54,979 nucleotides of DNA from a bacterium. Lineage in GTDB: Bacteria > Patescibacteriota > Minisyncoccia > UBA6257 > UBA9933. Below the pieces are notes generated by a model. That model saw only the letters and a list, made by a program, of their open reading frames with translations, was not told where the DNA came from and made no database searches. Positions 1-54,979 of the stretch are shown here, one piece after another. The stretch lies in contig JAJYHZ010000003.1 in the NCBI GenBank assembly GCA_021796335.1, positions 1 through 54,979 on the forward strand, read 5' to 3'. Every line of letters begins with the position of its first letter. Positions within the stretch are counted from its first letter, which is position 1. The position numbers were made by a program, and so were the translations under genes.

Positions 1-360
1 CAGGGCGGGAATTTATTCTTACGGCCGGCCGGCAACGGAAACTTATGGGCAAATAATTCAATAACTGCCAGTGGTAATGTTTACGGCAATGACATCTGCA
101 CTTTTGGGGGAAAATGCTTGAGTCAGGCCGGAGGCGGGTTAAGTCAAGTAACAACATATAATTTTACTGCAAATGGCTCATATCTGGGTATTCATAAATT
201 CTGCTTTTTAAGTAAAATTCAGTATGGTTGGTATAGTAATATCGGAAATTCTTGGATTGCGGTAAATGGAACATTTAATGGACCATGGTATTTAAGTGTT
301 ACTGGCGCGCATCCTTTAAGTTCCCCTCCGGATCAGGCAAGTGAGATATGTGTTGATTAA
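1..360 (+). CDS. C-terminal part of a fibre/adhesin-like protein (5' end outside window)
   Basis: Frame 1 is open from base 1 (QGGNLFLRPAGNG...GNDICTFGGKCLSQ) to TAA at 358-360; Cys-containing tip domain reminiscent of PilV-type variable C-termini. Confidence 0.65.
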   Translation, partial: QGGNLFLRPAGNGNLWANNSITASGNVYGNDICTFGGKCLSQAGGGLSQVTTYNFTANGSYLGIHKFCFLSKIQYGWYSNIGNSWIAVNGTFNGPWYLSVTGAHPLSSPPDQASEICVD

Positions 361-498
361 ATTTAACTTTTTATCCAAATGTAAGGATTAACACAATCCG
401 GATTCACGGAATTTTATTTATTATTAAATTATAAAAATATAAATTAATAATATAAATTATGGATAACACAATTGCAACCGACAATAAGTCAAAATTAA

Positions 499-1092
499 AT
501 AGAGGAGTTATATAGCGATGGCCAATCTGCTCCGGTTTATGACAATGGAACTAATGTGGGAATCGGAACTACAAACCCCAGTTCCAAACTTGATGTTAAT
601 GGAGATCTTAACGTTAATGGAGCTGCTAGCATCAAACAAAATCTAAATATTGACGGACAAGTTCATGCGAGTGGCGATGTTTGTACGGATGCCGGAGGAG
701 GGAAATGTCTAAGCAATCTTTCCAATTCTTCAAACGTAATCCCAGCCGGCTATTCTTTTGTGCCATTCGGTCAGGAATTGGTTTTATTGAAAAGTAATGC
801 GTATACTCAGGCAGAAAGTAATGGCACGTCTGCTGCCGCGCGAGTTTATAATGGTCAGATTCAAACACGCGTATGGATAAATCAAGCCAATGCCTTTAAC
901 GGAGCATTTGGTTTTAATGGGACAGTATTATGTGATTCCGGGTGGGTGAATGGTTTTAATGCATCCTGCGGCGCTTGGAGGCAGATAACTTATACCACTG
1001 TTTATGGCGCAACTGATATTAATGGGGTTGGCGTGGCTTGGACAAGCAATGGGTTTAATAGTTCATCTGGTTCTAATTATGCATCATGGTAA
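499..1092 (+). CDS. Fibre/adhesin-tip-like module, apparently lacking a proper N-terminus
   Basis: Open frame after TAA at 496-498 reads ...PVYDNGTNVGIGTTNPSSKLDVNG...DVCTDAGGGKCLS; the only candidate start (GTG 556) lies inside the NVGIGT motif. Confidence 0.55.
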   Translation: MEELYSDGQSAPVYDNGTNVGIGTTNPSSKLDVNGDLNVNGAASIKQNLNIDGQVHASGDVCTDAGGGKCLSNLSNSSNVIPAGYSFVPFGQELVLLKSNAYTQAESNGTSAAARVYNGQIQTRVWINQANAFNGAFGFNGTVLCDSGWVNGFNASCGAWRQITYTTVYGATDINGVGVAWTSNGFNSSSGSNYASW

Positions 1093-1165
1093 TAGCGGCA
1101 ATAATAATTATTATTAATTAATAAAATATTCGGTTCGGTGATTTTAAATAAGAATAATTTTTACG

Positions 1166-1726
1166 ATGCGAAATAAATTTATAAAAATAACAATAATTAT
1201 ATTAATTTTTGTTTTAGGACTTGTTATTGGATTTACGATAGCGGCTAAAGTTTTTTCCACTGCCTTAAATAATCAAAACAGGGATACTATTACTGCTACT
1301 CAAAGCCAAAATAAAATTTGGAACAGCATGATTATTAAAAACATCAATGGACTTGTGGAAAAAATAGACAATAATAAATTAACGGTAAAAATAACACTGG
1401 CAGAACCTTTGGTTGGTTCGAATTCTAATGAAAAAACCGTTGATATTGACGGCAATACCAAATTTTTTCAATTAACCCAAAAAGATTCCAAAGAATACCA
1501 GAAAGAAATCGCCAATTTTCAGGAGTCAATAAAAGCGCCAACCGCCGTTCAAACTACCCAGCCCCCGATTCCTTTTAACAAAACGCAAATCAATTTTTCA
1601 GATATAAAACCCAATCAGCAAGTTTTGATTACTTCTGCCAGCGACATCAAAAATGCCCAAGAATTCAAGGCAACGGAAATCGATATTCTGCCGGATGTCG
1701 GCCAATCTTCAAATACTGGTAATTGA
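1166..1726 (+). CDS. Hypothetical membrane-anchored exported protein
   Basis: 186-aa ORF with basic N-terminus plus hydrophobic helix; followed by a terminator. Confidence 0.8.
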   Translation: MRNKFIKITIIILIFVLGLVIGFTIAAKVFSTALNNQNRDTITATQSQNKIWNSMIIKNINGLVEKIDNNKLTVKITLAEPLVGSNSNEKTVDIDGNTKFFQLTQKDSKEYQKEIANFQESIKAPTAVQTTQPPIPFNKTQINFSDIKPNQQVLITSASDIKNAQEFKATEIDILPDVGQSSNTGN

Positions 1727-1727
1727 T

Positions 1728-1760
1728 TAAAATGCCTCGCAATGAATGCGAGGCATTTTA
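1728..1760 (+). terminator. Intrinsic terminator (probably bidirectional)
   Basis: taaaatgcctcgca-atgaa-tgcgaggcatttta. Confidence 0.8.
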
Positions 1761-1794
1761 TTGTTTTTATTTGTATTTATTTTGAATTAGAAAC

Positions 1795-1967
1795 TTATTC
1801 TGAATACTGAAATAAATTCAGCACAAGTTTTATTTCGGAATTTATTCTCATTGCTGTTTTAGATTTCTGAAATCCCGCGCAAATTAAATTTTAATATGGG
1901 ACAAGCAAGCTTGCTTATCAATAGACAGGTTCAGAATAACAGGAAAACCGAGTCTTGAAACTCGGTT
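1795..1967. repeat. Composite nested inverted-repeat element (REP/MITE-like)
   Basis: Outer IR ttattctgaa (1795)/ttcagaataa (1930); internal palindromes including aagcaagcttgctt (1903-1916); 1886-1905 matches 5621-5640 at 18/20. Confidence 0.6.
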
Positions 1968-1981
1968 CCAAATCAGCAGTC

Positions 1982-3523
1982 CTAAATTAGCAAATCCAGT
2001 AAATTCTGAGCGGTCATCTCAACCGGTTTAGGAAGGTTCATTAATTCCAAAACAGTGGGGGACACGTCTGCTAGAACTCCCATGGGAGCTCTTTCGGCGG
2101 CATGGATTTCTCCATCGGAATTTTCCGTTTTATATTTATTTCCGATCAGGTAAATCGGGACGGGGCTGGCGTCGTGTTTGGTTTCTATTTCTCCGGTTAA
2201 AGGCTCTATCAGTTTTTCGGCATTGCCGTGATCGGCGGTGATAAGCATTACGGCGTCATTTTCCAAAACAGTTTTCATTAAAATTCCGATTTGTTCGTCT
2301 AAAATCCTGATCGCTTCTTCGGTAGCTTTGAAATTCCCGGTGTGGGCGACCATGTCCGCGTTCGCAAAATTGGCCAGAATAAAATCGTAAGTTTTTTCTT
2401 CAATGGCTTGGACCATGCGGGAACAAATTTCGCGGGCGCGCATTTCGGGATGCTCGTCGTGCTGGCCGGTTTGAGACGGGATTAGAACGCGGTATTCGTT
2501 TGGATAAGGGTCTTCTTTCAGGCCGTTGAAAAAATAAGTGACATGGGCGTATTTTTCGGTTTCGGCGACGCGAAACTGGATTTTACCGCTGTCGGAAAGG
2601 ACCTTCCCCAGGGGTGTGTCGATTTCTTCAGGAGGGAAGACATTCGGAATATCGAATGCGTCATCATAACTGATCATCGAGGCAATAAAAAGATTGTTGA
2701 ATTTTTTCGTCGGAAATTCTTTAAAGTCTTTTTGAATGAAAGCGCGGACGATTTGTTTCATGCGATCTTCGCGGAAATTGAAAAAAATTACGGAGTCGTT
2801 GTCACTAATGGGACGTTTGGGATTTACCAGAGCCGGAACGATGTATTCGTCATTTAATCCTTTGTCATAAGTCTCCTGGAGATGTTTTTGAATATCGCTT
2901 ATGGCGGGACCGTTGCCGATCATGGCATTGTAGCCTTCCTGGACTCGCGTCCAATTCTTCGCCCGATCCATCGTATAGTAGCGGCCGGCTAAGCTGGCAA
3001 CTTGTTCTCGATAAGGAAGTTTTTCGATCAGTTTCATGGCGGATTCCGGTTCGCTGTCGCGCCCATCGGTTATCAGATGAAGATTCAGTTTTTCTTTTGG
3101 AAAATTTTCTTTATCGGCGAAATCGATCAAAGCTTTGAGATGTTCAAATGAAGCATGGACATTAGCTTCGGTCAAAAGGCCGATTAAATTTACGCTAGAA
3201 TTCTTTTCTTTAGCATGGTCAAATGCTCTTTTAATGGTTTCGTTTTGGAAAAATTGCCCGTTTCTGATAGCCAGAGTGATTCGCGGATAATTTTGGTAAA
3301 TGATGCGTCCGGCGCCCATATTTAAATGGCCGACTTCGCTGTTTCCTTCTTCTCCCCAGGGTAGGCCGACGGAAATTCCAGATGCCTGAAGAGCGCCAAT
3401 CGGGAAATTATGCTTTATGTAATTGAAGTTAGGCGGATTAACGAGATAAATCGGATTGGTAAAATCATGAGCTCCGATACCCCATCCGTCGAGAACAACT
3501 AAGATAACTGTTTGCTTATGCAT
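1982..3523 (-). CDS. gpmI: 2,3-bisphosphoglycerate-independent phosphoglycerate mutase
   Basis: LDGWG, GNSEVGH, AETEKYAHVTYFFNG, DMVAHTG and TADHGNAE motifs. Confidence 0.97.
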   Translation of the reverse strand: MHKQTVILVVLDGWGIGAHDFTNPIYLVNPPNFNYIKHNFPIGALQASGISVGLPWGEEGNSEVGHLNMGAGRIIYQNYPRITLAIRNGQFFQNETIKRAFDHAKEKNSSVNLIGLLTEANVHASFEHLKALIDFADKENFPKEKLNLHLITDGRDSEPESAMKLIEKLPYREQVASLAGRYYTMDRAKNWTRVQEGYNAMIGNGPAISDIQKHLQETYDKGLNDEYIVPALVNPKRPISDNDSVIFFNFREDRMKQIVRAFIQKDFKEFPTKKFNNLFIASMISYDDAFDIPNVFPPEEIDTPLGKVLSDSGKIQFRVAETEKYAHVTYFFNGLKEDPYPNEYRVLIPSQTGQHDEHPEMRAREICSRMVQAIEEKTYDFILANFANADMVAHTGNFKATEEAIRILDEQIGILMKTVLENDAVMLITADHGNAEKLIEPLTGEIETKHDASPVPIYLIGNKYKTENSDGEIHAAERAPMGVLADVSPTVLELMNLPKPVEMTAQNLLDLLI

Positions 3524-3629
3524 TGTTTTATTCTAATTTATGATGATTACTTAAACAAGCATAATCAAAAAATAAAGCTTATAATGTTGTTATGTTCATA
3601 TAAATTAATGCATAATTATAATATTAAAA

Positions 3630-3869
3630 ATGAAAACTCAGAAATATCTTCAACACATAAAAATCCCAAACCATTTAAGATTATTCAAATTGATTCTCAT
3701 CCCCCTTATTTTTATCGGAGGGGTTATTTTCAATGTACAAGTTAAAGCTGCTGCTTCCTATTTTGGCCAAATAACCAAAAATTCCCTTATCCTGTTCCAA
3801 AAATCCAATAATATTTCCCAAACCGGAGTTTTTGATTCTTCCACCAGAGGAGTGATGAATGGGGAGTAA
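3630..3869 (+). CDS. Short hypothetical protein, possibly a truncated secreted-protein relic
   Basis: 79 aa with a signal-like hydrophobic stretch ending VKA; ends abruptly. Confidence 0.35.
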   Translation: MKTQKYLQHIKIPNHLRLFKLILIPLIFIGGVIFNVQVKAAASYFGQITKNSLILFQKSNNISQTGVFDSSTRGVMNGE

Positions 3870-3986
3870 AAAAGAAACTCGGACATAATGCAGAGTGATT
3901 ATCAGATTTCCATTTTGCGTGATTCTTGCTGCAAATTTTTTGACTTTTGATCTTTAAATTTTTATTATTTAGAAAATAAACCCTTC

Positions 3987-5414
3987 ATGAACAATTCAAG
4001 GCAAAAAAAAATAAAAGTCATCGATATTGTCAGGAAATCTCCCGAAGAAAAGTTTGAAAAAATAACAAAAAAGAAAGAACTCGCCAAAAAAATATCTTCC
4101 GAACAAGATTCGGAAATAAAAATAGGGAAAAGAGAATTGATTAATGAATCGATCAAAGAATCGGCGGAAGAAAAACCGCATATTTTAGATAAGAATTTTA
4201 AATTTGAAAAAGAGCCTACATTTCTAGCAGTGAAAAGGGAGGATAAGCGTGAATCTGTTCATCATCGCGAGGTAAAAGAAAAAAATAAAAAATCCCGCAA
4301 ATTTTATTTGATAACCAGTTTAGCAGTAATTTTTTTGATTTTAGTAGGATTTGTGGGAGCAAACGCTTTGCCGAGAGCGGATATAAAAATCACTCTTAAA
4401 ACCGCGGATTGGCAGTGGGGTGGTTCAGTGGGGTTGAATCCGAATATCGCAGAGCCGGACGGAACAAACATACAAATTCCCGTGGCTAATTTTTCACAGA
4501 CGAAGAACGGGACGTTCAGCTGGCCAGCAACCGGCGGAATAAGGCATGTAGAAAATAAGGCAACTGGCCAGATTACAATTTACGACAATTACAGCAATGC
4601 CGATCAGGTTTTGGTGGCAGGAACAAGATTTGAAACTCCGGACGGAAAAATTTTCAGATTGCAGAACAGGATTACGGTGCCGGGAATGAGCAGTATAACC
4701 GCGAGCGTGACGGCAGATCAGCCGGGCAATGCATACAATATCGGTCAAGTTCAAAAATTTACAGTTCCGGGTTTTTCCGGTTCTGCGAAATTCGAGAAAA
4801 TATATGGACAGTCGACTCAGCCAATGGCCGGCGGATTCGTCGGAGACGGAAAATATCCGTCTGATAGCGATATAGCGAAGGCAAAGGCAAATGCGGAAAA
4901 TCAAATTAAAAACGGTCTTGAATCGTATGTTTATTCGCAAATCCCGACTGACGGAGGTTTTAAAGTAATTGACGGGAGTAAGAATTTTAAAATTACCAAA
5001 GAAACCGTGAATAATAACACTGATGCCAGCGGAAATTTTTCGGTTTTCATAGAAGCTCAAGAATCTTTACAGGCTTTTAAAGAAAGCGACCTTACAAAAT
5101 TAATGACTGGATTGATGAGGGTGGCGAACAATAACGATCCCGATTATCAAATAAAAAATTATAAAATCGATTACGGAAGCTTTTCGGCAGATTCAAAAAA
5201 TAGCTCAATTTCGATTAATTTTGACGGGACTTTCTATAAGCCGATTGATCCGGCCGATCTTAAAAAGCAGATTTTGGGGAAATCAGAAACGGATTTGAGG
5301 AATTTGATTTATTCGCTTTCTTCGAAAATCGAAAAGGCGGATATTTCAATAGGTCCGTTCTGGGTAACCAAAGTCCCGACTGATCAAAATAAAGTAAATT
5401 TGGAGATAGACTGA
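3987..5414 (+). CDS. Single-TM protein with baseplate-J-like extracellular region
   Basis: Charged N-tail, TM helix, then KATGQITIYD..LVAGTRF..GKIFRL..VTADQPG..YNIG pattern recalled from CPR baseplate-J-like proteins. Confidence 0.65.
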   Translation: MNNSRQKKIKVIDIVRKSPEEKFEKITKKKELAKKISSEQDSEIKIGKRELINESIKESAEEKPHILDKNFKFEKEPTFLAVKREDKRESVHHREVKEKNKKSRKFYLITSLAVIFLILVGFVGANALPRADIKITLKTADWQWGGSVGLNPNIAEPDGTNIQIPVANFSQTKNGTFSWPATGGIRHVENKATGQITIYDNYSNADQVLVAGTRFETPDGKIFRLQNRITVPGMSSITASVTADQPGNAYNIGQVQKFTVPGFSGSAKFEKIYGQSTQPMAGGFVGDGKYPSDSDIAKAKANAENQIKNGLESYVYSQIPTDGGFKVIDGSKNFKITKETVNNNTDASGNFSVFIEAQESLQAFKESDLTKLMTGLMRVANNNDPDYQIKNYKIDYGSFSADSKNSSISINFDGTFYKPIDPADLKKQILGKSETDLRNLIYSLSSKIEKADISIGPFWVTKVPTDQNKVNLEID

Positions 5415-5555
5415 ACTTATTGAAAATCAAAGAGTTCGGAGTTTAATCTTTTTATGCGTAATTTGTGAGGAAAACTCTTGAAATACCGAATAAAATCTGC
5501 TTTAATTTTACTAAAGTGATCAGCCTTGCGAGACGGATTGGCGCCGATTGCGAGT

Positions 5556-5655
5556 GCCACCCCGAATTTGTTTCGGAGTCTTAAGGATTCATTTTTGACG
5601 CCGGGATTTCGCACAAAAATAAATTTTGATACGGGACAAGTAAATTTCGCATGAC
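5556..5655. repeat. Second copy of the nested inverted-repeat element family
   Basis: gccaccccgaatttgtttcggag...atttcgcatgac with internal aaattttgatacgggacaag, like 1886-1905. Confidence 0.5.
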
Positions 5656-5715
5656 AAAATCAGTATGACAAAAATAGTTGATTCTGCGGTATTTCTGAAC
5701 AGTGCCTTGACGGGG

Positions 5716-5744
5716 TTGACCTTTTAAATTTTATAGTTTAGTAT
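5716..5744 (+). promoter_or_regulatory. Putative sigma70 promoter of infA cluster
   Basis: TTGACC-17nt-TAGTAT. Confidence 0.45.
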
Positions 5745-5754
5745 AGATTTTTAC

Positions 5755-5967
5755 ATGCCAAACGAAAAAAAGCCATTAATTAAAGGCAGAGTTATCGAAG
5801 CTTTGCCGGCCACCACTTTTAAAGTCCAGCTTGAAAAGGGAGAAGAGATTTTGGCTTATTTGTCCGGCAAAATGAGATTGAATTATATTAAAATTCTTCC
5901 GGGTGATTTTGTTTTGCTTGAATTAAGCCCTGACGGAAAGCGCGGAAGGATTACAAGAAGGCTGTAG
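5755..5967 (+). CDS. infA: Translation initiation factor IF-1
   Basis: [28 protein letters not shown]. Confidence 0.97.
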
Positions 5968-6015
5968 CTTTTCAGAGACTTCTAAATACTAATGGTTAAT
6001 AGCTAAATTATTTTA

Positions 6016-6132
6016 ATGAAAGTACGCGCATCGGTCAAAAAAATTTGCAAAGATTGCAAAACAGTTCGACGAAAGGGTCGCGTTTTTATCATTTGCAAAA
6101 AAAATCCAAAACATAAACAACGACAAGGATAA
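6016..6132 (+). CDS. rpmJ: 50S ribosomal protein L36 (not in ORF track)
   Basis: [38 protein letters not shown], translated by hand. Confidence 0.97.
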
Positions 6133-6210
6133 AATATATTTTAGTTGTCAGTTGTTAGTGATTAGTTTTTAAAACTAATCACTAATTGCTAATTACTAAG
6201 TGTTAAATTA

Positions 6211-6594
6211 ATGCGTTTATTAGGTATTAATATTCCGGATAATAAAAAATCAGAATATGCCTTAGGTTATCTTTACGGCATTGGTCATACTTTAGCGGTG
6301 AAAATTTTAACGGAAACCAAAATCGATTTAAATAAGAGAATCAAGGATTTGAATGCGGATGAAGTCAGGAAAATCCAAGATTATATTGAAAAGCATTATA
6401 AAGTAGAAGGAGAACTTCGCCAGATAGTCAAGTCAAATATTTCAAGATTGAAAGATATTCAGGCTTACAGGGGAGTAAGACATATGAGGAGATTACCGGC
6501 TAGAGGCCAAAGAACAAAAACAAATTCCCGAACAATTCGAGGCAATGTCAGAAAGACGGCTGCAAGCGGAAAAAGAAAAGTGGAATTGAAATAA
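6211..6594 (+). CDS. rpsM: 30S ribosomal protein S13
   Basis: YGIG, YRGVRH..LPARGQRTKTN. Confidence 0.97.
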   Translation: MRLLGINIPDNKKSEYALGYLYGIGHTLAVKILTETKIDLNKRIKDLNADEVRKIQDYIEKHYKVEGELRQIVKSNISRLKDIQAYRGVRHMRRLPARGQRTKTNSRTIRGNVRKTAASGKRKVELK

Positions 6595-6686
6595 AATATT
6601 TAATGCTAATATACTAATGCATGTGAATGCAATAAATAATACTAATTATTACAAAACTTGCATATTCGCATTATTTAGCCAAAACT

Positions 6687-7139
6687 ATGGGTAAAAAGAA
6701 AGTTATAAAACAAACAGAAGCAGAAGTGCTGAAAGAAAGCGAAAACCTGGAAAAGGTGATGACTAAGGTTTCAGGGAAGGCATCATCGAAAAAAATCGAA
6801 AACGGCAAGGTTTTCATAAATGCAACATATAACAATACTTTGATAACGGTTACGACCGGCAACGGTGATGTAATCGCCTGGGTTTCGGCTGGAAGCTTAG
6901 GCTTTTCTGGTCCCAAAAAAGCAACTCCATTTGCTTCTTCGAAAGCGATTGCCGCTTTGGCGGAAAAAGTTAAAAAAGTGGGATTGATGAATATCGAAAT
7001 AATCGTTAAGGGGGTTGGATCGGGCCGGGATTCGGCCATTCGGTCTTTAGCGAATCAGGGTTTCAATATAACTTCGGTTAAAGACGTGACTCCGATCCCG
7101 CACAACGGACCGCGGCCGGTCAAGGTTAGAAGAATATAA
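6687..7139 (+). CDS. rpsK: 30S ribosomal protein S11
   Basis: ATYNNT, GFSGPKKATPFA, DVTPIPHNG. Confidence 0.97.
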   Translation: MGKKKVIKQTEAEVLKESENLEKVMTKVSGKASSKKIENGKVFINATYNNTLITVTTGNGDVIAWVSAGSLGFSGPKKATPFASSKAIAALAEKVKKVGLMNIEIIVKGVGSGRDSAIRSLANQGFNITSVKDVTPIPHNGPRPVKVRRI

Positions 7140-7212
7140 TCACAAATTTACACAAATGTGGCACAAATATCACGAATTCGTGAAATACGTGTCTGACTAG
7201 GGAATAATTAGT

Positions 7213-7827
7213 ATGCTAAAAGCAAAAGAAAAAAAAGAAAGAGCGTTAGGTGTCAAGCTTTTTTTGAAAGCGGAACGTTGCAGTTCTCCGAAATGTGCGA
7301 CAGTAAGGCGTCCGGGCAGGCCGGGACAGCATGGAAAGGCTCGAAGAAAAACGATTTCGGAATACGGTCAGCAGTTAATGGAAAAACAAAAAATAATGTT
7401 CAGCTACGGATTAAGAGAGTCTCAGATGAGAAGAATTTTCAAAGAAGCTTTAGGGAAAAAGACAAATGTTATCGATGCAATTTTTGGACTTTTGGAAAGA
7501 AGACTGGACAATGTTGTTTATAGACTGGGAATAGCTCCATCGAGGATAATGGCGCGGCAATTCGTAAGCCACGGGCATATAACGGTGAACGGTAAAAAAA
7601 CAACTATACCGTCTTTTTTGGTAAAAAAAGGGGATATGATTTCAATCCGGGCGTCTTCTGCTGATTTGGCGATATTTAAAGAACTGCAAAATAATTTAAA
7701 GAAATATGAGGCGCCATCATGGCTTTTTATGGATAAAGAAAAATTGCAGGGGACAATGAAAGCAACGCCGGTTGCAAACGAAACAATGTTCGATATTAAT
7801 CTCGTCGTTGATTTCTACAGTAAGTAA
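7213..7827 (+). CDS. rpsD: 30S ribosomal protein S4
   Basis: PGQHG, SEYGQQL.EKQK, LERRLDNVVYRLG. Confidence 0.97.
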   Translation: MLKAKEKKERALGVKLFLKAERCSSPKCATVRRPGRPGQHGKARRKTISEYGQQLMEKQKIMFSYGLRESQMRRIFKEALGKKTNVIDAIFGLLERRLDNVVYRLGIAPSRIMARQFVSHGHITVNGKKTTIPSFLVKKGDMISIRASSADLAIFKELQNNLKKYEAPSWLFMDKEKLQGTMKATPVANETMFDINLVVDFYSK

Positions 7828-7963
7828 TTAAATTAATAAAACACATAGCTCTGAGTGCACGAAACGCAGAAGATGAAAATTAATTAAAAAACATAAATAA
7901 AGCATAATCAGAGATGTTCAAAACTAAAAAATTTGAACGAGGAGCGGTTAATGCTTAAAAATT

Positions 7964-8740
7964 ATGGAATACGCATTATTAAGCGAAAGCGTACAAATTA
8001 AAAAGATTTCAGAAAACGATAATGAAGGCGTTTTCGAAGTGGAGGGCCTTTTCAGCGGTTACGGTTTGACGATCGGCAATGCGTTGCGCAGGGTTCTTTT
8101 ATCTTCTTTGCCGGGAGCGGCGGTAACCCAGGTCAAGATCAATAACGTCAAACATGAGTTTTCCACTATTGACGGCGTTTTGGAAGACGTTGTTGAATTG
8201 ACTTTAAATCTTAAAAAAATGAGGTTTAAATTTTATGCCGACGAGCTGCAGGTTTTAATGTTAGATATAAAAGGAGAAAAGGAAATTACGGCGGGAGATT
8301 TTAAGACGCCTTCCCAGGTTGAAATCGTGAATCCGGATTTGCACATCGCAACTATTACCGATAAGAAAGTCGAATTAAAAATGGAAATTACGGTTGAAAA
8401 AGGATTGGGATATTCCCCGATTGAATCAAGAAAAACGGAAAAACTTCCCATCGGCGTCGTAGCAATTGATGCGATATTCACTCCCATTACCAAAGTTAAT
8501 TTTACAATTGAGAATATGCGCGTGGGAGAAAGGACTGATTATAACAAATTAAGACTAGTTGTTGAGACTGACGGGACTATTGCTCCGTCAGCGGCCTTGA
8601 GAAAAGCGGCCAATATTTTAAAAGACCATTTTGACAAAGTTTCTCAAGTCGAAGTTGTCGAAGAAGCTATTCCAAAAGAGAAAAAAGAAGCGAAGGAAAC
8701 TAAGGAAAAGAAAGAGACTAAGAAGAAAACAAAAAAGTAG
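7964..8740 (+). CDS. rpoA: RNA polymerase subunit alpha (no alphaCTD)
   Basis: GYGLTIGNALRRVLLSSLPG, HEFSTIDGV.EDV; only 258 aa with a K/E tail. Confidence 0.96.
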   Translation: MEYALLSESVQIKKISENDNEGVFEVEGLFSGYGLTIGNALRRVLLSSLPGAAVTQVKINNVKHEFSTIDGVLEDVVELTLNLKKMRFKFYADELQVLMLDIKGEKEITAGDFKTPSQVEIVNPDLHIATITDKKVELKMEITVEKGLGYSPIESRKTEKLPIGVVAIDAIFTPITKVNFTIENMRVGERTDYNKLRLVVETDGTIAPSAALRKAANILKDHFDKVSQVEVVEEAIPKEKKEAKETKEKKETKKKTKK

Positions 8741-8827
8741 TTCATAAAGTGAAAAGTTATAAAGTTCATAACGTAGAATATCTTATGAACTTTAAGCGAA
8801 GTGAATTTTATAAACTTGCAGTTGTTT

Positions 8828-9178
8828 ATGAGGCATTTAGTAAAAACCAAAAAATTTCATAGGAAGACCGGCCAACGAAAAGCTTTATATAAACATTTAG
8901 CGAATAATCTTATTTTGGAGGAAAAAATGACGACTACGGAGGCCAAGGCAAAATACGTGAAATCTTACGTTGAAAAGATGATAACTTTGGGCAAGAAACA
9001 GAATTTAGCCGCCTTGAGACTTTTAATTTCGCGAATTCCGAAAGGAGCGGCTGAGAAGATTTATTATGAATTAGCTCCGAAATATAAAGGTAGAAAGGGC
9101 GGATATCTGAGAATAACCAAAAGCGCGGGCAAAAGGAAAAGAGACGGAGGGGATATGGCGATCGTGGAATTCGTATAA
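8828..9178 (+). CDS. rplQ: 50S ribosomal protein L17
   Basis: MRH start at 8828; TTEAKAK, R.GGYLRI. Confidence 0.95.
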   Translation: MRHLVKTKKFHRKTGQRKALYKHLANNLILEEKMTTTEAKAKYVKSYVEKMITLGKKQNLAALRLLISRIPKGAAEKIYYELAPKYKGRKGGYLRITKSAGKRKRDGGDMAIVEFV

Positions 9179-9269
9179 GCGCAATCCCGATTAATCTCAA
9201 TCTGAAATTTGCACAATTTTGTGTAATTCTGAGAATTCGTATAACACTTGTAAATTCGAGTTATTAATA

Positions 9270-9299
9270 TTGACTAATCACTATTTAATAGTATAAAAT
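9270..9299 (+). promoter_or_regulatory. Putative promoter of tuf
   Basis: TTGACT-16nt-TATAAA. Confidence 0.45.
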
Positions 9300-9436
9300 C
9301 AAAAAGTCGTTAAAAAACAAAAATAATAATACTAATATACTAATTCGTGCTAATGATACGAATGATACAAATAATTATTCGTAGCCATTAGTATCATTCG
9401 AATGCATTCGTATATTGGTATTATAAATTAATCAAT

Positions 9437-10636
9437 ATGGCAGAAAAAGAAAAATTCGAACGTTCTAAGCCGCATGTTAATGTTGGAACCATCGGACATG
9501 TTGATCATGGCAAAACAACTTTAACCGCAGCTATTACCCACGTTCTTCACTTGAAAGGTTTGATTTCCAAAGAAGAAAAAGTGGACCAAATCGACAATGC
9601 GCCCGAGGAAAAAGCTCGTGGAATTACTATCGCATTGCATCACTCCGAATACGAAACGGAGAAAAGACACTATGCTCACGTTGATGCTCCGGGACACGCG
9701 GATTATATCAAGAACATGATTACCGGTGCAGCTCAGATGGATGGCGCCATTTTGGTGGTCGCCGCCACTGACGGTCCTATGCCTCAAACCCGGGAACATA
9801 TTTTGTTGGCAAGGCAGGTCGGCGTTCCAAATATCGTTGTTTTCTTAAATAAGGTGGATATGGTGGATGATCCGGAACTTATTGATTTGGTTGAAGCCGA
9901 AGTGAGGGAACTTTTAAAGAAATATCAGTTTGATGGAGATAATGCTCCGGTTATCCGAGGGTCGGCTTTGAAAGCTTTGGAAGCTTCATCAGTTGATGAT
10001 CCTGCGGTTAAGCCGATTTTGGATTTGGTGCAGGCTTTGGATGATTATATTCCGGAACCGGTTCGCGATACTGACAAACCGTTTCTGATGCCGGTTGAAG
10101 ATATTTTCTCGATCGAAGGCCGCGGAACCGTTGTTACTGGCCGTGTTGAAAGAGGAATCGTCAAAGTTAATGAAGAAGTTGAAATTATCGGCATCAAGCC
10201 GACGGCAAAAACTGTTGTTACTGGTATTGAAATGTTTAATAAATTATTGGATGAAGGAAAGGCGGGTGATAACGTAGGCGTTCTTTTGAGAGGCCTTAAA
10301 AAAGAGGATGTTGAAAGAGGACAAGTTCTTGCAAAACCGGGAAGCGTAACTCCGCACACTGAATTTGAGGCCGAAGTTTATATCCTGACCAAGGAAGAAG
10401 GCGGACGGCACACCCCGTTCTTCAAGGGATACAAGCCGCAGTTCTATATCCGAACAACCGATGTTACCGGCGAGGTTCAAATTCCGGCAGGAATGGAAAT
10501 GGTTATGCCTGGCGATACGGTTAATTTAGCGATCAAATTGATTGCTCCGGTTGCCTTGGAAGAGAAGCAAAGGTTCGCCATCCGTGAAGGAGGTAAGACT
10601 GTTGGCGCCGGCGCAGTTACAAAAATCATCAAATAA
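9437..10636 (+). CDS. tuf: Elongation factor Tu
   Basis: [21 protein letters not shown]. Confidence 0.99.
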
Positions 10637-10740
10637 AAAATGGCCACAGACTACAGATTACGGTCAACAGCAGTTCTTAAAAAATTTAGAAAATTGCAAA
10701 TAGCCGTAGTCAGTAGACGGTAGTCCGTAAGCTAATCAAA

Positions 10741-11073
10741 ATGAACAAGAAGGCAAAAGAAGAAGGACAATCAAAATTGCGTTTAAGGGTTAGGTCATAT
10801 GACCATAAGCTGATTGATAATTCCATCAAACAGATTATTGAAACCGCTATTCGAAACGGGGCGGAAATAATAGGACCGGTTCCTTTTCCAACGGAATTTA
10901 AGCGCTATACTGTGAACCGTTCGACCTTTGTCCATAAGGATGCCAGAGAGCAGTTTGAACTGAGGGTTCATAATCGCATGATTGATATTCTTAATCCAAA
11001 TCAAAAAATTATTGAAGCTTTGAGCAGTTTGAATTTGCCTTCAGGGGTGGATATTGAGATAAAAATGAGGTAA
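10741..11073 (+). CDS. rpsJ: 30S ribosomal protein S10
   Basis: SYDHKLID, GPVP.PT, HKDAREQFE. Confidence 0.97.
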   Translation: MNKKAKEEGQSKLRLRVRSYDHKLIDNSIKQIIETAIRNGAEIIGPVPFPTEFKRYTVNRSTFVHKDAREQFELRVHNRMIDILNPNQKIIEALSSLNLPSGVDIEIKMR

Positions 11074-11102
11074 TAAAAATCGCAAGTTAAAGATTTTATT
11101 AC

Positions 11103-11132
11103 GCAAAATCCCGGTTTTATCCGGGATTTTGC
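11103..11132 (+). terminator. Intrinsic terminator after rpsJ
   Basis: gcaaaatcccgg-ttttat-ccgggattttgc. Confidence 0.75.
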
Positions 11133-11285
11133 TTTGAAACATTTTATGGTATATTGAATTATACCTCTGTGGCAATTGCTTCGAGACAATTTTTACACAT
11201 AATTTTTACGCGCGAAATAAGCTTGGTTTACATCAGAATTTATTCTTAGAAGCGCAATACGAGCCGATTGTTTCGTAATTTTATT

Positions 11286-11873
11286 ATGCAAGAAATTTCC
11301 GCCGGTATTATTATTTACCGAAGAACAAAAGATGGATTGAAATTTCTGATTTTGTATCATGGGCACGGATATTGGAATTTTCCGAAAGGAAAAATCGAAA
11401 GCCGAGAGAAAAGTTTCCAGACAGCCCTAAGGGAAATAAGGGAGGAGACCGGTTTGACCCGGTCTGATTTGAAATTCGGCGATTATTTCAAGACCTCGGA
11501 ACATTTTACTTTTTGGAGAGATAAAGAAAAAGTTTCGAAAAACGTGACTTTTTATTTAGCTGAAACCAAGAGAAAAGCGATTAGAATCTCCGAAGTACAG
11601 GAGGGCCAACCCCATGAAGGATTTGCCTGGTTTACCTATAAAGAGGCTTTGGATATTTTGCATCGCCATAAAGATAGCCAGAGAATTTTAAAACAAGCGT
11701 ACCAATTTTTGCAAAACAAAGGAATCGCGCCGGCGGAAAAAATTGAAAAGCCGCAACAGCAATCTCAGCAACTGCAAAAACATCATTACAAAAAATCAAA
11801 TTATCGTAAAAATCCGCAGCAGTCTCCCAACAGATATAAATATTCTTCCAGACCCAGCGCGGAAATTGAATAA
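11286..11873 (+). CDS. NUDIX hydrolase (Ap4A-hydrolase-like) with low-complexity tail
   Basis: SAGII..WNFPKG, Nudix box ALREIREETGL; likely ATG at 11286. Confidence 0.88.
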   Translation: MQEISAGIIIYRRTKDGLKFLILYHGHGYWNFPKGKIESREKSFQTALREIREETGLTRSDLKFGDYFKTSEHFTFWRDKEKVSKNVTFYLAETKRKAIRISEVQEGQPHEGFAWFTYKEALDILHRHKDSQRILKQAYQFLQNKGIAPAEKIEKPQQQSQQLQKHHYKKSNYRKNPQQSPNRYKYSSRPSAEIE

Positions 11874-12024
11874 ATCAGAATTCAGGATATATGGTAAGCG
11901 TGTTTTAATTGCCACAATAGCGATTAATCCGTTGAAGTTGTAGCAATAAAAACAGGGGTTGCAATAATTTTATTAAGTTTGCTTTAAAATAATAGTTGAT
12001 TGGTAGCCCTAATTTTTAAAAATT

Positions 12025-12705
12025 ATGGACTTATTTTCAAACGGTGCAATTACATTGAGTTTTGATGATGGGTGGAAATGTATTTACGATAATGCCTTCC
12101 CAATCATTAAAAAGAATAAAATTCTAGCAACTTTTTATGTAATAAGCGGTTATCTTGATGACGAACAATTTCCTCGTTATATGAATATTGAAGATATTCG
12201 GGATTTAGAAAAACACGGACATGAAATTGGCTGTCATACAGTTTCACACAAACATCTTTCGCAAGAAAACAAAAATATAATAAAAGAAGAAATTATTTCA
12301 TCTCTTGATTATTTAAAAAACGAAGGTTTTTCAGTCAGTACATTTTCCTATCCCTACGGAGAATTTAATGATGAAATTTTGGAAATAGTAAAAAACGCAG
12401 GATTTATCGGCGCCCGAAGTGTTGAAAGAGGATTTAATGATTTAGAAACCAACCCCTTTTTATTAAAATGTCAGGCTGTTAAGACTTCAACAAAACCAGA
12501 GCAGGTGAAGGAGTGGATTGATTTTGCTAAAGCCAGGAATAAGTGGTTGATTTTAATGCTTCACCAGATAGATCATGATGGAAGAGAATGGAGCACAACC
12601 TCTGAGATTTTAACAGAAATTGTTGATTGTATAAAAAACAGCAACATTAATTCCATTACGCTTAAAGAGGGTTTGAAAATTTTAAATGATGCAGCAACTA
12701 TTTAA
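12025..12705 (+). CDS. Polysaccharide deacetylase (NodB-like)
   Basis: SFDDG, HEIGCHTVSH, FSYPYG. Confidence 0.92.
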   Translation: MDLFSNGAITLSFDDGWKCIYDNAFPIIKKNKILATFYVISGYLDDEQFPRYMNIEDIRDLEKHGHEIGCHTVSHKHLSQENKNIIKEEIISSLDYLKNEGFSVSTFSYPYGEFNDEILEIVKNAGFIGARSVERGFNDLETNPFLLKCQAVKTSTKPEQVKEWIDFAKARNKWLILMLHQIDHDGREWSTTSEILTEIVDCIKNSNINSITLKEGLKILNDAATI

Positions 12706-12949
12706 ACAAAAAGTTTTTGAAGTTGTTAAGGAAATTTCAAAAGGAAAAACTTTAACTTACAGACAGGTGGCGGAATTAGCAGGGCGGCCAAAAGCATATC
12801 GGGCAGTCGGAAACATCTTGAATAAGAATTCCTATAAAAATATCCCTTGCCATCGGGTTATCCGTTCTGACGGAGAAATCGGCGGATATAATCGCGGCCA
12901 GAAATTAAAAATAAAAAAATTAAGATCTGAGGGATTTAGAATTGAGTGA
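12686..12949 (+). CDS. MGMT-family O6-alkylguanine DNA alkyltransferase (C-terminal domain only)
   Basis: TY..VA..AG.P.A.RAVG and active-site PCHRV. Confidence 0.9.
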   Translation: MMQQLFKQKVFEVVKEISKGKTLTYRQVAELAGRPKAYRAVGNILNKNSYKNIPCHRVIRSDGEIGGYNRGQKLKIKKLRSEGFRIE

Positions 12950-12992
12950 TTTAATCAAAATAATTTGATATCCTTCATTTTTATTTTTTTTC

Positions 12993-13337
12993 TTATTTTG
13001 CCTTAGCAACTATTTGCTCAAAAACTTTAGGTTCTTTTCTTGCGATTTCCGCTAAGATTTTTCTATCAATTATAATGTTTGCTTTTTTTAATCCGTTAAT
13101 TAGTTTGCTATATGTTGTGCCATTGGTTCTGGCTGCGGCATTGATTTGAACCTGCCATAAGCTGCGGTAGTCTCTTTTCTTTTGTTTTCTTCCGGAAAAT
13201 GCGTGTGACATGGAGTGGAGAAGAGCTTCTTTAGCGGCTCTTTCTTTTGATTTCCTTCCCCAGCGGAATCCCTTGGTCTGTTTTAATACTTTTTCTCTTT
13301 TTTTATGGGCTATTGTGCCTCGTTTTACTCTGGTCAT
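12993..13337 (-). CDS. rplT: 50S ribosomal protein L20
   Basis: MTRVKRG, KKRDYRSLW..INAAAR. Confidence 0.97.
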   Translation of the reverse strand: MTRVKRGTIAHKKREKVLKQTKGFRWGRKSKERAAKEALLHSMSHAFSGRKQKKRDYRSLWQVQINAAARTNGTTYSKLINGLKKANIIIDRKILAEIARKEPKVFEQIVAKAK

Positions 13338-13373
13338 AGATTAGTGGTTAGTGATTAGTTTTTAGTAATTAGG

Positions 13374-13550
13374 CTAGTGGCTGGCGTATTTTTGGATATT
13401 TTTTGCTTCAGTAACAAGCTCTCTCATTCCGGATTTTCGATTCATTTCCTTGCTTTTCTTTTTGGCCCGAAAATGGCCCAAGCCCATGGCTCTTCTGAGA
13501 ACCTTGCCGTTTTTGGTGATTCTAATTCTTTTTTCTACGGTGTTTTTCAT
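13374..13550 (-). CDS. rpmI: 50S ribosomal protein L35
   Basis: KRIRITKNGKV.R...GH; lies between infC and rplT; start at ATG 13550. Confidence 0.9.
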   Translation of the reverse strand: MKNTVEKRIRITKNGKVLRRAMGLGHFRAKKKSKEMNRKSGMRELVTEAKNIQKYASH

Positions 13551-13655
13551 AGCTTCGCTTTTATAATGCCAATCTGCAGATTTATGCAAATCTGTAAATA
13601 ATGCGGATTCGTATTATTTGTTTCATTCGCAATTATTTGCATATTGGTATTGTGA

Positions 13656-14162
13656 TTACTTTTTTGAGATTTGCATCATTAATCCTTTTCCGCCGAATTT
13701 CGGTTCCATGATGATCTTATATTCAAATGGAATCATTTGCAAAAATTCATTTAATTTTTTCATTGCCCACTCGCGGTTGTATTTTTCGCGTCCTCTTAAA
13801 ATTAACGTTATTCCGACTTTATGCTCTTCATCCAGGAATTCCTGGATTTTTTTGATTCGAATTTCCAAGTCATTTTTTGCCGCACGAGCTCCTATTCTGA
13901 TTTCTTTCAATTCGTTGGCCTTTTGGATAGAACGCTGTTTTTTTAACTCTTTTTCTTTTTGATATCGGAATTTGTCAAAATTGATGATTTTGGCTACCGG
14001 GGGCTTGGCCGTGGGAACGATCTCGATTAGATCCAGTCCTTTTTCTTGGGCTAATTTTAAAGCCGCTTCGCGCGGCATTATGCCAAGATTTTCTCCAGCG
14101 TCATCAATTATCCGCAATTCCGGGGCAGTTATTTGATTATTTATTCGTGTTTTATCTACCAA
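13656..14162 (-). CDS. infC: Translation initiation factor IF-3
   Basis: RINNQI...LRII, LDLIEI..AKPPV; non-AUG start (TTG, or in-frame ATT 12 nt upstream). Confidence 0.95.
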   Translation of the reverse strand: MVDKTRINNQITAPELRIIDDAGENLGIMPREAALKLAQEKGLDLIEIVPTAKPPVAKIINFDKFRYQKEKELKKQRSIQKANELKEIRIGARAAKNDLEIRIKKIQEFLDEEHKVGITLILRGREKYNREWAMKKLNEFLQMIPFEYKIIMEPKFGGKGLMMQISKK

Positions 14163-14206
14163 TGATTTTAAAATTTAATAGAGAAATCTGTATTTACAGC
14201 TTAATA

Positions 14207-14222
14207 TGTGGAGACGGGATTG
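14207..14222 (-). repeat. Partial duplication of the tmRNA 3' end (att-like scar)
   Basis: tgtggagacgggattg versus tgtggagacggagggattg at 14329-14347 (3-nt deletion). Confidence 0.6.
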
Positions 14223-14330
14223 TCCCCGGATTTATGGTGCTACATAAAGCGCATCATAAATCCTTCAATTCCTAACGCGAGACAAGCAGTTGTCTCGCTC
14301 CCTTTCCACTGCACTCATTTCATTCGTTTG

Positions 14331-14696
14331 TGGAGACGGAGGGATTGAACCCTCGTCCAAAAATTTTTCAAAACAATCTCTACAAGCTTGCCTTAATTAG
14401 AATTTAGAATTAAGAAGTAAGAATTAAGGAAAAACTTCAAAATTCTTTTGCCAATTTTGTCTTTGTTGGTTTTGGCATCCAACAAACAAGCTTGATTATA
14501 ACACCCCTTAATTCCGACTCAAGCATTCAGAAGGGATGCCTGTATTAAGCTAAGGCTAATGCAGGAACTGCAGTTTTGTCGGCAGTTATATGTTTTTTGC
14601 CAGATTTATCCCATACTTAAATTTAAGTATGGGGTTGATGAGATGGCGCTCAACTTGCAATTGTTTTGTCCGATTTTTGTCGAGACGTGCGTCCCC
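14331..14696 (-). ncRNA. ssrA: tmRNA; tag (A)ADKTAVPALALA
   Basis: Acceptor GGGGACG/CGUCUCC-A with G3.U wobble; T-arm GAGGGUUCAAUCCCUC; resume context AUAACU-GCC; tag ORF 14583-14545; adjacent to smpB. Confidence 0.95.
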
Positions 14697-14742
14697 ATGT
14701 ATCCGAATAGCGCACGTACTAAGAACGCGCCCATCCGAATAT

Positions 14743-15180
14743 TTATTTTTTTGCCTTGCGCATTTCTCTTTTGTCTTCTCGTTTTTTTATCAATTCGCGT
14801 TTGTCAGCTTTTTTTCGGCTCCTTGCAAGGCCTATTTCCAACTTAATCTTATGATTTTTAGTATAAACTTTTAAAGGCACTAAAGTCAAGTTTTTTTCCT
14901 GTATTTTTCCCGCTAATTCCCTGATTTCTTGGCGCTTCAGAAGCAATTTTCGGGTACGTTTTGAGTCATAATTTTTTGGGGTATTTTGAGGTTGGTAAGG
15001 AGGAATATCGGAACCTAAAAGCCAAGCCTCATTATTTTTAACAATAACATAAGATCCGGAAAGATTTATCCGGCCGTTTTTAATTGATTTAACCTCAAAA
15101 CCGAGTAAGGCAATGCCAGCCTCGAACTTTTCGAGGATTTCATAATCATAATATGCGCGTTTGTTGGTAATAGATTCCAT
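14743..15180 (-). CDS. smpB: SsrA-binding protein
   Basis: NKRAYYDYEI.EKFEAGI.L.G.EVKSI, RKLLL, DKRE; true start ATG 15180. Confidence 0.96.
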   Translation of the reverse strand: MESITNKRAYYDYEILEKFEAGIALLGFEVKSIKNGRINLSGSYVIVKNNEAWLLGSDIPPYQPQNTPKNYDSKRTRKLLLKRQEIRELAGKIQEKNLTLVPLKVYTKNHKIKLEIGLARSRKKADKRELIKKREDKREMRKAKK

Positions 15181-15251
15181 ATGAAAAGTATAAAGTAAAA
15201 TGGAAAATGGAAAAAGTAAAGTAGGGAGAGATAAAAAAAGTAGGGAGAGAT

Positions 15252-15280
15252 AAAAAAGGAGGCGCTCATTGCGCCCCCTC
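15252..15280 (-). terminator. Terminator of small orphan gene
   Basis: Reverse strand gagggggcgc-aatga-gcgcctcc-tttttt. Confidence 0.6.
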
Positions 15281-15284
15281 AAGC

Positions 15285-15485
15285 TCAAAAGAACCGATTG
15301 GGGAAGATTTGACCATCGATTTCGATAAAATAGCCCGCTTCTATTTCACTTTTCAGTACTTTACGGGCCAGGGATTTAGTTATGTTCTCATCAGCAATCC
15401 GAAGAAATTCTTCTTCAGATAAGCCCCGCATTCCTTTTTTGGCGATTTCTTGGTCCAAATAATTCAACCACCATCGTGATGACAT
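15285..15485 (-). CDS. Small hypothetical protein (66 aa)
   Basis: SD-like AAGGTGGTGA before ATG; own terminator. Confidence 0.6.
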   Translation of the reverse strand: MSSRWWLNYLDQEIAKKGMRGLSEEEFLRIADENITKSLARKVLKSEIEAGYFIEIDGQIFPNRFF

Positions 15486-15662
15486 CCACTCACCACCTTT
15501 CGGATATGAATTTTGTAGTTTCTGAATTTATTATATTATTATTTTTTAAAAAATAAAATAATTTTGTGCGGGGTTTTAATTTATAAATCTTTCACTTAAA
15601 ATGAATTATGCATCCGAATAGCGTATTATTCCGCTAAGCGAGGTGTCCATTTGAATTAATTT

Positions 15663-17378
15663 ATGATTAAAGAACGGATTTATTCTTATTTAGTTAAAGC
15701 GACAAATAAAAAAGATATTGAAATTTCCATGCCAGAAAACGGAAAATTCGGGCATTATTCGACTAATATCGCTTTGAAATTGGCTAAAGACTTGAAAAAA
15801 AGTCCTATGGAATTGGCTGAAAACATTGCGGTGGAAATTAAAAAGAAAGCGCCGAATGATTTTTTTAAAAAAGTAGAAGTTATTTCGCCGGGTTTTATAA
15901 ATTTTTTTCTTTCCAATAAAGCGTTTCAGGATGAATTTTGGGAAATATATAAGGAAGGGAAAAAATGGGGTAAACCTAAAAAAAGTAAAAAACAAACAGT
16001 TGTTATAGATTATTCGGCGCCGAATATCGCTAAGCCGATGAGCGTGGGACATTTAAGATCGACCATCATCGGACAAGCGCTTTATAATGTTTTTAAATTC
16101 AGCGGATGGAAAACAATCGGAGATAATCATTTGGGGGATTGGGGAAAACAATTTGGGATTTTAATCGCGGCTTATAAAGAGCGATTAAAAGCTAAAGACA
16201 AAAAACTAAAAAATATTTCGATTGATGAGCTGATGCGGGTATATGTCGATTATAACGCGCAGATGAAAGAAAATCCGGAATTGGAAGAAAGAGCACGTTT
16301 GGAGATTAAAAAATTGCAAAAAGGAAACAAGGAAAATATCGGGATTTGGAATAAATTCCGGAAGATAAGCCTGGATGAGTTTAAAAAGATTTATAAAATT
16401 TTAGGAATCAAGTTTGATTATTGTTTCGGGGAGAGTTTTTATAACAAGATGCTTCCGGGAATCGTGAAAGAAGCCTTGGATAAAAATGCGGCGGTTGAAA
16501 GCGAGGGCGCTACGGTAATTCCTGTCGAGGGCGACGAAACCCCGCTTATGATTCAAAAATCGGACGGAGCATTTTTGTATACAACCACCGATCTTGCTAC
16601 GGTTAAATTTAGGGTTAAAAAATTTAAGCCGGACTTAATTTTATATGCGGTTGGCAGCGAACAGGGGTTTTATTTTTCACAGCTGTTTAAGGCGGTTAAG
16701 AAACTTGATTTTGCCAAAAAAGCAAAATTAACCCATGTTAATTTTGGGTTGTTGCTGGGAGAAGATTTGAAAAAATTTTCGACCAGGGCGGGTAGGCATG
16801 TGTCGCTTGAGGGATTGATAAAGGAATCAATCGATCGCGCCCGGAAAATTGCAGAAGAGAAGCAGCCCGGTATTTCTAAATCAGACAAAGAAAAAATAGC
16901 GAAAATAGTTGGCGTGGGCGCCGTAAAATACAACGATTTATCGCAAAACAGGGAATCGAATATTATTTTCGATTGGGATAAAATGCTGAATTTAGAAGGG
17001 AATTCAGCGCCTTATTTGCAATATACTTACGCCCGTTTGCGCAATGTACTGCGCAAAGCGCGTATGCTAAAAGGCAAAAAGCAAAAGCCAAAAGCGAGCG
17101 CGGAATTTCTAAATGAGCCGATTGAAATAAGTTTAATTTTTCATTTGTCGCAATTTCCGGATGTGATCAAGCGAATAACGGAATTTTATTACCCGCATTA
17201 TTTGGCTGATTATTTGTTTGACTTGGCGAAAATGGCAAATGTATTCTATCAGAATATCCCGGTTCTAAAATCCAATCCGGAGGTTCGGGAAGCCCGTCTG
17301 TCTTTAGTTAAGACTGTCTCAGATGTTTTGAAAACCGGGCTGAATCTTTTAGGGATCGAAGCGCTTGAAAAAATGTAA
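15663..17378 (+). CDS. argS: Arginine--tRNA ligase
   Basis: SAPNIAKPMSVGHLRS, NHLGDWGKQFG, GNSAPYLQY.YAR. Confidence 0.97.
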   Translation: MIKERIYSYLVKATNKKDIEISMPENGKFGHYSTNIALKLAKDLKKSPMELAENIAVEIKKKAPNDFFKKVEVISPGFINFFLSNKAFQDEFWEIYKEGKKWGKPKKSKKQTVVIDYSAPNIAKPMSVGHLRSTIIGQALYNVFKFSGWKTIGDNHLGDWGKQFGILIAAYKERLKAKDKKLKNISIDELMRVYVDYNAQMKENPELEERARLEIKKLQKGNKENIGIWNKFRKISLDEFKKIYKILGIKFDYCFGESFYNKMLPGIVKEALDKNAAVESEGATVIPVEGDETPLMIQKSDGAFLYTTTDLATVKFRVKKFKPDLILYAVGSEQGFYFSQLFKAVKKLDFAKKAKLTHVNFGLLLGEDLKKFSTRAGRHVSLEGLIKESIDRARKIAEEKQPGISKSDKEKIAKIVGVGAVKYNDLSQNRESNIIFDWDKMLNLEGNSAPYLQYTYARLRNVLRKARMLKGKKQKPKASAEFLNEPIEISLIFHLSQFPDVIKRITEFYYPHYLADYLFDLAKMANVFYQNIPVLKSNPEVREARLSLVKTVSDVLKTGLNLLGIEALEKM

Positions 17379-17379
17379 T

Positions 17380-18273
17380 ATGAAAAAGAAGATCGCCTTT
17401 CTATTTTTTATCTTACTGGTTTTGCTCCTGGGATTTTTTCTGGTTACTTATCAGAAAAATGATTATTTATTTTTTTCCGGGGCCGATCAGAATCCAAACG
17501 GCATAACTTTTGTTTTGTTCGGAAGGACCGGAAAGGTTATCGGATGGAATATGTCTCCGGATTTGACGGATACAATTATGGTCGTTGATTATCGTCCGAA
17601 TATAGGGGTGGTAAATTTAATTTCTTTACCGCGGGATTTATACGTTAATCTTGACGGAGAAAATTTTAAGCTGAACGAAGTCGTCGAGCGGGGGAAGGTG
17701 GATGATTTTTTAAATAATTTACTGCCTGAGTTAACCGGGCTCCAAACAAACAATTATGCCATTGTCGATATCGGTTTATTGCAGAAAATCGTCGATAATT
17801 TAGGAGGCATAGATGTCGATTTGAAATCACCGTTAACAGACTGGGCAAGCGGATACACTATCCAAGCCGGCAATCAGCATTTGGACGGCACGCAAGTCGT
17901 GTGGCTGGTGCGAAATCGATACGCGCCCAACGGAGATTTTTTCCGTGAAAAAAATCAGCATCAAATAATTCAAACAATCGCCCAAAAAATAGAAGGCTTA
18001 AACGCCTTGGAAAAAACCGCGTTTTTATTCAAACTGACTCCGGATTTGGCAACAAGCATAAATACGAATATGAATCCGCAAATCTTCATTACTCTAATGG
18101 AAAAATTCCACAGTGTGAGGTTTAATGATGTGGTAATGGATTTTGGTTCCGGATTGTTAGAGAGCGCCACAACAACAGCCGGAAGTTCGACAGAAGACAT
18201 TTTATTGCCCGTGAAAGGATCGGATAATTACGACAATATAAGAAATTATATTGAATCAAAATTAGAAAAATAA
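17380..18273 (+). CDS. LCP (LytR-CpsA-Psr) family protein
   Basis: N-terminal TM; TDTIMV, ISLPRDL, VDNLGGIDV, R.R...GDF.R..NQ. Confidence 0.9.
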   Translation: MKKKIAFLFFILLVLLLGFFLVTYQKNDYLFFSGADQNPNGITFVLFGRTGKVIGWNMSPDLTDTIMVVDYRPNIGVVNLISLPRDLYVNLDGENFKLNEVVERGKVDDFLNNLLPELTGLQTNNYAIVDIGLLQKIVDNLGGIDVDLKSPLTDWASGYTIQAGNQHLDGTQVVWLVRNRYAPNGDFFREKNQHQIIQTIAQKIEGLNALEKTAFLFKLTPDLATSINTNMNPQIFITLMEKFHSVRFNDVVMDFGSGLLESATTTAGSSTEDILLPVKGSDNYDNIRNYIESKLEK

Positions 18274-18459
18274 TTTTTAAATTATAATTATTGTACGCTA
18301 TATTATACTGCAGCACGCGTAAAATATTTTAACCCGCCTCCGCATAGTTTTCCAATCAATAAGGCTGCGGGATACAAAACCTTTTCCGCTTCGGTGGATC
18401 TCAGCTTCAATGAACAGTCTAAATAAATTTCTCGACACCGTAGTAATGTCGGTGGAGTT

Positions 18460-19011
18460 TTAATTCGATGCGGACTGGAAAAGCTGAGAAATAATTTGAT
18501 CGAAAGTCTGGTTGATGATTTCCAAATTTTTCTTATTTATAGTATTGAGGACATAACTGTCGGCTTTTAATCTATTTGGAAGGCCGATGCCGATTCTGAG
18601 TCGTCCGAAATTTTTAGTTCCCAGGCTTTTAATTATAGATTCGATTCCCCTATGGCCGGCCGAGCCGCGATCCATATCAAATTTGTATTTTCCCAATTCG
18701 ATATCGACATCATCGTGAGCGATTAAAATTTCTTCCGGTTTTATCGCCGATTTTCCCGCAGAAAAATATTTTAAGGCCGATAAAACCGACCCGCCGGATA
18801 AATTCATAAATGCCAGGGTTTTAACAATAATTGATTTATCGTTATTGATAAATTCAAAATTTTTGAATCTCGGTTTTTTGAATGGTTCATTCGGAGAAAA
18901 ATATTCGGCCAAATAGTCTATAAACATGCTGCCCGCGTTATGGTATGTTCGGCGATATTCTTGGCCGGGATTACCCAGCCCTATGATGATTTTAAAATTT
19001 TGTTTATTCAT
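18460..19011 (-). CDS. pth: Peptidyl-tRNA hydrolase
   Basis: GLGNPG..Y..T.HN.G, FMNLSG, HDD, GH.GI.SI, RLRIGIG. Confidence 0.95.
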   Translation of the reverse strand: MNKQNFKIIIGLGNPGQEYRRTYHNAGSMFIDYLAEYFSPNEPFKKPRFKNFEFINNDKSIIVKTLAFMNLSGGSVLSALKYFSAGKSAIKPEEILIAHDDVDIELGKYKFDMDRGSAGHRGIESIIKSLGTKNFGRLRIGIGLPNRLKADSYVLNTINKKNLEIINQTFDQIISQLFQSASN

Positions 19012-19132
19012 TCGTCTTATCTTCCAGGTTTTTTCGAAGAAAAATCAATAATCTTGGGGAATAGATTTAAATTATCGGGTTGACTTTAATTAATTTTATA
19101 TTAAAATTATAATAATTAAAACTCAGTAATGA

Positions 19133-19690
19133 ATGAAAATTTTTCTTTATACAATACGTGAGATCCTTGAGATCGTAATAAGCGCCGTTTTAGTTGTTAT
19201 AATCGTTCACCAGTTTCTGGTTCAGCCGGTTTTGGTAAGCGGATCGAGCATGGAGCCGAATTTTGAAAGCGGCGATTATATTCTTGTAAACGAGATTTCT
19301 TACCGTTTTCGAGAACCGCAGAGGGGAGAAGTCATCGTATTTCGTTTTCCTGGAGACAATAAAACTTTGTTTATAAAAAGAGTAATCGGGTTGCCCGGTG
19401 AACACGTTGTTATAACCGACGGCAAGGTGGAAATTTTCAATCAGCAAGACCCCAAAGGCATGGTCTTGGATGAAACCTATCTTCCGGCGAATATAAAAAC
19501 AACGGGAAATGTTGACGTAACCTTAAAAAATGACGAATATTTCGTATTAGGAGATAATAGGCCTGCGAGTTTCGATTCAAGGCAATGGGGAACTGTTAAA
19601 AAAAGCGAAATTATCGGCGACGTGTGGATGCGATTATGGCCGTTAAATAAAGTATCGGCTTTTGAAACGCCTTCATATCAGAACCAATGA
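19133..19690 (+). CDS. lepB: Signal peptidase I
   Basis: SGSSMEP, FIKRVIGLPG, GDNR..S.DSR.WG. Confidence 0.96.
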   Translation: MKIFLYTIREILEIVISAVLVVIIVHQFLVQPVLVSGSSMEPNFESGDYILVNEISYRFREPQRGEVIVFRFPGDNKTLFIKRVIGLPGEHVVITDGKVEIFNQQDPKGMVLDETYLPANIKTTGNVDVTLKNDEYFVLGDNRPASFDSRQWGTVKKSEIIGDVWMRLWPLNKVSAFETPSYQNQ

Positions 19691-19700
19691 CTTGAAAGAA

Positions 19701-21014
19701 ATGCCAAAAACTACAGCAAAAAAACAAAAATCCGCAAAAGAGAAGAAATTATCTTACCAGTCTCCGAAAGGAATGCATGATATTCTGCCGGAGGATCAGC
19801 CTTTATGGGAAAAACTCAGGCAAACTGCAAAATCAACCGCGGATTTTTATAATTTTTCGCGGATAGACACTCCGATAGTGGAGGTGGCGGAACTTTTCGA
19901 GAGGAGCGCGGGAGTTTCTTCGGATATCGTGGAAAAACAAATGTATTTCGTAAAAACCAAAGGAGGCGATCGATTAGTCTTGCGTCCGGAAGCAACAGCT
20001 CCGGTTGTGCGCGCTTATTTCGAGCACGGATTATCGAGAATGGGCCAGCCGGTGAAACTTTATTATACGGGGCCGATTTTCAGATACGAACAGCCGCAAT
20101 CGGGAAGGTATCGGCAACATTATCAGGTAGGTTTTGAAATTTTGGGCGGAGAGAATGATCCGATTTACGATGCGCAGGCAATTTTGGCGCCGTACAAATT
20201 TCTGGAAGACGTGAAAATTAAGAATGTGATGGTGCATATCAACAGCATCGGATGCCCGAAGTGCAGGCCGAATTACCAGAAAAAATTGGAAGCCTATTAT
20301 AAAAAATATCAGAAAAAAATATGCAAAGATTGCCAGAGGAGGTTGGCGACAAATTCAATGAGGCTTTTGGACTGCAAAGAAGAAAAGTGCCAGCCGGTCA
20401 AAGCCGAGGCGCCGGTTATTTTGGATTACCTTTGCGAATCTTGTAAAAATCATTTTAAGAGAGTTCTGGAATTTTTGGATGAACTCAAGCTTCCTTACAT
20501 GATTGATCCTTACCTTGTCAGAGGGTTGGATTATTATAATAGAACAGTTTTTGAAATGTTCAGCGAAGGATTCAATTTCGCAATTGCAAGCGGCGGGCGA
20601 TATGACTATCTGGCGGAAATGCTGAGGCTCGGAAGATTGTCTGCGGTTGGCGGGAGCTTGGGTTTGGAAAGAATAGTCGAAGTTTTAAAGGAGTCCGGAA
20701 AATCGGCAGCCTTGCAAAAATATCAACCAAAAATTTTCTTCATCCACATCGGCGATGAAGCGAAGAAAAGAGGACTTGTCATGCTGGAAGAGTTTAAGAA
20801 ATCAGGCATAAAGGTTTCCGAATCGTTCGGCAAAGAATCTTTAAAATCTCAATTGCGTCTGGCGGATAAGGATAAAGCTCAGTTGGCTTTAATTCTAGGA
20901 CAAAAAGAAGTGTTTGAGGGAAGCATTATAATTCGTGATATGGTAAATGGCGCTCAGGAAACGGTCCCTTTGGAGAAAGTTGTAGAGGAGGTTAAAAGGA
21001 AGCTGCACAGTTAA
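19701..21014 (+). CDS. hisS: Histidine--tRNA ligase
   Basis: PKGMHD, LRPEAT, FRYEQPQSGRYRQ, VRGLDYY, GGRYD; ATG 19701. Confidence 0.97.
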   Translation: MPKTTAKKQKSAKEKKLSYQSPKGMHDILPEDQPLWEKLRQTAKSTADFYNFSRIDTPIVEVAELFERSAGVSSDIVEKQMYFVKTKGGDRLVLRPEATAPVVRAYFEHGLSRMGQPVKLYYTGPIFRYEQPQSGRYRQHYQVGFEILGGENDPIYDAQAILAPYKFLEDVKIKNVMVHINSIGCPKCRPNYQKKLEAYYKKYQKKICKDCQRRLATNSMRLLDCKEEKCQPVKAEAPVILDYLCESCKNHFKRVLEFLDELKLPYMIDPYLVRGLDYYNRTVFEMFSEGFNFAIASGGRYDYLAEMLRLGRLSAVGGSLGLERIVEVLKESGKSAALQKYQPKIFFIHIGDEAKKRGLVMLEEFKKSGIKVSESFGKESLKSQLRLADKDKAQLALILGQKEVFEGSIIIRDMVNGAQETVPLEKVVEEVKRKLHS

Positions 21015-21093
21015 ATTTCTAATTAATCTATTATTCTAAATTCTAATAAGCCGGATTTATATTCAGAAATTAGGATTTAGAAATTTTGTTTTA

Positions 21094-21507
21094 ATGCCGG
21101 ATTGTTTGTTTTGTAAAATTATAAACAAGGAAGTTTCCGGAAAAATTATTTATGAAGATGAAGATACAATTGCGGTGTTGGATGTTTTTCCGCGCGCGCC
21201 CGGTCATGCGATGGTGATTCCGAAAGTTCACGCCGAAAATATTTTGGAATTGCCGGATGATAAAGTCGGTCCGGTTTTCGAAACTGTTAAGAAAATGACC
21301 GCCAAAATAAAAAAAGCTTTGAATCCCGACGGCTTTACAATAGGCATCAACCATGGTAAGGTGAGTGGGCAAGCAATTAATCATTTGCATGTCCATATTC
21401 TCCCGAGATGGGAAAACGACGGAGGCGGTTCGGTCCATTCCGTGGTAAATAATCCGCCAAAGGAATCACTGGATGAAATTTTGAAAAAAATAAAACAAAT
21501 ATCGTAA
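21094..21507 (+). CDS. HIT family protein
   Basis: CLFCKI, HLHVH triad. Confidence 0.95.
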   Translation: MPDCLFCKIINKEVSGKIIYEDEDTIAVLDVFPRAPGHAMVIPKVHAENILELPDDKVGPVFETVKKMTAKIKKALNPDGFTIGINHGKVSGQAINHLHVHILPRWENDGGGSVHSVVNNPPKESLDEILKKIKQIS

Positions 21508-21568
21508 GCCAAAAGTCAAAATTAAAAATTTAAATAATAATTTTGAATTTTGTCTTTTTAAATTTTTT

Positions 21569-21778
21569 ATGGAAGTCAAAAGAAAAGAAGGAGAATCAGT
21601 CAGCGCATTTTTGTACCGTTTTACGAAAAAAATGCAGCAAAGCGGAGTTTTGCGTGAAGCCAAAAAACGAAGGGCTCATAACAGAACAGTAAGCCGCGTA
21701 AAGAGAAAGGCGGCGGCTTTATACAGAAATAAAAAGCAAGCGGAACTGGGTAAGGCAAAGAAACTTGGGAAAAAGTAA
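21569..21778 (+). CDS. rpsU: 30S ribosomal protein S21
   Basis: V.RKEGES...L.RF.K.....GVL.EAK; upstream of YqeY gene. Confidence 0.85.
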   Translation: MEVKRKEGESVSAFLYRFTKKMQQSGVLREAKKRRAHNRTVSRVKRKAAALYRNKKQAELGKAKKLGKK

Positions 21779-21872
21779 ATTATCTGACTACGGACCACAG
21801 GCTACGGACTATAGAAATTTAGATCTATTCTTCTATTTTTTCCGTAGATTGTAGGCAGTAGCATGTAAATTT

Positions 21873-22325
21873 TTGTTGGAGCGAATAAATAATAATCTTA
21901 AAGAAGCTTTGAAAGCCGGCAATTCCGAGAAAGCCGGCGTTTTGCGCATGTTGGTTGCCGCAGTAAAAAACAAGGAAATTGAAAAAAGAGGAAAAGGCGG
22001 AGAGCCGATTCTGACTAATGACGAGATTGTCGATGTGCTGTCTCGAGAAGCGAAAAAAAGGAGGGAATCAATCGAGGTTTACAAACAGGGCGGGCGCGAG
22101 GAACTGGCTCAAAAAGAATCAGCCGAGCTGGCGATAATACAGCAATATTTGCCAGAGCAATTATCGGAACAGGAAATTGAAAAAATTATTGATGAGGCAA
22201 TAGCAAAAACCGGAGCAAACTCAATAGGTGATCTGGGAAAAGTAATGGGCGAGGTGACAAAACAAATAAGAGGAAAAGCGGATGGCAAGTTGGTGAGCGA
22301 GATTGTGAAAAGGAAATTACAATAG
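21873..22325 (+). CDS. GatB/YqeY domain protein
   Basis: LKEALKA, KKRRESI..Y..GGR.ELA..E, YLP.QL, GKVMG, GKADG. Confidence 0.93.
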   Translation: MLERINNNLKEALKAGNSEKAGVLRMLVAAVKNKEIEKRGKGGEPILTNDEIVDVLSREAKKRRESIEVYKQGGREELAQKESAELAIIQQYLPEQLSEQEIEKIIDEAIAKTGANSIGDLGKVMGEVTKQIRGKADGKLVSEIVKRKLQ

Positions 22326-22413
22326 CAATGAGTTATTAGTAATTAGAAATTGATAATCGGCGTGCGAACGCCGTTTTTTGATTCCGTCCATAAATATAAC
22401 TGACGAGCCGAAC

Positions 22414-22466
22414 TTGCATTTGTTTGAAGATGTGTTATAAATAATTCAGAAACTTGAAGGAGGTGA
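22414..22466 (+). promoter_or_regulatory. Promoter and strong SD of small Cys protein gene
   Basis: TTGCAT-16nt-TATAAA with TG extension; AAGGAGGTGA at 22457-22466. Confidence 0.55.
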
Positions 22467-22471
22467 GAAAA

Positions 22472-22645
22472 ATGAATCGAGTTACTGCCTGCGGTTGCGG
22501 GCGGATAAAAGAAAACAGTTTTTGGCGCGATACTGAGCCTAAGCGGGATTATCCCGCTATAGGCCAGTTTGGCGTAAAGTTCGAGCAGTGTGATCGCTGC
22601 TCGGGCCGGAAGTCGGACTCGGCTGAGTCCGCTCCGAAGAAATAA
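22472..22645 (+). CDS. Small CxC...CxxC protein (57 aa), possible zinc finger
   Basis: MNRVTACGCG...QCDRC; flanked by promoter, SD and terminator. Confidence 0.65.
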   Translation: MNRVTACGCGRIKENSFWRDTEPKRDYPAIGQFGVKFEQCDRCSGRKSDSAESAPKK

Positions 22646-22665
22646 TTTTCATGTTTTTTGTTCAG

Positions 22666-22690
22666 GGGGGCCGTTTCGGCCCCTTTTTTA
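22666..22690 (+). terminator. Intrinsic terminator
   Basis: ggggccg-ttt-cggcccc-tttttt. Confidence 0.8.
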
Positions 22691-22751
22691 TGACAATTAT
22701 GACAATATTAAAATATGATTTTTATTAGAATTTTGGATATAATGCAATATT

Positions 22752-23342
22752 ATGAAAAATTCAAGCGTCGCCAAGATTTTAAAAGTCTTACGGTATAGTA
22801 GTAATATTTGGTATTTAGCAGAAGGAATGCTTGGGCCACTATTTGCTGTTTTTGCCCAGAAAATCGGCGGGAATGTTTTTGATGTTGCATGGGCATGGGC
22901 TTTGTTTCTTATAATCGATGGTTTATTGATTGTTGTTGTTGGGAAAATATCTGATAAATATATCAAGGGCAATATCTTAATGGTCGCAGGCTACGCATTA
23001 AACGCGCTTTTCACATTTGGCTATTTATTTGTTCACTCAACTGCTGAACTATTTTTTATCCAAATCGGCTTAGGTGTCGCCAGTGCTTTAGCTACTCCTA
23101 CTTGGGACGAATTTTATGCTGAATTAGAAGAAGGGCTAGGGGAGCGATATAATGCCTGGGGTTTGGTTGAAGGAGAAAAGGAATTATTGATGGGTGCAGG
23201 ATTACTTGTGGGAGGAGTTATTATTAGCAGATTGTCATTTTATGCGCTATTTATGATAATGGGAATTATTCAAATATTAGCAACAATTTTAGCTACATAT
23301 TGCGTAATTAAAAGCGAGGTTCCCTTAAAAACGCAGATATGA
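22752..23342 (+). CDS. MFS-like membrane protein (half size, about 6 TM)
   Basis: Multiple hydrophobic helices; G.ISDK motif-A-like. Confidence 0.75.
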   Translation: MKNSSVAKILKVLRYSSNIWYLAEGMLGPLFAVFAQKIGGNVFDVAWAWALFLIIDGLLIVVVGKISDKYIKGNILMVAGYALNALFTFGYLFVHSTAELFFIQIGLGVASALATPTWDEFYAELEEGLGERYNAWGLVEGEKELLMGAGLLVGGVIISRLSFYALFMIMGIIQILATILATYCVIKSEVPLKTQI

Positions 23343-23755
23343 GAGCCTATTTAGCGCATAAATTTTACTCTGATGGCAGAAATAGAAATCTGGTGGAGTC
23401 TATAGCTGATTCTTTGGAAAAAGAAGGGATTGAAACATTTGTAATGGCTAGAGATTTTGAAGATTGGGGTAAAAACGAGTTTTCTTCCAGCAAACTCATG
23501 GAATTATCTTTTCGGCAAATCGAAGATTGTGATTTTTTAATTGTGGAGTTTTCAGAAAAAGGAGTGGGATTAGGAATTGAGTCAGGCTATGCTTATGCTA
23601 AAGATAAACCGATTTTTATCATTGCTAAAAAAGATTCTGAAATTTCTCTTACACTCAGAGGAATCGCAAATAAAATTATCTTTTATAATAATCCCGAAGA
23701 AGTTGGAAATAAAATTAAATCAGAATTGATAGATATTGGAGTAGCTCAGAAGTAA
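23339..23755 (+). CDS. Nucleoside 2-deoxyribosyltransferase family protein
   Basis: AYLA, I..CD..I.E, G.G.GIE.GYA.A..KP. Confidence 0.8.
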   Translation: MRAYLAHKFYSDGRNRNLVESIADSLEKEGIETFVMARDFEDWGKNEFSSSKLMELSFRQIEDCDFLIVEFSEKGVGLGIESGYAYAKDKPIFIIAKKDSEISLTLRGIANKIIFYNNPEEVGNKIKSELIDIGVAQK

Positions 23756-23812
23756 TTTCTGAGCAGCGATAATTTATCCATAAAAAATAGCTTTTTCAAA
23801 AAAATCAAAACA

Positions 23813-24508
23813 ATGGAATTGTATAATTTCAAAGCAGAATCAAAAAAATATTTTCCAGAAATAGAAATTGAACAAGCTTATAAAAATTTTGTTCCCGACG
23901 AGTTTAAAAAAGATCCGATAGGTTATTTTAAATTAAAAGGTAAAAATATAAAATCCGGGGAAATTAAAAGGGATAAAACTGGAAGAGTTCGAGAAGATCC
24001 TACGGCAGTCAGAGAGTTGCCGATTTGGTTTGACGCAAACGGCAACGAACTTAAAACAATCGGAAAAAGAGTGGATATTAGAAAAGGAAAAATCAGAGAG
24101 TCGGCAAATCCGTTTTATGAATATCAAATAATGGAATTAATAAATGATATCGGTTTGCCAGCTTCAAAACCGATAGCTAAAGTAGAGCAAGCGGGTAATT
24201 ATTTGATCGTGATGGAAAAAGTTCAAGGAACCAGTTGGTATGAAAAGAATAATTTACTCCTGAAGGAAAACGGTTATACCGATGAAGAAATAAGAAATCT
24301 GGAGAAACAGGCAGAAGAAAAAATGGCTCAGCTGCGAGCTGAATTTGAAGAAGCGGGGGTTAAAAGGAGCTGGAAATTAAAAGATATGATTTTTGACATT
24401 GATATCGAAAATAAAACTATCCGCAAAATTATTCCTGTCGATTGGGAGAGAACTGAAATTGAAGCGGATAAATTAAATGCATATAGAAAAAATAAATTGG
24501 AACAATGA
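23813..24508 (+). CDS. Hypothetical protein with kinase-like (RIO/Kdo-type) features
   Basis: EY.IM...GLP..KP, LIVMEKV.G, PVDWE. Confidence 0.55.
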   Translation: MELYNFKAESKKYFPEIEIEQAYKNFVPDEFKKDPIGYFKLKGKNIKSGEIKRDKTGRVREDPTAVRELPIWFDANGNELKTIGKRVDIRKGKIRESANPFYEYQIMELINDIGLPASKPIAKVEQAGNYLIVMEKVQGTSWYEKNNLLLKENGYTDEEIRNLEKQAEEKMAQLRAEFEEAGVKRSWKLKDMIFDIDIENKTIRKIIPVDWERTEIEADKLNAYRKNKLEQ

Positions 24509-25515
24509 AAAATATTTCAATCGGAATAGTGGGTCTTCCGAATGTGGGGAAGTCGACACTTTTTAAAATTCTTACAAATCAAAATATTACAATCGCCAAT
24601 TATCCGTTTGCGACTATTGATCCGAACGTGGGGATTGTGGCAGTGCCGGATGAGCGTTTGGAAAAATTGACGAAGCTGAGTGCGTCTAAGAAAACAATTC
24701 CGGCAGCTGTGGAATTTTACGACATTGCCGGGTTGGTTAAAGGCGCTAATAGGGGCGAGGGATTAGGAAACCAATTTTTATCGCATATCAAAGAAGTGAA
24801 CGCGATTGTGGAGGTGATTCGCTGTTTTAAATCAGACGAGATTATACACGTGGAACAGGGAATTGATCCTGTGCGCGATATTGAAATCATAAACACGGAA
24901 TTGATTTTAAAGGATTTGGACACGGTGGAAAAAAGATTGGCAAAATTGGAAGGAGAGGCGCGAGCGGGAGATAAAAATAAAATTAAAGAAAAAGAAATTG
25001 TTGAGAAAATAAAAGAAGTTTTGAACGCGAATAAATTGGCAAACAGCTTGGGAGAAAAGATTTTAAACGGGCCGGTCGTGAAAGAAATGAATTTATTAAC
25101 AGCAAAAAAACAAATTTATTTACTAAATGGAGATGAGGCTGATGTTGGTGAAGAACTGAAAAATAAAATAAAAGGACTTGGCGCCGATTATCTGATAATG
25201 AATTTAGGGCAGGTAAACAATGTGGATGGACTCATTAAAAAAGCTTATGAAATTTTGGGTTTGATCAGTTTTCTGACAACCGGAGAAGATGAAACTCGGG
25301 CATGGACTATTAAAAAAGGCGAAAAGGCGCCAGAAGCGGCCGGTACGATTCATTCTGATTTTGAGAATAAATTTATTCGAGCTGAAGTTATTAATTGGGG
25401 AAAGTTATTAGAATCTGGTTCTTGGAATGGAGCAAAGCAAAAAGGATGGATAAGAGTTGAAGGAAAAGACTATGAGGTGCAAGATGGCGATGTGATGGTT
25501 ATTCGCCACAGCTAG
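24505..25515 (+). CDS. ychF: Ribosome-binding ATPase YchF
   Basis: GIVGLPNVGKST, NYPFATIDPN, DIAGLV.GA..GEGLGNQFL, TGS domain. Confidence 0.96.
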   Translation: MKNISIGIVGLPNVGKSTLFKILTNQNITIANYPFATIDPNVGIVAVPDERLEKLTKLSASKKTIPAAVEFYDIAGLVKGANRGEGLGNQFLSHIKEVNAIVEVIRCFKSDEIIHVEQGIDPVRDIEIINTELILKDLDTVEKRLAKLEGEARAGDKNKIKEKEIVEKIKEVLNANKLANSLGEKILNGPVVKEMNLLTAKKQIYLLNGDEADVGEELKNKIKGLGADYLIMNLGQVNNVDGLIKKAYEILGLISFLTTGEDETRAWTIKKGEKAPEAAGTIHSDFENKFIRAEVINWGKLLESGSWNGAKQKGWIRVEGKDYEVQDGDVMVIRHS

Positions 25516-25739
25516 GAAAAAGATGATGCTTGCCTGATAGTAGAATTTATAAGTTTCTTTACTAAGATGAGATTATGAGTGTAAGGTTGCGGATAATCAG
25601 CATATTTTAGAGTGCTTATACATGTAGCGTTCTGGGTAAATTAAAGCTTGGATTTAAATAATGCCATTGGCCATAAGGCCATGGAGATTTATAGCAGCCA
25701 GGCGTTTGTAAGCATAGAGTTAAAAACAGAAAAAGACTT

Positions 25740-25748
25740 TTATCCACA
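25740..25748 (+). promoter_or_regulatory. Consensus DnaA box upstream of speD
   Basis: TTATCCACA. Confidence 0.4.
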
Positions 25749-25789
25749 ATTTATTTTGATTATTTTAGTAAAAGTTTTATTATTGGAAA

Positions 25790-26179
25790 ATGGACGACCA
25801 ACAAATAATTCAAAAATACAAAGAAATTAATCCATGGGGAATGTCTGCCTCCATCGATTTGAAAAATTGCGATCCGGAAATAATTCGGAATGCAGATAAA
25901 ATTAAGCAATTTGTAAGAGATTTGTGCGACCGAATTGAAATGAAGCGGTTTGGGGAAACAATTGTGGTTGATTTTGGAGAAGATCCAAGGGTGTCAGGCT
26001 TTTCGATGACTCAATTAATCGAAACTTCTCTTATTTCCGGACATTTTGCAAACCAAACCAATGCGGTTTATCTGGATGTGTTTAGCTGCAAAGAATATCC
26101 TCCATATGAAACCGCGGAATTTGCAAAAGAATTTTTTAAGTCTGATTATTACGAAATTAATATTACATATAGAAAATAG
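25790..26179 (+). CDS. speD: S-adenosylmethionine decarboxylase proenzyme
   Basis: DL.NC, G.S..QLIETSLISGH, YLDVFSC. Confidence 0.85.
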   Translation: MDDQQIIQKYKEINPWGMSASIDLKNCDPEIIRNADKIKQFVRDLCDRIEMKRFGETIVVDFGEDPRVSGFSMTQLIETSLISGHFANQTNAVYLDVFSCKEYPPYETAEFAKEFFKSDYYEINITYRK

Positions 26180-26181
26180 GC

Positions 26182-27048
26182 ATGAATACGCTGAAACAAT
26201 ACATTCAAGCGGCGGGGGAAAACAAAGTGGCTATCGGCCATTTTAATATTTCGGATCTTGCCGGGTTAAGGGCAATTTTCGAAGCTGCTCGAGAATTAAA
26301 TTTGCCGGTAATGATTGGCACATCGGAAGGAGAAGCGGGGTTTGTCGGATATAAACAGGCGGCCGCTTTAGTGAGAAGCTTAAGGGAGCAATATGATTAT
26401 CCGATTTTCATAAATGCCGATCATACGAAATCTTTGGAAAAAATAAAAGAAGCGGTTGAGGCGGGATATGACGAGGTGCTTTTTGATGCGGGAAGATTAC
26501 TCCTTGAAGAGAATATCGTGAAAACAAAAGAAGTGGTGGAGTATGTTAAATCGGTAAATCCAAATATTTTAGTGGAAGCGGAATTGGGATATCTGGGATC
26601 GAGCTCAAATATTTTAACGGAAATTCCGGAGGGAGCGACAATTAAAAAAGAAGATTTAACAAAACCGGAAGAGGCAAAAAGATTTGTGCAAGAAACCGAG
26701 ATAGATTTATTGGCGCCGGCAGTTGGGAATATCCACGGGATGTTTAAGAATATGCCAAATCCGCGCATTGATACCGAAAGAATAAAAGAATTGCGGCAAG
26801 CGGCAGGAGTGCCGTTGGTTTTGCACGGCGGATCGGGAATTGTGGATAGCGACTTTGTGAGCGCAATTGAATCAGGAATTTCGATTATCCATATTAATAC
26901 AGAGATAAGATTCGCCTGGCGGAAGGGATTAAATGAAGCATTTGCAGAAAAACCGGAAGAAATTGTGCCTTATAAATTATTACCTTACGCAATCGATGAA
27001 ATGAAAAAAGTGATTTCAAGCCGCTTGAAGCTGTTCAATAAGAAATAA
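26182..27048 (+). CDS. fba: Class II fructose-bisphosphate aldolase family
   Basis: A.GHFN, ADH, VEAELG, AVGNIHG, PLVLHGGSG. Confidence 0.92.
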   Translation: MNTLKQYIQAAGENKVAIGHFNISDLAGLRAIFEAARELNLPVMIGTSEGEAGFVGYKQAAALVRSLREQYDYPIFINADHTKSLEKIKEAVEAGYDEVLFDAGRLLLEENIVKTKEVVEYVKSVNPNILVEAELGYLGSSSNILTEIPEGATIKKEDLTKPEEAKRFVQETEIDLLAPAVGNIHGMFKNMPNPRIDTERIKELRQAAGVPLVLHGGSGIVDSDFVSAIESGISIIHINTEIRFAWRKGLNEAFAEKPEEIVPYKLLPYAIDEMKKVISSRLKLFNKK

Positions 27049-27590
27049 ATGAGTTTTCTTCAAAGAACTGAGCAATTTGTTATAGAAGCTTTCACAAAAG
27101 TTGATAAGCCGACAGACATTTTTCATGCACAAAGGACTGCGTATTGGATTAGACAATTAGAGCCGAATGCAGATGAGGCCTTATTGGTGGCAGGATTAGC
27201 ACATGATATTGAGCGGTCTTTTAATGGTGATTAGAAGAAAGGATCTTCGAATCCTGAAATTCTAAGGAAACATCAAGATCTGAGCGCAGAGGAAATTGAA
27301 AAATTTTTAAAAGCTCAAAATGATCCTAATAATTTCATTGAGAAAGTAAAAAAGTTGGTTTCTTTTCATGAACAGGGAGGAGATAGAGAGCAGAATATTT
27401 TATGTGATGCGGATACGTTGGCTTTTTTTGAAGAAAAGGCTTTGCGAAGAGTAAAAAAATGGAAAGAAGAGGGTAAGCCCAAAGAGGAAATTAGAAAGAA
27501 TATAAATTTTATTTTTCTAGATTTATTTCTGAAAAAGCTAAGCAAATTACTGAGAAATGGCGGGATGAAGCATTAAAAGAAATAGAATAA
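27049..27590 (+). pseudogene. HD-domain (DUF4202-like) protein pseudogene
   Basis: H..RT, HDIER, HE.GG, DAD.L.FF in one frame across TAG at 27232; probable frameshift near 27505 (alternative frame YFSRFISEKAKQI...EIE*). Confidence 0.75.
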
Positions 27591-27597
27591 ACAGGGG

Positions 27598-27625
27598 TTG
27601 AAATCTCAGGATTACCTGTTATAAT
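27598..27625 (+). promoter_or_regulatory. Putative promoter of rplY
   Basis: TTGAAA-16nt-TATAAT with TG extension. Confidence 0.55.
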
Positions 27626-27694
27626 GCTTTTTAAATAAATAGTTTGAATAAAAGTTAGTTTTTAGACTAATTTTTTATTGCTTAATGAAAATTC

Positions 27695-28339
27695 ATGGAA
27701 CTTACAGCGCAAAAAAGAGAAATATTCGGTAAAAAAGTTAAGGCTTTACGAACACAAGGTTTGATCCCGGCAGAACTTTACGGGAATAAAAAGGAAAACT
27801 ATCATTTGAGCGTTCCGGAAAAAGAGTTTGCCGCTGTTTTTAAACAAGCGGGCGAGAGCACTATCGTTACTGTTAATTTTGAAAAGGAAAAAATTCCATC
27901 TTTGATCCACGATGTTGAATTAGATCCGATTTCTCAGAAAATTTCGCATATTGATTTTTATGCGGTTAAAATGGATGAAAAAATCAAAGTGGAAATTCCT
28001 CTGGAATTTATCGGCGAATCATCGGCAGTAAAACAAGGCGGAGTTTTGGTTAAGTCAATGAAAGAAATCGAAGTGGAAGCTTTGCCGACTGATTTACCGC
28101 ATTCATTCGGAATTGATTTAAGCAAGTTGGAAAATATTCATGACAGTATACGCGTCAGCGACTTAAAGATAGACTCAAAAGTTAAGATTTTAGTTGAATC
28201 GGAAACTGTTATTGCTACAGTTATCGAGCCTGCCAAGGAAGAAGAGGTTGCTCCGGCAGTTAGCGTTGAAGATGTTAAAGTGGAAGGAGAAGAGAAGAAG
28301 AAAGAAAGAGAAGCTGTAAAAGAAGAAGAAGCAAAATAA
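27695..28339 (+). CDS. rplY: 50S ribosomal protein L25/CTC
   Basis: LR..GLIPAELYG, HIDFYAV, VEALP.DLP. Confidence 0.95.
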   Translation: MELTAQKREIFGKKVKALRTQGLIPAELYGNKKENYHLSVPEKEFAAVFKQAGESTIVTVNFEKEKIPSLIHDVELDPISQKISHIDFYAVKMDEKIKVEIPLEFIGESSAVKQGGVLVKSMKEIEVEALPTDLPHSFGIDLSKLENIHDSIRVSDLKIDSKVKILVESETVIATVIEPAKEEEVAPAVSVEDVKVEGEEKKKEREAVKEEEAK

Positions 28340-28502
28340 GGAACATTTCAAGTTCAATGCAGCTAAACGAATGACAAAATGTAAAATTTTTTTGCATTTT
28401 GGCTGAGCAATGCTGCAGCGGAGGTTTTTGAAGTGAAACTCAAAGCCTTTATAAACGTTATAGTCGTAAAGAGTGAATTTATCTCCATATCAGTTTTGTC
28501 TC

Positions 28503-29960
28503 ATGAAACCCAAAGCGCTGATAGACATAAAAGGCGCGCATTCTTCAAAAATAAGAAATGCGCAAATCAATTTACGATATTATCGAATAATCAGAATTCC
28601 TTTAAAGTCAATTATAAGCATCGGACTTTTGATTTTTGTGATTGCTTCTTTCTTTAATTCTGTTATAGCTCCTACTAATGGAGATGCTTTTGCGGCACAA
28701 ACGAATGCCGCTGACGAAAGAAAGGCTTTGGAGGCTCAGCTGACTCAGCTGGAAACGCAAATAGATAATTATCAAGGAAAAATCGACCAATATGAGAAAC
28801 AGGGCAGTTCTTTAAAATCGGAAATCAATACTCTTAACGCGAAAATAAGTAAAATAAATCTTCAAATTAAGGCGATAACTTTAACTCTGCAAAAAGTTAA
28901 TTACGATTTATCGGCTACGCAAACTCAGATTGCGACTACGACAAGTCAAATAGATTTAAAAAGACAAGATATATCTCAAATCCTGCAAGCTATTTATCAG
29001 AATGACAACCAGGGATTTTTAACCATTCTTTTAACGCATGCGCAAATTTCAGATTTTTTCAATGAAATGAATCGGTTAAGCAGCGTACAGGATGAATTAA
29101 GATCAAACGTGGAAGATCTGATGAATTTAAATAACCAGCTGTCGGATCAAAAACAATCTTTGGCCTCAGAGAAACAAGATGTAATGAGTTTAAAGACTTA
29201 TCAAGAAGCTCAGATGCAGGCGATTCAGCAAACGAAAAGCGATAAGAATAATTTATTAGCCGTCACAAAAGGGCAGGAATCGAAATATAAGCAAATTTTG
29301 GCAGTAACTCAGCAGACCGCGGCGCAGATAAGGAGCAGAATTTTCCAATTGATCGGCGGCGGGCAATTGAGTTTCGGAGATGCATACAAATTTGCTCAAA
29401 TTGCGGAATCAAAAACAGGAGTAAAAGCATCTTTGATTTTGGCGGTATTAGACAGAGAATCGGCATTAGGGGCAAATGTCGGGAAATGCCGTTATGATAT
29501 AAACCCGTATTATCCGACGCGCGCCAGCAATCCAACCACAATGAGTCCGACCAGGGATATCCCGATTTTTTTGCAGATTACAAGCGCATTGGGATTGGAT
29601 CCGAAGACCACGCTGGTTTCCTGTCCGATTCCAGCCGACGGAGCTTATGGAGGTGCTATGGGACCGGCGCAATTTATTCCTTCTACTTGGGACATATATT
29701 CAGATCGAATTGCATCATTAACAGGCAATAATCCGACTTCGCCATGGAATGACGAGGATGCGTTTATGGCAACCGCTTTATATCTGAAAGATGCCGGAGC
29801 TGCGGGCGGTTCACTTTATGCCGAAAAAGTGGCAGCGGCAAAATATTATGCCGGAGCAAGATGGTATAACTATATGTCAACTTACGGAGCGGCGGTTATT
29901 GACAGGGCTCAGGAATTTGATCAGGATATTGCTACTCTTAACGGGCAAACATCTTCTTGA
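28503..29960 (+). CDS. Coiled-coil protein with C-terminal lytic murein transglycosylase
   Basis: TM, long PcsB-like coiled coil, ES.LG.N.G and GAMGPAQFIPSTW; start uncertain. Confidence 0.85.
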   Translation: MKPKALIDIKGAHSSKIRNAQINLRYYRIIRIPLKSIISIGLLIFVIASFFNSVIAPTNGDAFAAQTNAADERKALEAQLTQLETQIDNYQGKIDQYEKQGSSLKSEINTLNAKISKINLQIKAITLTLQKVNYDLSATQTQIATTTSQIDLKRQDISQILQAIYQNDNQGFLTILLTHAQISDFFNEMNRLSSVQDELRSNVEDLMNLNNQLSDQKQSLASEKQDVMSLKTYQEAQMQAIQQTKSDKNNLLAVTKGQESKYKQILAVTQQTAAQIRSRIFQLIGGGQLSFGDAYKFAQIAESKTGVKASLILAVLDRESALGANVGKCRYDINPYYPTRASNPTTMSPTRDIPIFLQITSALGLDPKTTLVSCPIPADGAYGGAMGPAQFIPSTWDIYSDRIASLTGNNPTSPWNDEDAFMATALYLKDAGAAGGSLYAEKVAAAKYYAGARWYNYMSTYGAAVIDRAQEFDQDIATLNGQTSS

Positions 29961-30052
29961 GATGAAACTAAATCTAATTTTTTATTGAAAACAGCTTTTT
30001 ACAGAAAAAAAATAGATTAAATTTAAAAGGTCGTTTTAAAAATAAAAATATT

Positions 30053-30286
30053 ATGGAATTCATAGAAAAGGAGCACATGGATTCATTCGATAGGAATTCA
30101 TCGGAAGACAGAGAAAAAGGAATAGAAAAGGCTAATAAATTATTTGAGAGTTTAGAGAAATTGAGATATTCGAATTTCGGAACTGTAGAGGGGAAAACTC
30201 TTTTAGCTGTGATGGAACAAAAAGGAGTTAATGAAGAATTATTAAGAGAATTGCGCGATAAGTTGCGGAACTTAAAACCTTTTTAA
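30053..30286 (+). CDS. Hypothetical protein (77 aa)
   Basis: ORF with A/T leader; converges on prfA. Confidence 0.5.
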   Translation: MEFIEKEHMDSFDRNSSEDREKGIEKANKLFESLEKLRYSNFGTVEGKTLLAVMEQKGVNEELLRELRDKLRNLKPF

Positions 30287-31008
30287 TTTCGTTTTTTGAT
30301 TTTATCCAAAATCATGTCCAGGTTTCCTTCAAGCACTTTTTCAATGTTGTGAACTTTTACATTAAAACGGTGATCGGTGATTCTGTCATCCGGGAAATTG
30401 TAAGTCCTGATTTTTTCGCTGCGGTCGGCGGTGCCGATTTGTTCTTTTCTGGCGGCACCCATTTTGGAAATTTCCTGTTGCATTCTCTCATCGTAAATTT
30501 TGGCGCGAAGCATACTCATGGCCGTTTCGCGGTTGGCATGCTGGGAGCGGCCGGCTTGGGAAGCGACAATAACTCCGGTCGGTTTATGGATAATTCTGAC
30601 ACCGGTTTCGACTTTGTTTACATTTTGTCCGCCGGGTCCCGATGACCTAAAAAATGAAATTTCCAAATCCGTCGGATTAATTTGGACTTCTTCGGGTTTT
30701 ACTTCGGGAAGGACAACAACAGAAGCGGTGGAGGTGTGGATGCGGCCAGCTTTTTCAGTTTTTGGAACACGTTGAATGCGATGGACGCCGGATTCCTGTT
30801 TTAAATCATCGTAAATATTTTCTCCTTCCAATTCGGCGATAAAGGTTTTATACCCTTCCAATGTTTCGGCGTTAAAGTCGATAATATCGAATTTCCAGCC
30901 TTTTTTATGGGCATATTTTTGATACATGCGGGCGAGTTCGCCGGCAAAAATAGCGGCTTCATCACCGCCTGCTCCAGCTCTAATTTCAAGAATAATTTTT
31001 TGAATCAT
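30283..31008 (-). CDS. prfA: Peptide chain release factor 1, N-terminally short
   Basis: EIRAGAGGDEA, ESGVHR.QRVPKTE (PxT), GPGGQ, DRSEKIRTYN. Confidence 0.9.
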   Translation of the reverse strand: MIQKIILEIRAGAGGDEAAIFAGELARMYQKYAHKKGWKFDIIDFNAETLEGYKTFIAELEGENIYDDLKQESGVHRIQRVPKTEKAGRIHTSTASVVVLPEVKPEEVQINPTDLEISFFRSSGPGGQNVNKVETGVRIIHKPTGVIVASQAGRSQHANRETAMSMLRAKIYDERMQQEISKMGAARKEQIGTADRSEKIRTYNFPDDRITDHRFNVKVHNIEKVLEGNLDMILDKIKKRN

Positions 31009-31102
31009 ATTAGAACCTTAACAAAAGACTTAATTTTTTTCAATTTTTCTCACATTGCAAAAAGGTTTCTAATTTCTATAATTTTAATTATAATTCTTAT
31101 CA

Positions 31103-31525
31103 ATGGAAAGTATTAAACTGTTTGTTGCCACAAAAGCTTTTATTGTGAATGACGGGAAGGTTTTATTGGTCCGCGAATCAAATAAGTATAAGGATGGAGC
31201 TAATGAGGGCAGATATGATGTGGTTGGGGGGAGAGTTAATCCCGGACAAAGATTTGATGACGGTCTAATTCGTGAGATAAATGAAGAAACGGGTTTAAAT
31301 GTAAAAATTGGAAAGCCATTTTTTGTAAATGAGTGGAGGCCGGTAGTTAGAGGAGAAAAATGGCAAATTGTAGGAGTCTTTTTTGAATGATTTTCGGATT
31401 TAAAAGAAATTAAATTAAGCGAAGATCATGATGGATTTTTGTGGATAGACCCGAAGAAGTATAAAGATTATAATGTAATTAATAATTTAAATCCGGTTTT
31501 TGAATCTTATATAAATAATTTTTAA
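31103..31525 (+). pseudogene. NUDIX hydrolase interrupted by in-frame TGA at 31388-31390
   Basis: GGRV.PG..REINEETGL; frame continues FSDLKEIKLSEDHDGFLWI...NNF* to 31525. Confidence 0.75.
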
Positions 31526-31526
31526 A

Positions 31527-31934
31527 ATGGCATTACTAATTTGGAAAGAAGAATACGGCGTCGGCGTTAAGGAAATAGACGACCAACACAAAAAAATATT
31601 CGGTTTAATAAACAGGCTTTACAGCGCCATGGTTGACTTGAAAGAAGGAGAAGTGATTAACTCAATAGTGGAAGAATTAGTCGGTTATTCCCATTACCAT
31701 TTCGGTCTGGAACAGGAATATTTTGAAAAATTCAATTATCCGGATAAAAAAAGTCACGAAGCGGAACATGAAAAATTCAAAAACGAATTGATTCATTTTC
31801 AAAAAGATATTAATGATAAAGTGGAAATTTTACCGCGGGAAGTTTTGACTTTTCTGGAAGATTGGTGGGTAAAGCATATAAACGGAACCGATAAAAAATA
31901 CACGGAATTTTTCCATGAACACGGGTTGTATTAA
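31527..31934 (+). CDS. Bacteriohemerythrin
   Basis: W...Y.VG..EID.QH, HF..E, H..EH, HI..TD. Confidence 0.93.
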   Translation: MALLIWKEEYGVGVKEIDDQHKKIFGLINRLYSAMVDLKEGEVINSIVEELVGYSHYHFGLEQEYFEKFNYPDKKSHEAEHEKFKNELIHFQKDINDKVEILPREVLTFLEDWWVKHINGTDKKYTEFFHEHGLY

Positions 31935-31938
31935 CTGG

Positions 31939-31966
31939 AAGTCCGCTTAAAAAAAGCGGACTTTTT
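31939..31966 (+). terminator. Intrinsic terminator
   Basis: aagtccgctt-aaaaa-aagcggactt-ttt. Confidence 0.65.
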
Positions 31967-31984
31967 AATTTTTAATTATATTAA

Positions 31985-32452
31985 ATGGATAAAAAGGGAA
32001 AAATCATAGATCGGGCTTTTGATATCGGGGTCATTTTGAAAGGAATTGACGGATTTATTGAGATCATCGGCGGGATGCTTCTGTTTTTTATTTCCCCTGC
32101 GCAAATCAACAGCTTTATTCTGTTGATAGCTCAGCACGAGTTAAGTCAGGATCCCAAAGACATTTTGTTTAATTTTTTGATAAAAGCCAGCCAGCAGTTG
32201 TCGGTAAAAGCAGAAATTTTTACAGCCATCTATTTTCTGACTCATGGGATCATAAAAGTCGGTTTGATTGCGGCACTTCTGGGGAAAAAACTCTGGGCGT
32301 ATCCGACAGCAATAATTTTCTTTACAGCTTTCGGAGTTTACCAGATTTACCGTTATTTTTATTCTCATGCGGTTTCAATGTTGATTTTGACCGTATTCGA
32401 TATAGTTATTATTGTTTTGACATGGATGGAGTACAAAAGGATTAAAATATAG
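31985..32452 (+). CDS. DUF2127-like membrane protein
   Basis: LKG.DG..E..GG, HEL..DP.D, Y...HG..K, WAYP. Confidence 0.75.
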   Translation: MDKKGKIIDRAFDIGVILKGIDGFIEIIGGMLLFFISPAQINSFILLIAQHELSQDPKDILFNFLIKASQQLSVKAEIFTAIYFLTHGIIKVGLIAALLGKKLWAYPTAIIFFTAFGVYQIYRYFYSHAVSMLILTVFDIVIIVLTWMEYKRIKI

Positions 32453-32630
32453 AATTTAGGATATAGGATTTAGGAAATGAAAGGGCGTGGATAACTCCTA
32501 TTGCGGATATATATACTTATATATTTACTTATTTTAAAGCCGGAAAAATATTTACTGAGCTTATCGAAGTTTTAATTTAAAACTTTTAAACCTTTCGACT
32601 TCGCTCAGAGAATAAAAAATTTTTATAATT

Positions 32631-32924
32631 ATGGAAAAATACGAACCATCAAATGAGGAAATTAAAAAGGCGGAGGAGGGGATAATAGGCGAAGGAGAGG
32701 GGATAAGCAAGAATAGAGAACAAATTATTGAAGCAATGAAAAATTTAAAGGTAGAAGCAGAAAAAACCAAAGGTTGTTCCGGTGGCTGGAACTATGTTAT
32801 ATCGCCACTTCCTTATTTTGGAAAATTGAGAGAAACTGCTGGTGGAGTAAAACCAACTGAATCAGATATACAACGAGTTATTAAACAAACCCAAGAAGGT
32901 CTTGAACGAGCACTCGCGGTTTAA
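32631..32924 (+). CDS. Hypothetical protein
   Basis: 97-aa ORF beginning MEKYEPSNEEIKKAEE. Confidence 0.55.
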   Translation: MEKYEPSNEEIKKAEEGIIGEGEGISKNREQIIEAMKNLKVEAEKTKGCSGGWNYVISPLPYFGKLRETAGGVKPTESDIQRVIKQTQEGLERALAV

Positions 32925-33270
32925 TGTAGAAGAATTAAACAAAAAATCATTTATTCCTAAGAAATATAAAGAGTATCCTGGAATAGAATGGTTTACGCAT
33001 CTTCCGAAGGATATAATTAAAACAACAGACAGTTTTGGAGAAGTTTTTATAATTGCCCCTGGACATGCCATAGATGACGTGGCAATACATGATAAAAATT
33101 TTGTTGTTAAAAAAGGAGAAACACTATTTTCTTCAGAAAGAGCCCCAAAAGGCGATTTTAATTATCGAATAATATTTTGGGGAGTTCCTGAGGATGATAT
33201 TCGCATTCATCGTTTCCATGCGGATGTTACACATGATCGAGTTGCTTATATAGATCCAGTTGAAAAGTAA
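32902..33270 (+). CDS. Hypothetical protein (may be the frameshifted continuation of the preceding ORF)
   Basis: TTG start overlapping the previous ORF by 23 nt; followed by a terminator. Confidence 0.5.
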   Translation: MNEHSRFNVEELNKKSFIPKKYKEYPGIEWFTHLPKDIIKTTDSFGEVFIIAPGHAIDDVAIHDKNFVVKKGETLFSSERAPKGDFNYRIIFWGVPEDDIRIHRFHADVTHDRVAYIDPVEK

Positions 33271-33300
33271 ATCAGAAAACGCCTCAGGCGTTTTCTGATT
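33270..33300. terminator. Bidirectional terminator hairpin
   Basis: aatcagaaaacgcct-c-aggcgttttctgatt. Confidence 0.7.
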
Positions 33301-33356
33301 GGATAGGATTCTTCTCCCGCTAAGCGGGATCAGAATGGCAAATTAAAATTGTTTTT

Positions 33357-33815
33357 TTAATTGTTAATTATCTTGATTATTATAAATTCTTTTTTGTTTG
33401 TGCCAATTAGGCCAATGCGTTTTTCTCCGGATTTGGCACCCATTAAAATTTTCCCCAAGGGGGAATTATAAGAAATTGCTTTTCCGTCCGCAATAAAATA
33501 ACTTCCAATTTTTATATTTAGTTCTCTGTGTGATTCATCTTTATAAATAACTATACTGCCGATTCCAACTTTTCTACCTTTTGCCGGAGAAATTACCGCA
33601 GCTTTTCTTTTTATCTCTAATAATTCAGAAATGTTGCTGGCTAATTGATTTATTCGTCGAACACCTTCTTCAAAACCGAAATTGTCATGCCAGGTTTCCG
33701 AGGATTGGGTGGTGGCAAGGTGCTTGTCTTTTTGCGCTTCTTTTAATTTATTTTGTAATTTCGAAATAATTCTGTTCAGTTTTTCCAGATCTTTTTTTAA
33801 GAAATAGTAGTTCAT
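33357..33815 (-). CDS. GreA/GreB-family transcription factor paralog
   Basis: N-terminal coiled coil with tip SETWHDNFGFE; V.IGS.V, IS.NSPLG..L.G...GE. Confidence 0.8.
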   Translation of the reverse strand: MNYYFLKKDLEKLNRIISKLQNKLKEAQKDKHLATTQSSETWHDNFGFEEGVRRINQLASNISELLEIKRKAAVISPAKGRKVGIGSIVIYKDESHRELNIKIGSYFIADGKAISYNSPLGKILMGAKSGEKRIGLIGTNKKEFIIIKIINN

Positions 33816-33907
33816 AAATTTTATTTTTGCCTACTATCACGCGTGATAGTAAACTTAAAATAATTTTTGTCAGTATTAATGGGGAATATCATTCGACTTT
33901 ATAATTT

Positions 33908-33932
33908 AAAAGGACCCGTTTGGGGTCCTTTT
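33908..33932 (-). terminator. Terminator after rpmE
   Basis: aaaaggaccc-gtttg-gggtcctttt. Confidence 0.7.
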
Positions 33933-33935
33933 GGT

Positions 33936-34199
33936 TTACTTTATTTTCTTTGCTTTTTTTGCCGCTTTTTTCTCCGTTTTTTTTCTGACGGTAATCTTTG
34001 CTCCTTTTTCTTTTCTGGCTTTGAATTTTTCAACGCGTCCGGCAGTGTCAACCAGCTTTTCTTTCCCAGTGTAAAACGGATGGCACTTGTAGCAAATTTC
34101 AACACGAAGCTCTTTTTTGGTTGAGCCTACTGTAAATTCGTTGCCGCAGGCACAATGCACTTTGGCTTGATGATATTCTGGATGAATTCCTTTTTTCAT
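33936..34199 (-). CDS. rpmE: 50S ribosomal protein L31
   Basis: [27 protein letters not shown]. Confidence 0.97.
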
Positions 34200-34310
34200 T
34201 TAATCGCGAATAATCACAAATTTGAACACAAATATCACGAATGTATATTTGTGAAATTTGCGACTTATTTATGTAAATTAGTGGAACAATTGTAGCAACA
34301 ATTGATACGC

Positions 34311-34338
34311 TTGACAAGAGGTTTGAGATGGCTATAAT
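34311..34338 (+). promoter_or_regulatory. rRNA promoter
   Basis: TTGACA-16nt-TATAAT about 215 nt upstream of 16S. Confidence 0.8.
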
Positions 34339-34552
34339 AATTTTATGCACGGTGAGGATTAAAAAAGATTAAGATTGAACATCCGAAATCAACATCTACC
34401 GTCCTAAGATTGGTGGATGTTTTAATTCACTTGTGCTGCACATTTAAAAATCGAGTAATAAATTGACCTATTCTATTCAGAATTTTTTTAGTTATCCCGA
34501 TATTTCATAGAGGTGGATTAACGTCGATTTCAATCTACGTTGATCTGTCTCT

Positions 34553-36070
<1,518 letters not shown>

Positions 36071-36325
36071 ACTATTCAAGTGTCGTTCATCTTGTCGAAG
36101 ACAAGATCGCGGAAGGGCGCGAATAAAACGCGGACTGACGCGGAAAATTAAAAATTCCGCGTAGGTCTGTAATAAGTTTGCGTAAGTCAGCGTTCTCGCC
36201 TTCGACGAGATAGAAGGTGTTGATCGTGGAGCCTTTAAGTCACGATTTCGGGATGACTGAAAAAGTTCTGAAGGTTAAATTATATAGAAATAAGCACAAA
36301 TATTTGCGTTATAAACGCAAAAATA

Positions 36326-36357
36326 AAAGACCCCTTTCATTTTGAGGGGTTTTTTAT
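36326..36357 (+). terminator. Terminator after 16S
   Basis: aaagacccct-ttcattttg-aggggtttttt. Confidence 0.7.
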
Positions 36358-36406
36358 TAGAATTTAATTTAAGCTTTATAATTAAGTTTCGATTTTTAAA
36401 TTAATT

Positions 36407-36787
36407 ATGAAAATTTTATTGGTTGAAGATGATCCGTTTTTGTCTTCGCTTTTGAAAAATCGATTACAGAAAGAGGGGCTGGAAATTCTTTTGGCGCGGG
36501 ATGGAGAAGAGGCTATGAATTTTTTGAGAACGGCCGATCCGAATTTGGTTTTGCTGGATCTTATCCTTCCGAAGAAATCGGGTTTCGAAGTTATGGAGGA
36601 AATAAAATTAGATCCGCAAATCAGGAATAAAAATATTCCGATAATAGTTATCTCTAATTTGGGGCAGGAGGAGGATATTATAAAGGGAAAGCAGCTGGGG
36701 GCGATCGAATACTTTATAAAAGCGAAAACTTCAATCGATGATCTGGTTACAAAGATAAAAGAGTTTTTAACACAAAAAACCGCATAG
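36407..36787 (+). CDS. Single-domain response regulator (CheY-like)
   Basis: ILLVEDD, LLDLILP, SN, GA..Y.IK. Confidence 0.93.
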   Translation: MKILLVEDDPFLSSLLKNRLQKEGLEILLARDGEEAMNFLRTADPNLVLLDLILPKKSGFEVMEEIKLDPQIRNKNIPIIVISNLGQEEDIIKGKQLGAIEYFIKAKTSIDDLVTKIKEFLTQKTA

Positions 36788-36821
36788 CCGGTTTTTTTGT
36801 GAATTGTGATAGCCGGAGGAA

Positions 36822-36830
36822 TTATCCACA
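36822..36830 (+). promoter_or_regulatory. Consensus DnaA box upstream of pilin gene
   Basis: TTATCCACA. Confidence 0.4.
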
Positions 36831-36918
36831 TTTATTTAAGTGTAATCTTTATGTATAATAATTATCAAAATTTGAGGAAAGGTCGAAGGGAATTTGAGCG
36901 GGAAAATTTTTTATAAAA

Positions 36919-37488
36919 ATGATTAATCAAAGAAAATCGGACGAAGTTTTGGCAAAGGGATTTACATTACTAGAACTTTTGATAGTTATCGCGATTTTGG
37001 CAATTCTGGCGACCGCAGTTGTTCTGGTTTTGAATCCGGCCCAATATTTGGCTCAGAGCCGAGATACGCAAAGGATGAACGATCTGGATACGGTAAAAAA
37101 TGCGATAAATTTGTATTTGGCTACGGCAACGAGCGTAAGCTGGACGCCGGTTACTTCTTGTGATCTTTCGGCGGTTGCTTCATGTACTAATCCTCCGACT
37201 GGCTGGACAATTGGTAGCGCAAGCACAAGCACGGCTATCAACGGCACGGGTTGGATAAATGTTCCGTTTAACGCATTACCTAACGGTTCTCCGCTGTCCA
37301 AACTTCCGTTGGATCCGGTAAACGGAATATCGGGAGGCGTTACATATTATTACGGATATAAGAGTTCGGCATCGCAAACGTTTAAATTAGTGGGAAAATT
37401 GGAAAGCTCCAAGTACAGTCCGCTTATGTCGACTGACGGAGGAACCGATAATAATTGGTATGAGGTTGGAACAGATATGAGTCTTTAA
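36919..37488 (+). CDS. Type IV pilin (probable major pilin)
   Basis: Class III signal G|FTLLELLIVIAI; RD..R..DL; LP.DP; own terminator. Confidence 0.92.
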   Translation: MINQRKSDEVLAKGFTLLELLIVIAILAILATAVVLVLNPAQYLAQSRDTQRMNDLDTVKNAINLYLATATSVSWTPVTSCDLSAVASCTNPPTGWTIGSASTSTAINGTGWINVPFNALPNGSPLSKLPLDPVNGISGGVTYYYGYKSSASQTFKLVGKLESSKYSPLMSTDGGTDNNWYEVGTDMSL

Positions 37489-37497
37489 TTAAACTTT

Positions 37498-37525
37498 AAA
37501 AACGTCCCTTAAAGGGGCGTTTTTG
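37498..37525 (+). terminator. Terminator after pilin
   Basis: aaaacgtccct-taa-aggggcgtttt. Confidence 0.7.
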
Positions 37526-37656
37526 ATTGCGTGAAAAATTTAGTGATTGTATAATAACTAACGAGTAGGCATGAATCACCAGCCTGATAAAAACAAATGC
37601 GAATTAGCACTAAAAATATATTCGTGATTGACAGTAATTTATTTTCGTAAATTTTT

Positions 37657-39369
37657 ATGTTGCAACTTCCGCCGGAAAAACTGAAAGAAATATTATTAAA
37701 TGAAAATCTCGTCAGTTCCGATAAATTCGATGAGATTTTAAAAGAATCGGAAAGGCTGAACCAAAGAATTGAAGATATCTTGGTTTCCAAGGGAATTATT
37801 TCTTTTGACTATCTTTATAATTTGCTCTCAAATTATTTGGGAGTCCCTTTGATTGATCTGGGAGCGAGCGGAGCCATCGATGAATCGGTTTTGAACAAGT
37901 TAAGTCTGGATTTGGCAAGGCAAAAAAAGGTCATTATTTTCAAAAACGAGGGAGACGGGGAAATCGGAGCGGCGATGGAAGATCCGAGCGATTTGAAAAC
38001 CATCGAATTTTTAGAGCGGCATTTAAAAGCAAGAATCAGGCCGTATTTGGCCAAGCCGAGCGACCTGGAAAAAGGTTTCGCGATTTACAACAGGGAATTG
38101 ACGGAAGATTTCAAAAAGATCATCGAGGAAAACATCAAGAATAGCCTTCAGATCAAGAACGAAAAAATAGAACAAGTGGCGATGACCGTCCCTATTGTGG
38201 CAATTGTCGATAATTTCATCTCATACGCCAATTCTTTAAAAGCTTCGGATATTCACATCGAGGTGCTGGATGACACTGTTTTGGTGCGATTTCGAATCGA
38301 TGGGATTCTGCATGAAATAACCAAAATTCCGAAAGAAATCGATGCTTCGATATTGGCGCGTATAAAACTTTTGGCGGGACTCAAAATCGACGAGCATTAC
38401 AAACCGCAGGATGGTCGTTTTAAATTTACGGCGGGAGAAGAAAAAATCGACGTGCGCGTTTCGATAATGCCGACGCTTTACGGTGAGAAAACCGAAATGC
38501 GTTTATTACCGGCTGCGCAAAAACCGCTTTCACTGCAGGAAATTGGGATGCTGGACGATATGGCCGATACCATCAGAGAAAATTTGAAAAAAAGTTTCGG
38601 AATGCTCTTAATTTGCGGCCCGACTGGATCCGGAAAAACGACAACTTTGTATTCGATTTTAAATATAATCAATAAACCGGAGGTCAATATAGTTACTATA
38701 GAAGATCCGATTGAATACAACATCAAATACGTGAATCAAACCCAGATTAATCCGCAAGCCGGAATAACTTTCGCAAACGCGCTTCGTGCGTTCCTGAGGC
38801 AGGATCCGAATATCATCATGGTCGGTGAAATCCGCGACGAAGAAACCGCGGAAATTTCCGTGCATGCCGCTTTGACTGGGCATTTGCTTTTATCAAGCTT
38901 GCACACGAACAATTCCGCCTCGGTCATTCCGAGATTGGTTGATATGAAAGTTCCGCCTTTTTTGATTTCCGCCGTTTTGAATGTGGCGATGGCGCAAAGA
39001 TTGGTTAGAAAAATCTGCCTGAATTGCATTGAATCCGTAACGCCCACTCCGGAAATAATTCAAGGCATACAGAAACAAGCCGAAGAAATGGGATTGTCAA
39101 ATAAAGTCAATCCCCCGAAAATTTTATTCCATGGAAAGGGATGTTCGGTTTGCAACGGAACCGGTTATCAGGGAAGAATCGGGATTTTTGAGATTTTAAG
39201 CGTGGATAACGACGTAAGGGAATTAATAAACAGCCCGGAATTTTCTCTGGATGACTTGGATAATTTGTTAAAAAAGAAGGGAATGACTACAATGTTTGAA
39301 GACGGCTTTCGAAAGGCCGAATTGGGGATGACAACAATCGAAGAAGTGTTCAGGGTTATAAGAGAATAA
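37657..39369 (+). CDS. pilB: Type IV pilus assembly ATPase PilB/GspE
   Basis: ASDIHIE, PQDGR, GPTGSGKTTT, EDPIEY, LRQDP..IMVGEIRD, tetracysteine motif. Confidence 0.95.
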   Translation: MLQLPPEKLKEILLNENLVSSDKFDEILKESERLNQRIEDILVSKGIISFDYLYNLLSNYLGVPLIDLGASGAIDESVLNKLSLDLARQKKVIIFKNEGDGEIGAAMEDPSDLKTIEFLERHLKARIRPYLAKPSDLEKGFAIYNRELTEDFKKIIEENIKNSLQIKNEKIEQVAMTVPIVAIVDNFISYANSLKASDIHIEVLDDTVLVRFRIDGILHEITKIPKEIDASILARIKLLAGLKIDEHYKPQDGRFKFTAGEEKIDVRVSIMPTLYGEKTEMRLLPAAQKPLSLQEIGMLDDMADTIRENLKKSFGMLLICGPTGSGKTTTLYSILNIINKPEVNIVTIEDPIEYNIKYVNQTQINPQAGITFANALRAFLRQDPNIIMVGEIRDEETAEISVHAALTGHLLLSSLHTNNSASVIPRLVDMKVPPFLISAVLNVAMAQRLVRKICLNCIESVTPTPEIIQGIQKQAEEMGLSNKVNPPKILFHGKGCSVCNGTGYQGRIGIFEILSVDNDVRELINSPEFSLDDLDNLLKKKGMTTMFEDGFRKAELGMTTIEEVFRVIRE

Positions 39370-39445
39370 AATAAGTTCATAGTCTTTAGTATTCGGATTT
39401 TAATTAAAACTTAAGATTAACAACTAATTACTAATAACTATTCAG

Positions 39446-40654
39446 ATGAAATTTCACTATATCGCTTCGGAGGCGAATGGAAAAATTAAGGAGGGGGAAA
39501 TGGAGGCAAACGGGGTTGCGGAGGTTCTGGAATTTTTATCGGCGGAAGGACTCAAGCCCGTTTCTTTAAAAAAAGAAGAAGAATCTGTCGTGAAAAAATG
39601 GCATCTTTTTGAATCGTCGATTTCCGCAAGCGACAAGATTTTTCTGACCAAATATTTATCATTAATGTTGAGGATCGGAAGTGATTTATTCAAGGCTGTC
39701 GATATTTTGATTTCAGATTTTGACAAAGAGTCGGTAAGGTCATTTCTGTTTGAAGTCAGGGATAATTTAAGTAAAGGACAGCCGTTTCATGTCGCCTTTG
39801 AAAAATATCCAAAATATTTTTCTCCTGTTTTCGTTAATTTAGTGAGAGCGGGTGAAGTTTCGGGAAGTTTGGATAAAACTTTTGAAAAATTAAGCGAGAC
39901 TTTGCAGAAAGATCAGGAGCTAAGCCATGAGGTCCGAGCAGCTTTGACATACCCGATTTTGCTTGTCATCGTTTCGGTCTTAATAGTATTTTTCATTTCC
40001 ACATTCGCTTTACCGAAGATTGCGAAATTATTCACGGACAGCGGATTCGAACCGCCTCTTTTTTCAAAAATAGTTTTTGCAATCGGTTTATTTTTGAACC
40101 AATATTTCTTAATTATTTTAGCCGTTGTCATCGGCTTGGTTGTCGCTTTCTGGCTTCTGATGACCCAAACAGTCGCTTTTAAAAAAATATTCCAAAGGTT
40201 TATAAGGAAATTGCCCTTGATCGGGCCGTTATTGAAAAAAATCGCTTTGCAGCGATTTGCCGTAACTTTTGCGTCACTGTTGTCTTCTGGCTTGCCGATT
40301 TTGAAATCTTTGGAAATTACCGCCAATGCTGTGGGCGATGAGGAACTGAAGGAATCTTTGATTCGTATCGCCGATGAGGGGATAGCCAAGGGATTGACGA
40401 TAGGAGAAGCTTTCAAAAAAGAACCGGCCTTTCCGAAAATCATATCGAATTTCGTTTCGATTTCGGAAAAAAGCGGGAATCTTTCCGGCATTCTGTTTAC
40501 AATCTCTGATTTTTACGAGATTGAAATAAAATCTTCCATAAAAGTTCTTATTTCTTTTTTGGAGCCGATTCTTTTGTTGTTTATCGGTATTATTGTCGGA
40601 ACGATTGCTTTGGCGGTTATCGTACCGGTTTATCAATTAGTGGGAAAGTTCTAA
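39446..40654 (+). CDS. pilC: Type IV pilus platform protein PilC/GspF
   Basis: GE.SG.L, ALTYP, LEP, three TM regions. Confidence 0.93.
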   Translation: MKFHYIASEANGKIKEGEMEANGVAEVLEFLSAEGLKPVSLKKEEESVVKKWHLFESSISASDKIFLTKYLSLMLRIGSDLFKAVDILISDFDKESVRSFLFEVRDNLSKGQPFHVAFEKYPKYFSPVFVNLVRAGEVSGSLDKTFEKLSETLQKDQELSHEVRAALTYPILLVIVSVLIVFFISTFALPKIAKLFTDSGFEPPLFSKIVFAIGLFLNQYFLIILAVVIGLVVAFWLLMTQTVAFKKIFQRFIRKLPLIGPLLKKIALQRFAVTFASLLSSGLPILKSLEITANAVGDEELKESLIRIADEGIAKGLTIGEAFKKEPAFPKIISNFVSISEKSGNLSGILFTISDFYEIEIKSSIKVLISFLEPILLLFIGIIVGTIALAVIVPVYQLVGKF

Positions 40655-40690
40655 ATTAAAAATCGGAGTATTGAAAATCGAAAGATTAAA

Positions 40691-41221
40691 ATGCGTGAAA
40701 TCAAATACAATAGAAGAAAAAAACAAGAAAATTTCAATTATTCAAATTTTCAATCTTGCAATTTGAATGGCGGTTTTACCCTGGTTGAAACAGTGCTTGT
40801 GATCGTCATTGTCGCGATTTTGGCGACTTTTGCGAGTTTCAATCTTTACGGTTCTTACCAAAATCAGCAATTGCAAAGCGATGCGGAAGAAATCGCTTAT
40901 GCGCTGCGCGGAGCTAGAGACAATTCCGTAAATCAAAAAAATTCCGACGAGTGGGGCGTTCATTTTGACAATGCCGCCAGCCCGACCGGATTTTTCGCCG
41001 TCTTTGAGGGTGCGAATTACGCTTCCGGAAAAAATATCGTCCGTACGAATTTAAGTTCTTCCGTAATTTTTAAAAATCCGCCCGTAGCCAGTTCGACTGA
41101 TATAATTTTTTCGAAAATGGCCGGATTGCCGTCAAGCGCCGCTTCCATTATAATCTCTTTAAATAATTCCTCATCCACCAAGGCAATAACAGTCAATTCG
41201 AGCGGAGAAATAAGTTATTAA
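40691..41221 (+). CDS. Minor pilin (FimU/GspH-like)
   Basis: G|FTLVETVLVIVIVAIL; WGVHF; ITVNSSG. Confidence 0.85.
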   Translation: MREIKYNRRKKQENFNYSNFQSCNLNGGFTLVETVLVIVIVAILATFASFNLYGSYQNQQLQSDAEEIAYALRGARDNSVNQKNSDEWGVHFDNAASPTGFFAVFEGANYASGKNIVRTNLSSSVIFKNPPVASSTDIIFSKMAGLPSSAASIIISLNNSSSTKAITVNSSGEISY

Positions 41222-41224
41222 AAA

Positions 41225-44200
41225 ATGAAAAATCAAAACGGCCAGTCGTTAATGGAGATTTTAATAGGTCTGACCATCGGGGCCGCCGTAATAGGCGGAG
41301 TTTCCGCTTTAATTGCCGTCAATATGAGAAGTTCTTCCGACGCGAATTTGATACAAACAGCATCTAATCTGGCGCAGGATGAATTGAACTTGGTAAAATC
41401 GTCGGCGCAATCCGATTGGCACACGGTTTACAATCTGCAAAAAGGGGAAAACAGTCCCTATTATTTTTCGACTTCGACGGCAACCACTTCTTCTTCGACA
41501 CCTTATGATTTTTCCGGCGGGACTTTTGCAAGTACGACAATGAGCGGATCAAGCGTCGTGCTTCAGATAGAATCGCCGAACAATTTCGGTTCCGGAGCAG
41601 ACGGACCTCTGACTATCGCGCCTTCCGCGAATTATAATATAAATACGGACCAGAATTCCGATGCTAATAACAGCGATCCGGAAAAAGGAAATCGCACTTG
41701 CGCGGACGGAGCCGTATATGATGTCAATTCTTTGACTTCAAATTCCGCGACTTTGGCTTCAACTCCGGCAGCCGGCTGTCTGGTCCCGAATGATCTGGTT
41801 TTATTGATTAATGAGCAGGGCAACAGCGGTTCAACGGTTAATGTTGGTAATTACGAAATTTTGTCAGTGAATTCAGTTTCGGGTAATGTTGTTAATTTGA
41901 CCCAAAACAAAAAGTACTATGGCAGCGGAAATAGTGATAATATTGGCGATTGGAAATCTATTTCAAGTGACGACGAATCGACTTTAGCGATTAAAACAGA
42001 TGGCACTCTTTGGGCTTGGGGCGGTAACTGGGATGGTGGATTAGGATTAGGATCGGGGTCAAACATTTATTATTATTCACCTGTTCAAGTCGGTACTGAT
42101 AGCCATTGGGAATCAGTTTCATTGGGAGGCACTTACAGCAGTAAAACTGATAATTTCACTTTGGCAATTAAAACAGATGGCACTCTTTGGGCCTGGGGCA
42201 GTAACAATTATGGACAATTAGGCATAGGAAATACCGTTAATCAATTTTCTCCGGTTGAAGTTGGAACGTCTACTGATTGGAAATCGGTTTCAGCGGGAGA
42301 AGGATTTACTTTAGCAATCAAAACAGACGGCACTCTTTGGGCATGGGGAATTAACGATTGGGGTCAGTTGGGATTGGGTAATAATACGAACTACAATACT
42401 CCGCAACAGGTGGGAACGTCCGCAAATTGGGGGTCAATTTCAGCTGGAGAAAGTTCTAATTGGTGGGTAGGACATGGTTTTGCCTTGGCAACTAAAACAG
42501 ATGGCACTCTTTGGGCTTGGGGATACAATGGAAACGGTCAATTAGGTTTGGGGAATACTAATTCCTATTCTACGCCGCAGCAGGTGGGAACATCCACAAA
42601 CTGGAAGTCAATTTCAGCAGGAGATAATTTTTCTTTAGCGATTAAAACCGATGATACTTTATGGGCTTGGGGATTGAATAATACTGGGCAACTAGGTTTA
42701 GATAATCAAATAAATTATACTTCTCCGCAACAAGTAGGTAACGAGATAAACTGGCAATCAGCTTCAGCTGGAGATGCATTTTCATTGGCAATTAAAACAG
42801 ATGGCACTCTTTGGGCTTGGGGAGGAAATGGTTATGGTCAGCTTGGTTTAGGCAATACCGTTAATCAACTTTTGCCGGTCCAAGTCGGGACAAATAATAA
42901 TTGGCAATTTGCTTTGGCGAGTGGAAACGATTTTTATGATAACTATAGCAGTTCTTCAGCTTTGGGCTCTTCTTTTGCAATCCAAGCCGATAATGTTTTA
43001 TGGGTTTGGGGATCAAATAACGTCGGTCAATTGGGTTTGGGTATTCAGGCAAGCCAACAGTTGCCAACCCCTTTGCCTTACCAAAAAATAATTTTGCAAA
43101 GAATTCCGCAATACACTGATGTTACGGTAAATAGCGGAGGCAGTTTGACTGCCAACACCTGGAGTGGAACTGACGGCGGAATTCTGGCGTTTTTTGCCAA
43201 TGGGAAAATAACTATTGCGGGCAATATCAACATGCAGGGAAATGGGTACAGAACTTTTCCCGATACCGGCAGTTCTTATAGTAGCTTCGGTTCAGGAGAA
43301 TCGCGTTCTGGGCCTGGACTTTTAGAGTCGGGCGCCAATAACGACGGCGGTGGCGGCGGTGGGTATTTTTGGGATATTGGTTCTTATGATAGTAACTATT
43401 CCGGCGGGGGAGGTTACGGTATGCCGGGCGCTGACGGATTAGAAGGCAAAGGTGGAAATCAATACGGAAGTCAAACTTTGTCTTCCCAGATATTTTTGGG
43501 AAGCGCCGGCGGAGCTTATGATGGAGGAGGAGAGCCGCCTTGCTATAATACTTATTATTCCGGAGGAAATGGAGGAGGAATAGTTTTAATTAAAGGAAAT
43601 AACATTTCCATAAGCGGAGCAATTAATAATAGCGGAGGCAATGTTAATTGTCCTGATCCCGGAACCGGTTCCGGAGGATCAATTTACTTAGAAGGCAGTT
43701 CAATTGATGTTGGAAATAAAATAGTGACAGCAATAGCGGGGACAGGCGGAACTACCGGAGGAGTGGGCAGAATACATATAAAATACGGGACATTAAATGG
43801 AACCACGAACCCAAGCGCCTTTATGGAACATGGCTTTTATTATCCGGTCGGAACTTATACTTCAAGCATAATTGATACGCTTAAAAATAATTCAACCGCT
43901 GTTTTCAGCTGGAATGTTACTTTAAACGGAAACAGTTCCATTACCATGCAAGCGCGCGGAGCAAACAGTAATTCCGGAGTTTCATCAAAGCAATGGTGCT
44001 CCGTTACAAACGGAGGGGACATCTTAAGTTTGGGCAGTTCCTGCGCCGACCCCAACAGCAGGTACTTCCAGTTCAAGGCCACTTTATACGCTTCAAGCGA
44101 CAGAACGCAAACGCCTTATTTAAATTCGGTCGCCATAAATAATTTTTACCAGTCCAATTTTATTGCCGGAAAAGAATCGGTCAATATGAACGGGACAATT

Positions 44201-44872
44201 TTTACCAGATATTTTTATCTGGATAACGTTAGCAGGAATGATTGCGGTATCGGCGATATTTCAACAAGCAGTCCGACGGGTTGCATTAATATTCAAGGAG
44301 CGGGCCAAAACGATATTGCCAATGATCCTTCAACGCAAAAAATCACGGTTGTTGTCGCGAAAGGGAGTAACGATATAATCCGCCAAAGCCAATACCTTAC
44401 AATGTTCAAGGATTATGTTTTCAAACAGAACGATTGGAGCGGGGGATCCAAACAAGAATATTTCCCGCCGGTCGTTAATAATAAATTCGCCGCTTTTACG
44501 GGAATTAGCGTTTCTACTCCGGGAAATTTAACAATGACCTCGCCGACAACCACCATATCCTATTTAATTTCGTCGGTTTTTTATTCCGGATTGGCCAATT
44601 TGAACAGCATTTTGTGGCAGGGATTGACAAACGGCGGCAGCGTACAGTTCCAGATAGCTTCTGCGAATTCTTCAGCAGGGCCGTGGAATTATCTCGGTCC
44701 TGACGGGACAAATTTAACTTATTACAGCGCCGGTCCGGGAATTTCCATTCAGCTTAATCCGCAATACAACGGTGGAATTTCTTATTTCCGATACAGGATA
44801 ATTTTGAACCCCGATTCGCAGGAGAAAAATTCGCCTTCGGTGAATAGTATCGTTATAAATTACAATATTTAG
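41225..44872 (+). CDS. Giant minor pilin/adhesin with RCC1 beta-propeller and Gly-rich domain
   Basis: G|QSLMEILI prepilin motif; 7 AIKTDGTLWAWG.N..GQLG repeats; Gly-rich region; 1215 aa. Confidence 0.9.
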   Translation: MKNQNGQSLMEILIGLTIGAAVIGGVSALIAVNMRSSSDANLIQTASNLAQDELNLVKSSAQSDWHTVYNLQKGENSPYYFSTSTATTSSSTPYDFSGGTFASTTMSGSSVVLQIESPNNFGSGADGPLTIAPSANYNINTDQNSDANNSDPEKGNRTCADGAVYDVNSLTSNSATLASTPAAGCLVPNDLVLLINEQGNSGSTVNVGNYEILSVNSVSGNVVNLTQNKKYYGSGNSDNIGDWKSISSDDESTLAIKTDGTLWAWGGNWDGGLGLGSGSNIYYYSPVQVGTDSHWESVSLGGTYSSKTDNFTLAIKTDGTLWAWGSNNYGQLGIGNTVNQFSPVEVGTSTDWKSVSAGEGFTLAIKTDGTLWAWGINDWGQLGLGNNTNYNTPQQVGTSANWGSISAGESSNWWVGHGFALATKTDGTLWAWGYNGNGQLGLGNTNSYSTPQQVGTSTNWKSISAGDNFSLAIKTDDTLWAWGLNNTGQLGLDNQINYTSPQQVGNEINWQSASAGDAFSLAIKTDGTLWAWGGNGYGQLGLGNTVNQLLPVQVGTNNNWQFALASGNDFYDNYSSSSALGSSFAIQADNVLWVWGSNNVGQLGLGIQASQQLPTPLPYQKIILQRIPQYTDVTVNSGGSLTANTWSGTDGGILAFFANGKITIAGNINMQGNGYRTFPDTGSSYSSFGSGESRSGPGLLESGANNDGGGGGGYFWDIGSYDSNYSGGGGYGMPGADGLEGKGGNQYGSQTLSSQIFLGSAGGAYDGGGEPPCYNTYYSGGNGGGIVLIKGNNISISGAINNSGGNVNCPDPGTGSGGSIYLEGSSIDVGNKIVTAIAGTGGTTGGVGRIHIKYGTLNGTTNPSAFMEHGFYYPVGTYTSSIIDTLKNNSTAVFSWNVTLNGNSSITMQARGANSNSGVSSKQWCSVTNGGDILSLGSSCADPNSRYFQFKATLYASSDRTQTPYLNSVAINNFYQSNFIAGKESVNMNGTIFTRYFYLDNVSRNDCGIGDISTSSPTGCINIQGAGQNDIANDPSTQKITVVVAKGSNDIIRQSQYLTMFKDYVFKQNDWSGGSKQEYFPPVVNNKFAAFTGISVSTPGNLTMTSPTTTISYLISSVFYSGLANLNSILWQGLTNGGSVQFQIASANSSAGPWNYLGPDGTNLTYYSAGPGISIQLNPQYNGGISYFRYRIILNPDSQEKNSPSVNSIVINYNI
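41948..43075 (+). repeat. Seven intragenic RCC1/BLIP-II repeats
   Basis: Near-identical gcaattaaaacagatggcactctttgggcttgggg cores at about 41987, 42164, 42314, 42488, 42638, 42788 and 42977. Confidence 0.9.
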
Positions 44873-44946
44873 TGAAATTATTTGAAACTGTTTTAATTTC
44901 GTCGAATAAATTGGCATATAAGTCATTTTAAGCGGCATTTCAATAA

Positions 44947-45408
44947 ATGAAATTTTCAGAAATTTTTATAATTAAAATCAGGCGGGGATTTGTGGCGTTG
45001 CCGATGATTCTTCTGATAAGCGGGATTGTTTTGGAAATTTCCGTGTCTCTTGCTCTAATAACTTTTTACGTAGTTCAAAACAGCGCGAACGGCAAATATT
45101 CTAATCAAGCCTTGTCCGCGGCGCAAGCGGGTATTGACGACGCATTGATGCAGCTGAAAAGAAATAATAATTTTTCAAATACCAACGGTTATAATTTGAC
45201 TGTTGAAAACAGTTTCGCAACAATCGTGGTTTGCAAGGATTTTTTGTCAACAACGTATGCTCCCTGTTCGGTATCGAATCCGGGAGAAGATGAAATAACT
45301 TCAACCGGGCAATCTTTCGGAAGAAGCAGAAAGATGCGTGCTATTGTTGATGTATCTACAAGTACCGGAGAAATTGATGTAAAATCAATACAGGAGATTT
45401 CGTTGTAA
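44947..45408 (+). CDS. Minor pilin (PilX-like)
   Basis: RG|FVAL without E5; A..AAQAGI.DAL; I.S.G. Confidence 0.75.
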   Translation: MKFSEIFIIKIRRGFVALPMILLISGIVLEISVSLALITFYVVQNSANGKYSNQALSAAQAGIDDALMQLKRNNNFSNTNGYNLTVENSFATIVVCKDFLSTTYAPCSVSNPGEDEITSTGQSFGRSRKMRAIVDVSTSTGEIDVKSIQEISL

Positions 45409-45542
45409 ATCATGAATTCCGCGTATAGTTTTCCCCGTAACGGGATTATGAGGCGGGAGATGAATTGAAATTAAATTTAACTTCGTAATTGAATTGAATA
45501 AAAAATTTTCTTATTTGATTCAAAAAATGAAGTTATGTGCGG

Positions 45543-47042
45543 ATGAAATTCAAAACTTTTTTAAATTTAATAAATCCTCAGCCTGAAATCGGCGGGTTTG
45601 AAATAAATGATTTTGGAATAAAATTTATCGAGTTAAGGGGGAAAAAGACAAGTCTTGCGTCAATTCAATTGCCGCCGGGGATTATCGAGGAGGGGAAAAT
45701 TAAGGATAAAGATAAATTTTTTGAAATTATCTCCGAATTCCGGAATAAAATAACAAAGAGTAAGCGGAAAAAAATACACATAGTCGCCAGTATTTCAGAT
45801 ACCAATATTTATACGGAATCCTTTGTTCTCCCGCGATCAGTCGGTTCAAAACTTAACGAAGCCGCTGATTTGAACTTGCGGATGATCTCCCCTATTGATT
45901 TTGACGCTTCTTATCATGACTGGCAGCTGGTGGGGGAGCGGCTGGTAAACGGAACAAGTCAGCTGGAAATTTTCGGCGCTTTTATTCCGAAACAGGCAGT
46001 GGACGATTTTGAAGAGATTTTACTTAAGGCTGGATTTGAGGTTGTCGCTTTCGAATTTCCGACTTATGCTTTGACGCGGACGATAATGGAAATCGGGGAA
46101 GGATTTGCGAAAGAAAAAAATTACCTTTTGGTGAAAATCGGATCAGACAATCTGTCCTTTGGTTTGATTAAAAACGGCAATCTTAATTTTCTGCATTTCG
46201 TTTCCTGGAAATCCGTTTACGGAGAAGAGAAAAAAATACCTTTGCAAAGTTTTGAGAATTTGATTGTTGATGAAGTTAAAAAAGTTTTGAAATTTCAGGA
46301 GACTCATTCGACTACGGCAATCGACGGGCTGATTTTATTCTCGCCAAATTTAATAAAAGAGCTTTCAAAAATAATTTCAGATAATTTTCCCAATCTGCCG
46401 TTGATGATGCCGAATATAAACAAATTTAAAGATTTGGCTCCGGCGTGGTTCGGCGTTTTAGGTTCGGCCTTAAGAGGCGCTTTTTTCGCCGATACCTCAA
46501 GCAAGATGATTAATTTGGCGGGTTCGGAAACTACCAAGAGGTTTGACACTTATCAAATCTTAAGTTTTATCAAAATTTGGAGGAGTTTGATCGTGATATT
46601 TTTTGGATTGGTTTTGATTTTTTATGCGGGGCTGGACGTTTTTCTTTATAAATACGCGAGCCAACTGGCCGATCAGAATCAAAATGTAAAAAATCCGGAA
46701 GTTCAGATGTTGGGCCAGCTGCAGAAAGCAGCCGAGGATTTCAATCAAAAAGTGGATAATTATTATCAAATCCGCCAAAATGAGCTTAATTGGTCTTCAT
46801 TCTTCCAGAATGTGGAGAGTTTGGCGGGCGCTGATATAACAATAAAACGCATTTATGTGCAATCGAAAAATTCGCCGGTATTACTATTAGGAGAAGCATC
46901 GAATAATGACGCGATAATTGCTTTTAAAAAAGCGTTGGAGAGCGACAATCATTTCTCAAATATTAATTTTGAACTTTCCAGTATTGTTCCTGACGGGAAA
47001 AACTACGATTTCAGTATAAGTTTTTCCATTATTAAAATTTAA
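45543..47042 (+). CDS. PilM-like domain fused to TM and PilN-like domain
   Basis: G.EI.D..IK, LP.G.I.EG.I.D (PilM-like); TM at about aa 345-370; C-terminal L.G.A......F...L....F..I (PilN-like). Confidence 0.75.
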   Translation: MKFKTFLNLINPQPEIGGFEINDFGIKFIELRGKKTSLASIQLPPGIIEEGKIKDKDKFFEIISEFRNKITKSKRKKIHIVASISDTNIYTESFVLPRSVGSKLNEAADLNLRMISPIDFDASYHDWQLVGERLVNGTSQLEIFGAFIPKQAVDDFEEILLKAGFEVVAFEFPTYALTRTIMEIGEGFAKEKNYLLVKIGSDNLSFGLIKNGNLNFLHFVSWKSVYGEEKKIPLQSFENLIVDEVKKVLKFQETHSTTAIDGLILFSPNLIKELSKIISDNFPNLPLMMPNINKFKDLAPAWFGVLGSALRGAFFADTSSKMINLAGSETTKRFDTYQILSFIKIWRSLIVIFFGLVLIFYAGLDVFLYKYASQLADQNQNVKNPEVQMLGQLQKAAEDFNQKVDNYYQIRQNELNWSSFFQNVESLAGADITIKRIYVQSKNSPVLLLGEASNNDAIIAFKKALESDNHFSNINFELSSIVPDGKNYDFSISFSIIKI

Positions 47043-47070
47043 ATTGAAAAATCATCTTTTTGTTGCTATA

Positions 47071-47105
47071 TTAATCCCACACATAAAATTTATGTGCGGG
47101 ATTAA
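47071..47105. repeat. Near-perfect ccc...ggg palindrome
   Basis: ttaatcccacacataaaatttatgtgcgggattaa, 10 nt before tRNA-Gly. Confidence 0.65.
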
Positions 47106-47115
47106 TTTGATTATT

Positions 47116-47187
47116 GCGGGCGTCGTATAGTGGCTATTATGCTAGCCTTCCAAGCTGGAGACGAGGGTTCGATTCCCTTCGCCCGCT
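47116..47187 (+). tRNA. tRNA-Gly (anticodon TCC), CCA not encoded
   Basis: Acceptor gcgggcg/cgcccgc; anticodon arm ctagc-cttccaa-gctgg; T-arm gagggttcgattccctt. Confidence 0.96.
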
Positions 47188-47194
47188 CAAAATT

Positions 47195-48622
47195 ATGGCT
47201 GCTTATAAACCAACAATTGGTTTAGAAATTCATACTATTTTAAAAACCCAGACAAAAATGTTTTGCGGGTGTTTAAACGTACCCGATGAAAAACAACCAA
47301 ATGCAAATATTTGCCCGATTTGCATGGCTCATCCCGGGACATTACCGACGATAAACAAAGAAGCAGTTGAGAAGGTTATTAAATTAGGGATTGCTTTAAA
47401 TTCGCAGATTGCAGAAGTATCAAAATTTGATCGAAAAAATTATTTTTATCCTGATTTACCGAAAGCTTATCAACTTTCACAATATGATCAACCTTTGGTT
47501 AGTGGAGGAGAATTAAATGGAATTCGATTGCGCAGAATTCATTTGGAAGAAGATGCAGCAAGATTATTACATGATGAAAAAATAAAATCGACTTTGGTGG
47601 ATTTTAATCGTGCCGGAGTTCCTTTAATGGAATTAGTGACTGAGCCAGATGTGACAAATGGTAAACAGGCAACTGATTTTGCAAAAGAATTGCAGTTGAT
47701 AATGCGATATCTGGGAATTTCGGATGCTGATATGGAAAAGGGTCACATGCGAATTGAGGCAAACTTATCTTTAAGCGCCGATGAGAAATTGGGAACAAAA
47801 GTTGAAGTAAAAAATTTGAATTCTTTTAAGGCGGTGGGAGATGCGATTGATTATGAAATAAAAAGACAGACTGAATTTTTGGATAAGGGAGAAAAAATTA
47901 TCCAGGAAACGCGCGGTTGGGATGATAAAAATAAAAAAACCGTTTCGCAGAGGCTGAAAGAAGAAGCGCACGATTATCGTTATTTTCCGGAACCGGATTT
48001 GCCGTCGCTCAACATTAAAGAATTATTTGATTCGGAGAAAATAAAAATGGAAATGCCGGAATTGCCCGCACAAAAAAGAGAACGATTTGCAAAGCAATAC
48101 GGCCTAAATAAAGATCAATCCGGAATGTTGGTGGAGAATAAATTAATGGCTGGATATTTCGAAGAATCCGCAAGCGAGCTAGAGGAACTAGCTCCCGGGG
48201 CAAATTTTCAGAGTCTTTTCAATTATTTGACATCCGATTTAAAAGGATTGATGAAAGAGGGAGAAGTCGATTTCGGGGAAAAATTAAAAATCAGCCCGGA
48301 ATATTTCGCCCGTCTGATTTTCCTTATCTCGAAAAATGAATTAAACAGCAGAATGACTAAAGATATCTTGGCGGAAATGTTTAAAACAGGACTTAATCCG
48401 GAAGATGTTATAAAATTAAAAGGGTTGGATGAGACTGTGTCCGAGAAATCTTTAAGCGAAATAATCGATTCGGTAATTTCAGAAAATCCAAAAGCAATCG
48501 AGGACTATAAGAAGGGGCAAGAAAATGTCATCCAATTTTTAATAGGGAAGGCGATGCAAAAATTGAAAGGACGCGGTAACCCGGATCAGCTTAGAGATTT
48601 ATTTAAAGGGGAAATAAAGTAA
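47195..48622 (+). CDS. gatB: Asp/Glu-tRNA amidotransferase subunit B
   Basis: IGLEIH..L.T.TKMFC, RKNYFYPDLPK, DFNRAGVPLMELV, YRYFPEPDLP; ATG 47195. Confidence 0.97.
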   Translation: MAAYKPTIGLEIHTILKTQTKMFCGCLNVPDEKQPNANICPICMAHPGTLPTINKEAVEKVIKLGIALNSQIAEVSKFDRKNYFYPDLPKAYQLSQYDQPLVSGGELNGIRLRRIHLEEDAARLLHDEKIKSTLVDFNRAGVPLMELVTEPDVTNGKQATDFAKELQLIMRYLGISDADMEKGHMRIEANLSLSADEKLGTKVEVKNLNSFKAVGDAIDYEIKRQTEFLDKGEKIIQETRGWDDKNKKTVSQRLKEEAHDYRYFPEPDLPSLNIKELFDSEKIKMEMPELPAQKRERFAKQYGLNKDQSGMLVENKLMAGYFEESASELEELAPGANFQSLFNYLTSDLKGLMKEGEVDFGEKLKISPEYFARLIFLISKNELNSRMTKDILAEMFKTGLNPEDVIKLKGLDETVSEKSLSEIIDSVISENPKAIEDYKKGQENVIQFLIGKAMQKLKGRGNPDQLRDLFKGEIK

Positions 48623-48674
48623 ATTTTCCGGTCTGATATACAAATGCAGTTTCCCGACTGTAAGGTCGTGGGAA

Positions 48675-48714
48675 GTCTATTATTTTATCCGCCGCGGCGG
48701 ATAAAATAATAGAC
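48675..48714. repeat. Perfect 40-bp palindrome between convergent gatB and miaA
   Basis: gtctattattttatccgccg|cggcggataaaataatagac. Confidence 0.9.
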
Positions 48715-48734
48715 AGGTTATCCATGCTACTTAT

Positions 48735-49715
48735 CTAATCTAAAAAAGATTTTATGAGATTTATCGCCTTATCTGGGCTTTCAACCCAATAGATTTTTTT
48801 ATTCCTTTTAAACCAGGTCATCTGGCGTTTGGCGTATTTCTCACTTTCTTTTTGAATTAAGGCAATCATTTCCTGTTTGGAAATGAGGCCGCGCAAGTAG
48901 CGGGAGATAAAACGGTATTCCAGCCCGAAATCATCCAAACGTTTCCAGCTTATTCCATAGGAAGCAGAAGGCCTTCCTTCGGGGTTTAATGCTTTTCCAT
49001 TATGCAAATTTTCCACCTCTTTAATCATCCCTTGCTTGAGGCGTTTTTTAAGGCGTTTAAAAATCAATTTTCCCGATTCTTCTTTAGATTTTTTTATCCC
49101 TATTATAAGCGTGTTATGGAGTTCGCTATCAGTACTGATAGCGAACGGGATCGGTCTCTTTGTGGTTATCACTATTTCCAAGGCGCGGATAAGACGGCGG
49201 CGGTTATGTGAATCGATATTTCGGCTGCGCACAGGATCAATCTTTTCCAGTTTTGTAAAAAGTTCTTCGGCTGATAATTTTTCCAGTTTCTTGCGAAGCT
49301 TGAGTTGGGGAGGGACTTGGGGGAATCGCGAGCCATAGATAATCGAATCGATATACAATCCGGTGCCGCCGCAAATTATCGGAATTTTGTTTTTTTTCGA
49401 TATTTTTTCAATGGCCTTGTTCGCGAGCTTTTGATATTGGGCAACGGTGAATGTTCTTTTCGGATTTGCGACATCTAAAAGATAATGAGGAATGCCTTTA
49501 TAGAAATAACTGTTAGCTGTTAGTTCATAGTTTTTAGGGGGAAATTTGTCGCGGGGGATTTTACCAGCGCCCAAGTCCAGTCCGCGATAAACTTGGCGGG
49601 AATCGGCCGAAATAATTTCTCCGTTGAATTTTTTTGCTATTTCCACGGCGAGATCGGATTTTCCTGACGCGGTCGGGCCGAGGATTACGATAACTTTTTG
49701 TTTATTTTTAGTCAT
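48735..49715 (-). CDS. miaA: tRNA dimethylallyltransferase
   Basis: GPTASGKS, ISADSRQVY, GGTGLY, YAKRQMTWF. Confidence 0.96.
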   Translation of the reverse strand: MTKNKQKVIVILGPTASGKSDLAVEIAKKFNGEIISADSRQVYRGLDLGAGKIPRDKFPPKNYELTANSYFYKGIPHYLLDVANPKRTFTVAQYQKLANKAIEKISKKNKIPIICGGTGLYIDSIIYGSRFPQVPPQLKLRKKLEKLSAEELFTKLEKIDPVRSRNIDSHNRRRLIRALEIVITTKRPIPFAISTDSELHNTLIIGIKKSKEESGKLIFKRLKKRLKQGMIKEVENLHNGKALNPEGRPSASYGISWKRLDDFGLEYRFISRYLRGLISKQEMIALIQKESEKYAKRQMTWFKRNKKIYWVESPDKAINLIKSFLD

Positions 49716-49763
49716 TTTTATTTTATTATTTTAACAGCAATTTTATCTTTTCTAAAAGGTCTC

Positions 49764-49907
49764 GGGCAGGAAAACAGCTTGTTGATATAAGCGCAATTAC
49801 GCGCTTATGTAGAGCTATCCCTATGATGCGCTTCGGGCGCGCCTGAGGGTGCCCCCTATACGATTTTCTATTAAAGAAAGCGCGGAGGGTTTATTACCTA
49901 TCTGCCC
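49764..49907 (+). ncRNA. Structured RNA, candidate 6S RNA
   Basis: Ends pair (gggcag/ctgccc); rod-like core with UUCG-capped apical stem; strong terminator directly after. Confidence 0.45.
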
Positions 49908-49909
49908 CA

Positions 49910-49938
49910 AAAAAGGGCTCGCAAAGCGAGCCCTTTTT
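49910..49938 (+). terminator. Strong intrinsic terminator
   Basis: aaaaagggctcgc-aaa-gcgagcccttttt. Confidence 0.85.
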
Positions 49939-50029
49939 AATTTTTACTCACACACCAAATGTCCCGAGTGTAAGCTGCGGGGAGTACTTCACATTTTGAA
50001 ATTTTTAAAAAAATTTATACAATAAAATC

Positions 50030-50279
50030 AGCAAGGGCAAGGTGGCATATGAAAATATCCGGTACTGCTAAAGTAGTGCGGCCGCAGCCGGATGTTGGCT
50101 TGAGCGGATTACGCCCCCTTTCTAATTCCACTCAAAAGCCCGGTAATGCTCCGGGGTATGCCACCGTCATTTTAAAATAATATTTTCAGAGAGGAGGTGT
50201 ATTAAAACCAAAGATCCTCTTAATCGGAGAGCGGATATGACTCTTGGAGAAATCAAAGGGGGCTGAAAGCCCTCTTTTT
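50030..50279 (+). ncRNA. Unidentified structured transcription unit (multi-stem junction RNA and/or 43-aa ORF)
   Basis: Promoter TTGAAA-16-TACAAT (49996-50023); stems P1-P4 at 50041-50165; terminator at 50257-50279. Confidence 0.5.
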
Positions 50280-50364
50280 ATCGTATAAATTTTTATGATA
50301 TTTTTTAATAAATTTATTAAAATTTTAAAAATAAATAACAAAAATTTTAAAACAAAACAACCTT

Positions 50365-51078
50365 TTAGATTTTAATATTTTTTGTAAAACTATTTCGATG
50401 GATTTTTGAGAGTCCGTATTTTTTTAAAGCGGCAAAGTGTTTTTTAGTGCCGTATCCTTTGTGCTCGTTAAACCCATATTGCGGGAATTTTTTATGGAGC
50501 AGCGCCATTTTTTTGTCGCGATAAACTTTGGCAATAATGGAAGCCAAAGAAATTTCCGGAATTAATTCGTCGCCTTTAATTATGGTTTTGGACATAACTC
50601 TTTTATTTAAATTTTTGATTTTTTTTGAATCTAGATAAAGTTCGCCGTCAAGATAAATATTGTAAGATTGCGGGATTAGATAATCAGAAGATTCTGAATT
50701 CTGAATTTTCAATTTTTCAATCAGCCTGATCGCGGCGCGAGTGGCCGCTAGGTTGGCGGATTTGGAAATATTCGTCTTATCAATTGTTTTGGGATAGACG
50801 GATGCGATCGTGTGCGGAATCTTGTTCTTTTTTACGAAATCAGCCCATTTTTCCCGCTGTCTGGCAGTTAACCTTTTCGAGTCTCGCAGAGGAATATAAT
50901 TACCATTATCCCTTTTTTGAAAAGGGATAATGGATTTAAGATCGGCCGGAATAATGGCTGCGCAGGCAACAACGGGACCGGCTAAGGGGCCGCGGCCGAC
51001 TTCGTCTATTCCGATTATCCACGCATCAGAGTGTTTTGAGTGTAAATTAAGGAAACGCTTCGCTGTTTTTTTAGCCAT
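50365..51078 (-). CDS. rnhB: Ribonuclease HII
   Basis: GIDEVGRGPLAGPV, DSK.L, KGD, ASIIAKV.RD, HKGYGT. Confidence 0.96.
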   Translation of the reverse strand: MAKKTAKRFLNLHSKHSDAWIIGIDEVGRGPLAGPVVACAAIIPADLKSIIPFQKRDNGNYIPLRDSKRLTARQREKWADFVKKNKIPHTIASVYPKTIDKTNISKSANLAATRAAIRLIEKLKIQNSESSDYLIPQSYNIYLDGELYLDSKKIKNLNKRVMSKTIIKGDELIPEISLASIIAKVYRDKKMALLHKKFPQYGFNEHKGYGTKKHFAALKKYGLSKIHRNSFTKNIKI

Positions 51079-51142
51079 ATTCTTATTATAAAAATTTAAG
51101 CGGAATTATTGAATATTTGAGTTTTATTGCTAAAATTAACCC

Positions 51143-53302
51143 ATGGGCAGAAAGAAAAAGAAAAAGAAGAGCGGGAAAACGGAAACAAAGAACAAAAGAC
51201 AGGAATTAAAAAAAGAGAAAAATTCGGATTTTTTAAACGAACTCAGGCTTCATCCGGAAACCGTAAAAAGCATTTGGGCGGTTATTTTTTTCGGCATTGC
51301 GGTTTTGTCTTTGTTGGCTGATTTTCAAAATGCCGGACCTGTTGGAAATTTCTTTTATGCGATTTTTGGCAAATTGCTGGGTGTTTGGGGTTATTTTCTT
51401 CTGCCGCTTATTTTTTTGGTGATGGGAATCGTATTTCTGACTTCGGAACGCAAGAAAATTTATGGAATTACTTTTTTAGGCGCGGGACTTTTTATACTTT
51501 CCGGTTTGGGATTTATAAATATCGTTTTCAGCGGGAACAAGGCCGGCTGGATCGGAAATATCGTCGGATCAATTCAGAATTTATTCGGATTTTCGGCGGC
51601 TTTGGTTATTATTTCAGTTCTGATAATAATCTCGTTTTTAATAACGCTTAACTTACCTATTAAGCTTAGTTCTTCTTTTGAAAAAGAGAATGCTTCTGAA
51701 GAAGAGATCGGAATTCCGGAAGACGAAGAAACGAAAAATCCGGAAGAAAACCGGTCCGAACAGGAAGAAAGGGTGGAGGCTGAACCCGAAGAAAAAGATC
51801 TGAAAACAAAAATCGTTGAGGCGATTCCCGCACCGATTAAGCCGAGAAAAATAAAAAGCGAAAAACTGGGAGATTATGTTTTTCCGCCTTTGGATTTATT
51901 GAAATCTTCCGTGGAAAAACCAACTTCGGGAGATTTGCGAGCTAATGCCAATATAATCAAAAGAACCTTGGAAAGTTTCGGAATTATGGTGGAAATGGGC
52001 GAGATAAATATCGGTCCGAAAGTTACGCGATATACGTTAAAGCCGGCGGAAGGAGTAAAACTTTCAAGAATTACCGCGCTTTCGCAGGATTTGGCTTTGG
52101 CTTTGGCGGCTCATCCGATTAGAATCGAGGCGCCGATTCCGGGAAAATCTTTAGTAGGAATAGAAGTGCCGAATAAGGCGGCGGCGTTAGTGCGTCTGGG
52201 GAGTTTGATTCATTATCCGGAATTCGAAAGCGCGGGATTATTGGCTTTTGTTTTGGGACGGGATGTAACCGGTGAGCCGATTTTTACCGACATCCAAAAA
52301 ATGCCGCACTTGCTGGTGGCCGGAAGCACGGGTTCGGGGAAGTCTGTGACCATTCATTCGGTTATTCTTTCTTTGCTTTATAAAAATTCTCCGAAGACCT
52401 TGAAGTTGATAATGATCGATCCGAAAAAAGTAGAGCTATCAATTTACGAGAGAATTCCGCATCTGATCGCGCCGGTAGTTACAGAGGCGAAAAAATCTCT
52501 GGGGGTATTTAAATGGGCCATCAACGAGATGGAGCGAAGATATGAAATGTTTTTGAAGGCCGGGTCGCGAGACATAGTAAGCTATAACAAAAAAAATCCG
52601 GAAGACTCCTTGCCGTTTATCGTTATTGTCGTCGATGAATTGGCGGATTTAATGAGTACTTACGGCAGGGAGGTGGAGGGATCAATCGTCCGGCTTGCGC
52701 AGATGGCGCGCGCAACGGGAATCCATTTGATTCTTTCGACTCAAAGGCCTTCCGTTGAAGTTATCACTGGTTTAATAAAAGCGAACATCACTTCGAGAAT
52801 CGCTTTACAGGTGGCAAGTCAAGTGGATTCGCGAACTATCATCGACTCAAGCGGCGCTGAAAAACTTTTGGGCGGCGGCGATATGCTTTTTATTTCCTCA
52901 CAATTATCCAAGCCGAAAAGAATTCAGGGCGCCTTTGTTTCCGAAGACGAAATTTATAAAGTGGCCGATTTTATCCGTACCAAAAATCAGGGAATTATTG
53001 CCGAAGATGAAGAGGTGCCGACTTTCGACAATGGCAACGGGAAAAAAGAGAACGGGGAAAAGGCGGGAGACGTATTCGATGAATTCGCGGGAGGAGATGA
53101 CGATGATGAGTTGTTGCCGCAAGCTGTTGACGTGGTTATTCAGGCCGGAAAAGCTTCCGCTTCTTTGCTACAAAGACGGTTGAAAGTGGGTTATGCGCGG
53201 GCGGCGCGTTTGTTGGATATTATGGAAGAGCAGGGTATCATTGGTCCGGCCGATGGTGCCAAACCTCGTGAAGTATATGATACAATGGGGAAAAGGATAT
53301 AG
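51143..53302 (+). CDS. ftsK: DNA translocase FtsK/SpoIIIE
   Basis: 4TM N-terminus; PHLLVAGSTGSGKS, DELADLM, TQRPSV, gamma domain LQRRL.VGYARAAR. Confidence 0.97.
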   Translation: MGRKKKKKKSGKTETKNKRQELKKEKNSDFLNELRLHPETVKSIWAVIFFGIAVLSLLADFQNAGPVGNFFYAIFGKLLGVWGYFLLPLIFLVMGIVFLTSERKKIYGITFLGAGLFILSGLGFINIVFSGNKAGWIGNIVGSIQNLFGFSAALVIISVLIIISFLITLNLPIKLSSSFEKENASEEEIGIPEDEETKNPEENRSEQEERVEAEPEEKDLKTKIVEAIPAPIKPRKIKSEKLGDYVFPPLDLLKSSVEKPTSGDLRANANIIKRTLESFGIMVEMGEINIGPKVTRYTLKPAEGVKLSRITALSQDLALALAAHPIRIEAPIPGKSLVGIEVPNKAAALVRLGSLIHYPEFESAGLLAFVLGRDVTGEPIFTDIQKMPHLLVAGSTGSGKSVTIHSVILSLLYKNSPKTLKLIMIDPKKVELSIYERIPHLIAPVVTEAKKSLGVFKWAINEMERRYEMFLKAGSRDIVSYNKKNPEDSLPFIVIVVDELADLMSTYGREVEGSIVRLAQMARATGIHLILSTQRPSVEVITGLIKANITSRIALQVASQVDSRTIIDSSGAEKLLGGGDMLFISSQLSKPKRIQGAFVSEDEIYKVADFIRTKNQGIIAEDEEVPTFDNGNGKKENGEKAGDVFDEFAGGDDDDELLPQAVDVVIQAGKASASLLQRRLKVGYARAARLLDIMEEQGIIGPADGAKPREVYDTMGKRI

Positions 53303-53398
53303 ATTTTCACGAATAGAAACTAATGAATGCGAATTACGAATTTTAAAAATTATTCGTGATTTGTGGAAATCATTGATTAATTAGTGCAAATTAATTTT

Positions 53399-54040
53399 AT
53401 GAGAAAGGAAGAACTAATTTCAATTAAAGACATTTTAAACGAGGCTTTTGGAAGAAAGAATATCGGCTTGGAAAAATTAGCCGAACTTACGGATATTCCA
53501 GAGCGTTATTTGGCCGCGCTTTATCAGGGTGATTACTACAATTTGCCGGCGCAGCCTTACGTACACGGTTATTTAATGAAAATCGGGGAAGTTTTGGGAA
53601 TCGACGCCGACGGACTTTGGCAGATATACAAAAAAAATTTGGCGCTGAAAACTTCGGGGGGAACGGATAAATTGCCTTATAACAGGTTTGCTTTTAAAAA
53701 GATCAGCAAAAAAAAGATTGTAACGGCGGTTTTAATCCTGGCGATATTGGGATTTTTTGCGATAAATATCGGAAGATTTTTGGGAATTCCTTCCATTAAC
53801 ATAACCAGCCCGAGTTTGGACGGCACAATCGTAAACAACTCAAACATGGATTTAACGGGGAAAATAAATCCGAAAGATAAACTGACTATCAACGGTGAAG
53901 ATGTTCCGGTTGACGGCAACGGGGATTTCGATTACCAATTTTTGTTGCAGCCCGGACCGAATTCTATCGAATTCAAGGTAAAACGATTGCTGGGTAAGAC
54001 AACGACCGTAACAAGGCAGGTGATTTATCAAGCGCAATAA
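53399..54040 (+). CDS. RodZ-like HTH + TM + Ig-like protein
   Basis: T.I..RYL.AL..G....LP..PY..GYL; TM; beta-rich C-terminus; ftsK-X-recA synteny. Confidence 0.75.
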   Translation: MRKEELISIKDILNEAFGRKNIGLEKLAELTDIPERYLAALYQGDYYNLPAQPYVHGYLMKIGEVLGIDADGLWQIYKKNLALKTSGGTDKLPYNRFAFKKISKKKIVTAVLILAILGFFAINIGRFLGIPSINITSPSLDGTIVNNSNMDLTGKINPKDKLTINGEDVPVDGNGDFDYQFLLQPGPNSIEFKVKRLLGKTTTVTRQVIYQAQ

Positions 54041-54186
54041 TAAAATATGGGATTTAAAACTTAAAATTTGGGAAGAATATTTAAAATCAAAAAATAAAAT
54101 CATATAATAAACAAAACAGATTAAGACAAGGAGATATGAAATAGAGGACCCCAACTTCCTATTTCTCGGTCTTAAATCATTTAATT

Positions 54187-54979
54187 ATGGCGAAAAAAGA
54201 AACAAAAGAATCAGTAAAGGATTTAAAAAATAAGGATATTGATTCTTTGTTAGAAAGCTTGCAGGAGAAATTTGGAGAAGGATCCATAATGAAACTGGGT
54301 GAAGTGAAAAGAGTGAACGTGGATGCCATTCCTTCCGGGTCATTTTCCTTGGATTTGGCTTTGGGAGTGGGAGGATTTCCCAAGGGGAGAATTATTGAAA
54401 TATTCGGACCGGAAAGTTCCGGAAAAACCACTTTAGCGCTGCATGCGGTGGCTGAGGCGCAAAAAAAAGGAGGAAAAGCCGCTTTCATAGACGCGGAGCA
54501 CGCTATGGATCCCGATTACGCGAAAAGGCTGGGAGTAAAAATAAACGATCTTTTGATTTCCCAGCCTGATAGCGGAGAAGAGGCGTTGAATATTTTAGAG
54601 AGTTTAGTTAAGTCGGGAATTATAGATATTATAATTGTTGATTCGGTGGCGGCGCTTACTCCGCGAGCGGAAATCGAGGGAGAAATTGGCGATCAGCATA
54701 TCGGAAGGCAGGCGCGTTTAATGTCTCAGGCTCTTCGTAAAATTACATCGATAATAGATAAATCGAATTGCACGGTTATTTTTATAAATCAAATAAGAAT
54801 GAAAATAGGAATAATGTTCGGAAATCCGGAAACCACTCCCGGAGGTCTTGCCCTAAAATTTGCCGCGTCCGTAAGGCTTGATATCAGAAGAATCGCCCAA
54901 ATAAAGAAGGGAGAGGAAGTGGTCGGCAATCGAGTCAGAGTAAAGGTGGTAAAAAACAAAGTGGCGCCGCCGTTCAAAG
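54187..54979 (+). CDS. recA: Recombinase RecA (3' end outside window; not in ORF track)
   Basis: [63 protein letters not shown]. Confidence 0.98.

Follow-up and report, generated by a model that had tools for sequence, protein, structure and literature searches.

The spacers between housekeeping genes in the window, i.e. the whole 54,979-nt stretch of DNA analysed here, contain hairpins built from short tandem repeats, which are probably gene-less ('solo') or half-decayed palindromic cassettes, similar to the intervening sequences (IVS) of rRNA genes and located in the interval from one gene's stop codon to the start codon that follows. A full cassette would hold a single small gene, enclosed on both sides by short-tandem-repeat arrays in inverted orientation. 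Two classes of arms are present, one made of heptads with a TAG/CTA core and the other of 8-11-nt units of the CGAAT, CACAAAT or ACGCGGA type. The elements of the window are listed in Table 1.

Table 1. Repeat elements of the window, their folding and periodicity, related copies in the same genome and best matches to the arms of gene-bearing cassettes (E, folding energy; z, relative to shuffled sequences).
Position	Strand	Location and repeat type	Folding and periodicity	Related copies	Cassette-arm match
6141..6199	+	rpmJ-rpsM spacer; hairpin, 5' arm TAG-type heptads, 3' arm CTA heptads	E -22.3, z -6.0; lag-7 self-match 0.69	C2 266769 (91%, 32 nt)	PF05635; marginally above all 30 shuffles
6600..6680	+	rpsM-rpsK spacer; weak irregular element, aatgcta/atacta units	z -1.4	C2 142001 (86%, 42 nt)	GxxExxY, 16 nt exact; reached by 1/30 shuffles
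7138..7212	+	rpsK-rpsD spacer; three CACAAAT and one CACGAAT units, then short hairpin	z -1.3; best lag 11, p 0.03	exact 16-mer at 7162 and 34227	5' arm of own GxxExxY cassette, 89% over 37 nt; 43 bits (shuffle maximum 25.7)
8740..8820	+	rpoA-rplQ spacer; hairpin, ttcataaag units	z -3.1; spacer alone z -4.9		
9326..9427	+	rplQ-tuf spacer; long 38-bp hairpin, CGAAT/CTAAT type, ending 9 nt before tuf start codon at 9437	E -33.6, z -5.9		GxxExxY arm of G017, 85% over 48 nt; 46.8 bits (shuffle maximum 25.7)
10643..10731	+	tuf-rpsJ spacer; hairpin, GTAG/CTAC heptad family, CUA arm 5'	z -5.1; lag-7 0.49, p 0.000	same family at C1 204092 and C1 163398	
13338..13373	-	whole rpmI-rplT spacer (rpmI 13374-13589, rplT 12993-13337, both minus strand); one-armed array (no hairpin) with five TAG heptads	5 TAG chained at period 7 on plus strand, CUA in mRNA; lag-7 0.77		
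13590..13655	-	infC-rpmI spacer; CGAAT-type element	z -2.8 (-4.9 at the wider extent first annotated)	C1 68009 (87%, 55 nt)	GxxExxY arm of G017, 82% over 44 nt; above all 30 shuffles
21016..21085	+	hisS-HIT spacer; hairpin, ctaaatt/aatttag units	z -2.5		PF05635; reached by 2/30 shuffles
21508..21565	+	HIT-rpsU spacer; AT-rich period-7 hairpin	z -3.8; lag-7 0.67, p 0.000		
21780..21868	+	rpsU-yqeY spacer, filled by hairpin from 1 nt past stop to 4 nt before start; GTAG/CTAC heptad family	E -24.5, 31 bp; lag-7 0.46, p 0.000	same family, same offset from stop codon, at C1 103265 and C1 265745	
32450..32480	+	directly 3' of DUF2127 gene; one-armed TAG(A/G)AT heptad array	4 TAG chained at period 7		PF05635 arm in G025, 92% over 24 nt; 35.3 bits (shuffle maximum 23.8)
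34203..34283	+	between rpmE and 16S rRNA gene; CACAAAT-type hairpin	z -2.2	exact 16-mer at 7162 and 34227	3' arm of own GxxExxY cassette, 86% over 37 nt; above all 30 shuffles
36108..36195	+	35 nt past 16S 3' end; GC-richer hairpin, acgcgga/tccgcgt units	E -37.6, z -5.4		GxxExxY arm in G038, 85% over 26 nt; marginally above shuffles
39370..39445	+	between T2SSE-type ATPase gene and T2SSF gene; TAG/CTA-type hairpin, UAG arm 5', CUA arm 3'	z -3.3		
53305..53386	+	between ftsK and HTH_25 gene; CGAAT-type hairpin	z -2.3; lag-7 0.43, p 0.08		

An initial annotation had proposed that micro-repeat hairpins pervade the spacers of this genome and had listed 14 regions. Each region was folded together with 200 dinucleotide shuffles, and 12 of them fold better than the shuffled sequences (p<=0.05, z -2.2 to -6.0). 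The regions 6600-6680 and 7138-7212 do not, and 13340-13372 is a one-armed array. Periodicity at a single lag is significant in seven of the 14 regions, with lag 7 at 6141, 10643, 13340, 21508 and 21786 and lag 11 at 7138, and is borderline at 53305. The units at 6600, 8740, 9330, 13567, 34203 and 36108 are irregular (8-10 nt) and captured by no single lag. The periodicity of 7-10 nt originally given therefore mixes the two classes, one of which is dominated by period 7. The window belongs to a tiny-genome bacterium, labelled G000 in the comparisons below (contigs C1 and C2). Across its 516 spacers (87,553 nt in total), self-match at lag 7 is 0.299 as compared to 0.2845 after shuffling (z 7.6), and lag 14 gives z 6.6 and the adjacent lags about 4. 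The signal at lags 7 and 14 is concentrated in the hairpin arms, which show a lag-7 self-match of 0.327 vs 0.263. Periodic hairpins (E<=-10, at least 14 bp, arm lag-7 >=0.4) number 45 in the real and 8 in the shuffled spacers, and a blastn search of spacers against spacers returned 280 matches, but only 10 for shuffled spacers. The initial observation was confirmed. No Rfam match was obtained in the spacers.

Pairs of TAG at lag 7 occur 85 times, with 13.3 expected, and there is no comparable excess at lags 6, 8 and 9. This core recurs across families with differing N4; within one array N4 is common, and units resemble each other more than they resemble units from different arrays. TAG arrays of G000 comprise 3-5 units. 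An inverted partner is present for only 15 of 47 TAG arrays, and thus many of them are not hairpins, which speaks against an origin from cassettes. Partial copies of window elements are found elsewhere in the genome with 83-95% identity, and these dispersed copies include loops and non-periodic parts (87% over 55 nt, 86% over 42 nt). The exact recurrence that had been claimed for 7162 and 34227 was confirmed, and the resemblance noted between 10643 and 21786 reflects their common membership in the GTAG/CTAC family. It is possible, but unlikely, that all these arrays are simple-sequence repeats that arose in place by polymerase slippage in weakly constrained AT-rich spacers, with template switching yielding quasi-palindromes, nothing moving, nothing being selected and the link to cargo genes incidental. 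Heptanucleotide repeats are reported to be the commonest long simple-sequence repeats in prokaryotes and have been explained by slippage (Mrazek et al. 2007, as cited in PMC4679880). The similarity of units within arrays, the 32 arrays lacking an inverted partner, one-armed arrays upstream of rpsD in five relatives and the absence of strand asymmetry would agree with such an origin. However, slippage explains neither the 83-95% identical stretches at distant loci nor a TAG core kept at lag 7 only in families of different N4. Two specific cargo families located exactly between inverted arms, the match of arm class to cargo class and the dispersed sub-families are likewise left unexplained by slippage alone.

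The interpretation as remnants of cassettes is supported by cargo genes that sit between inverted arrays and by arm classes that follow the cargo. In G000, inverted CTA/TAG heptad arrays lie on either side of both PF05635 genes of C2, and the single GxxExxY gene (C1 243650-244042) is flanked by an inverted pair of CACAAAT/CACGAAT arrays. For each of the two cargo families, the flanks of 28 loci were sampled. In relatives, PF05635 flanks pair with z<-3 at 9 of 28 loci (median z -2.2), and clear inverted arrays are present at at least 11 of the 28. The GxxExxY flanks pair with z<=-3 at about 19 of 28 loci, and inverted arrays, as judged by eye, are found at nearly all of these loci. At least three TAG/CTA pairs at lag 7-8 were counted at 9/28 PF05635 loci vs 0/28 GxxExxY loci; where flanks are strongly periodic, the period is 7 or 8 nt in 20 of 21 PF05635 cases and 9-10 nt in all four GxxExxY cases. 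Arm class tracks cargo class: TAG/CTA arrays of 7 nt (8 nt in some relatives) bracket the gene for the 23S-rRNA-IVS-protein four-helix bundle (PF05635/TIGR02436), and less regular 8-11-nt units (CGAAT, CACAAAT, ACGCAGA/ACGCGGA) bracket the GxxExxY gene, which belongs to a family of PD-(D/E)XK-like nucleases (TIGR04256/PF13366). The suggestion of the initial annotation that similar arrays flank IVP and GxxExxY genes was correct for G000 and for relatives. In relatives, cassettes also lie in frame within lepA-like and recG-like genes.

The 16 window elements were compared with the arms of the 56 sampled cassettes, using 30 shuffles. Seven elements match above all shuffles, 7138, 9326, 13590, 34203 and 36108 with GxxExxY arms and 6141 and 32450 with PF05635 arms, so that the solo elements resemble cassette arms class by class, in further support of their derivation from cassettes. 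No significant match to these arms was obtained for 8740, 10643, 21508, 21780 and 53305; the GTAG/CTAC family has no cargo-bearing counterpart among the 56 cassettes, and it argues against this derivation together with 8740, 21508 and 53305. Two of the three PF05635 copies of G000 are truncated or interrupted by in-frame stops, which would be expected of elements in decay; the intact copy lies at C2 280759-281112.

The distribution of the arrays was analyzed in 41 genomes of one order, namely G000 and 40 relatives. Counts of three consecutive TAG-N4 units lie between 0 and 179. The nearest relative, G001, has one such array (12 for the control pattern), no PF05635 gene, and spacers of 17 and 42 nt flanking rpsK. 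In G001 and eight other relatives without PF05635, the rpsK-flanking spacers (1-42 nt) are free of micro-repeat hairpins, and a weak tandem array (G018) is the most that they contain. PF05635 copy number correlates with array abundance (Spearman rho 0.67, n=41, related genomes), and arrays exceed the control more than threefold in 15 of 28 PF05635-positive but only 1 of 13 PF05635-negative genomes. As support for cassettes this correlation is weakened by the relatedness of the genomes and by exceptions, since 38 arrays are present in G017, which lacks a PF05635 match, and none in G027, which has one PF05635 gene. Orthologous spacers in 30 relatives either measure 1-20 nt or are filled by a hairpin of unrelated unit sequence, and the picture is the same for spacers from a metagenome scan. 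Occupancy is patchy, and unit sequences differ between genera. The short-or-filled spacers, the dispersed copies and the patchy distribution each argue for cassettes. On the other hand, the metagenome scan yielded no same-species filled and empty alleles (best RpsM identity 65%), and neither a target-site duplication nor a recombinase was identified, which counts against mobile cassettes.

The association with PF05635 could also mean that the arrays are binding sites in which each unit is contacted by one subunit of an oligomeric protein, in the case of the TAG heptads the pentameric four-helix-bundle protein. The solo elements would then belong to a regulon or to a system for nucleoid or RNA packaging and would not be dead copies. 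We regard this as quite improbable. HutP of Bacillus reads its RNA through UAG-N4 spacing, which resembles the invariant TAG core at exact 7-nt spacing with variable N4. The 3-5 units per array, the array abundance that follows PF05635 copy number and the homopentameric toroid formed by a Xanthomonas S23p homologue (Lin et al. 2006, as cited in PMC4990558) would also fit. Nevertheless, most PF05635 copies of G000 are broken, no HutP homologue is present, relatives have arrays of more than five units, a common N4 within an array would not be required if TAG alone were bound, and the adjoining gene junctions are a functionally unrelated mix.

The position of the hairpins relative to genes was assessed as well. 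Among co-directional spacers, 21 of 38 periodic hairpins end within 12 nt of the next start codon, as compared to 28 of 128 non-periodic ones. The majority of the periodic hairpins are situated within ribosomal-protein operons directly before the next start, leaving a leader of a few A-rich, G-poor bases. Intrinsic terminators or attenuators, suggested by a location after stop codons, are a very remote explanation and largely refuted: besides this placement, at least six T in the 10 nt after the hairpin are found in only 4 of 38 cases, mean GC is 0.32, and classical GC-rich terminators with a T-run exist separately (e.g. 31937-31965), in line with the initial annotation. The order of the arms relative to transcription is family-specific in 9/9 strict cases. 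No sense/antisense asymmetry of folding or G-U pairing was detected (19 vs 17), and thus selection specific to the RNA strand is not indicated. The genome encodes RNase III. Hairpins wedged against the next start, without strand asymmetry and in a genome with this enzyme, are consistent with inserted cassettes; the family-specific arm order and the tight stop-to-start placement could just as well result from selection for a function in the host.

Host-selected RNA elements that punctuate operons, as RNase III sites, 3'-end stabilisers or insulators keeping the next start unstructured where Shine-Dalgarno pairing is missing, with any selfish origin secondary, are a possible explanation, which we consider improbable. 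Stems of 20-38 bp have the right size for RNase III, and in Haemophilus the enzyme is reported to act on a 5'-UTR element next to heptameric repeats (PMC12721329). As the initial annotation had stated, the 16S rRNA of G000 lacks an anti-Shine-Dalgarno sequence. This sequence is absent, however, from all 27 readable 16S 3' ends (G000 and 26 relatives from the family and order), including those of array-poor genomes and of the PF05635-less relatives without rpsK hairpins wherever readable. Thus, the hairpins are not a required part of initiation without Shine-Dalgarno sites, and the translation-initiation role originally considered is not supported; of the proposals made there, scars or minimal forms of a mobile system fit best. 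Patchy occupancy, unit sequences varying between genera, the transcribed strand showing no excess of G-U pairs or stability, and the many one-armed arrays also stand against host-selected elements.

No description of such gene-less repeat hairpins was found in the literature searched. The closest precedent for cassettes of the present kind appears to be the ORF-bearing 23S rRNA IVS of Coxiella burnetii, described as 428 nt long with an S23p ORF, terminal inverted repeats that form a 28-bp stem and are cleaved by RNase III, and two to three tandem heptamers whose number varies between strains (PMC4990558). Shared features include a cargo family of PF05635 four-helix bundles, terminal inverted repeats forming a long stem, tandem heptamers of variable copy number in the ORF-side arm, and a decaying ORF in an element interpreted as selfish (PMC4990558). 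Insertions in the rRNA of CPR bacteria are reported to contain PF05635 ORFs as well (bioRxiv 10.1101/2024.02.27.582315). In contrast to IVS, the present elements lie in mRNA spacers between protein genes, with two flanking the 16S gene from outside; they mostly lack an ORF, their arms are whole repeat arrays, a second cargo class (GxxExxY) exists, and excision by RNase III is predicted only. TAACTGA arrays of marine Beggiatoaceae, cyanobacteria and some Bacteroidetes (PMC4679880) likewise consist of 7-nt tandem spacer units, are often located directly before start codons, ribosomal-protein operons included, of genes without Shine-Dalgarno sites, and are patchy across taxa and functionally unexplained. 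According to the same source, they repeat one fixed heptamer in direct orientation, apart from a single inverted case, and no structure is predicted for them, whereas in the present arrays the sequence around the TAG core varies, an inverted array usually serves as the partner for hairpin formation, and there is a link to cargo genes. No TAACTGA tandem was found in G000.

The REP/BIME/REPIN elements of Proteobacteria are also short intergenic palindromes in operon spacers with many copies and no gene of their own. REPs are near-identical units of about 35 nt associated with a RAYT (Y1) transposase. The present copies are divergent and internally periodic, and no Y1/RAYT transposase is present in the genome, in agreement with the initial annotation that they are not classical REPs. 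Correia/NEMIS elements of Neisseria and Rickettsia palindromic elements (RPEs) are also small palindromic insertions that lack a gene and whose presence in transcripts is tolerated; the hairpins of Correia elements are reported to be cut by RNase III, and RPEs lie in frame inside genes, like the cassettes in lepA-like and recG-like genes. Their terminal inverted repeats are of unique sequence, not micro-repeat arrays, and they are not known to have master copies that carry a PF05635 or GxxExxY gene as cargo.

Overall, we infer that the cassettes behave as selfish or near-neutral DNA. They may spread or be copied between gene junctions, probably helped by the cargo proteins, while slippage would lengthen and shorten the arms and frequent cargo loss would leave a hairpin or a single array. 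The host may tolerate them for two reasons. The arms would pair in the operon transcript into a stem of 20-38 bp that RNase III could cut, as in rRNA intervening sequences. Furthermore, where translation starts without a Shine-Dalgarno sequence, a few A-rich bases before the start codon may suffice.

The 14 spacer regions picked out as hairpins in the initial annotation, named here by their start coordinates in the window, were each compared with 200 dinucleotide shuffles. Twelve fold better than their shuffles (p ≤ 0.05, z -2.2 to -6.0), the exceptions being 6600-6680 and 7138-7212. The micro-repeat periodicity also claimed for these regions was recovered in part: best-lag self-match is significant in 7 of the 14, including 6141, 10643, 13340, 21508 and 21786 at lag 7 and 7138 at lag 11, and six regions contain irregular 8-10-nt units. 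Region 13340-13372 has no paired arms, being a single array of five heptads; the 16-mer said to recur at 7162 and 34227 does so exactly. When the window spacers were folded whole, 21 of 46 reached z ≤ -2, and the stems of the window elements measure 19-38 bp.

The phenomenon had been described as genome-pervasive, and this is borne out by the genome under study (G000; 752,648 bp in three contigs, C1 to C3, the window being C3; GC 0.39). Its genes were called as ORFs by a crude codon-usage procedure (747 genes, about 84% of the genome). Across 516 spacers (87,553 nt), self-match at lag 7 is 0.299 as compared to 0.2845 in shuffles (z 7.6), and at lag 14 it is 0.293 as compared to 0.284 (z 6.6), with z of about 4 at lags 6 and 8; the coding DNA of the same genome has no lag-7 peak. 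In spacer hairpins with E ≤ -12 the arms reach 0.327 at lag 7, as compared to 0.263 in hairpins of shuffled spacers. Hairpins with E ≤ -15 number 327, a count that includes terminators of the ordinary kind and some hairpins counted twice where chunks overlapped, and 102 in the shuffles, while periodic hairpins (E ≤ -10, at least 14 bp, arm lag-7 self-match ≥ 0.4) number 45 and 8, respectively. Contigs C2 and C3 start with the same 127 nt (window 1-127, C2 1-127; 100% identity), which reflects either a contig-end repeat or an assembly overlap. EF-Tu of this genome has its best match in a 'Patescibacteria group' genome (87% identity), followed by Kaiser-, Campbell- and Adlerbacteria near 80%; otherwise the search yielded mostly distant phyla, and it placed the genome only as a member of Patescibacteria.

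The trinucleotides that recur at lag 7 are TAG (85 observed, 13.3 expected), CTA (80, 12.2), AGT (47, 7.3) and ACT (37, 9.9), and nothing similar is seen in G000 at lags 6, 8 and 9. HutP-type sites, which consist of UAG triplets four bases apart, have the same spacing as the TAG units; a HutP-like reader of UAG-N4 was rejected, as PF09021 has no match in G000. Exact period-7 TAG chains of at least three units occur 47 times on both strands of the genome (25 with three units, 12 with four and 10 with five), and 42 of them lie in spacers, where chains at periods 5, 6, 8 and 10 number 0-2 per strand for TAG and CTA alike. An inverted partner chain is present within 110 nt for only 15 of the 47. 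The four variable bases separate the families TTAGTnn, (A/T)TAG(A/G)AT, GTAGTCC and TTAGC. Less regular units of 8-11 nt (CGAAT, CACAAAT, ACGCGGA) build the elements 6600, 7138, 9326, 13590, 34203, 36108 and 53305. A heptad chain also occurs inside a coding region: the miaA-like gene on the minus strand (48735-49715) contains four CTA units at window 49514-49537, read in frame as KNYELTANS. This peptide belongs to a tRNA dimethylallyltransferase loop that has the long form in 6 of 22 aligned genomes, and the chain may or may not be an inserted array.

The elements had been set apart from terminators, CRISPR and classical REPs, and all three distinctions hold. At least six T within the next 10 nt follow only 4 of 38 periodic hairpins, and mean GC is 0.32. 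The arrays consist of 3-5 contiguous 7-11-mer units without spacers. Copies within a micro-repeat family are 83-95% identical over 17-55 nt only, and the near-identical palindrome copies of classical REPs are not seen. A REP/REPIN system with RAYT was rejected, since no match to PF01797 (Y1 HUH transposase) was obtained in G000 (97.3% complete). In searches of the open-access literature we found no description of such spacer hairpins in Patescibacteria/CPR, nor of repeat-armed cassettes at protein-gene junctions.

Similar arrays had been proposed in the initial annotation to flank four-helix-bundle (IVP) and GxxExxY genes, and G000 contains both arrangements. Of its three PF05635 matches (23S rRNA IVS protein, four-helix bundle), both copies on C2 lie between inverted CTA/TAG heptad arrays. 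In-frame stops interrupt one of these and the copy on C1, the latter also being truncated. The intact protein is encoded at C2 280759-281112, and the cargo-bearing cassette region spans C2 279800-281200. The single GxxExxY gene is bordered on both sides by inverted CACAAAT/CACGAAT arrays. The 5' arm of this cassette, i.e. of the cargo gene with its flanking arrays, is 89% identical to 7138-7212 over 37 nt, and its 3' arm is 86% identical to 34203-34283 over 37 nt. The small genes between separate window elements, rpmI and rpsU, were rejected as cargo because both are ordinary genes. A GIY-YIG-like gene of 86 aa on C2 is flanked by an inverted repeat of about 20 nt, which is unique sequence and not a micro-repeat array.

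Coordinates of cargo genes and of palindromes in G000 (C3 is the window; the GATC-centred family has further copies)
Feature	Contig	Positions	Assignment
PF05635 cargo gene	C2	279835-280149	PF05635
PF05635 cargo gene	C2	280801-281094	PF05635
GxxExxY gene	C1	243650-244042	TIGR04256/PF13366
GIY-YIG-like gene	C2	393104-393364	
GATC-centred palindrome	C1	86762-86797	
GATC-centred palindrome	C1	131846-131883	
GATC-centred palindrome	C2	357045-357082	
GATC-centred palindrome	C2	243794-243833	
Variant of GATC-centred palindrome	C3	48675-48714	
gtttcACGTgaaac-centred palindrome	C1	157870-157907	
gtttcACGTgaaac-centred palindrome	C1	157920-157957	
gtttcACGTgaaac-centred palindrome	C1	158023-158060	

The comparison set consisted of G000 and 40 relatives (24 of the same family, 16 of the same order), each of a different genus. 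PF05635 is present in 28 of the 41 genomes and PF13366 in 18. At PF05635 loci the flanks pair at z < -3 in 9 of 28 cases, where the use of longest-ORF starts took in some upstream arms, and at least 11 loci clearly show inverted arrays. At GxxExxY loci, flank pairing at z ≤ -3 was found in about 19 of 28, and inverted arrays were recognized by eye in nearly all. At least three TAG/CTA pairs at lag 7/8 are present at 9 of 28 PF05635 loci and at none of the 28 GxxExxY loci; among flanks with strong periodicity, the period is 7 (11 cases) or 8 (9 cases) at the former and 9-10 at the latter. Thus, the arm class follows the cargo class. When the 16 window elements were compared with the arms of 56 cassettes, 7 matched better than in any of 30 shuffles, each with the class expected for it, and no match among these arms was obtained for 8740, 10643, 21508, 21786 and 53305. 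Some GxxExxY cassettes of the relatives, repeat arms included, interrupt conserved genes in frame (L173, L189, L190 and L181, lepA-like; L175 and L195, recG/mfd-like). The open frames across these inserts span 424-902 aa, and the inserts have on their two sides either conserved GTPase motifs or the helicase motifs DEQHRFGV and MSATPIPR.

One main rival explanation is that in-place slippage made the arrays. Like heptanucleotide simple repeats, the TAG chains in the spacers of G000 are head-to-tail 7-nt direct repeats, and an earlier view, cited in PMC4679880, holds heptanucleotides to be the commonest long simple repeats, perhaps arising by polymerase slippage. That paper also describes unexplained TAACTGA direct repeats that precede start codons; no tandem copies of this fixed unit occur on either strand of G000. 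Slippage leaves the cargo genes, the link between arm and cargo class, and the dispersed copies without explanation.

The distribution of the arrays is patchy. Counts of three successive TAG-N4 units range from 0 to 179 over the 41 genomes, with 79 in G000 as compared to 12 for a reversed control pattern. In G001, the nearest relative (RpsK 83% identical), the count is 1 as compared to 12 for the control, no PF05635 match is present and the rpsK-flanking spacers measure 17 and 42 nt. PF05635 copy number correlates with array count (Spearman 0.67, 41 genomes), and the array count is more than threefold that of the control in 15 of 28 PF05635-positive and 1 of 13 PF05635-negative genomes, a test that overstates the link because the genomes are kin. 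Exceptions are G017 (38 arrays, PF05635 not found) and G027 (one PF05635, no arrays). Period-8 TAG arrays take the place of period-7 ones in some relatives (56 in G002, 30 in G028, 22 in G030, 16 in G023) and do not occur in G000. The initial annotation had looked to relatives for filled and empty variants of orthologous spacers. The rpsM-rpsK, rpsK-rpsD and rpsD-rpoA spacers of relatives are either 1-20 nt long or filled by hairpins with unrelated units, and five relatives have one-armed arrays upstream of rpsD. In metagenomes, an exact 23-mer from the rpmJ end matched more than 120 stretches, of which 80 were retrieved and 65 had rpsM downstream. The rpmJ-rpsM spacer is at least 45 nt long in 19 of these 65, and at least 5 are micro-repeat hairpins by eye. 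No stretch among the 65 comes from this species (closest RpsM 65% identical), and filled/empty alleles of one species are thus not represented.

The flagged spacers of the window adjoin rpmJ, rpsM, rpsK, rpsD, rpoA, rplQ, tuf, rpsJ, infC, rpmI, rplT, hisS, a HIT gene, rpsU, yqeY, rpmE, the 16S gene, pilus-type genes and ftsK. The RpoA encoded at 7964-8740 is only 258 aa long, with Pfam matches to the N-terminal and insert domains, no Pfam match to the C-terminal domain and a lysine/glutamate-rich tail. At gathering thresholds, Rfam recovered only the 16S, tmRNA and one tRNA in the window. Genome-wide, 38 of the 45 periodic hairpins lie in co-directional spacers. The next start is within 12 nt of the hairpin end for 21 of 38 periodic as compared to 28 of 128 non-periodic hairpins, and the fit is tight at both ends for 9 of 38 and 5 of 128, respectively; as gene calls are crude, start-codon distances may err for genes whose true ORF is not the longest. 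In all 9 of the 9 cases that fit a strict definition, the order of the arms depends on the family, the first arm carrying UAG in the AT-rich TAG families and CUA in the GTAG family. This polarity rule and the tight placement speak for the other main rival, a host-selected role in RNA processing. The transcribed strand folds better than its complement in 19 cases and worse in 17, and G-U pairs are similarly frequent (75/847 and 61/782). Therefore, nothing here points to RNA-strand-specific selection, and the absent strand asymmetry and the patchy distribution weaken the host-selected role.

The initial annotation had also placed the hairpins in a cell lacking an anti-Shine-Dalgarno sequence and proposed a role in translation initiation. 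The former was confirmed: the 16S of G000 ends GGATCA-ATTAAACT (window 36060-36080) without CCTCC. CCTCC is likewise absent from all 27 readable 16S ends of G000 and 26 relatives (loci L141-L170), within the family and the order, all with an ATTAAA-type tail; loss of the anti-Shine-Dalgarno is therefore order-wide. Upstream of 466 ATG starts of G000 the sequence is A-rich and G-poor, with neither a Shine-Dalgarno signal nor pairing to the new 16S tail. Alternative pairing of the tail after GGATCA with complementary TAGTTT-type heptads was ruled out, since duplex energy has no dip at -5 to -15 of these starts with either the new or the canonical tail. As the loss extends to the array-poor genomes G001, G014, G017 and G040, initiation does not require the hairpins. 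Loss of the anti-Shine-Dalgarno may make the junctions permissive for insertions.

The intervening sequences (IVS) of rRNA genes are among the closest known systems, and the window elements share with them a long stem made by terminal inverted repeats. According to PMC4990558, the 23S IVS of Coxiella, which RNase III excises, contains a decaying S23p ORF, a 28-bp terminal inverted-repeat stem and, before the ORF, two or three tandem heptamers whose number depends on the strain. In a preprint (bioRxiv 10.1101/2024.02.27.582315), PF05635 ORFs are described from insertions in the 16S and 23S rRNA of CPR. An IVS with S23p ORF is inserted in a mature 23S or 16S helix, whereas the window elements are all located in gaps between protein genes or beyond the ends of the 16S gene (34553-36073), the nearest being 34203-34283 and 36108-36195. 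Furthermore, the IVS loop carries a PF05635 ORF; no window element has a loop ORF, but copies elsewhere in G000 do. G000 has an RNase III gene (C1 266090-266482).

A separate dispersed family in G000 consists of perfect GATC-centred palindromes of 36-40 bp, with stretches of 46-47 nt that are 100% identical at no fewer than seven loci; the window holds one variant. Several are followed by a DnaA-box-like TTATCCACA. In addition, one divergent spacer of about 750 bp on C1 contains three perfect 38-bp palindromes with the common centre gtttcACGTgaaac.

Overall, the best-supported reading is that the window elements represent two classes of IVS-like palindromic cassettes that lack a gene or are half-decayed and are tolerated at stop-start junctions, and we infer that such cassettes are mobile, lose their cargo and are processed by RNase III. 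An attractive possibility is that a putative protein reads the repeats unit by unit. A fuller proposal, which we consider unlikely, assumes two protein-guided hairpin systems in which each cargo protein would recognize the repeats of its own arms, with every subunit or site reading a single unit. TAG-N4 heptads would be the target of a pentameric four-helix-bundle (S23p/Avd-like) ring, and CGAAT/CGCAGA units of 9-11 nt that of the GxxExxY PD-(D/E)XK nuclease. Through this recognition the cassettes would be copied into stop-start junctions and rRNA genes, and even into open reading frames. In Shine-Dalgarno-less Patescibacteria, the many copies without a gene would have come to punctuate operon transcripts in a manner that depends on RNase III. 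If true, this would give two large 'hypothetical' families a function and explain bacterial heptamer repeats.

The PF05635 four-helix bundle and GxxExxY are abundant small protein families of unassigned role, and the findings join three loose ends: intergenic heptamer repeats, rRNA 'intervening sequences' and these two families. The link between arm and cargo class makes protein binding or cutting of the repeats, together with RNase III cleavage of the stems, directly testable. In the annotation of Patescibacteria genomes, the elements explain why some spacers are long, why spurious small ORFs are called and why some N-termini look unusual. Located in the most conserved operons, they make up a noticeable fraction of the non-coding DNA in ultra-small genomes that are otherwise under strong size pressure.

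Follow-up and report, generated by a model that had tools for sequence, protein, structure and literature searches.

A pilin with three nested domain insertions around an RCC1 propeller in a Patescibacteria-type genome

Modular pilins and pilus-tip adhesins

For Patescibacteria, which live attached to other microbes, a role of type IV pili in host search and host binding is indicated (PMC12206443). In Nanosynbacter lyticus TM7x the minor pilin PilX2 is described as carrying a hepta-bladed RCC1 propeller, and its deletion lowers host binding from ~10.6% to 4.6% of host cells (PMC12206443). PilX1, also a minor pilin, bears a jelly-roll-like domain instead (PMC12206443, PMC11623550). Both resemble the protein presented here, which we call the nested pilin. 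However, the extra domains of PilX1 and PilX2 are described as C-terminal in these accounts and no nesting is reported there. Both are also said to be without a predicted PilD signal, whereas the nested pilin has a Gly/Glu+5 motif. PilX2 stems from another class of Patescibacteria and is likened to the nested pilin by description.

Other pilins are known to carry modules foreign to the pilus. PilB (vWA) and PilC (lectin) of Streptococcus sanguinis are proposed tip adhesins (Raynaud et al. 2021, PMC8179133), and LamG/lectin-type modules also occur in relatives of the nested pilin. According to the same source, the S. sanguinis modules are grafted on the end of the pilin via a short loop. In the nested pilin, by contrast, the modules lie inside the pilin sheet, three deep, and a C-terminal jelly roll is added. 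ComZ of Thermus thermophilus and GspK of type II secretion show a single insertion (beta-solenoid or alpha-domain) with no nesting described in PMC8179133, and they belong to other pilin classes. Tip adhesins of the PilY1/PilC type place a beta-propeller at the pilus tip, and the strand which completes a fold can come from the same chain or be given in trans (Ellison et al. 2026, PMC13533445). PilY1 differs in that it is no pilin; as described there, its last strand goes to the minor pilin PilK.

At title and abstract level, neither a nested insertion in a pilin nor a jelly roll split between pilin and partner was found in the literature; related architectures may be among those in Dataset S1 of PMC8179133. 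With its N_methyl motif and RCC1, a domain not specific to pilus biology, the nested pilin falls within the modular pilins as defined in PMC8179133 and is a variant of these known proteins. We consider it quite likely that it contains three nested insertions, RCC1 in a module B, B in a module A and A in the pilin, which would be displayed at the pilus tip and bind a host ligand.

The locus and the discontinuous pilin module

The window, a stretch of 54,979 nt, belongs to a Patescibacteria-type genome of 752,648 bp (97.3% complete). All features given below lie on its plus strand. The operon order is pilB, pilC, GspH-like pilin, nested pilin gene, 153-aa protein and pilMN; an identical gene order is found at the locus of the relative G002. 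Upstream of pilB, a 189-aa pilin (36919..37488, Pfam N_methyl, E 3.3e-7) is a candidate major pilin. It is followed by a pilB-type ATPase (37657-39369, Pfam T2SSE, E 1.2e-119) and a pilC-type platform protein (39446-40654, Pfam T2SSF, E 1.4e-48). A GspH/FimU-like minor pilin of 176 aa (40691..41221, Pfam N_methyl; NCBIfam GspH E 7.5e-10, under the cut-off) directly precedes the nested pilin gene. Downstream we find the 153-aa protein with a hydrophobic N-terminus (44947-45408; very weak NCBIfam GspK match, E 0.053) and a PilM-PilN fusion (45537-47042; Pfam PilM_2, E 2.7e-7, with a weak PilN match). A PilD-type prepilin peptidase is encoded on contig 1 of the same genome (PF01478, above cut-off).

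The open reading frame at 41225-44872 encodes a prepilin of 1215 aa under translation table 11. Its protein cluster was seen on one contig. In a whole-protein homologue search RCC1 proteins dominate, and matches besides the protein itself cover just 25-37% of the query. Apart from the single contig nothing was found that speaks for an assembly chimera or a fused pseudogene. Such an origin is extremely improbable: the 1215 codons are open, each interrupted domain continues in the same reading frame and in the correct order, and intact variants are present at the same locus in relatives.

The N-terminal half of the pilin (aa 1-84, 41225..41476) comprises a class III leader, the long alpha-1 helix and the first beta-strand. 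As read from the sequence, the leader has Gly at aa 6, Gln after the predicted cleavage site, Glu at aa 11 (mature +5) and a hydrophobic stretch up to ~aa 33. Pfam N_methyl (PF07963) matches aa 1-26 with 21.0 bits (E 2.3e-4), slightly below the cut-off of 21.2, which is passed by pilin-family members from G002, G019, G021 and G048. The structure model shows a helix at residues 2-54 (pLDDT 68-93). A Ser/Thr-rich linker follows (aa 85-94, 41477..41506; pLDDT <50) and is read as the first insertion site of the pilin. The remaining strands of the GspI-type sheet are only reached at aa 974-1066 (44144..44422), which start with a short linker; the family alignment sets in at aa 988.

Both pilin halves (aa 19-90 and 988-1215) align to contiguous homologues of 335 aa, and aa 19-90 were aligned with 33 pilins of the family. 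The initial annotation had expected contiguous pilins of about 350 aa. P0199 and P0200 (335 aa) agree well with this: two anchor motifs are separated by ~40 aa in these proteins and by 929 aa in the nested pilin. Structural comparison using VIA leads to the same picture. GspI-type folds align with 80-82 residues across the model range 21..1047, the best being 5bw0_B (Z 8.9, rmsd 2.1, 81 of 89 residues), followed by 2ret_A (Z 8.7) and 3ci0_I (Z 8.6) over the same span. Z scores of 7-10, as obtained for the pilin, B and the inner A, are in a range which the tool calls common, and only the ranges covered are taken as evidence. Matches to GspI, EpsI and XcpV each cover nearly the whole chain. The fold matches GspI and not GspK. 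NCBIfam PilV (TIGR02523) scores 22 bits on aa 4-90, below its cut-off of 52.2. Hence the protein is termed GspI/PilV-class by fold and gene order and not a PilV equivalog. Taken together, it is largely supported that module A occupies the loop behind strand 1 of the pilin sheet.

Module B with its propeller and the surrounding jelly roll

The innermost element is a beta-propeller of seven RCC1 repeats (aa 242-618, 41948..43078). Pfam PF00415 is found seven times (E 3.2e-71) and PF25390 reaches 258.1 bits against a cut-off of 150, all within ~aa 242-624. RCC1 is matched nowhere else in the genome. The propeller interrupts module B, which starts with the first beta-helix strands and a small beta-barrel (aa 118-241, 41576..41947; delimited by alignment to contiguous B modules) and resumes with the rest of the barrel and a Gly-rich beta-helix (aa 619-867, 43079..43825; delimited by NCBIfam AgmC_N and alignment to P0122). 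Relative to contiguous B modules the gap is projected to aa 246 to 620, i.e. 373 aa. This loop is closed (gap ≤15 aa) in 193 of 198 paired B modules. Two of the five large gaps (P0257 and P0262) contain no Pfam domain and probably arose by wrong pairing with an adjacent tandem module. The beginning of B aligns to contiguous modules of P0123, P0125, P0122 and others, whereby P0123 reads straight through the loop; the resumed part is 43% identical to P0122. In P0249 and P0258, Kelch propellers occupy the loop equivalent to that of RCC1.

Module B matches part of the profile of the AgmC N-terminal domain (AgmC_N, NF047640, 412 positions): aa 626-845 correspond to positions 140-377 with 52.1 bits against a cut-off of 275, so it is no AgmC equivalog. 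The contiguous B module of P0123 covers positions 27-402 with 119.5 bits, also under the cut-off. The start of B alone has no NCBIfam match.

The model of the nested pilin was built from an alignment without RCC1 rows; consequently RCC1 (pLDDT <50) and module A are not resolved in it. Both parts of B are modelled well (pLDDT mostly 77-97 for the start and mostly 85-97 after resumption). A barrel match spans 146..642 here (9n71_B) and 121..223 in the model of P0122. Beta-helix folds align with 117-138 residues over 108..859, including FHA (1rwr, Z 10.0, 117 aligned) and HpmA (4w8q, Z 8.6, 138 aligned), whereby the likeness to these TPS beta-helices is at the level of the fold only. Foldseek gave only weak matches for the nested-pilin model (best E 2.6e-4). 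Based on this analysis it is largely supported that the seven-bladed propeller sits in a loop of the AgmC_N-like barrel/beta-helix module B.

Module A is the jelly roll around B. It begins with one or two strands (aa 95-117, 41507..41575; P0122 alignment) and resumes with its C-terminal part (aa 868-973, 43826..44143; profile of the terminal domain and P0122 alignment). A second, uninterrupted jelly roll (aa 1067-1215 plus stop codon, 44423..44872; pLDDT 85-96) follows the pilin module. The profile of this terminal domain matches aa 1068-1213 (E 1e-40) and, with its positions 44-150, also aa 868-972 of module A (E 1.6e-7), where A in turn aligns to P0122 aa 505-598. A resemblance between A and the terminal domain had been noticed initially and is confirmed for this resumed part. 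The similarity of DFSGG at the start of A to DWSGG in the terminal domain, on which it was also based, did not hold: two profile searches were not significant, both with negative bit scores, and in the P0122 alignment the start of A corresponds to the strands after the DWSGG-type motif and not to the motif itself. Regarding the terminal domain, the best VIA matches are phage nozzle proteins (9nwi_Y, Z 14.3, rmsd 2.2, 135 aligned); Eph ligand-binding domains and CBM6/CBM36 are found at Z 9-10 (7ay3_A 9.7, 2cdo_A 9.2). The modelled domain has the beta-sandwich jelly-roll fold of carbohydrate-binding CBM6/CBM36-like domains, a shared fold which does not by itself imply sugar binding.

Since A and RCC1 have a pLDDT <50 in the model of the nested pilin, the placement of B within A rests on the model of a paralogue, on homology and on one profile match. 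The paralogue P0122 from the same genome and P0124 represent A with B inserted, without RCC1 (43-51% and 39-41% identity). In the P0122 model (pLDDT 81.2, pTM 0.73), jelly-roll folds align with 100-109 residues over 70..571 and enclose a beta-helix at 94..471, and the strand equivalent to the start of A is located within the jelly-roll match starting at residue 70. The outer N-terminal part of this model has a pLDDT of ~30 and is not placed, so that a further, outer jelly roll enclosing the inner one stays a proposal.

One could also assume only two levels, with RCC1 in B and the whole block in the pilin, the start of A being a linker and A a truncated C-terminal part of a jelly roll. The start of A has indeed no significant match to profiles of the N-terminal part, and both parts of A are those of low pLDDT. 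However, aa 95-115 of P0122 correspond to the start of A within an alignment (aa 96-241) of 51% identity, and the segment is conserved with P0124 as well. Moreover, the jelly-roll matches in the P0122 model begin upstream of B, and in split forms (see below) the C-terminal part is predicted to need two strands of a pilin tail. We therefore regard the two-level arrangement as unlikely. By prediction and homology, module B would sit in a loop of the jelly roll A, which is largely supported.

The domain boundaries proposed by the initial annotation hold within a few residues in profiles and alignments. Its main claim, each module in a loop of the previous one, is supported as well: every interrupted level has contiguous homologues, i.e. 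P0199 and P0200 for the pilin, P0122 and P0124 for A with B, and most paired modules for B. The discontinuous domains A and B which it expected from AlphaFold are seen at 108..859 for the beta-helix of B and in the paralogue's model for the jelly roll of A; the pilin fold is discontinuous as well (21..1047). A simply colinear arrangement, beads on a string with no discontinuous domain, is what one would expect by default of a multidomain surface protein. No other support for it was found, and it is barely conceivable in view of the contiguous homologues and of single-domain PDB folds aligning across ranges of 500-1000 residues.

Insertion sites in relatives, split forms and putative function

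The insertion sites are reused in relatives. The site in the pilin holds LamG (P0198, P0225, L023, L035, L036), DUF1554 (P0214) or RCC1 (G002), and the loop equivalent to the one of A that contains B holds an NHL propeller (P0204-6) or W-rich repeats (P0201-3). Among relatives, diversification by insertion is found at at least four loops. The earlier suggestion of diversification by insertion is therefore supported but not exclusively so: 11 of the 29 loci from relatives have the variable part as a secreted protein of its own. This protein seemingly docks on the pilin tail.

Insertion in cis seemingly reaches up to three or four nested levels (nested pilin, P0249/P0258). In many relatives the jelly roll would be cut at the same loop into a two-strand pilin tail and a secreted "cargo" protein. 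In these split forms the pilin tail is predicted to donate its two strands to the jelly roll of the secreted partner, while in PilY1-PilK the adhesin gives a strand to the pilin. The jelly roll might hence be a general plug-and-socket scaffold, either carrying domains in cis or taking up cargo in trans that completes the fold by two-strand complementation. We consider this generalisation plausible, though slightly short of an even chance. If true, the complementation has the reverse polarity of PilY1-PilK strand addition, and the pilus tip would be loadable with exchangeable secreted adhesins.

With respect to function, the pilin module would assign the protein to the tip complex, in the manner of GspI/PilV-class subunits, and A, B and the propeller would then be carried at the pilus tip, perhaps as the stalk proposed by the initial annotation. 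There the propeller, perhaps together with the jelly rolls, may bind a surface ligand of the host cell. Swapping of inserted modules would alter what the pilus recognises. The role as an adhesin is a putative one, drawn mainly by analogy from PilX2 of N. lyticus. The same architecture might instead bind the envelope of the producing cell, serve to capture DNA or nutrients, or only prime pilus assembly. The beta-solenoid inserted in ComZ can serve DNA binding according to PMC8179133, and GspI-class pilins are described to prime assembly (PMC13533445). On the other hand, LamG, NHL, Kelch and RCC1, found at the same sites in relatives, are commonly ligand-binding families. Moreover, the RCC1 pilin PilX2 is reported to be needed for efficient host binding, and T4P-2 pilin mutants behaved as the wild type in a competence assay (PMC11623550, PMC12206443). 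A function other than host adhesion thus appears rather improbable, although less so than the structural alternatives above, and we favour a putative host adhesin.

Evolution seemingly varies the targets of the pilus tip through domains inserted into loops. Across relatives, a single conserved tip pilin is able to display very different binding modules (RCC1, LamG, NHL, Kelch-type, repeats). These enter at few permissive loops or are borne by a separate docking protein, and the termini required for the pilin fold keep their position. This provides a natural precedent for engineered domain display on pili and a testable way in which organisms that resist cultivation could diversify their host range.

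Gene and operon of the prepilin

The prepilin is encoded by an uninterrupted ORF at 41225..44872 (+) with a product of 1215 aa. It is preceded by genes for a 189-aa pilin, located upstream of pilB, a pilB-type ATPase (37657-39369), a pilC-type platform protein (39446-40654) and a GspH-like minor pilin (40691-41221; NCBIfam matches in this operon are weaker), and followed by those for a 153-aa protein and a PilM-PilN fusion. At 34553-36073, just 5' of this pilus operon, there is a complete 16S rRNA gene. The genome (752,648 bp, 3 contigs, 97.3% complete) also encodes a PilD-type peptidase. The Pfam prepilin motif at aa 1-26 reaches 21.0 bits versus a cut-off of 21.2; by reading of the sequence, the leader shows a Gly at aa 6 and a Glu five residues on. 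Seven RCC1 repeats are found by Pfam, and a genome-wide search revealed no further RCC1 outside this protein. Named homologues stem from Parcubacteria, Harrisonbacteria, Liptonbacteria and Dojkabacteria, so the host of this genome is probably a Patescibacteria/CPR bacterium.

The window also carries a tmRNA gene (14328-14696, minus strand) and a tRNA gene (47114-47187; Rfam, 60.8 bits). The latter overlaps the 5' end of the gatB ORF listed with a TTG start, hence the true gatB start is probably a later ATG.

The innermost and outermost insertions

The initial annotation described three nested insertions, the RCC1 propeller lying in a module B, B in a jelly roll A and A in the pilin. A homologue search with aa 619-1215 showed module B to be uninterrupted in other proteins. 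In the Dojkabacteria prepilin P0123 a conserved 'KYYG.G' segment directly continues into a 'QRVPNYTDVTV' segment; in the prepilin studied here both are 373 aa apart with RCC1 in between. The NCBIfam profile AgmC_N matches the P0123 module at positions 27-402, and its match here begins only at position 140, after RCC1. Module B is common (E ≤ 0.001 in 2572 representative proteins). Pairing the B-loop flanks in all proteins at hand (198 modules, 145 proteins) gave a gap of ≤15 aa in 193 modules, which together with P0123 supports the insertion of RCC1 into B. Five gaps exceed 50 aa: the RCC1 of our prepilin, Kelch propellers detected by Pfam in the same loop of P0249 and P0258, and those of P0257 and P0262, where Pfam finds no domain in the gap and which are probably mispaired tandem modules. 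P0135 has a ~100-aa insert at the loop used by RCC1, and the prepilin P0182 contains a Kelch propeller, but in a different loop of B.

The outermost level is likewise supported. When shorter proteins related to aa 868-1215 were sought, 34 were retrieved, among them P0199 and P0200 (335 aa), in which both pilin parts are contiguous: helix, first strand, 'TRYFY' and 'DPSTQK' strands and terminal domain follow each other without break. The two anchor motifs are ~40 aa apart in these proteins versus 929 aa in the prepilin. Other homologues carry LamG (P0198, P0225) or DUF1554 (P0214) at the pilin insertion site. Of 61 genomes covered (60 relatives and the window's own), 56 gave a match. In the closest relative, G002, the genes are ordered as in the window, and the pilin bears an RCC1 propeller of a different subtype directly at the pilin site, without A or B; the frame of this G002 gene is broken by a stretch of withheld sequence. 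Two LamG domains occupy this site in the genomes G019 and G049, one in G039.

Module B and jelly roll A

A profile built from six contiguous terminal domains recognises that of the prepilin (aa 1068-1213, E 1e-40). Profile positions 44-150 also match aa 868-972 (E 1.6e-7), so that, judged by sequence, the resuming part of A is the C-part of a jelly roll of the terminal-domain type. The short starting part of A gave no significant match with N-part profiles of the terminal domain. The break point in A is the loop that holds an NHL propeller in P0204-6 and W-rich repeats in P0201-3.

P0122, a 1832-aa secreted paralogue encoded on contig 2 of the same genome, and P0124 likewise run from A-start through B to A-resume but have no RCC1, and the prepilin aligns to P0122 over both junctions. 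Secreted FN3-rich proteins of ~1850-2020 aa comprise P0122 (locus L001), P0124, P0238, P0239 and P0259; their start reads as an outer jelly roll enclosing an inner jelly roll enclosing B. In P0249 and P0258 this arrangement is extended by a Kelch propeller that occupies the B loop.

Domain discontinuity was judged from the residue ranges spanned by fold matches. Model 1 (aa 16-1215, 47-row alignment without RCC1 rows) has a mean pLDDT of 61.7 and a pTM of 0.52. Confidence is good for the helix, both B halves, the pilin C-half and the terminal domain, whereas A-start, RCC1 and A-resume fall below pLDDT 50. In a VIA-align comparison of the model with 48,161 chains, GspI-type pseudopilins aligned with 80-82 residues over model residues 21..1047 (Z 8.6-8.9), the FHA and HpmA beta-helices with 117-138 residues over 108..859 (Z 10.0 and 8.6) and the small barrel 9n71_B over 146..642 (Z 8.4), whereby Z 7-10 is a range the tool calls common and by itself no proof of fold identity. 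Model 2 (P0122 aa 30-720, 43-row alignment; mean pLDDT 81.2, pTM 0.73) gave jelly-roll matches in that common range over 70..571 with 100-109 residues aligned (9nwi_Y Z 8.8, EphA2 Z 7.9, CBM61 Z 7.5), beta-helix matches over 94..471 and a contiguous barrel at 121..223. Since the jelly-roll range surrounds the beta-helix range, the inner jelly roll is predicted to wrap around B in P0122. The outer N-part of P0122 is unplaced in its model (pLDDT ~30).

The expected discontinuous domains are thus predicted for pilin and B in model 1 and for the jelly roll in P0122, but A is of low confidence in model 1. Accordingly the insertion of B into A stands on the profile match of A-resume and on the alignment and model of P0122, while A-start lacks a significant match; for this level in the prepilin itself the evidence is indirect. 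Taken together, the feature is real and the domain nesting well supported.

The terminal domain of model 1 best matches podophage tail nozzle proteins (9nwi_Y: Z 14.3, rmsd 2.2, 135 aligned; further 8jov_A and 7z47_G) and further resembles Eph ligand-binding domains and CBM6/CBM36. The 121-137 aligned residues extend from ~2 to 508 (9nwi_Y), 570 (8jov_A) or 1001 (7z47_G) of the nozzle chains, hence their jelly roll may also be discontinuous.

Diversification among relatives

Among 29 loci fetched from relatives, seven encode a plain pilin of 323-374 codons. Inserts occur at the pilin site (site 1) in four, at the position in the jelly roll where B is inserted (site 2, fused W-rich repeats) in one, between the last two jelly-roll strands (site 3) in two and in another loop of the jelly roll (site 4) in one. 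The site-3 inserts are W-rich repeats and a propeller-like repeat domain without Pfam match. The latter (L037:2653-4755, genome G048) is a ~350-aa domain, propeller-like by eye, in a 701-codon pilin for which Pfam shows the prepilin motif only. The W-rich module, which has no Pfam family, is seen in three different jelly-roll loops, depending on the genome (L032/P0201-3, L013, L024).

In the remaining 14 loci the jelly roll is divided over two genes, 11 being clear adjacent pairs (L014, L015, L016, L018, L020, L022, L025-L029) and three being variants whose partners are larger or lie farther away. A clear pair, e.g. L015:2365-3042 and L015:1498-2355 (both -), consists of a gene for a pilin of ~210-245 aa that ends C-terminally with two N-part strands, followed by a gene whose product has a Sec-type signal peptide, W-rich repeats and the C-part. 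When one such pair was predicted as a complex, the ipSAE was 0.79 (runs 0.81, 0.79, 0.78) versus 0.00 for the best control. This passes the tool's mark, as do 58 of 80 solved complexes but also 2 of 110 mismatched pairs. Contacts agree to at least 93% between runs with a partner pLDDT of at least 89, and the pilin tail is predicted to pair with the first and last strands of the partner jelly roll. Because other genomes encode both halves fused into one domain, the pass may reflect likeness to that fused form rather than binding. The prediction supports that N-part and C-part would form one domain. Strand addition of PilY1/PilC with PilK is known (PMC13533445). The proposed diversification by insertion is borne out by sites 1-4 but incomplete given the 14 split loci: the family diversifies by insertion, yet not by insertion alone.

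The titles and abstract openings of the papers listed by literature searches described neither nested insertion in a pilin nor a jelly roll split between pilin and partner. Modular pilins are established, the modules usually being grafted onto the pilin end, and ComZ and GspK exemplify insertion into the pilin sheet (PMC8179133). A hepta-bladed RCC1 propeller is found in PilX2, a minor pilin that N. lyticus TM7x requires to bind its host efficiently; PilX1 of this bacterium has a jelly-roll-like domain (PMC12206443 and PMC11623550). A putative adhesin role of the prepilin is a reasonable inference, and the protein extends the modular pilin theme as a new variant.
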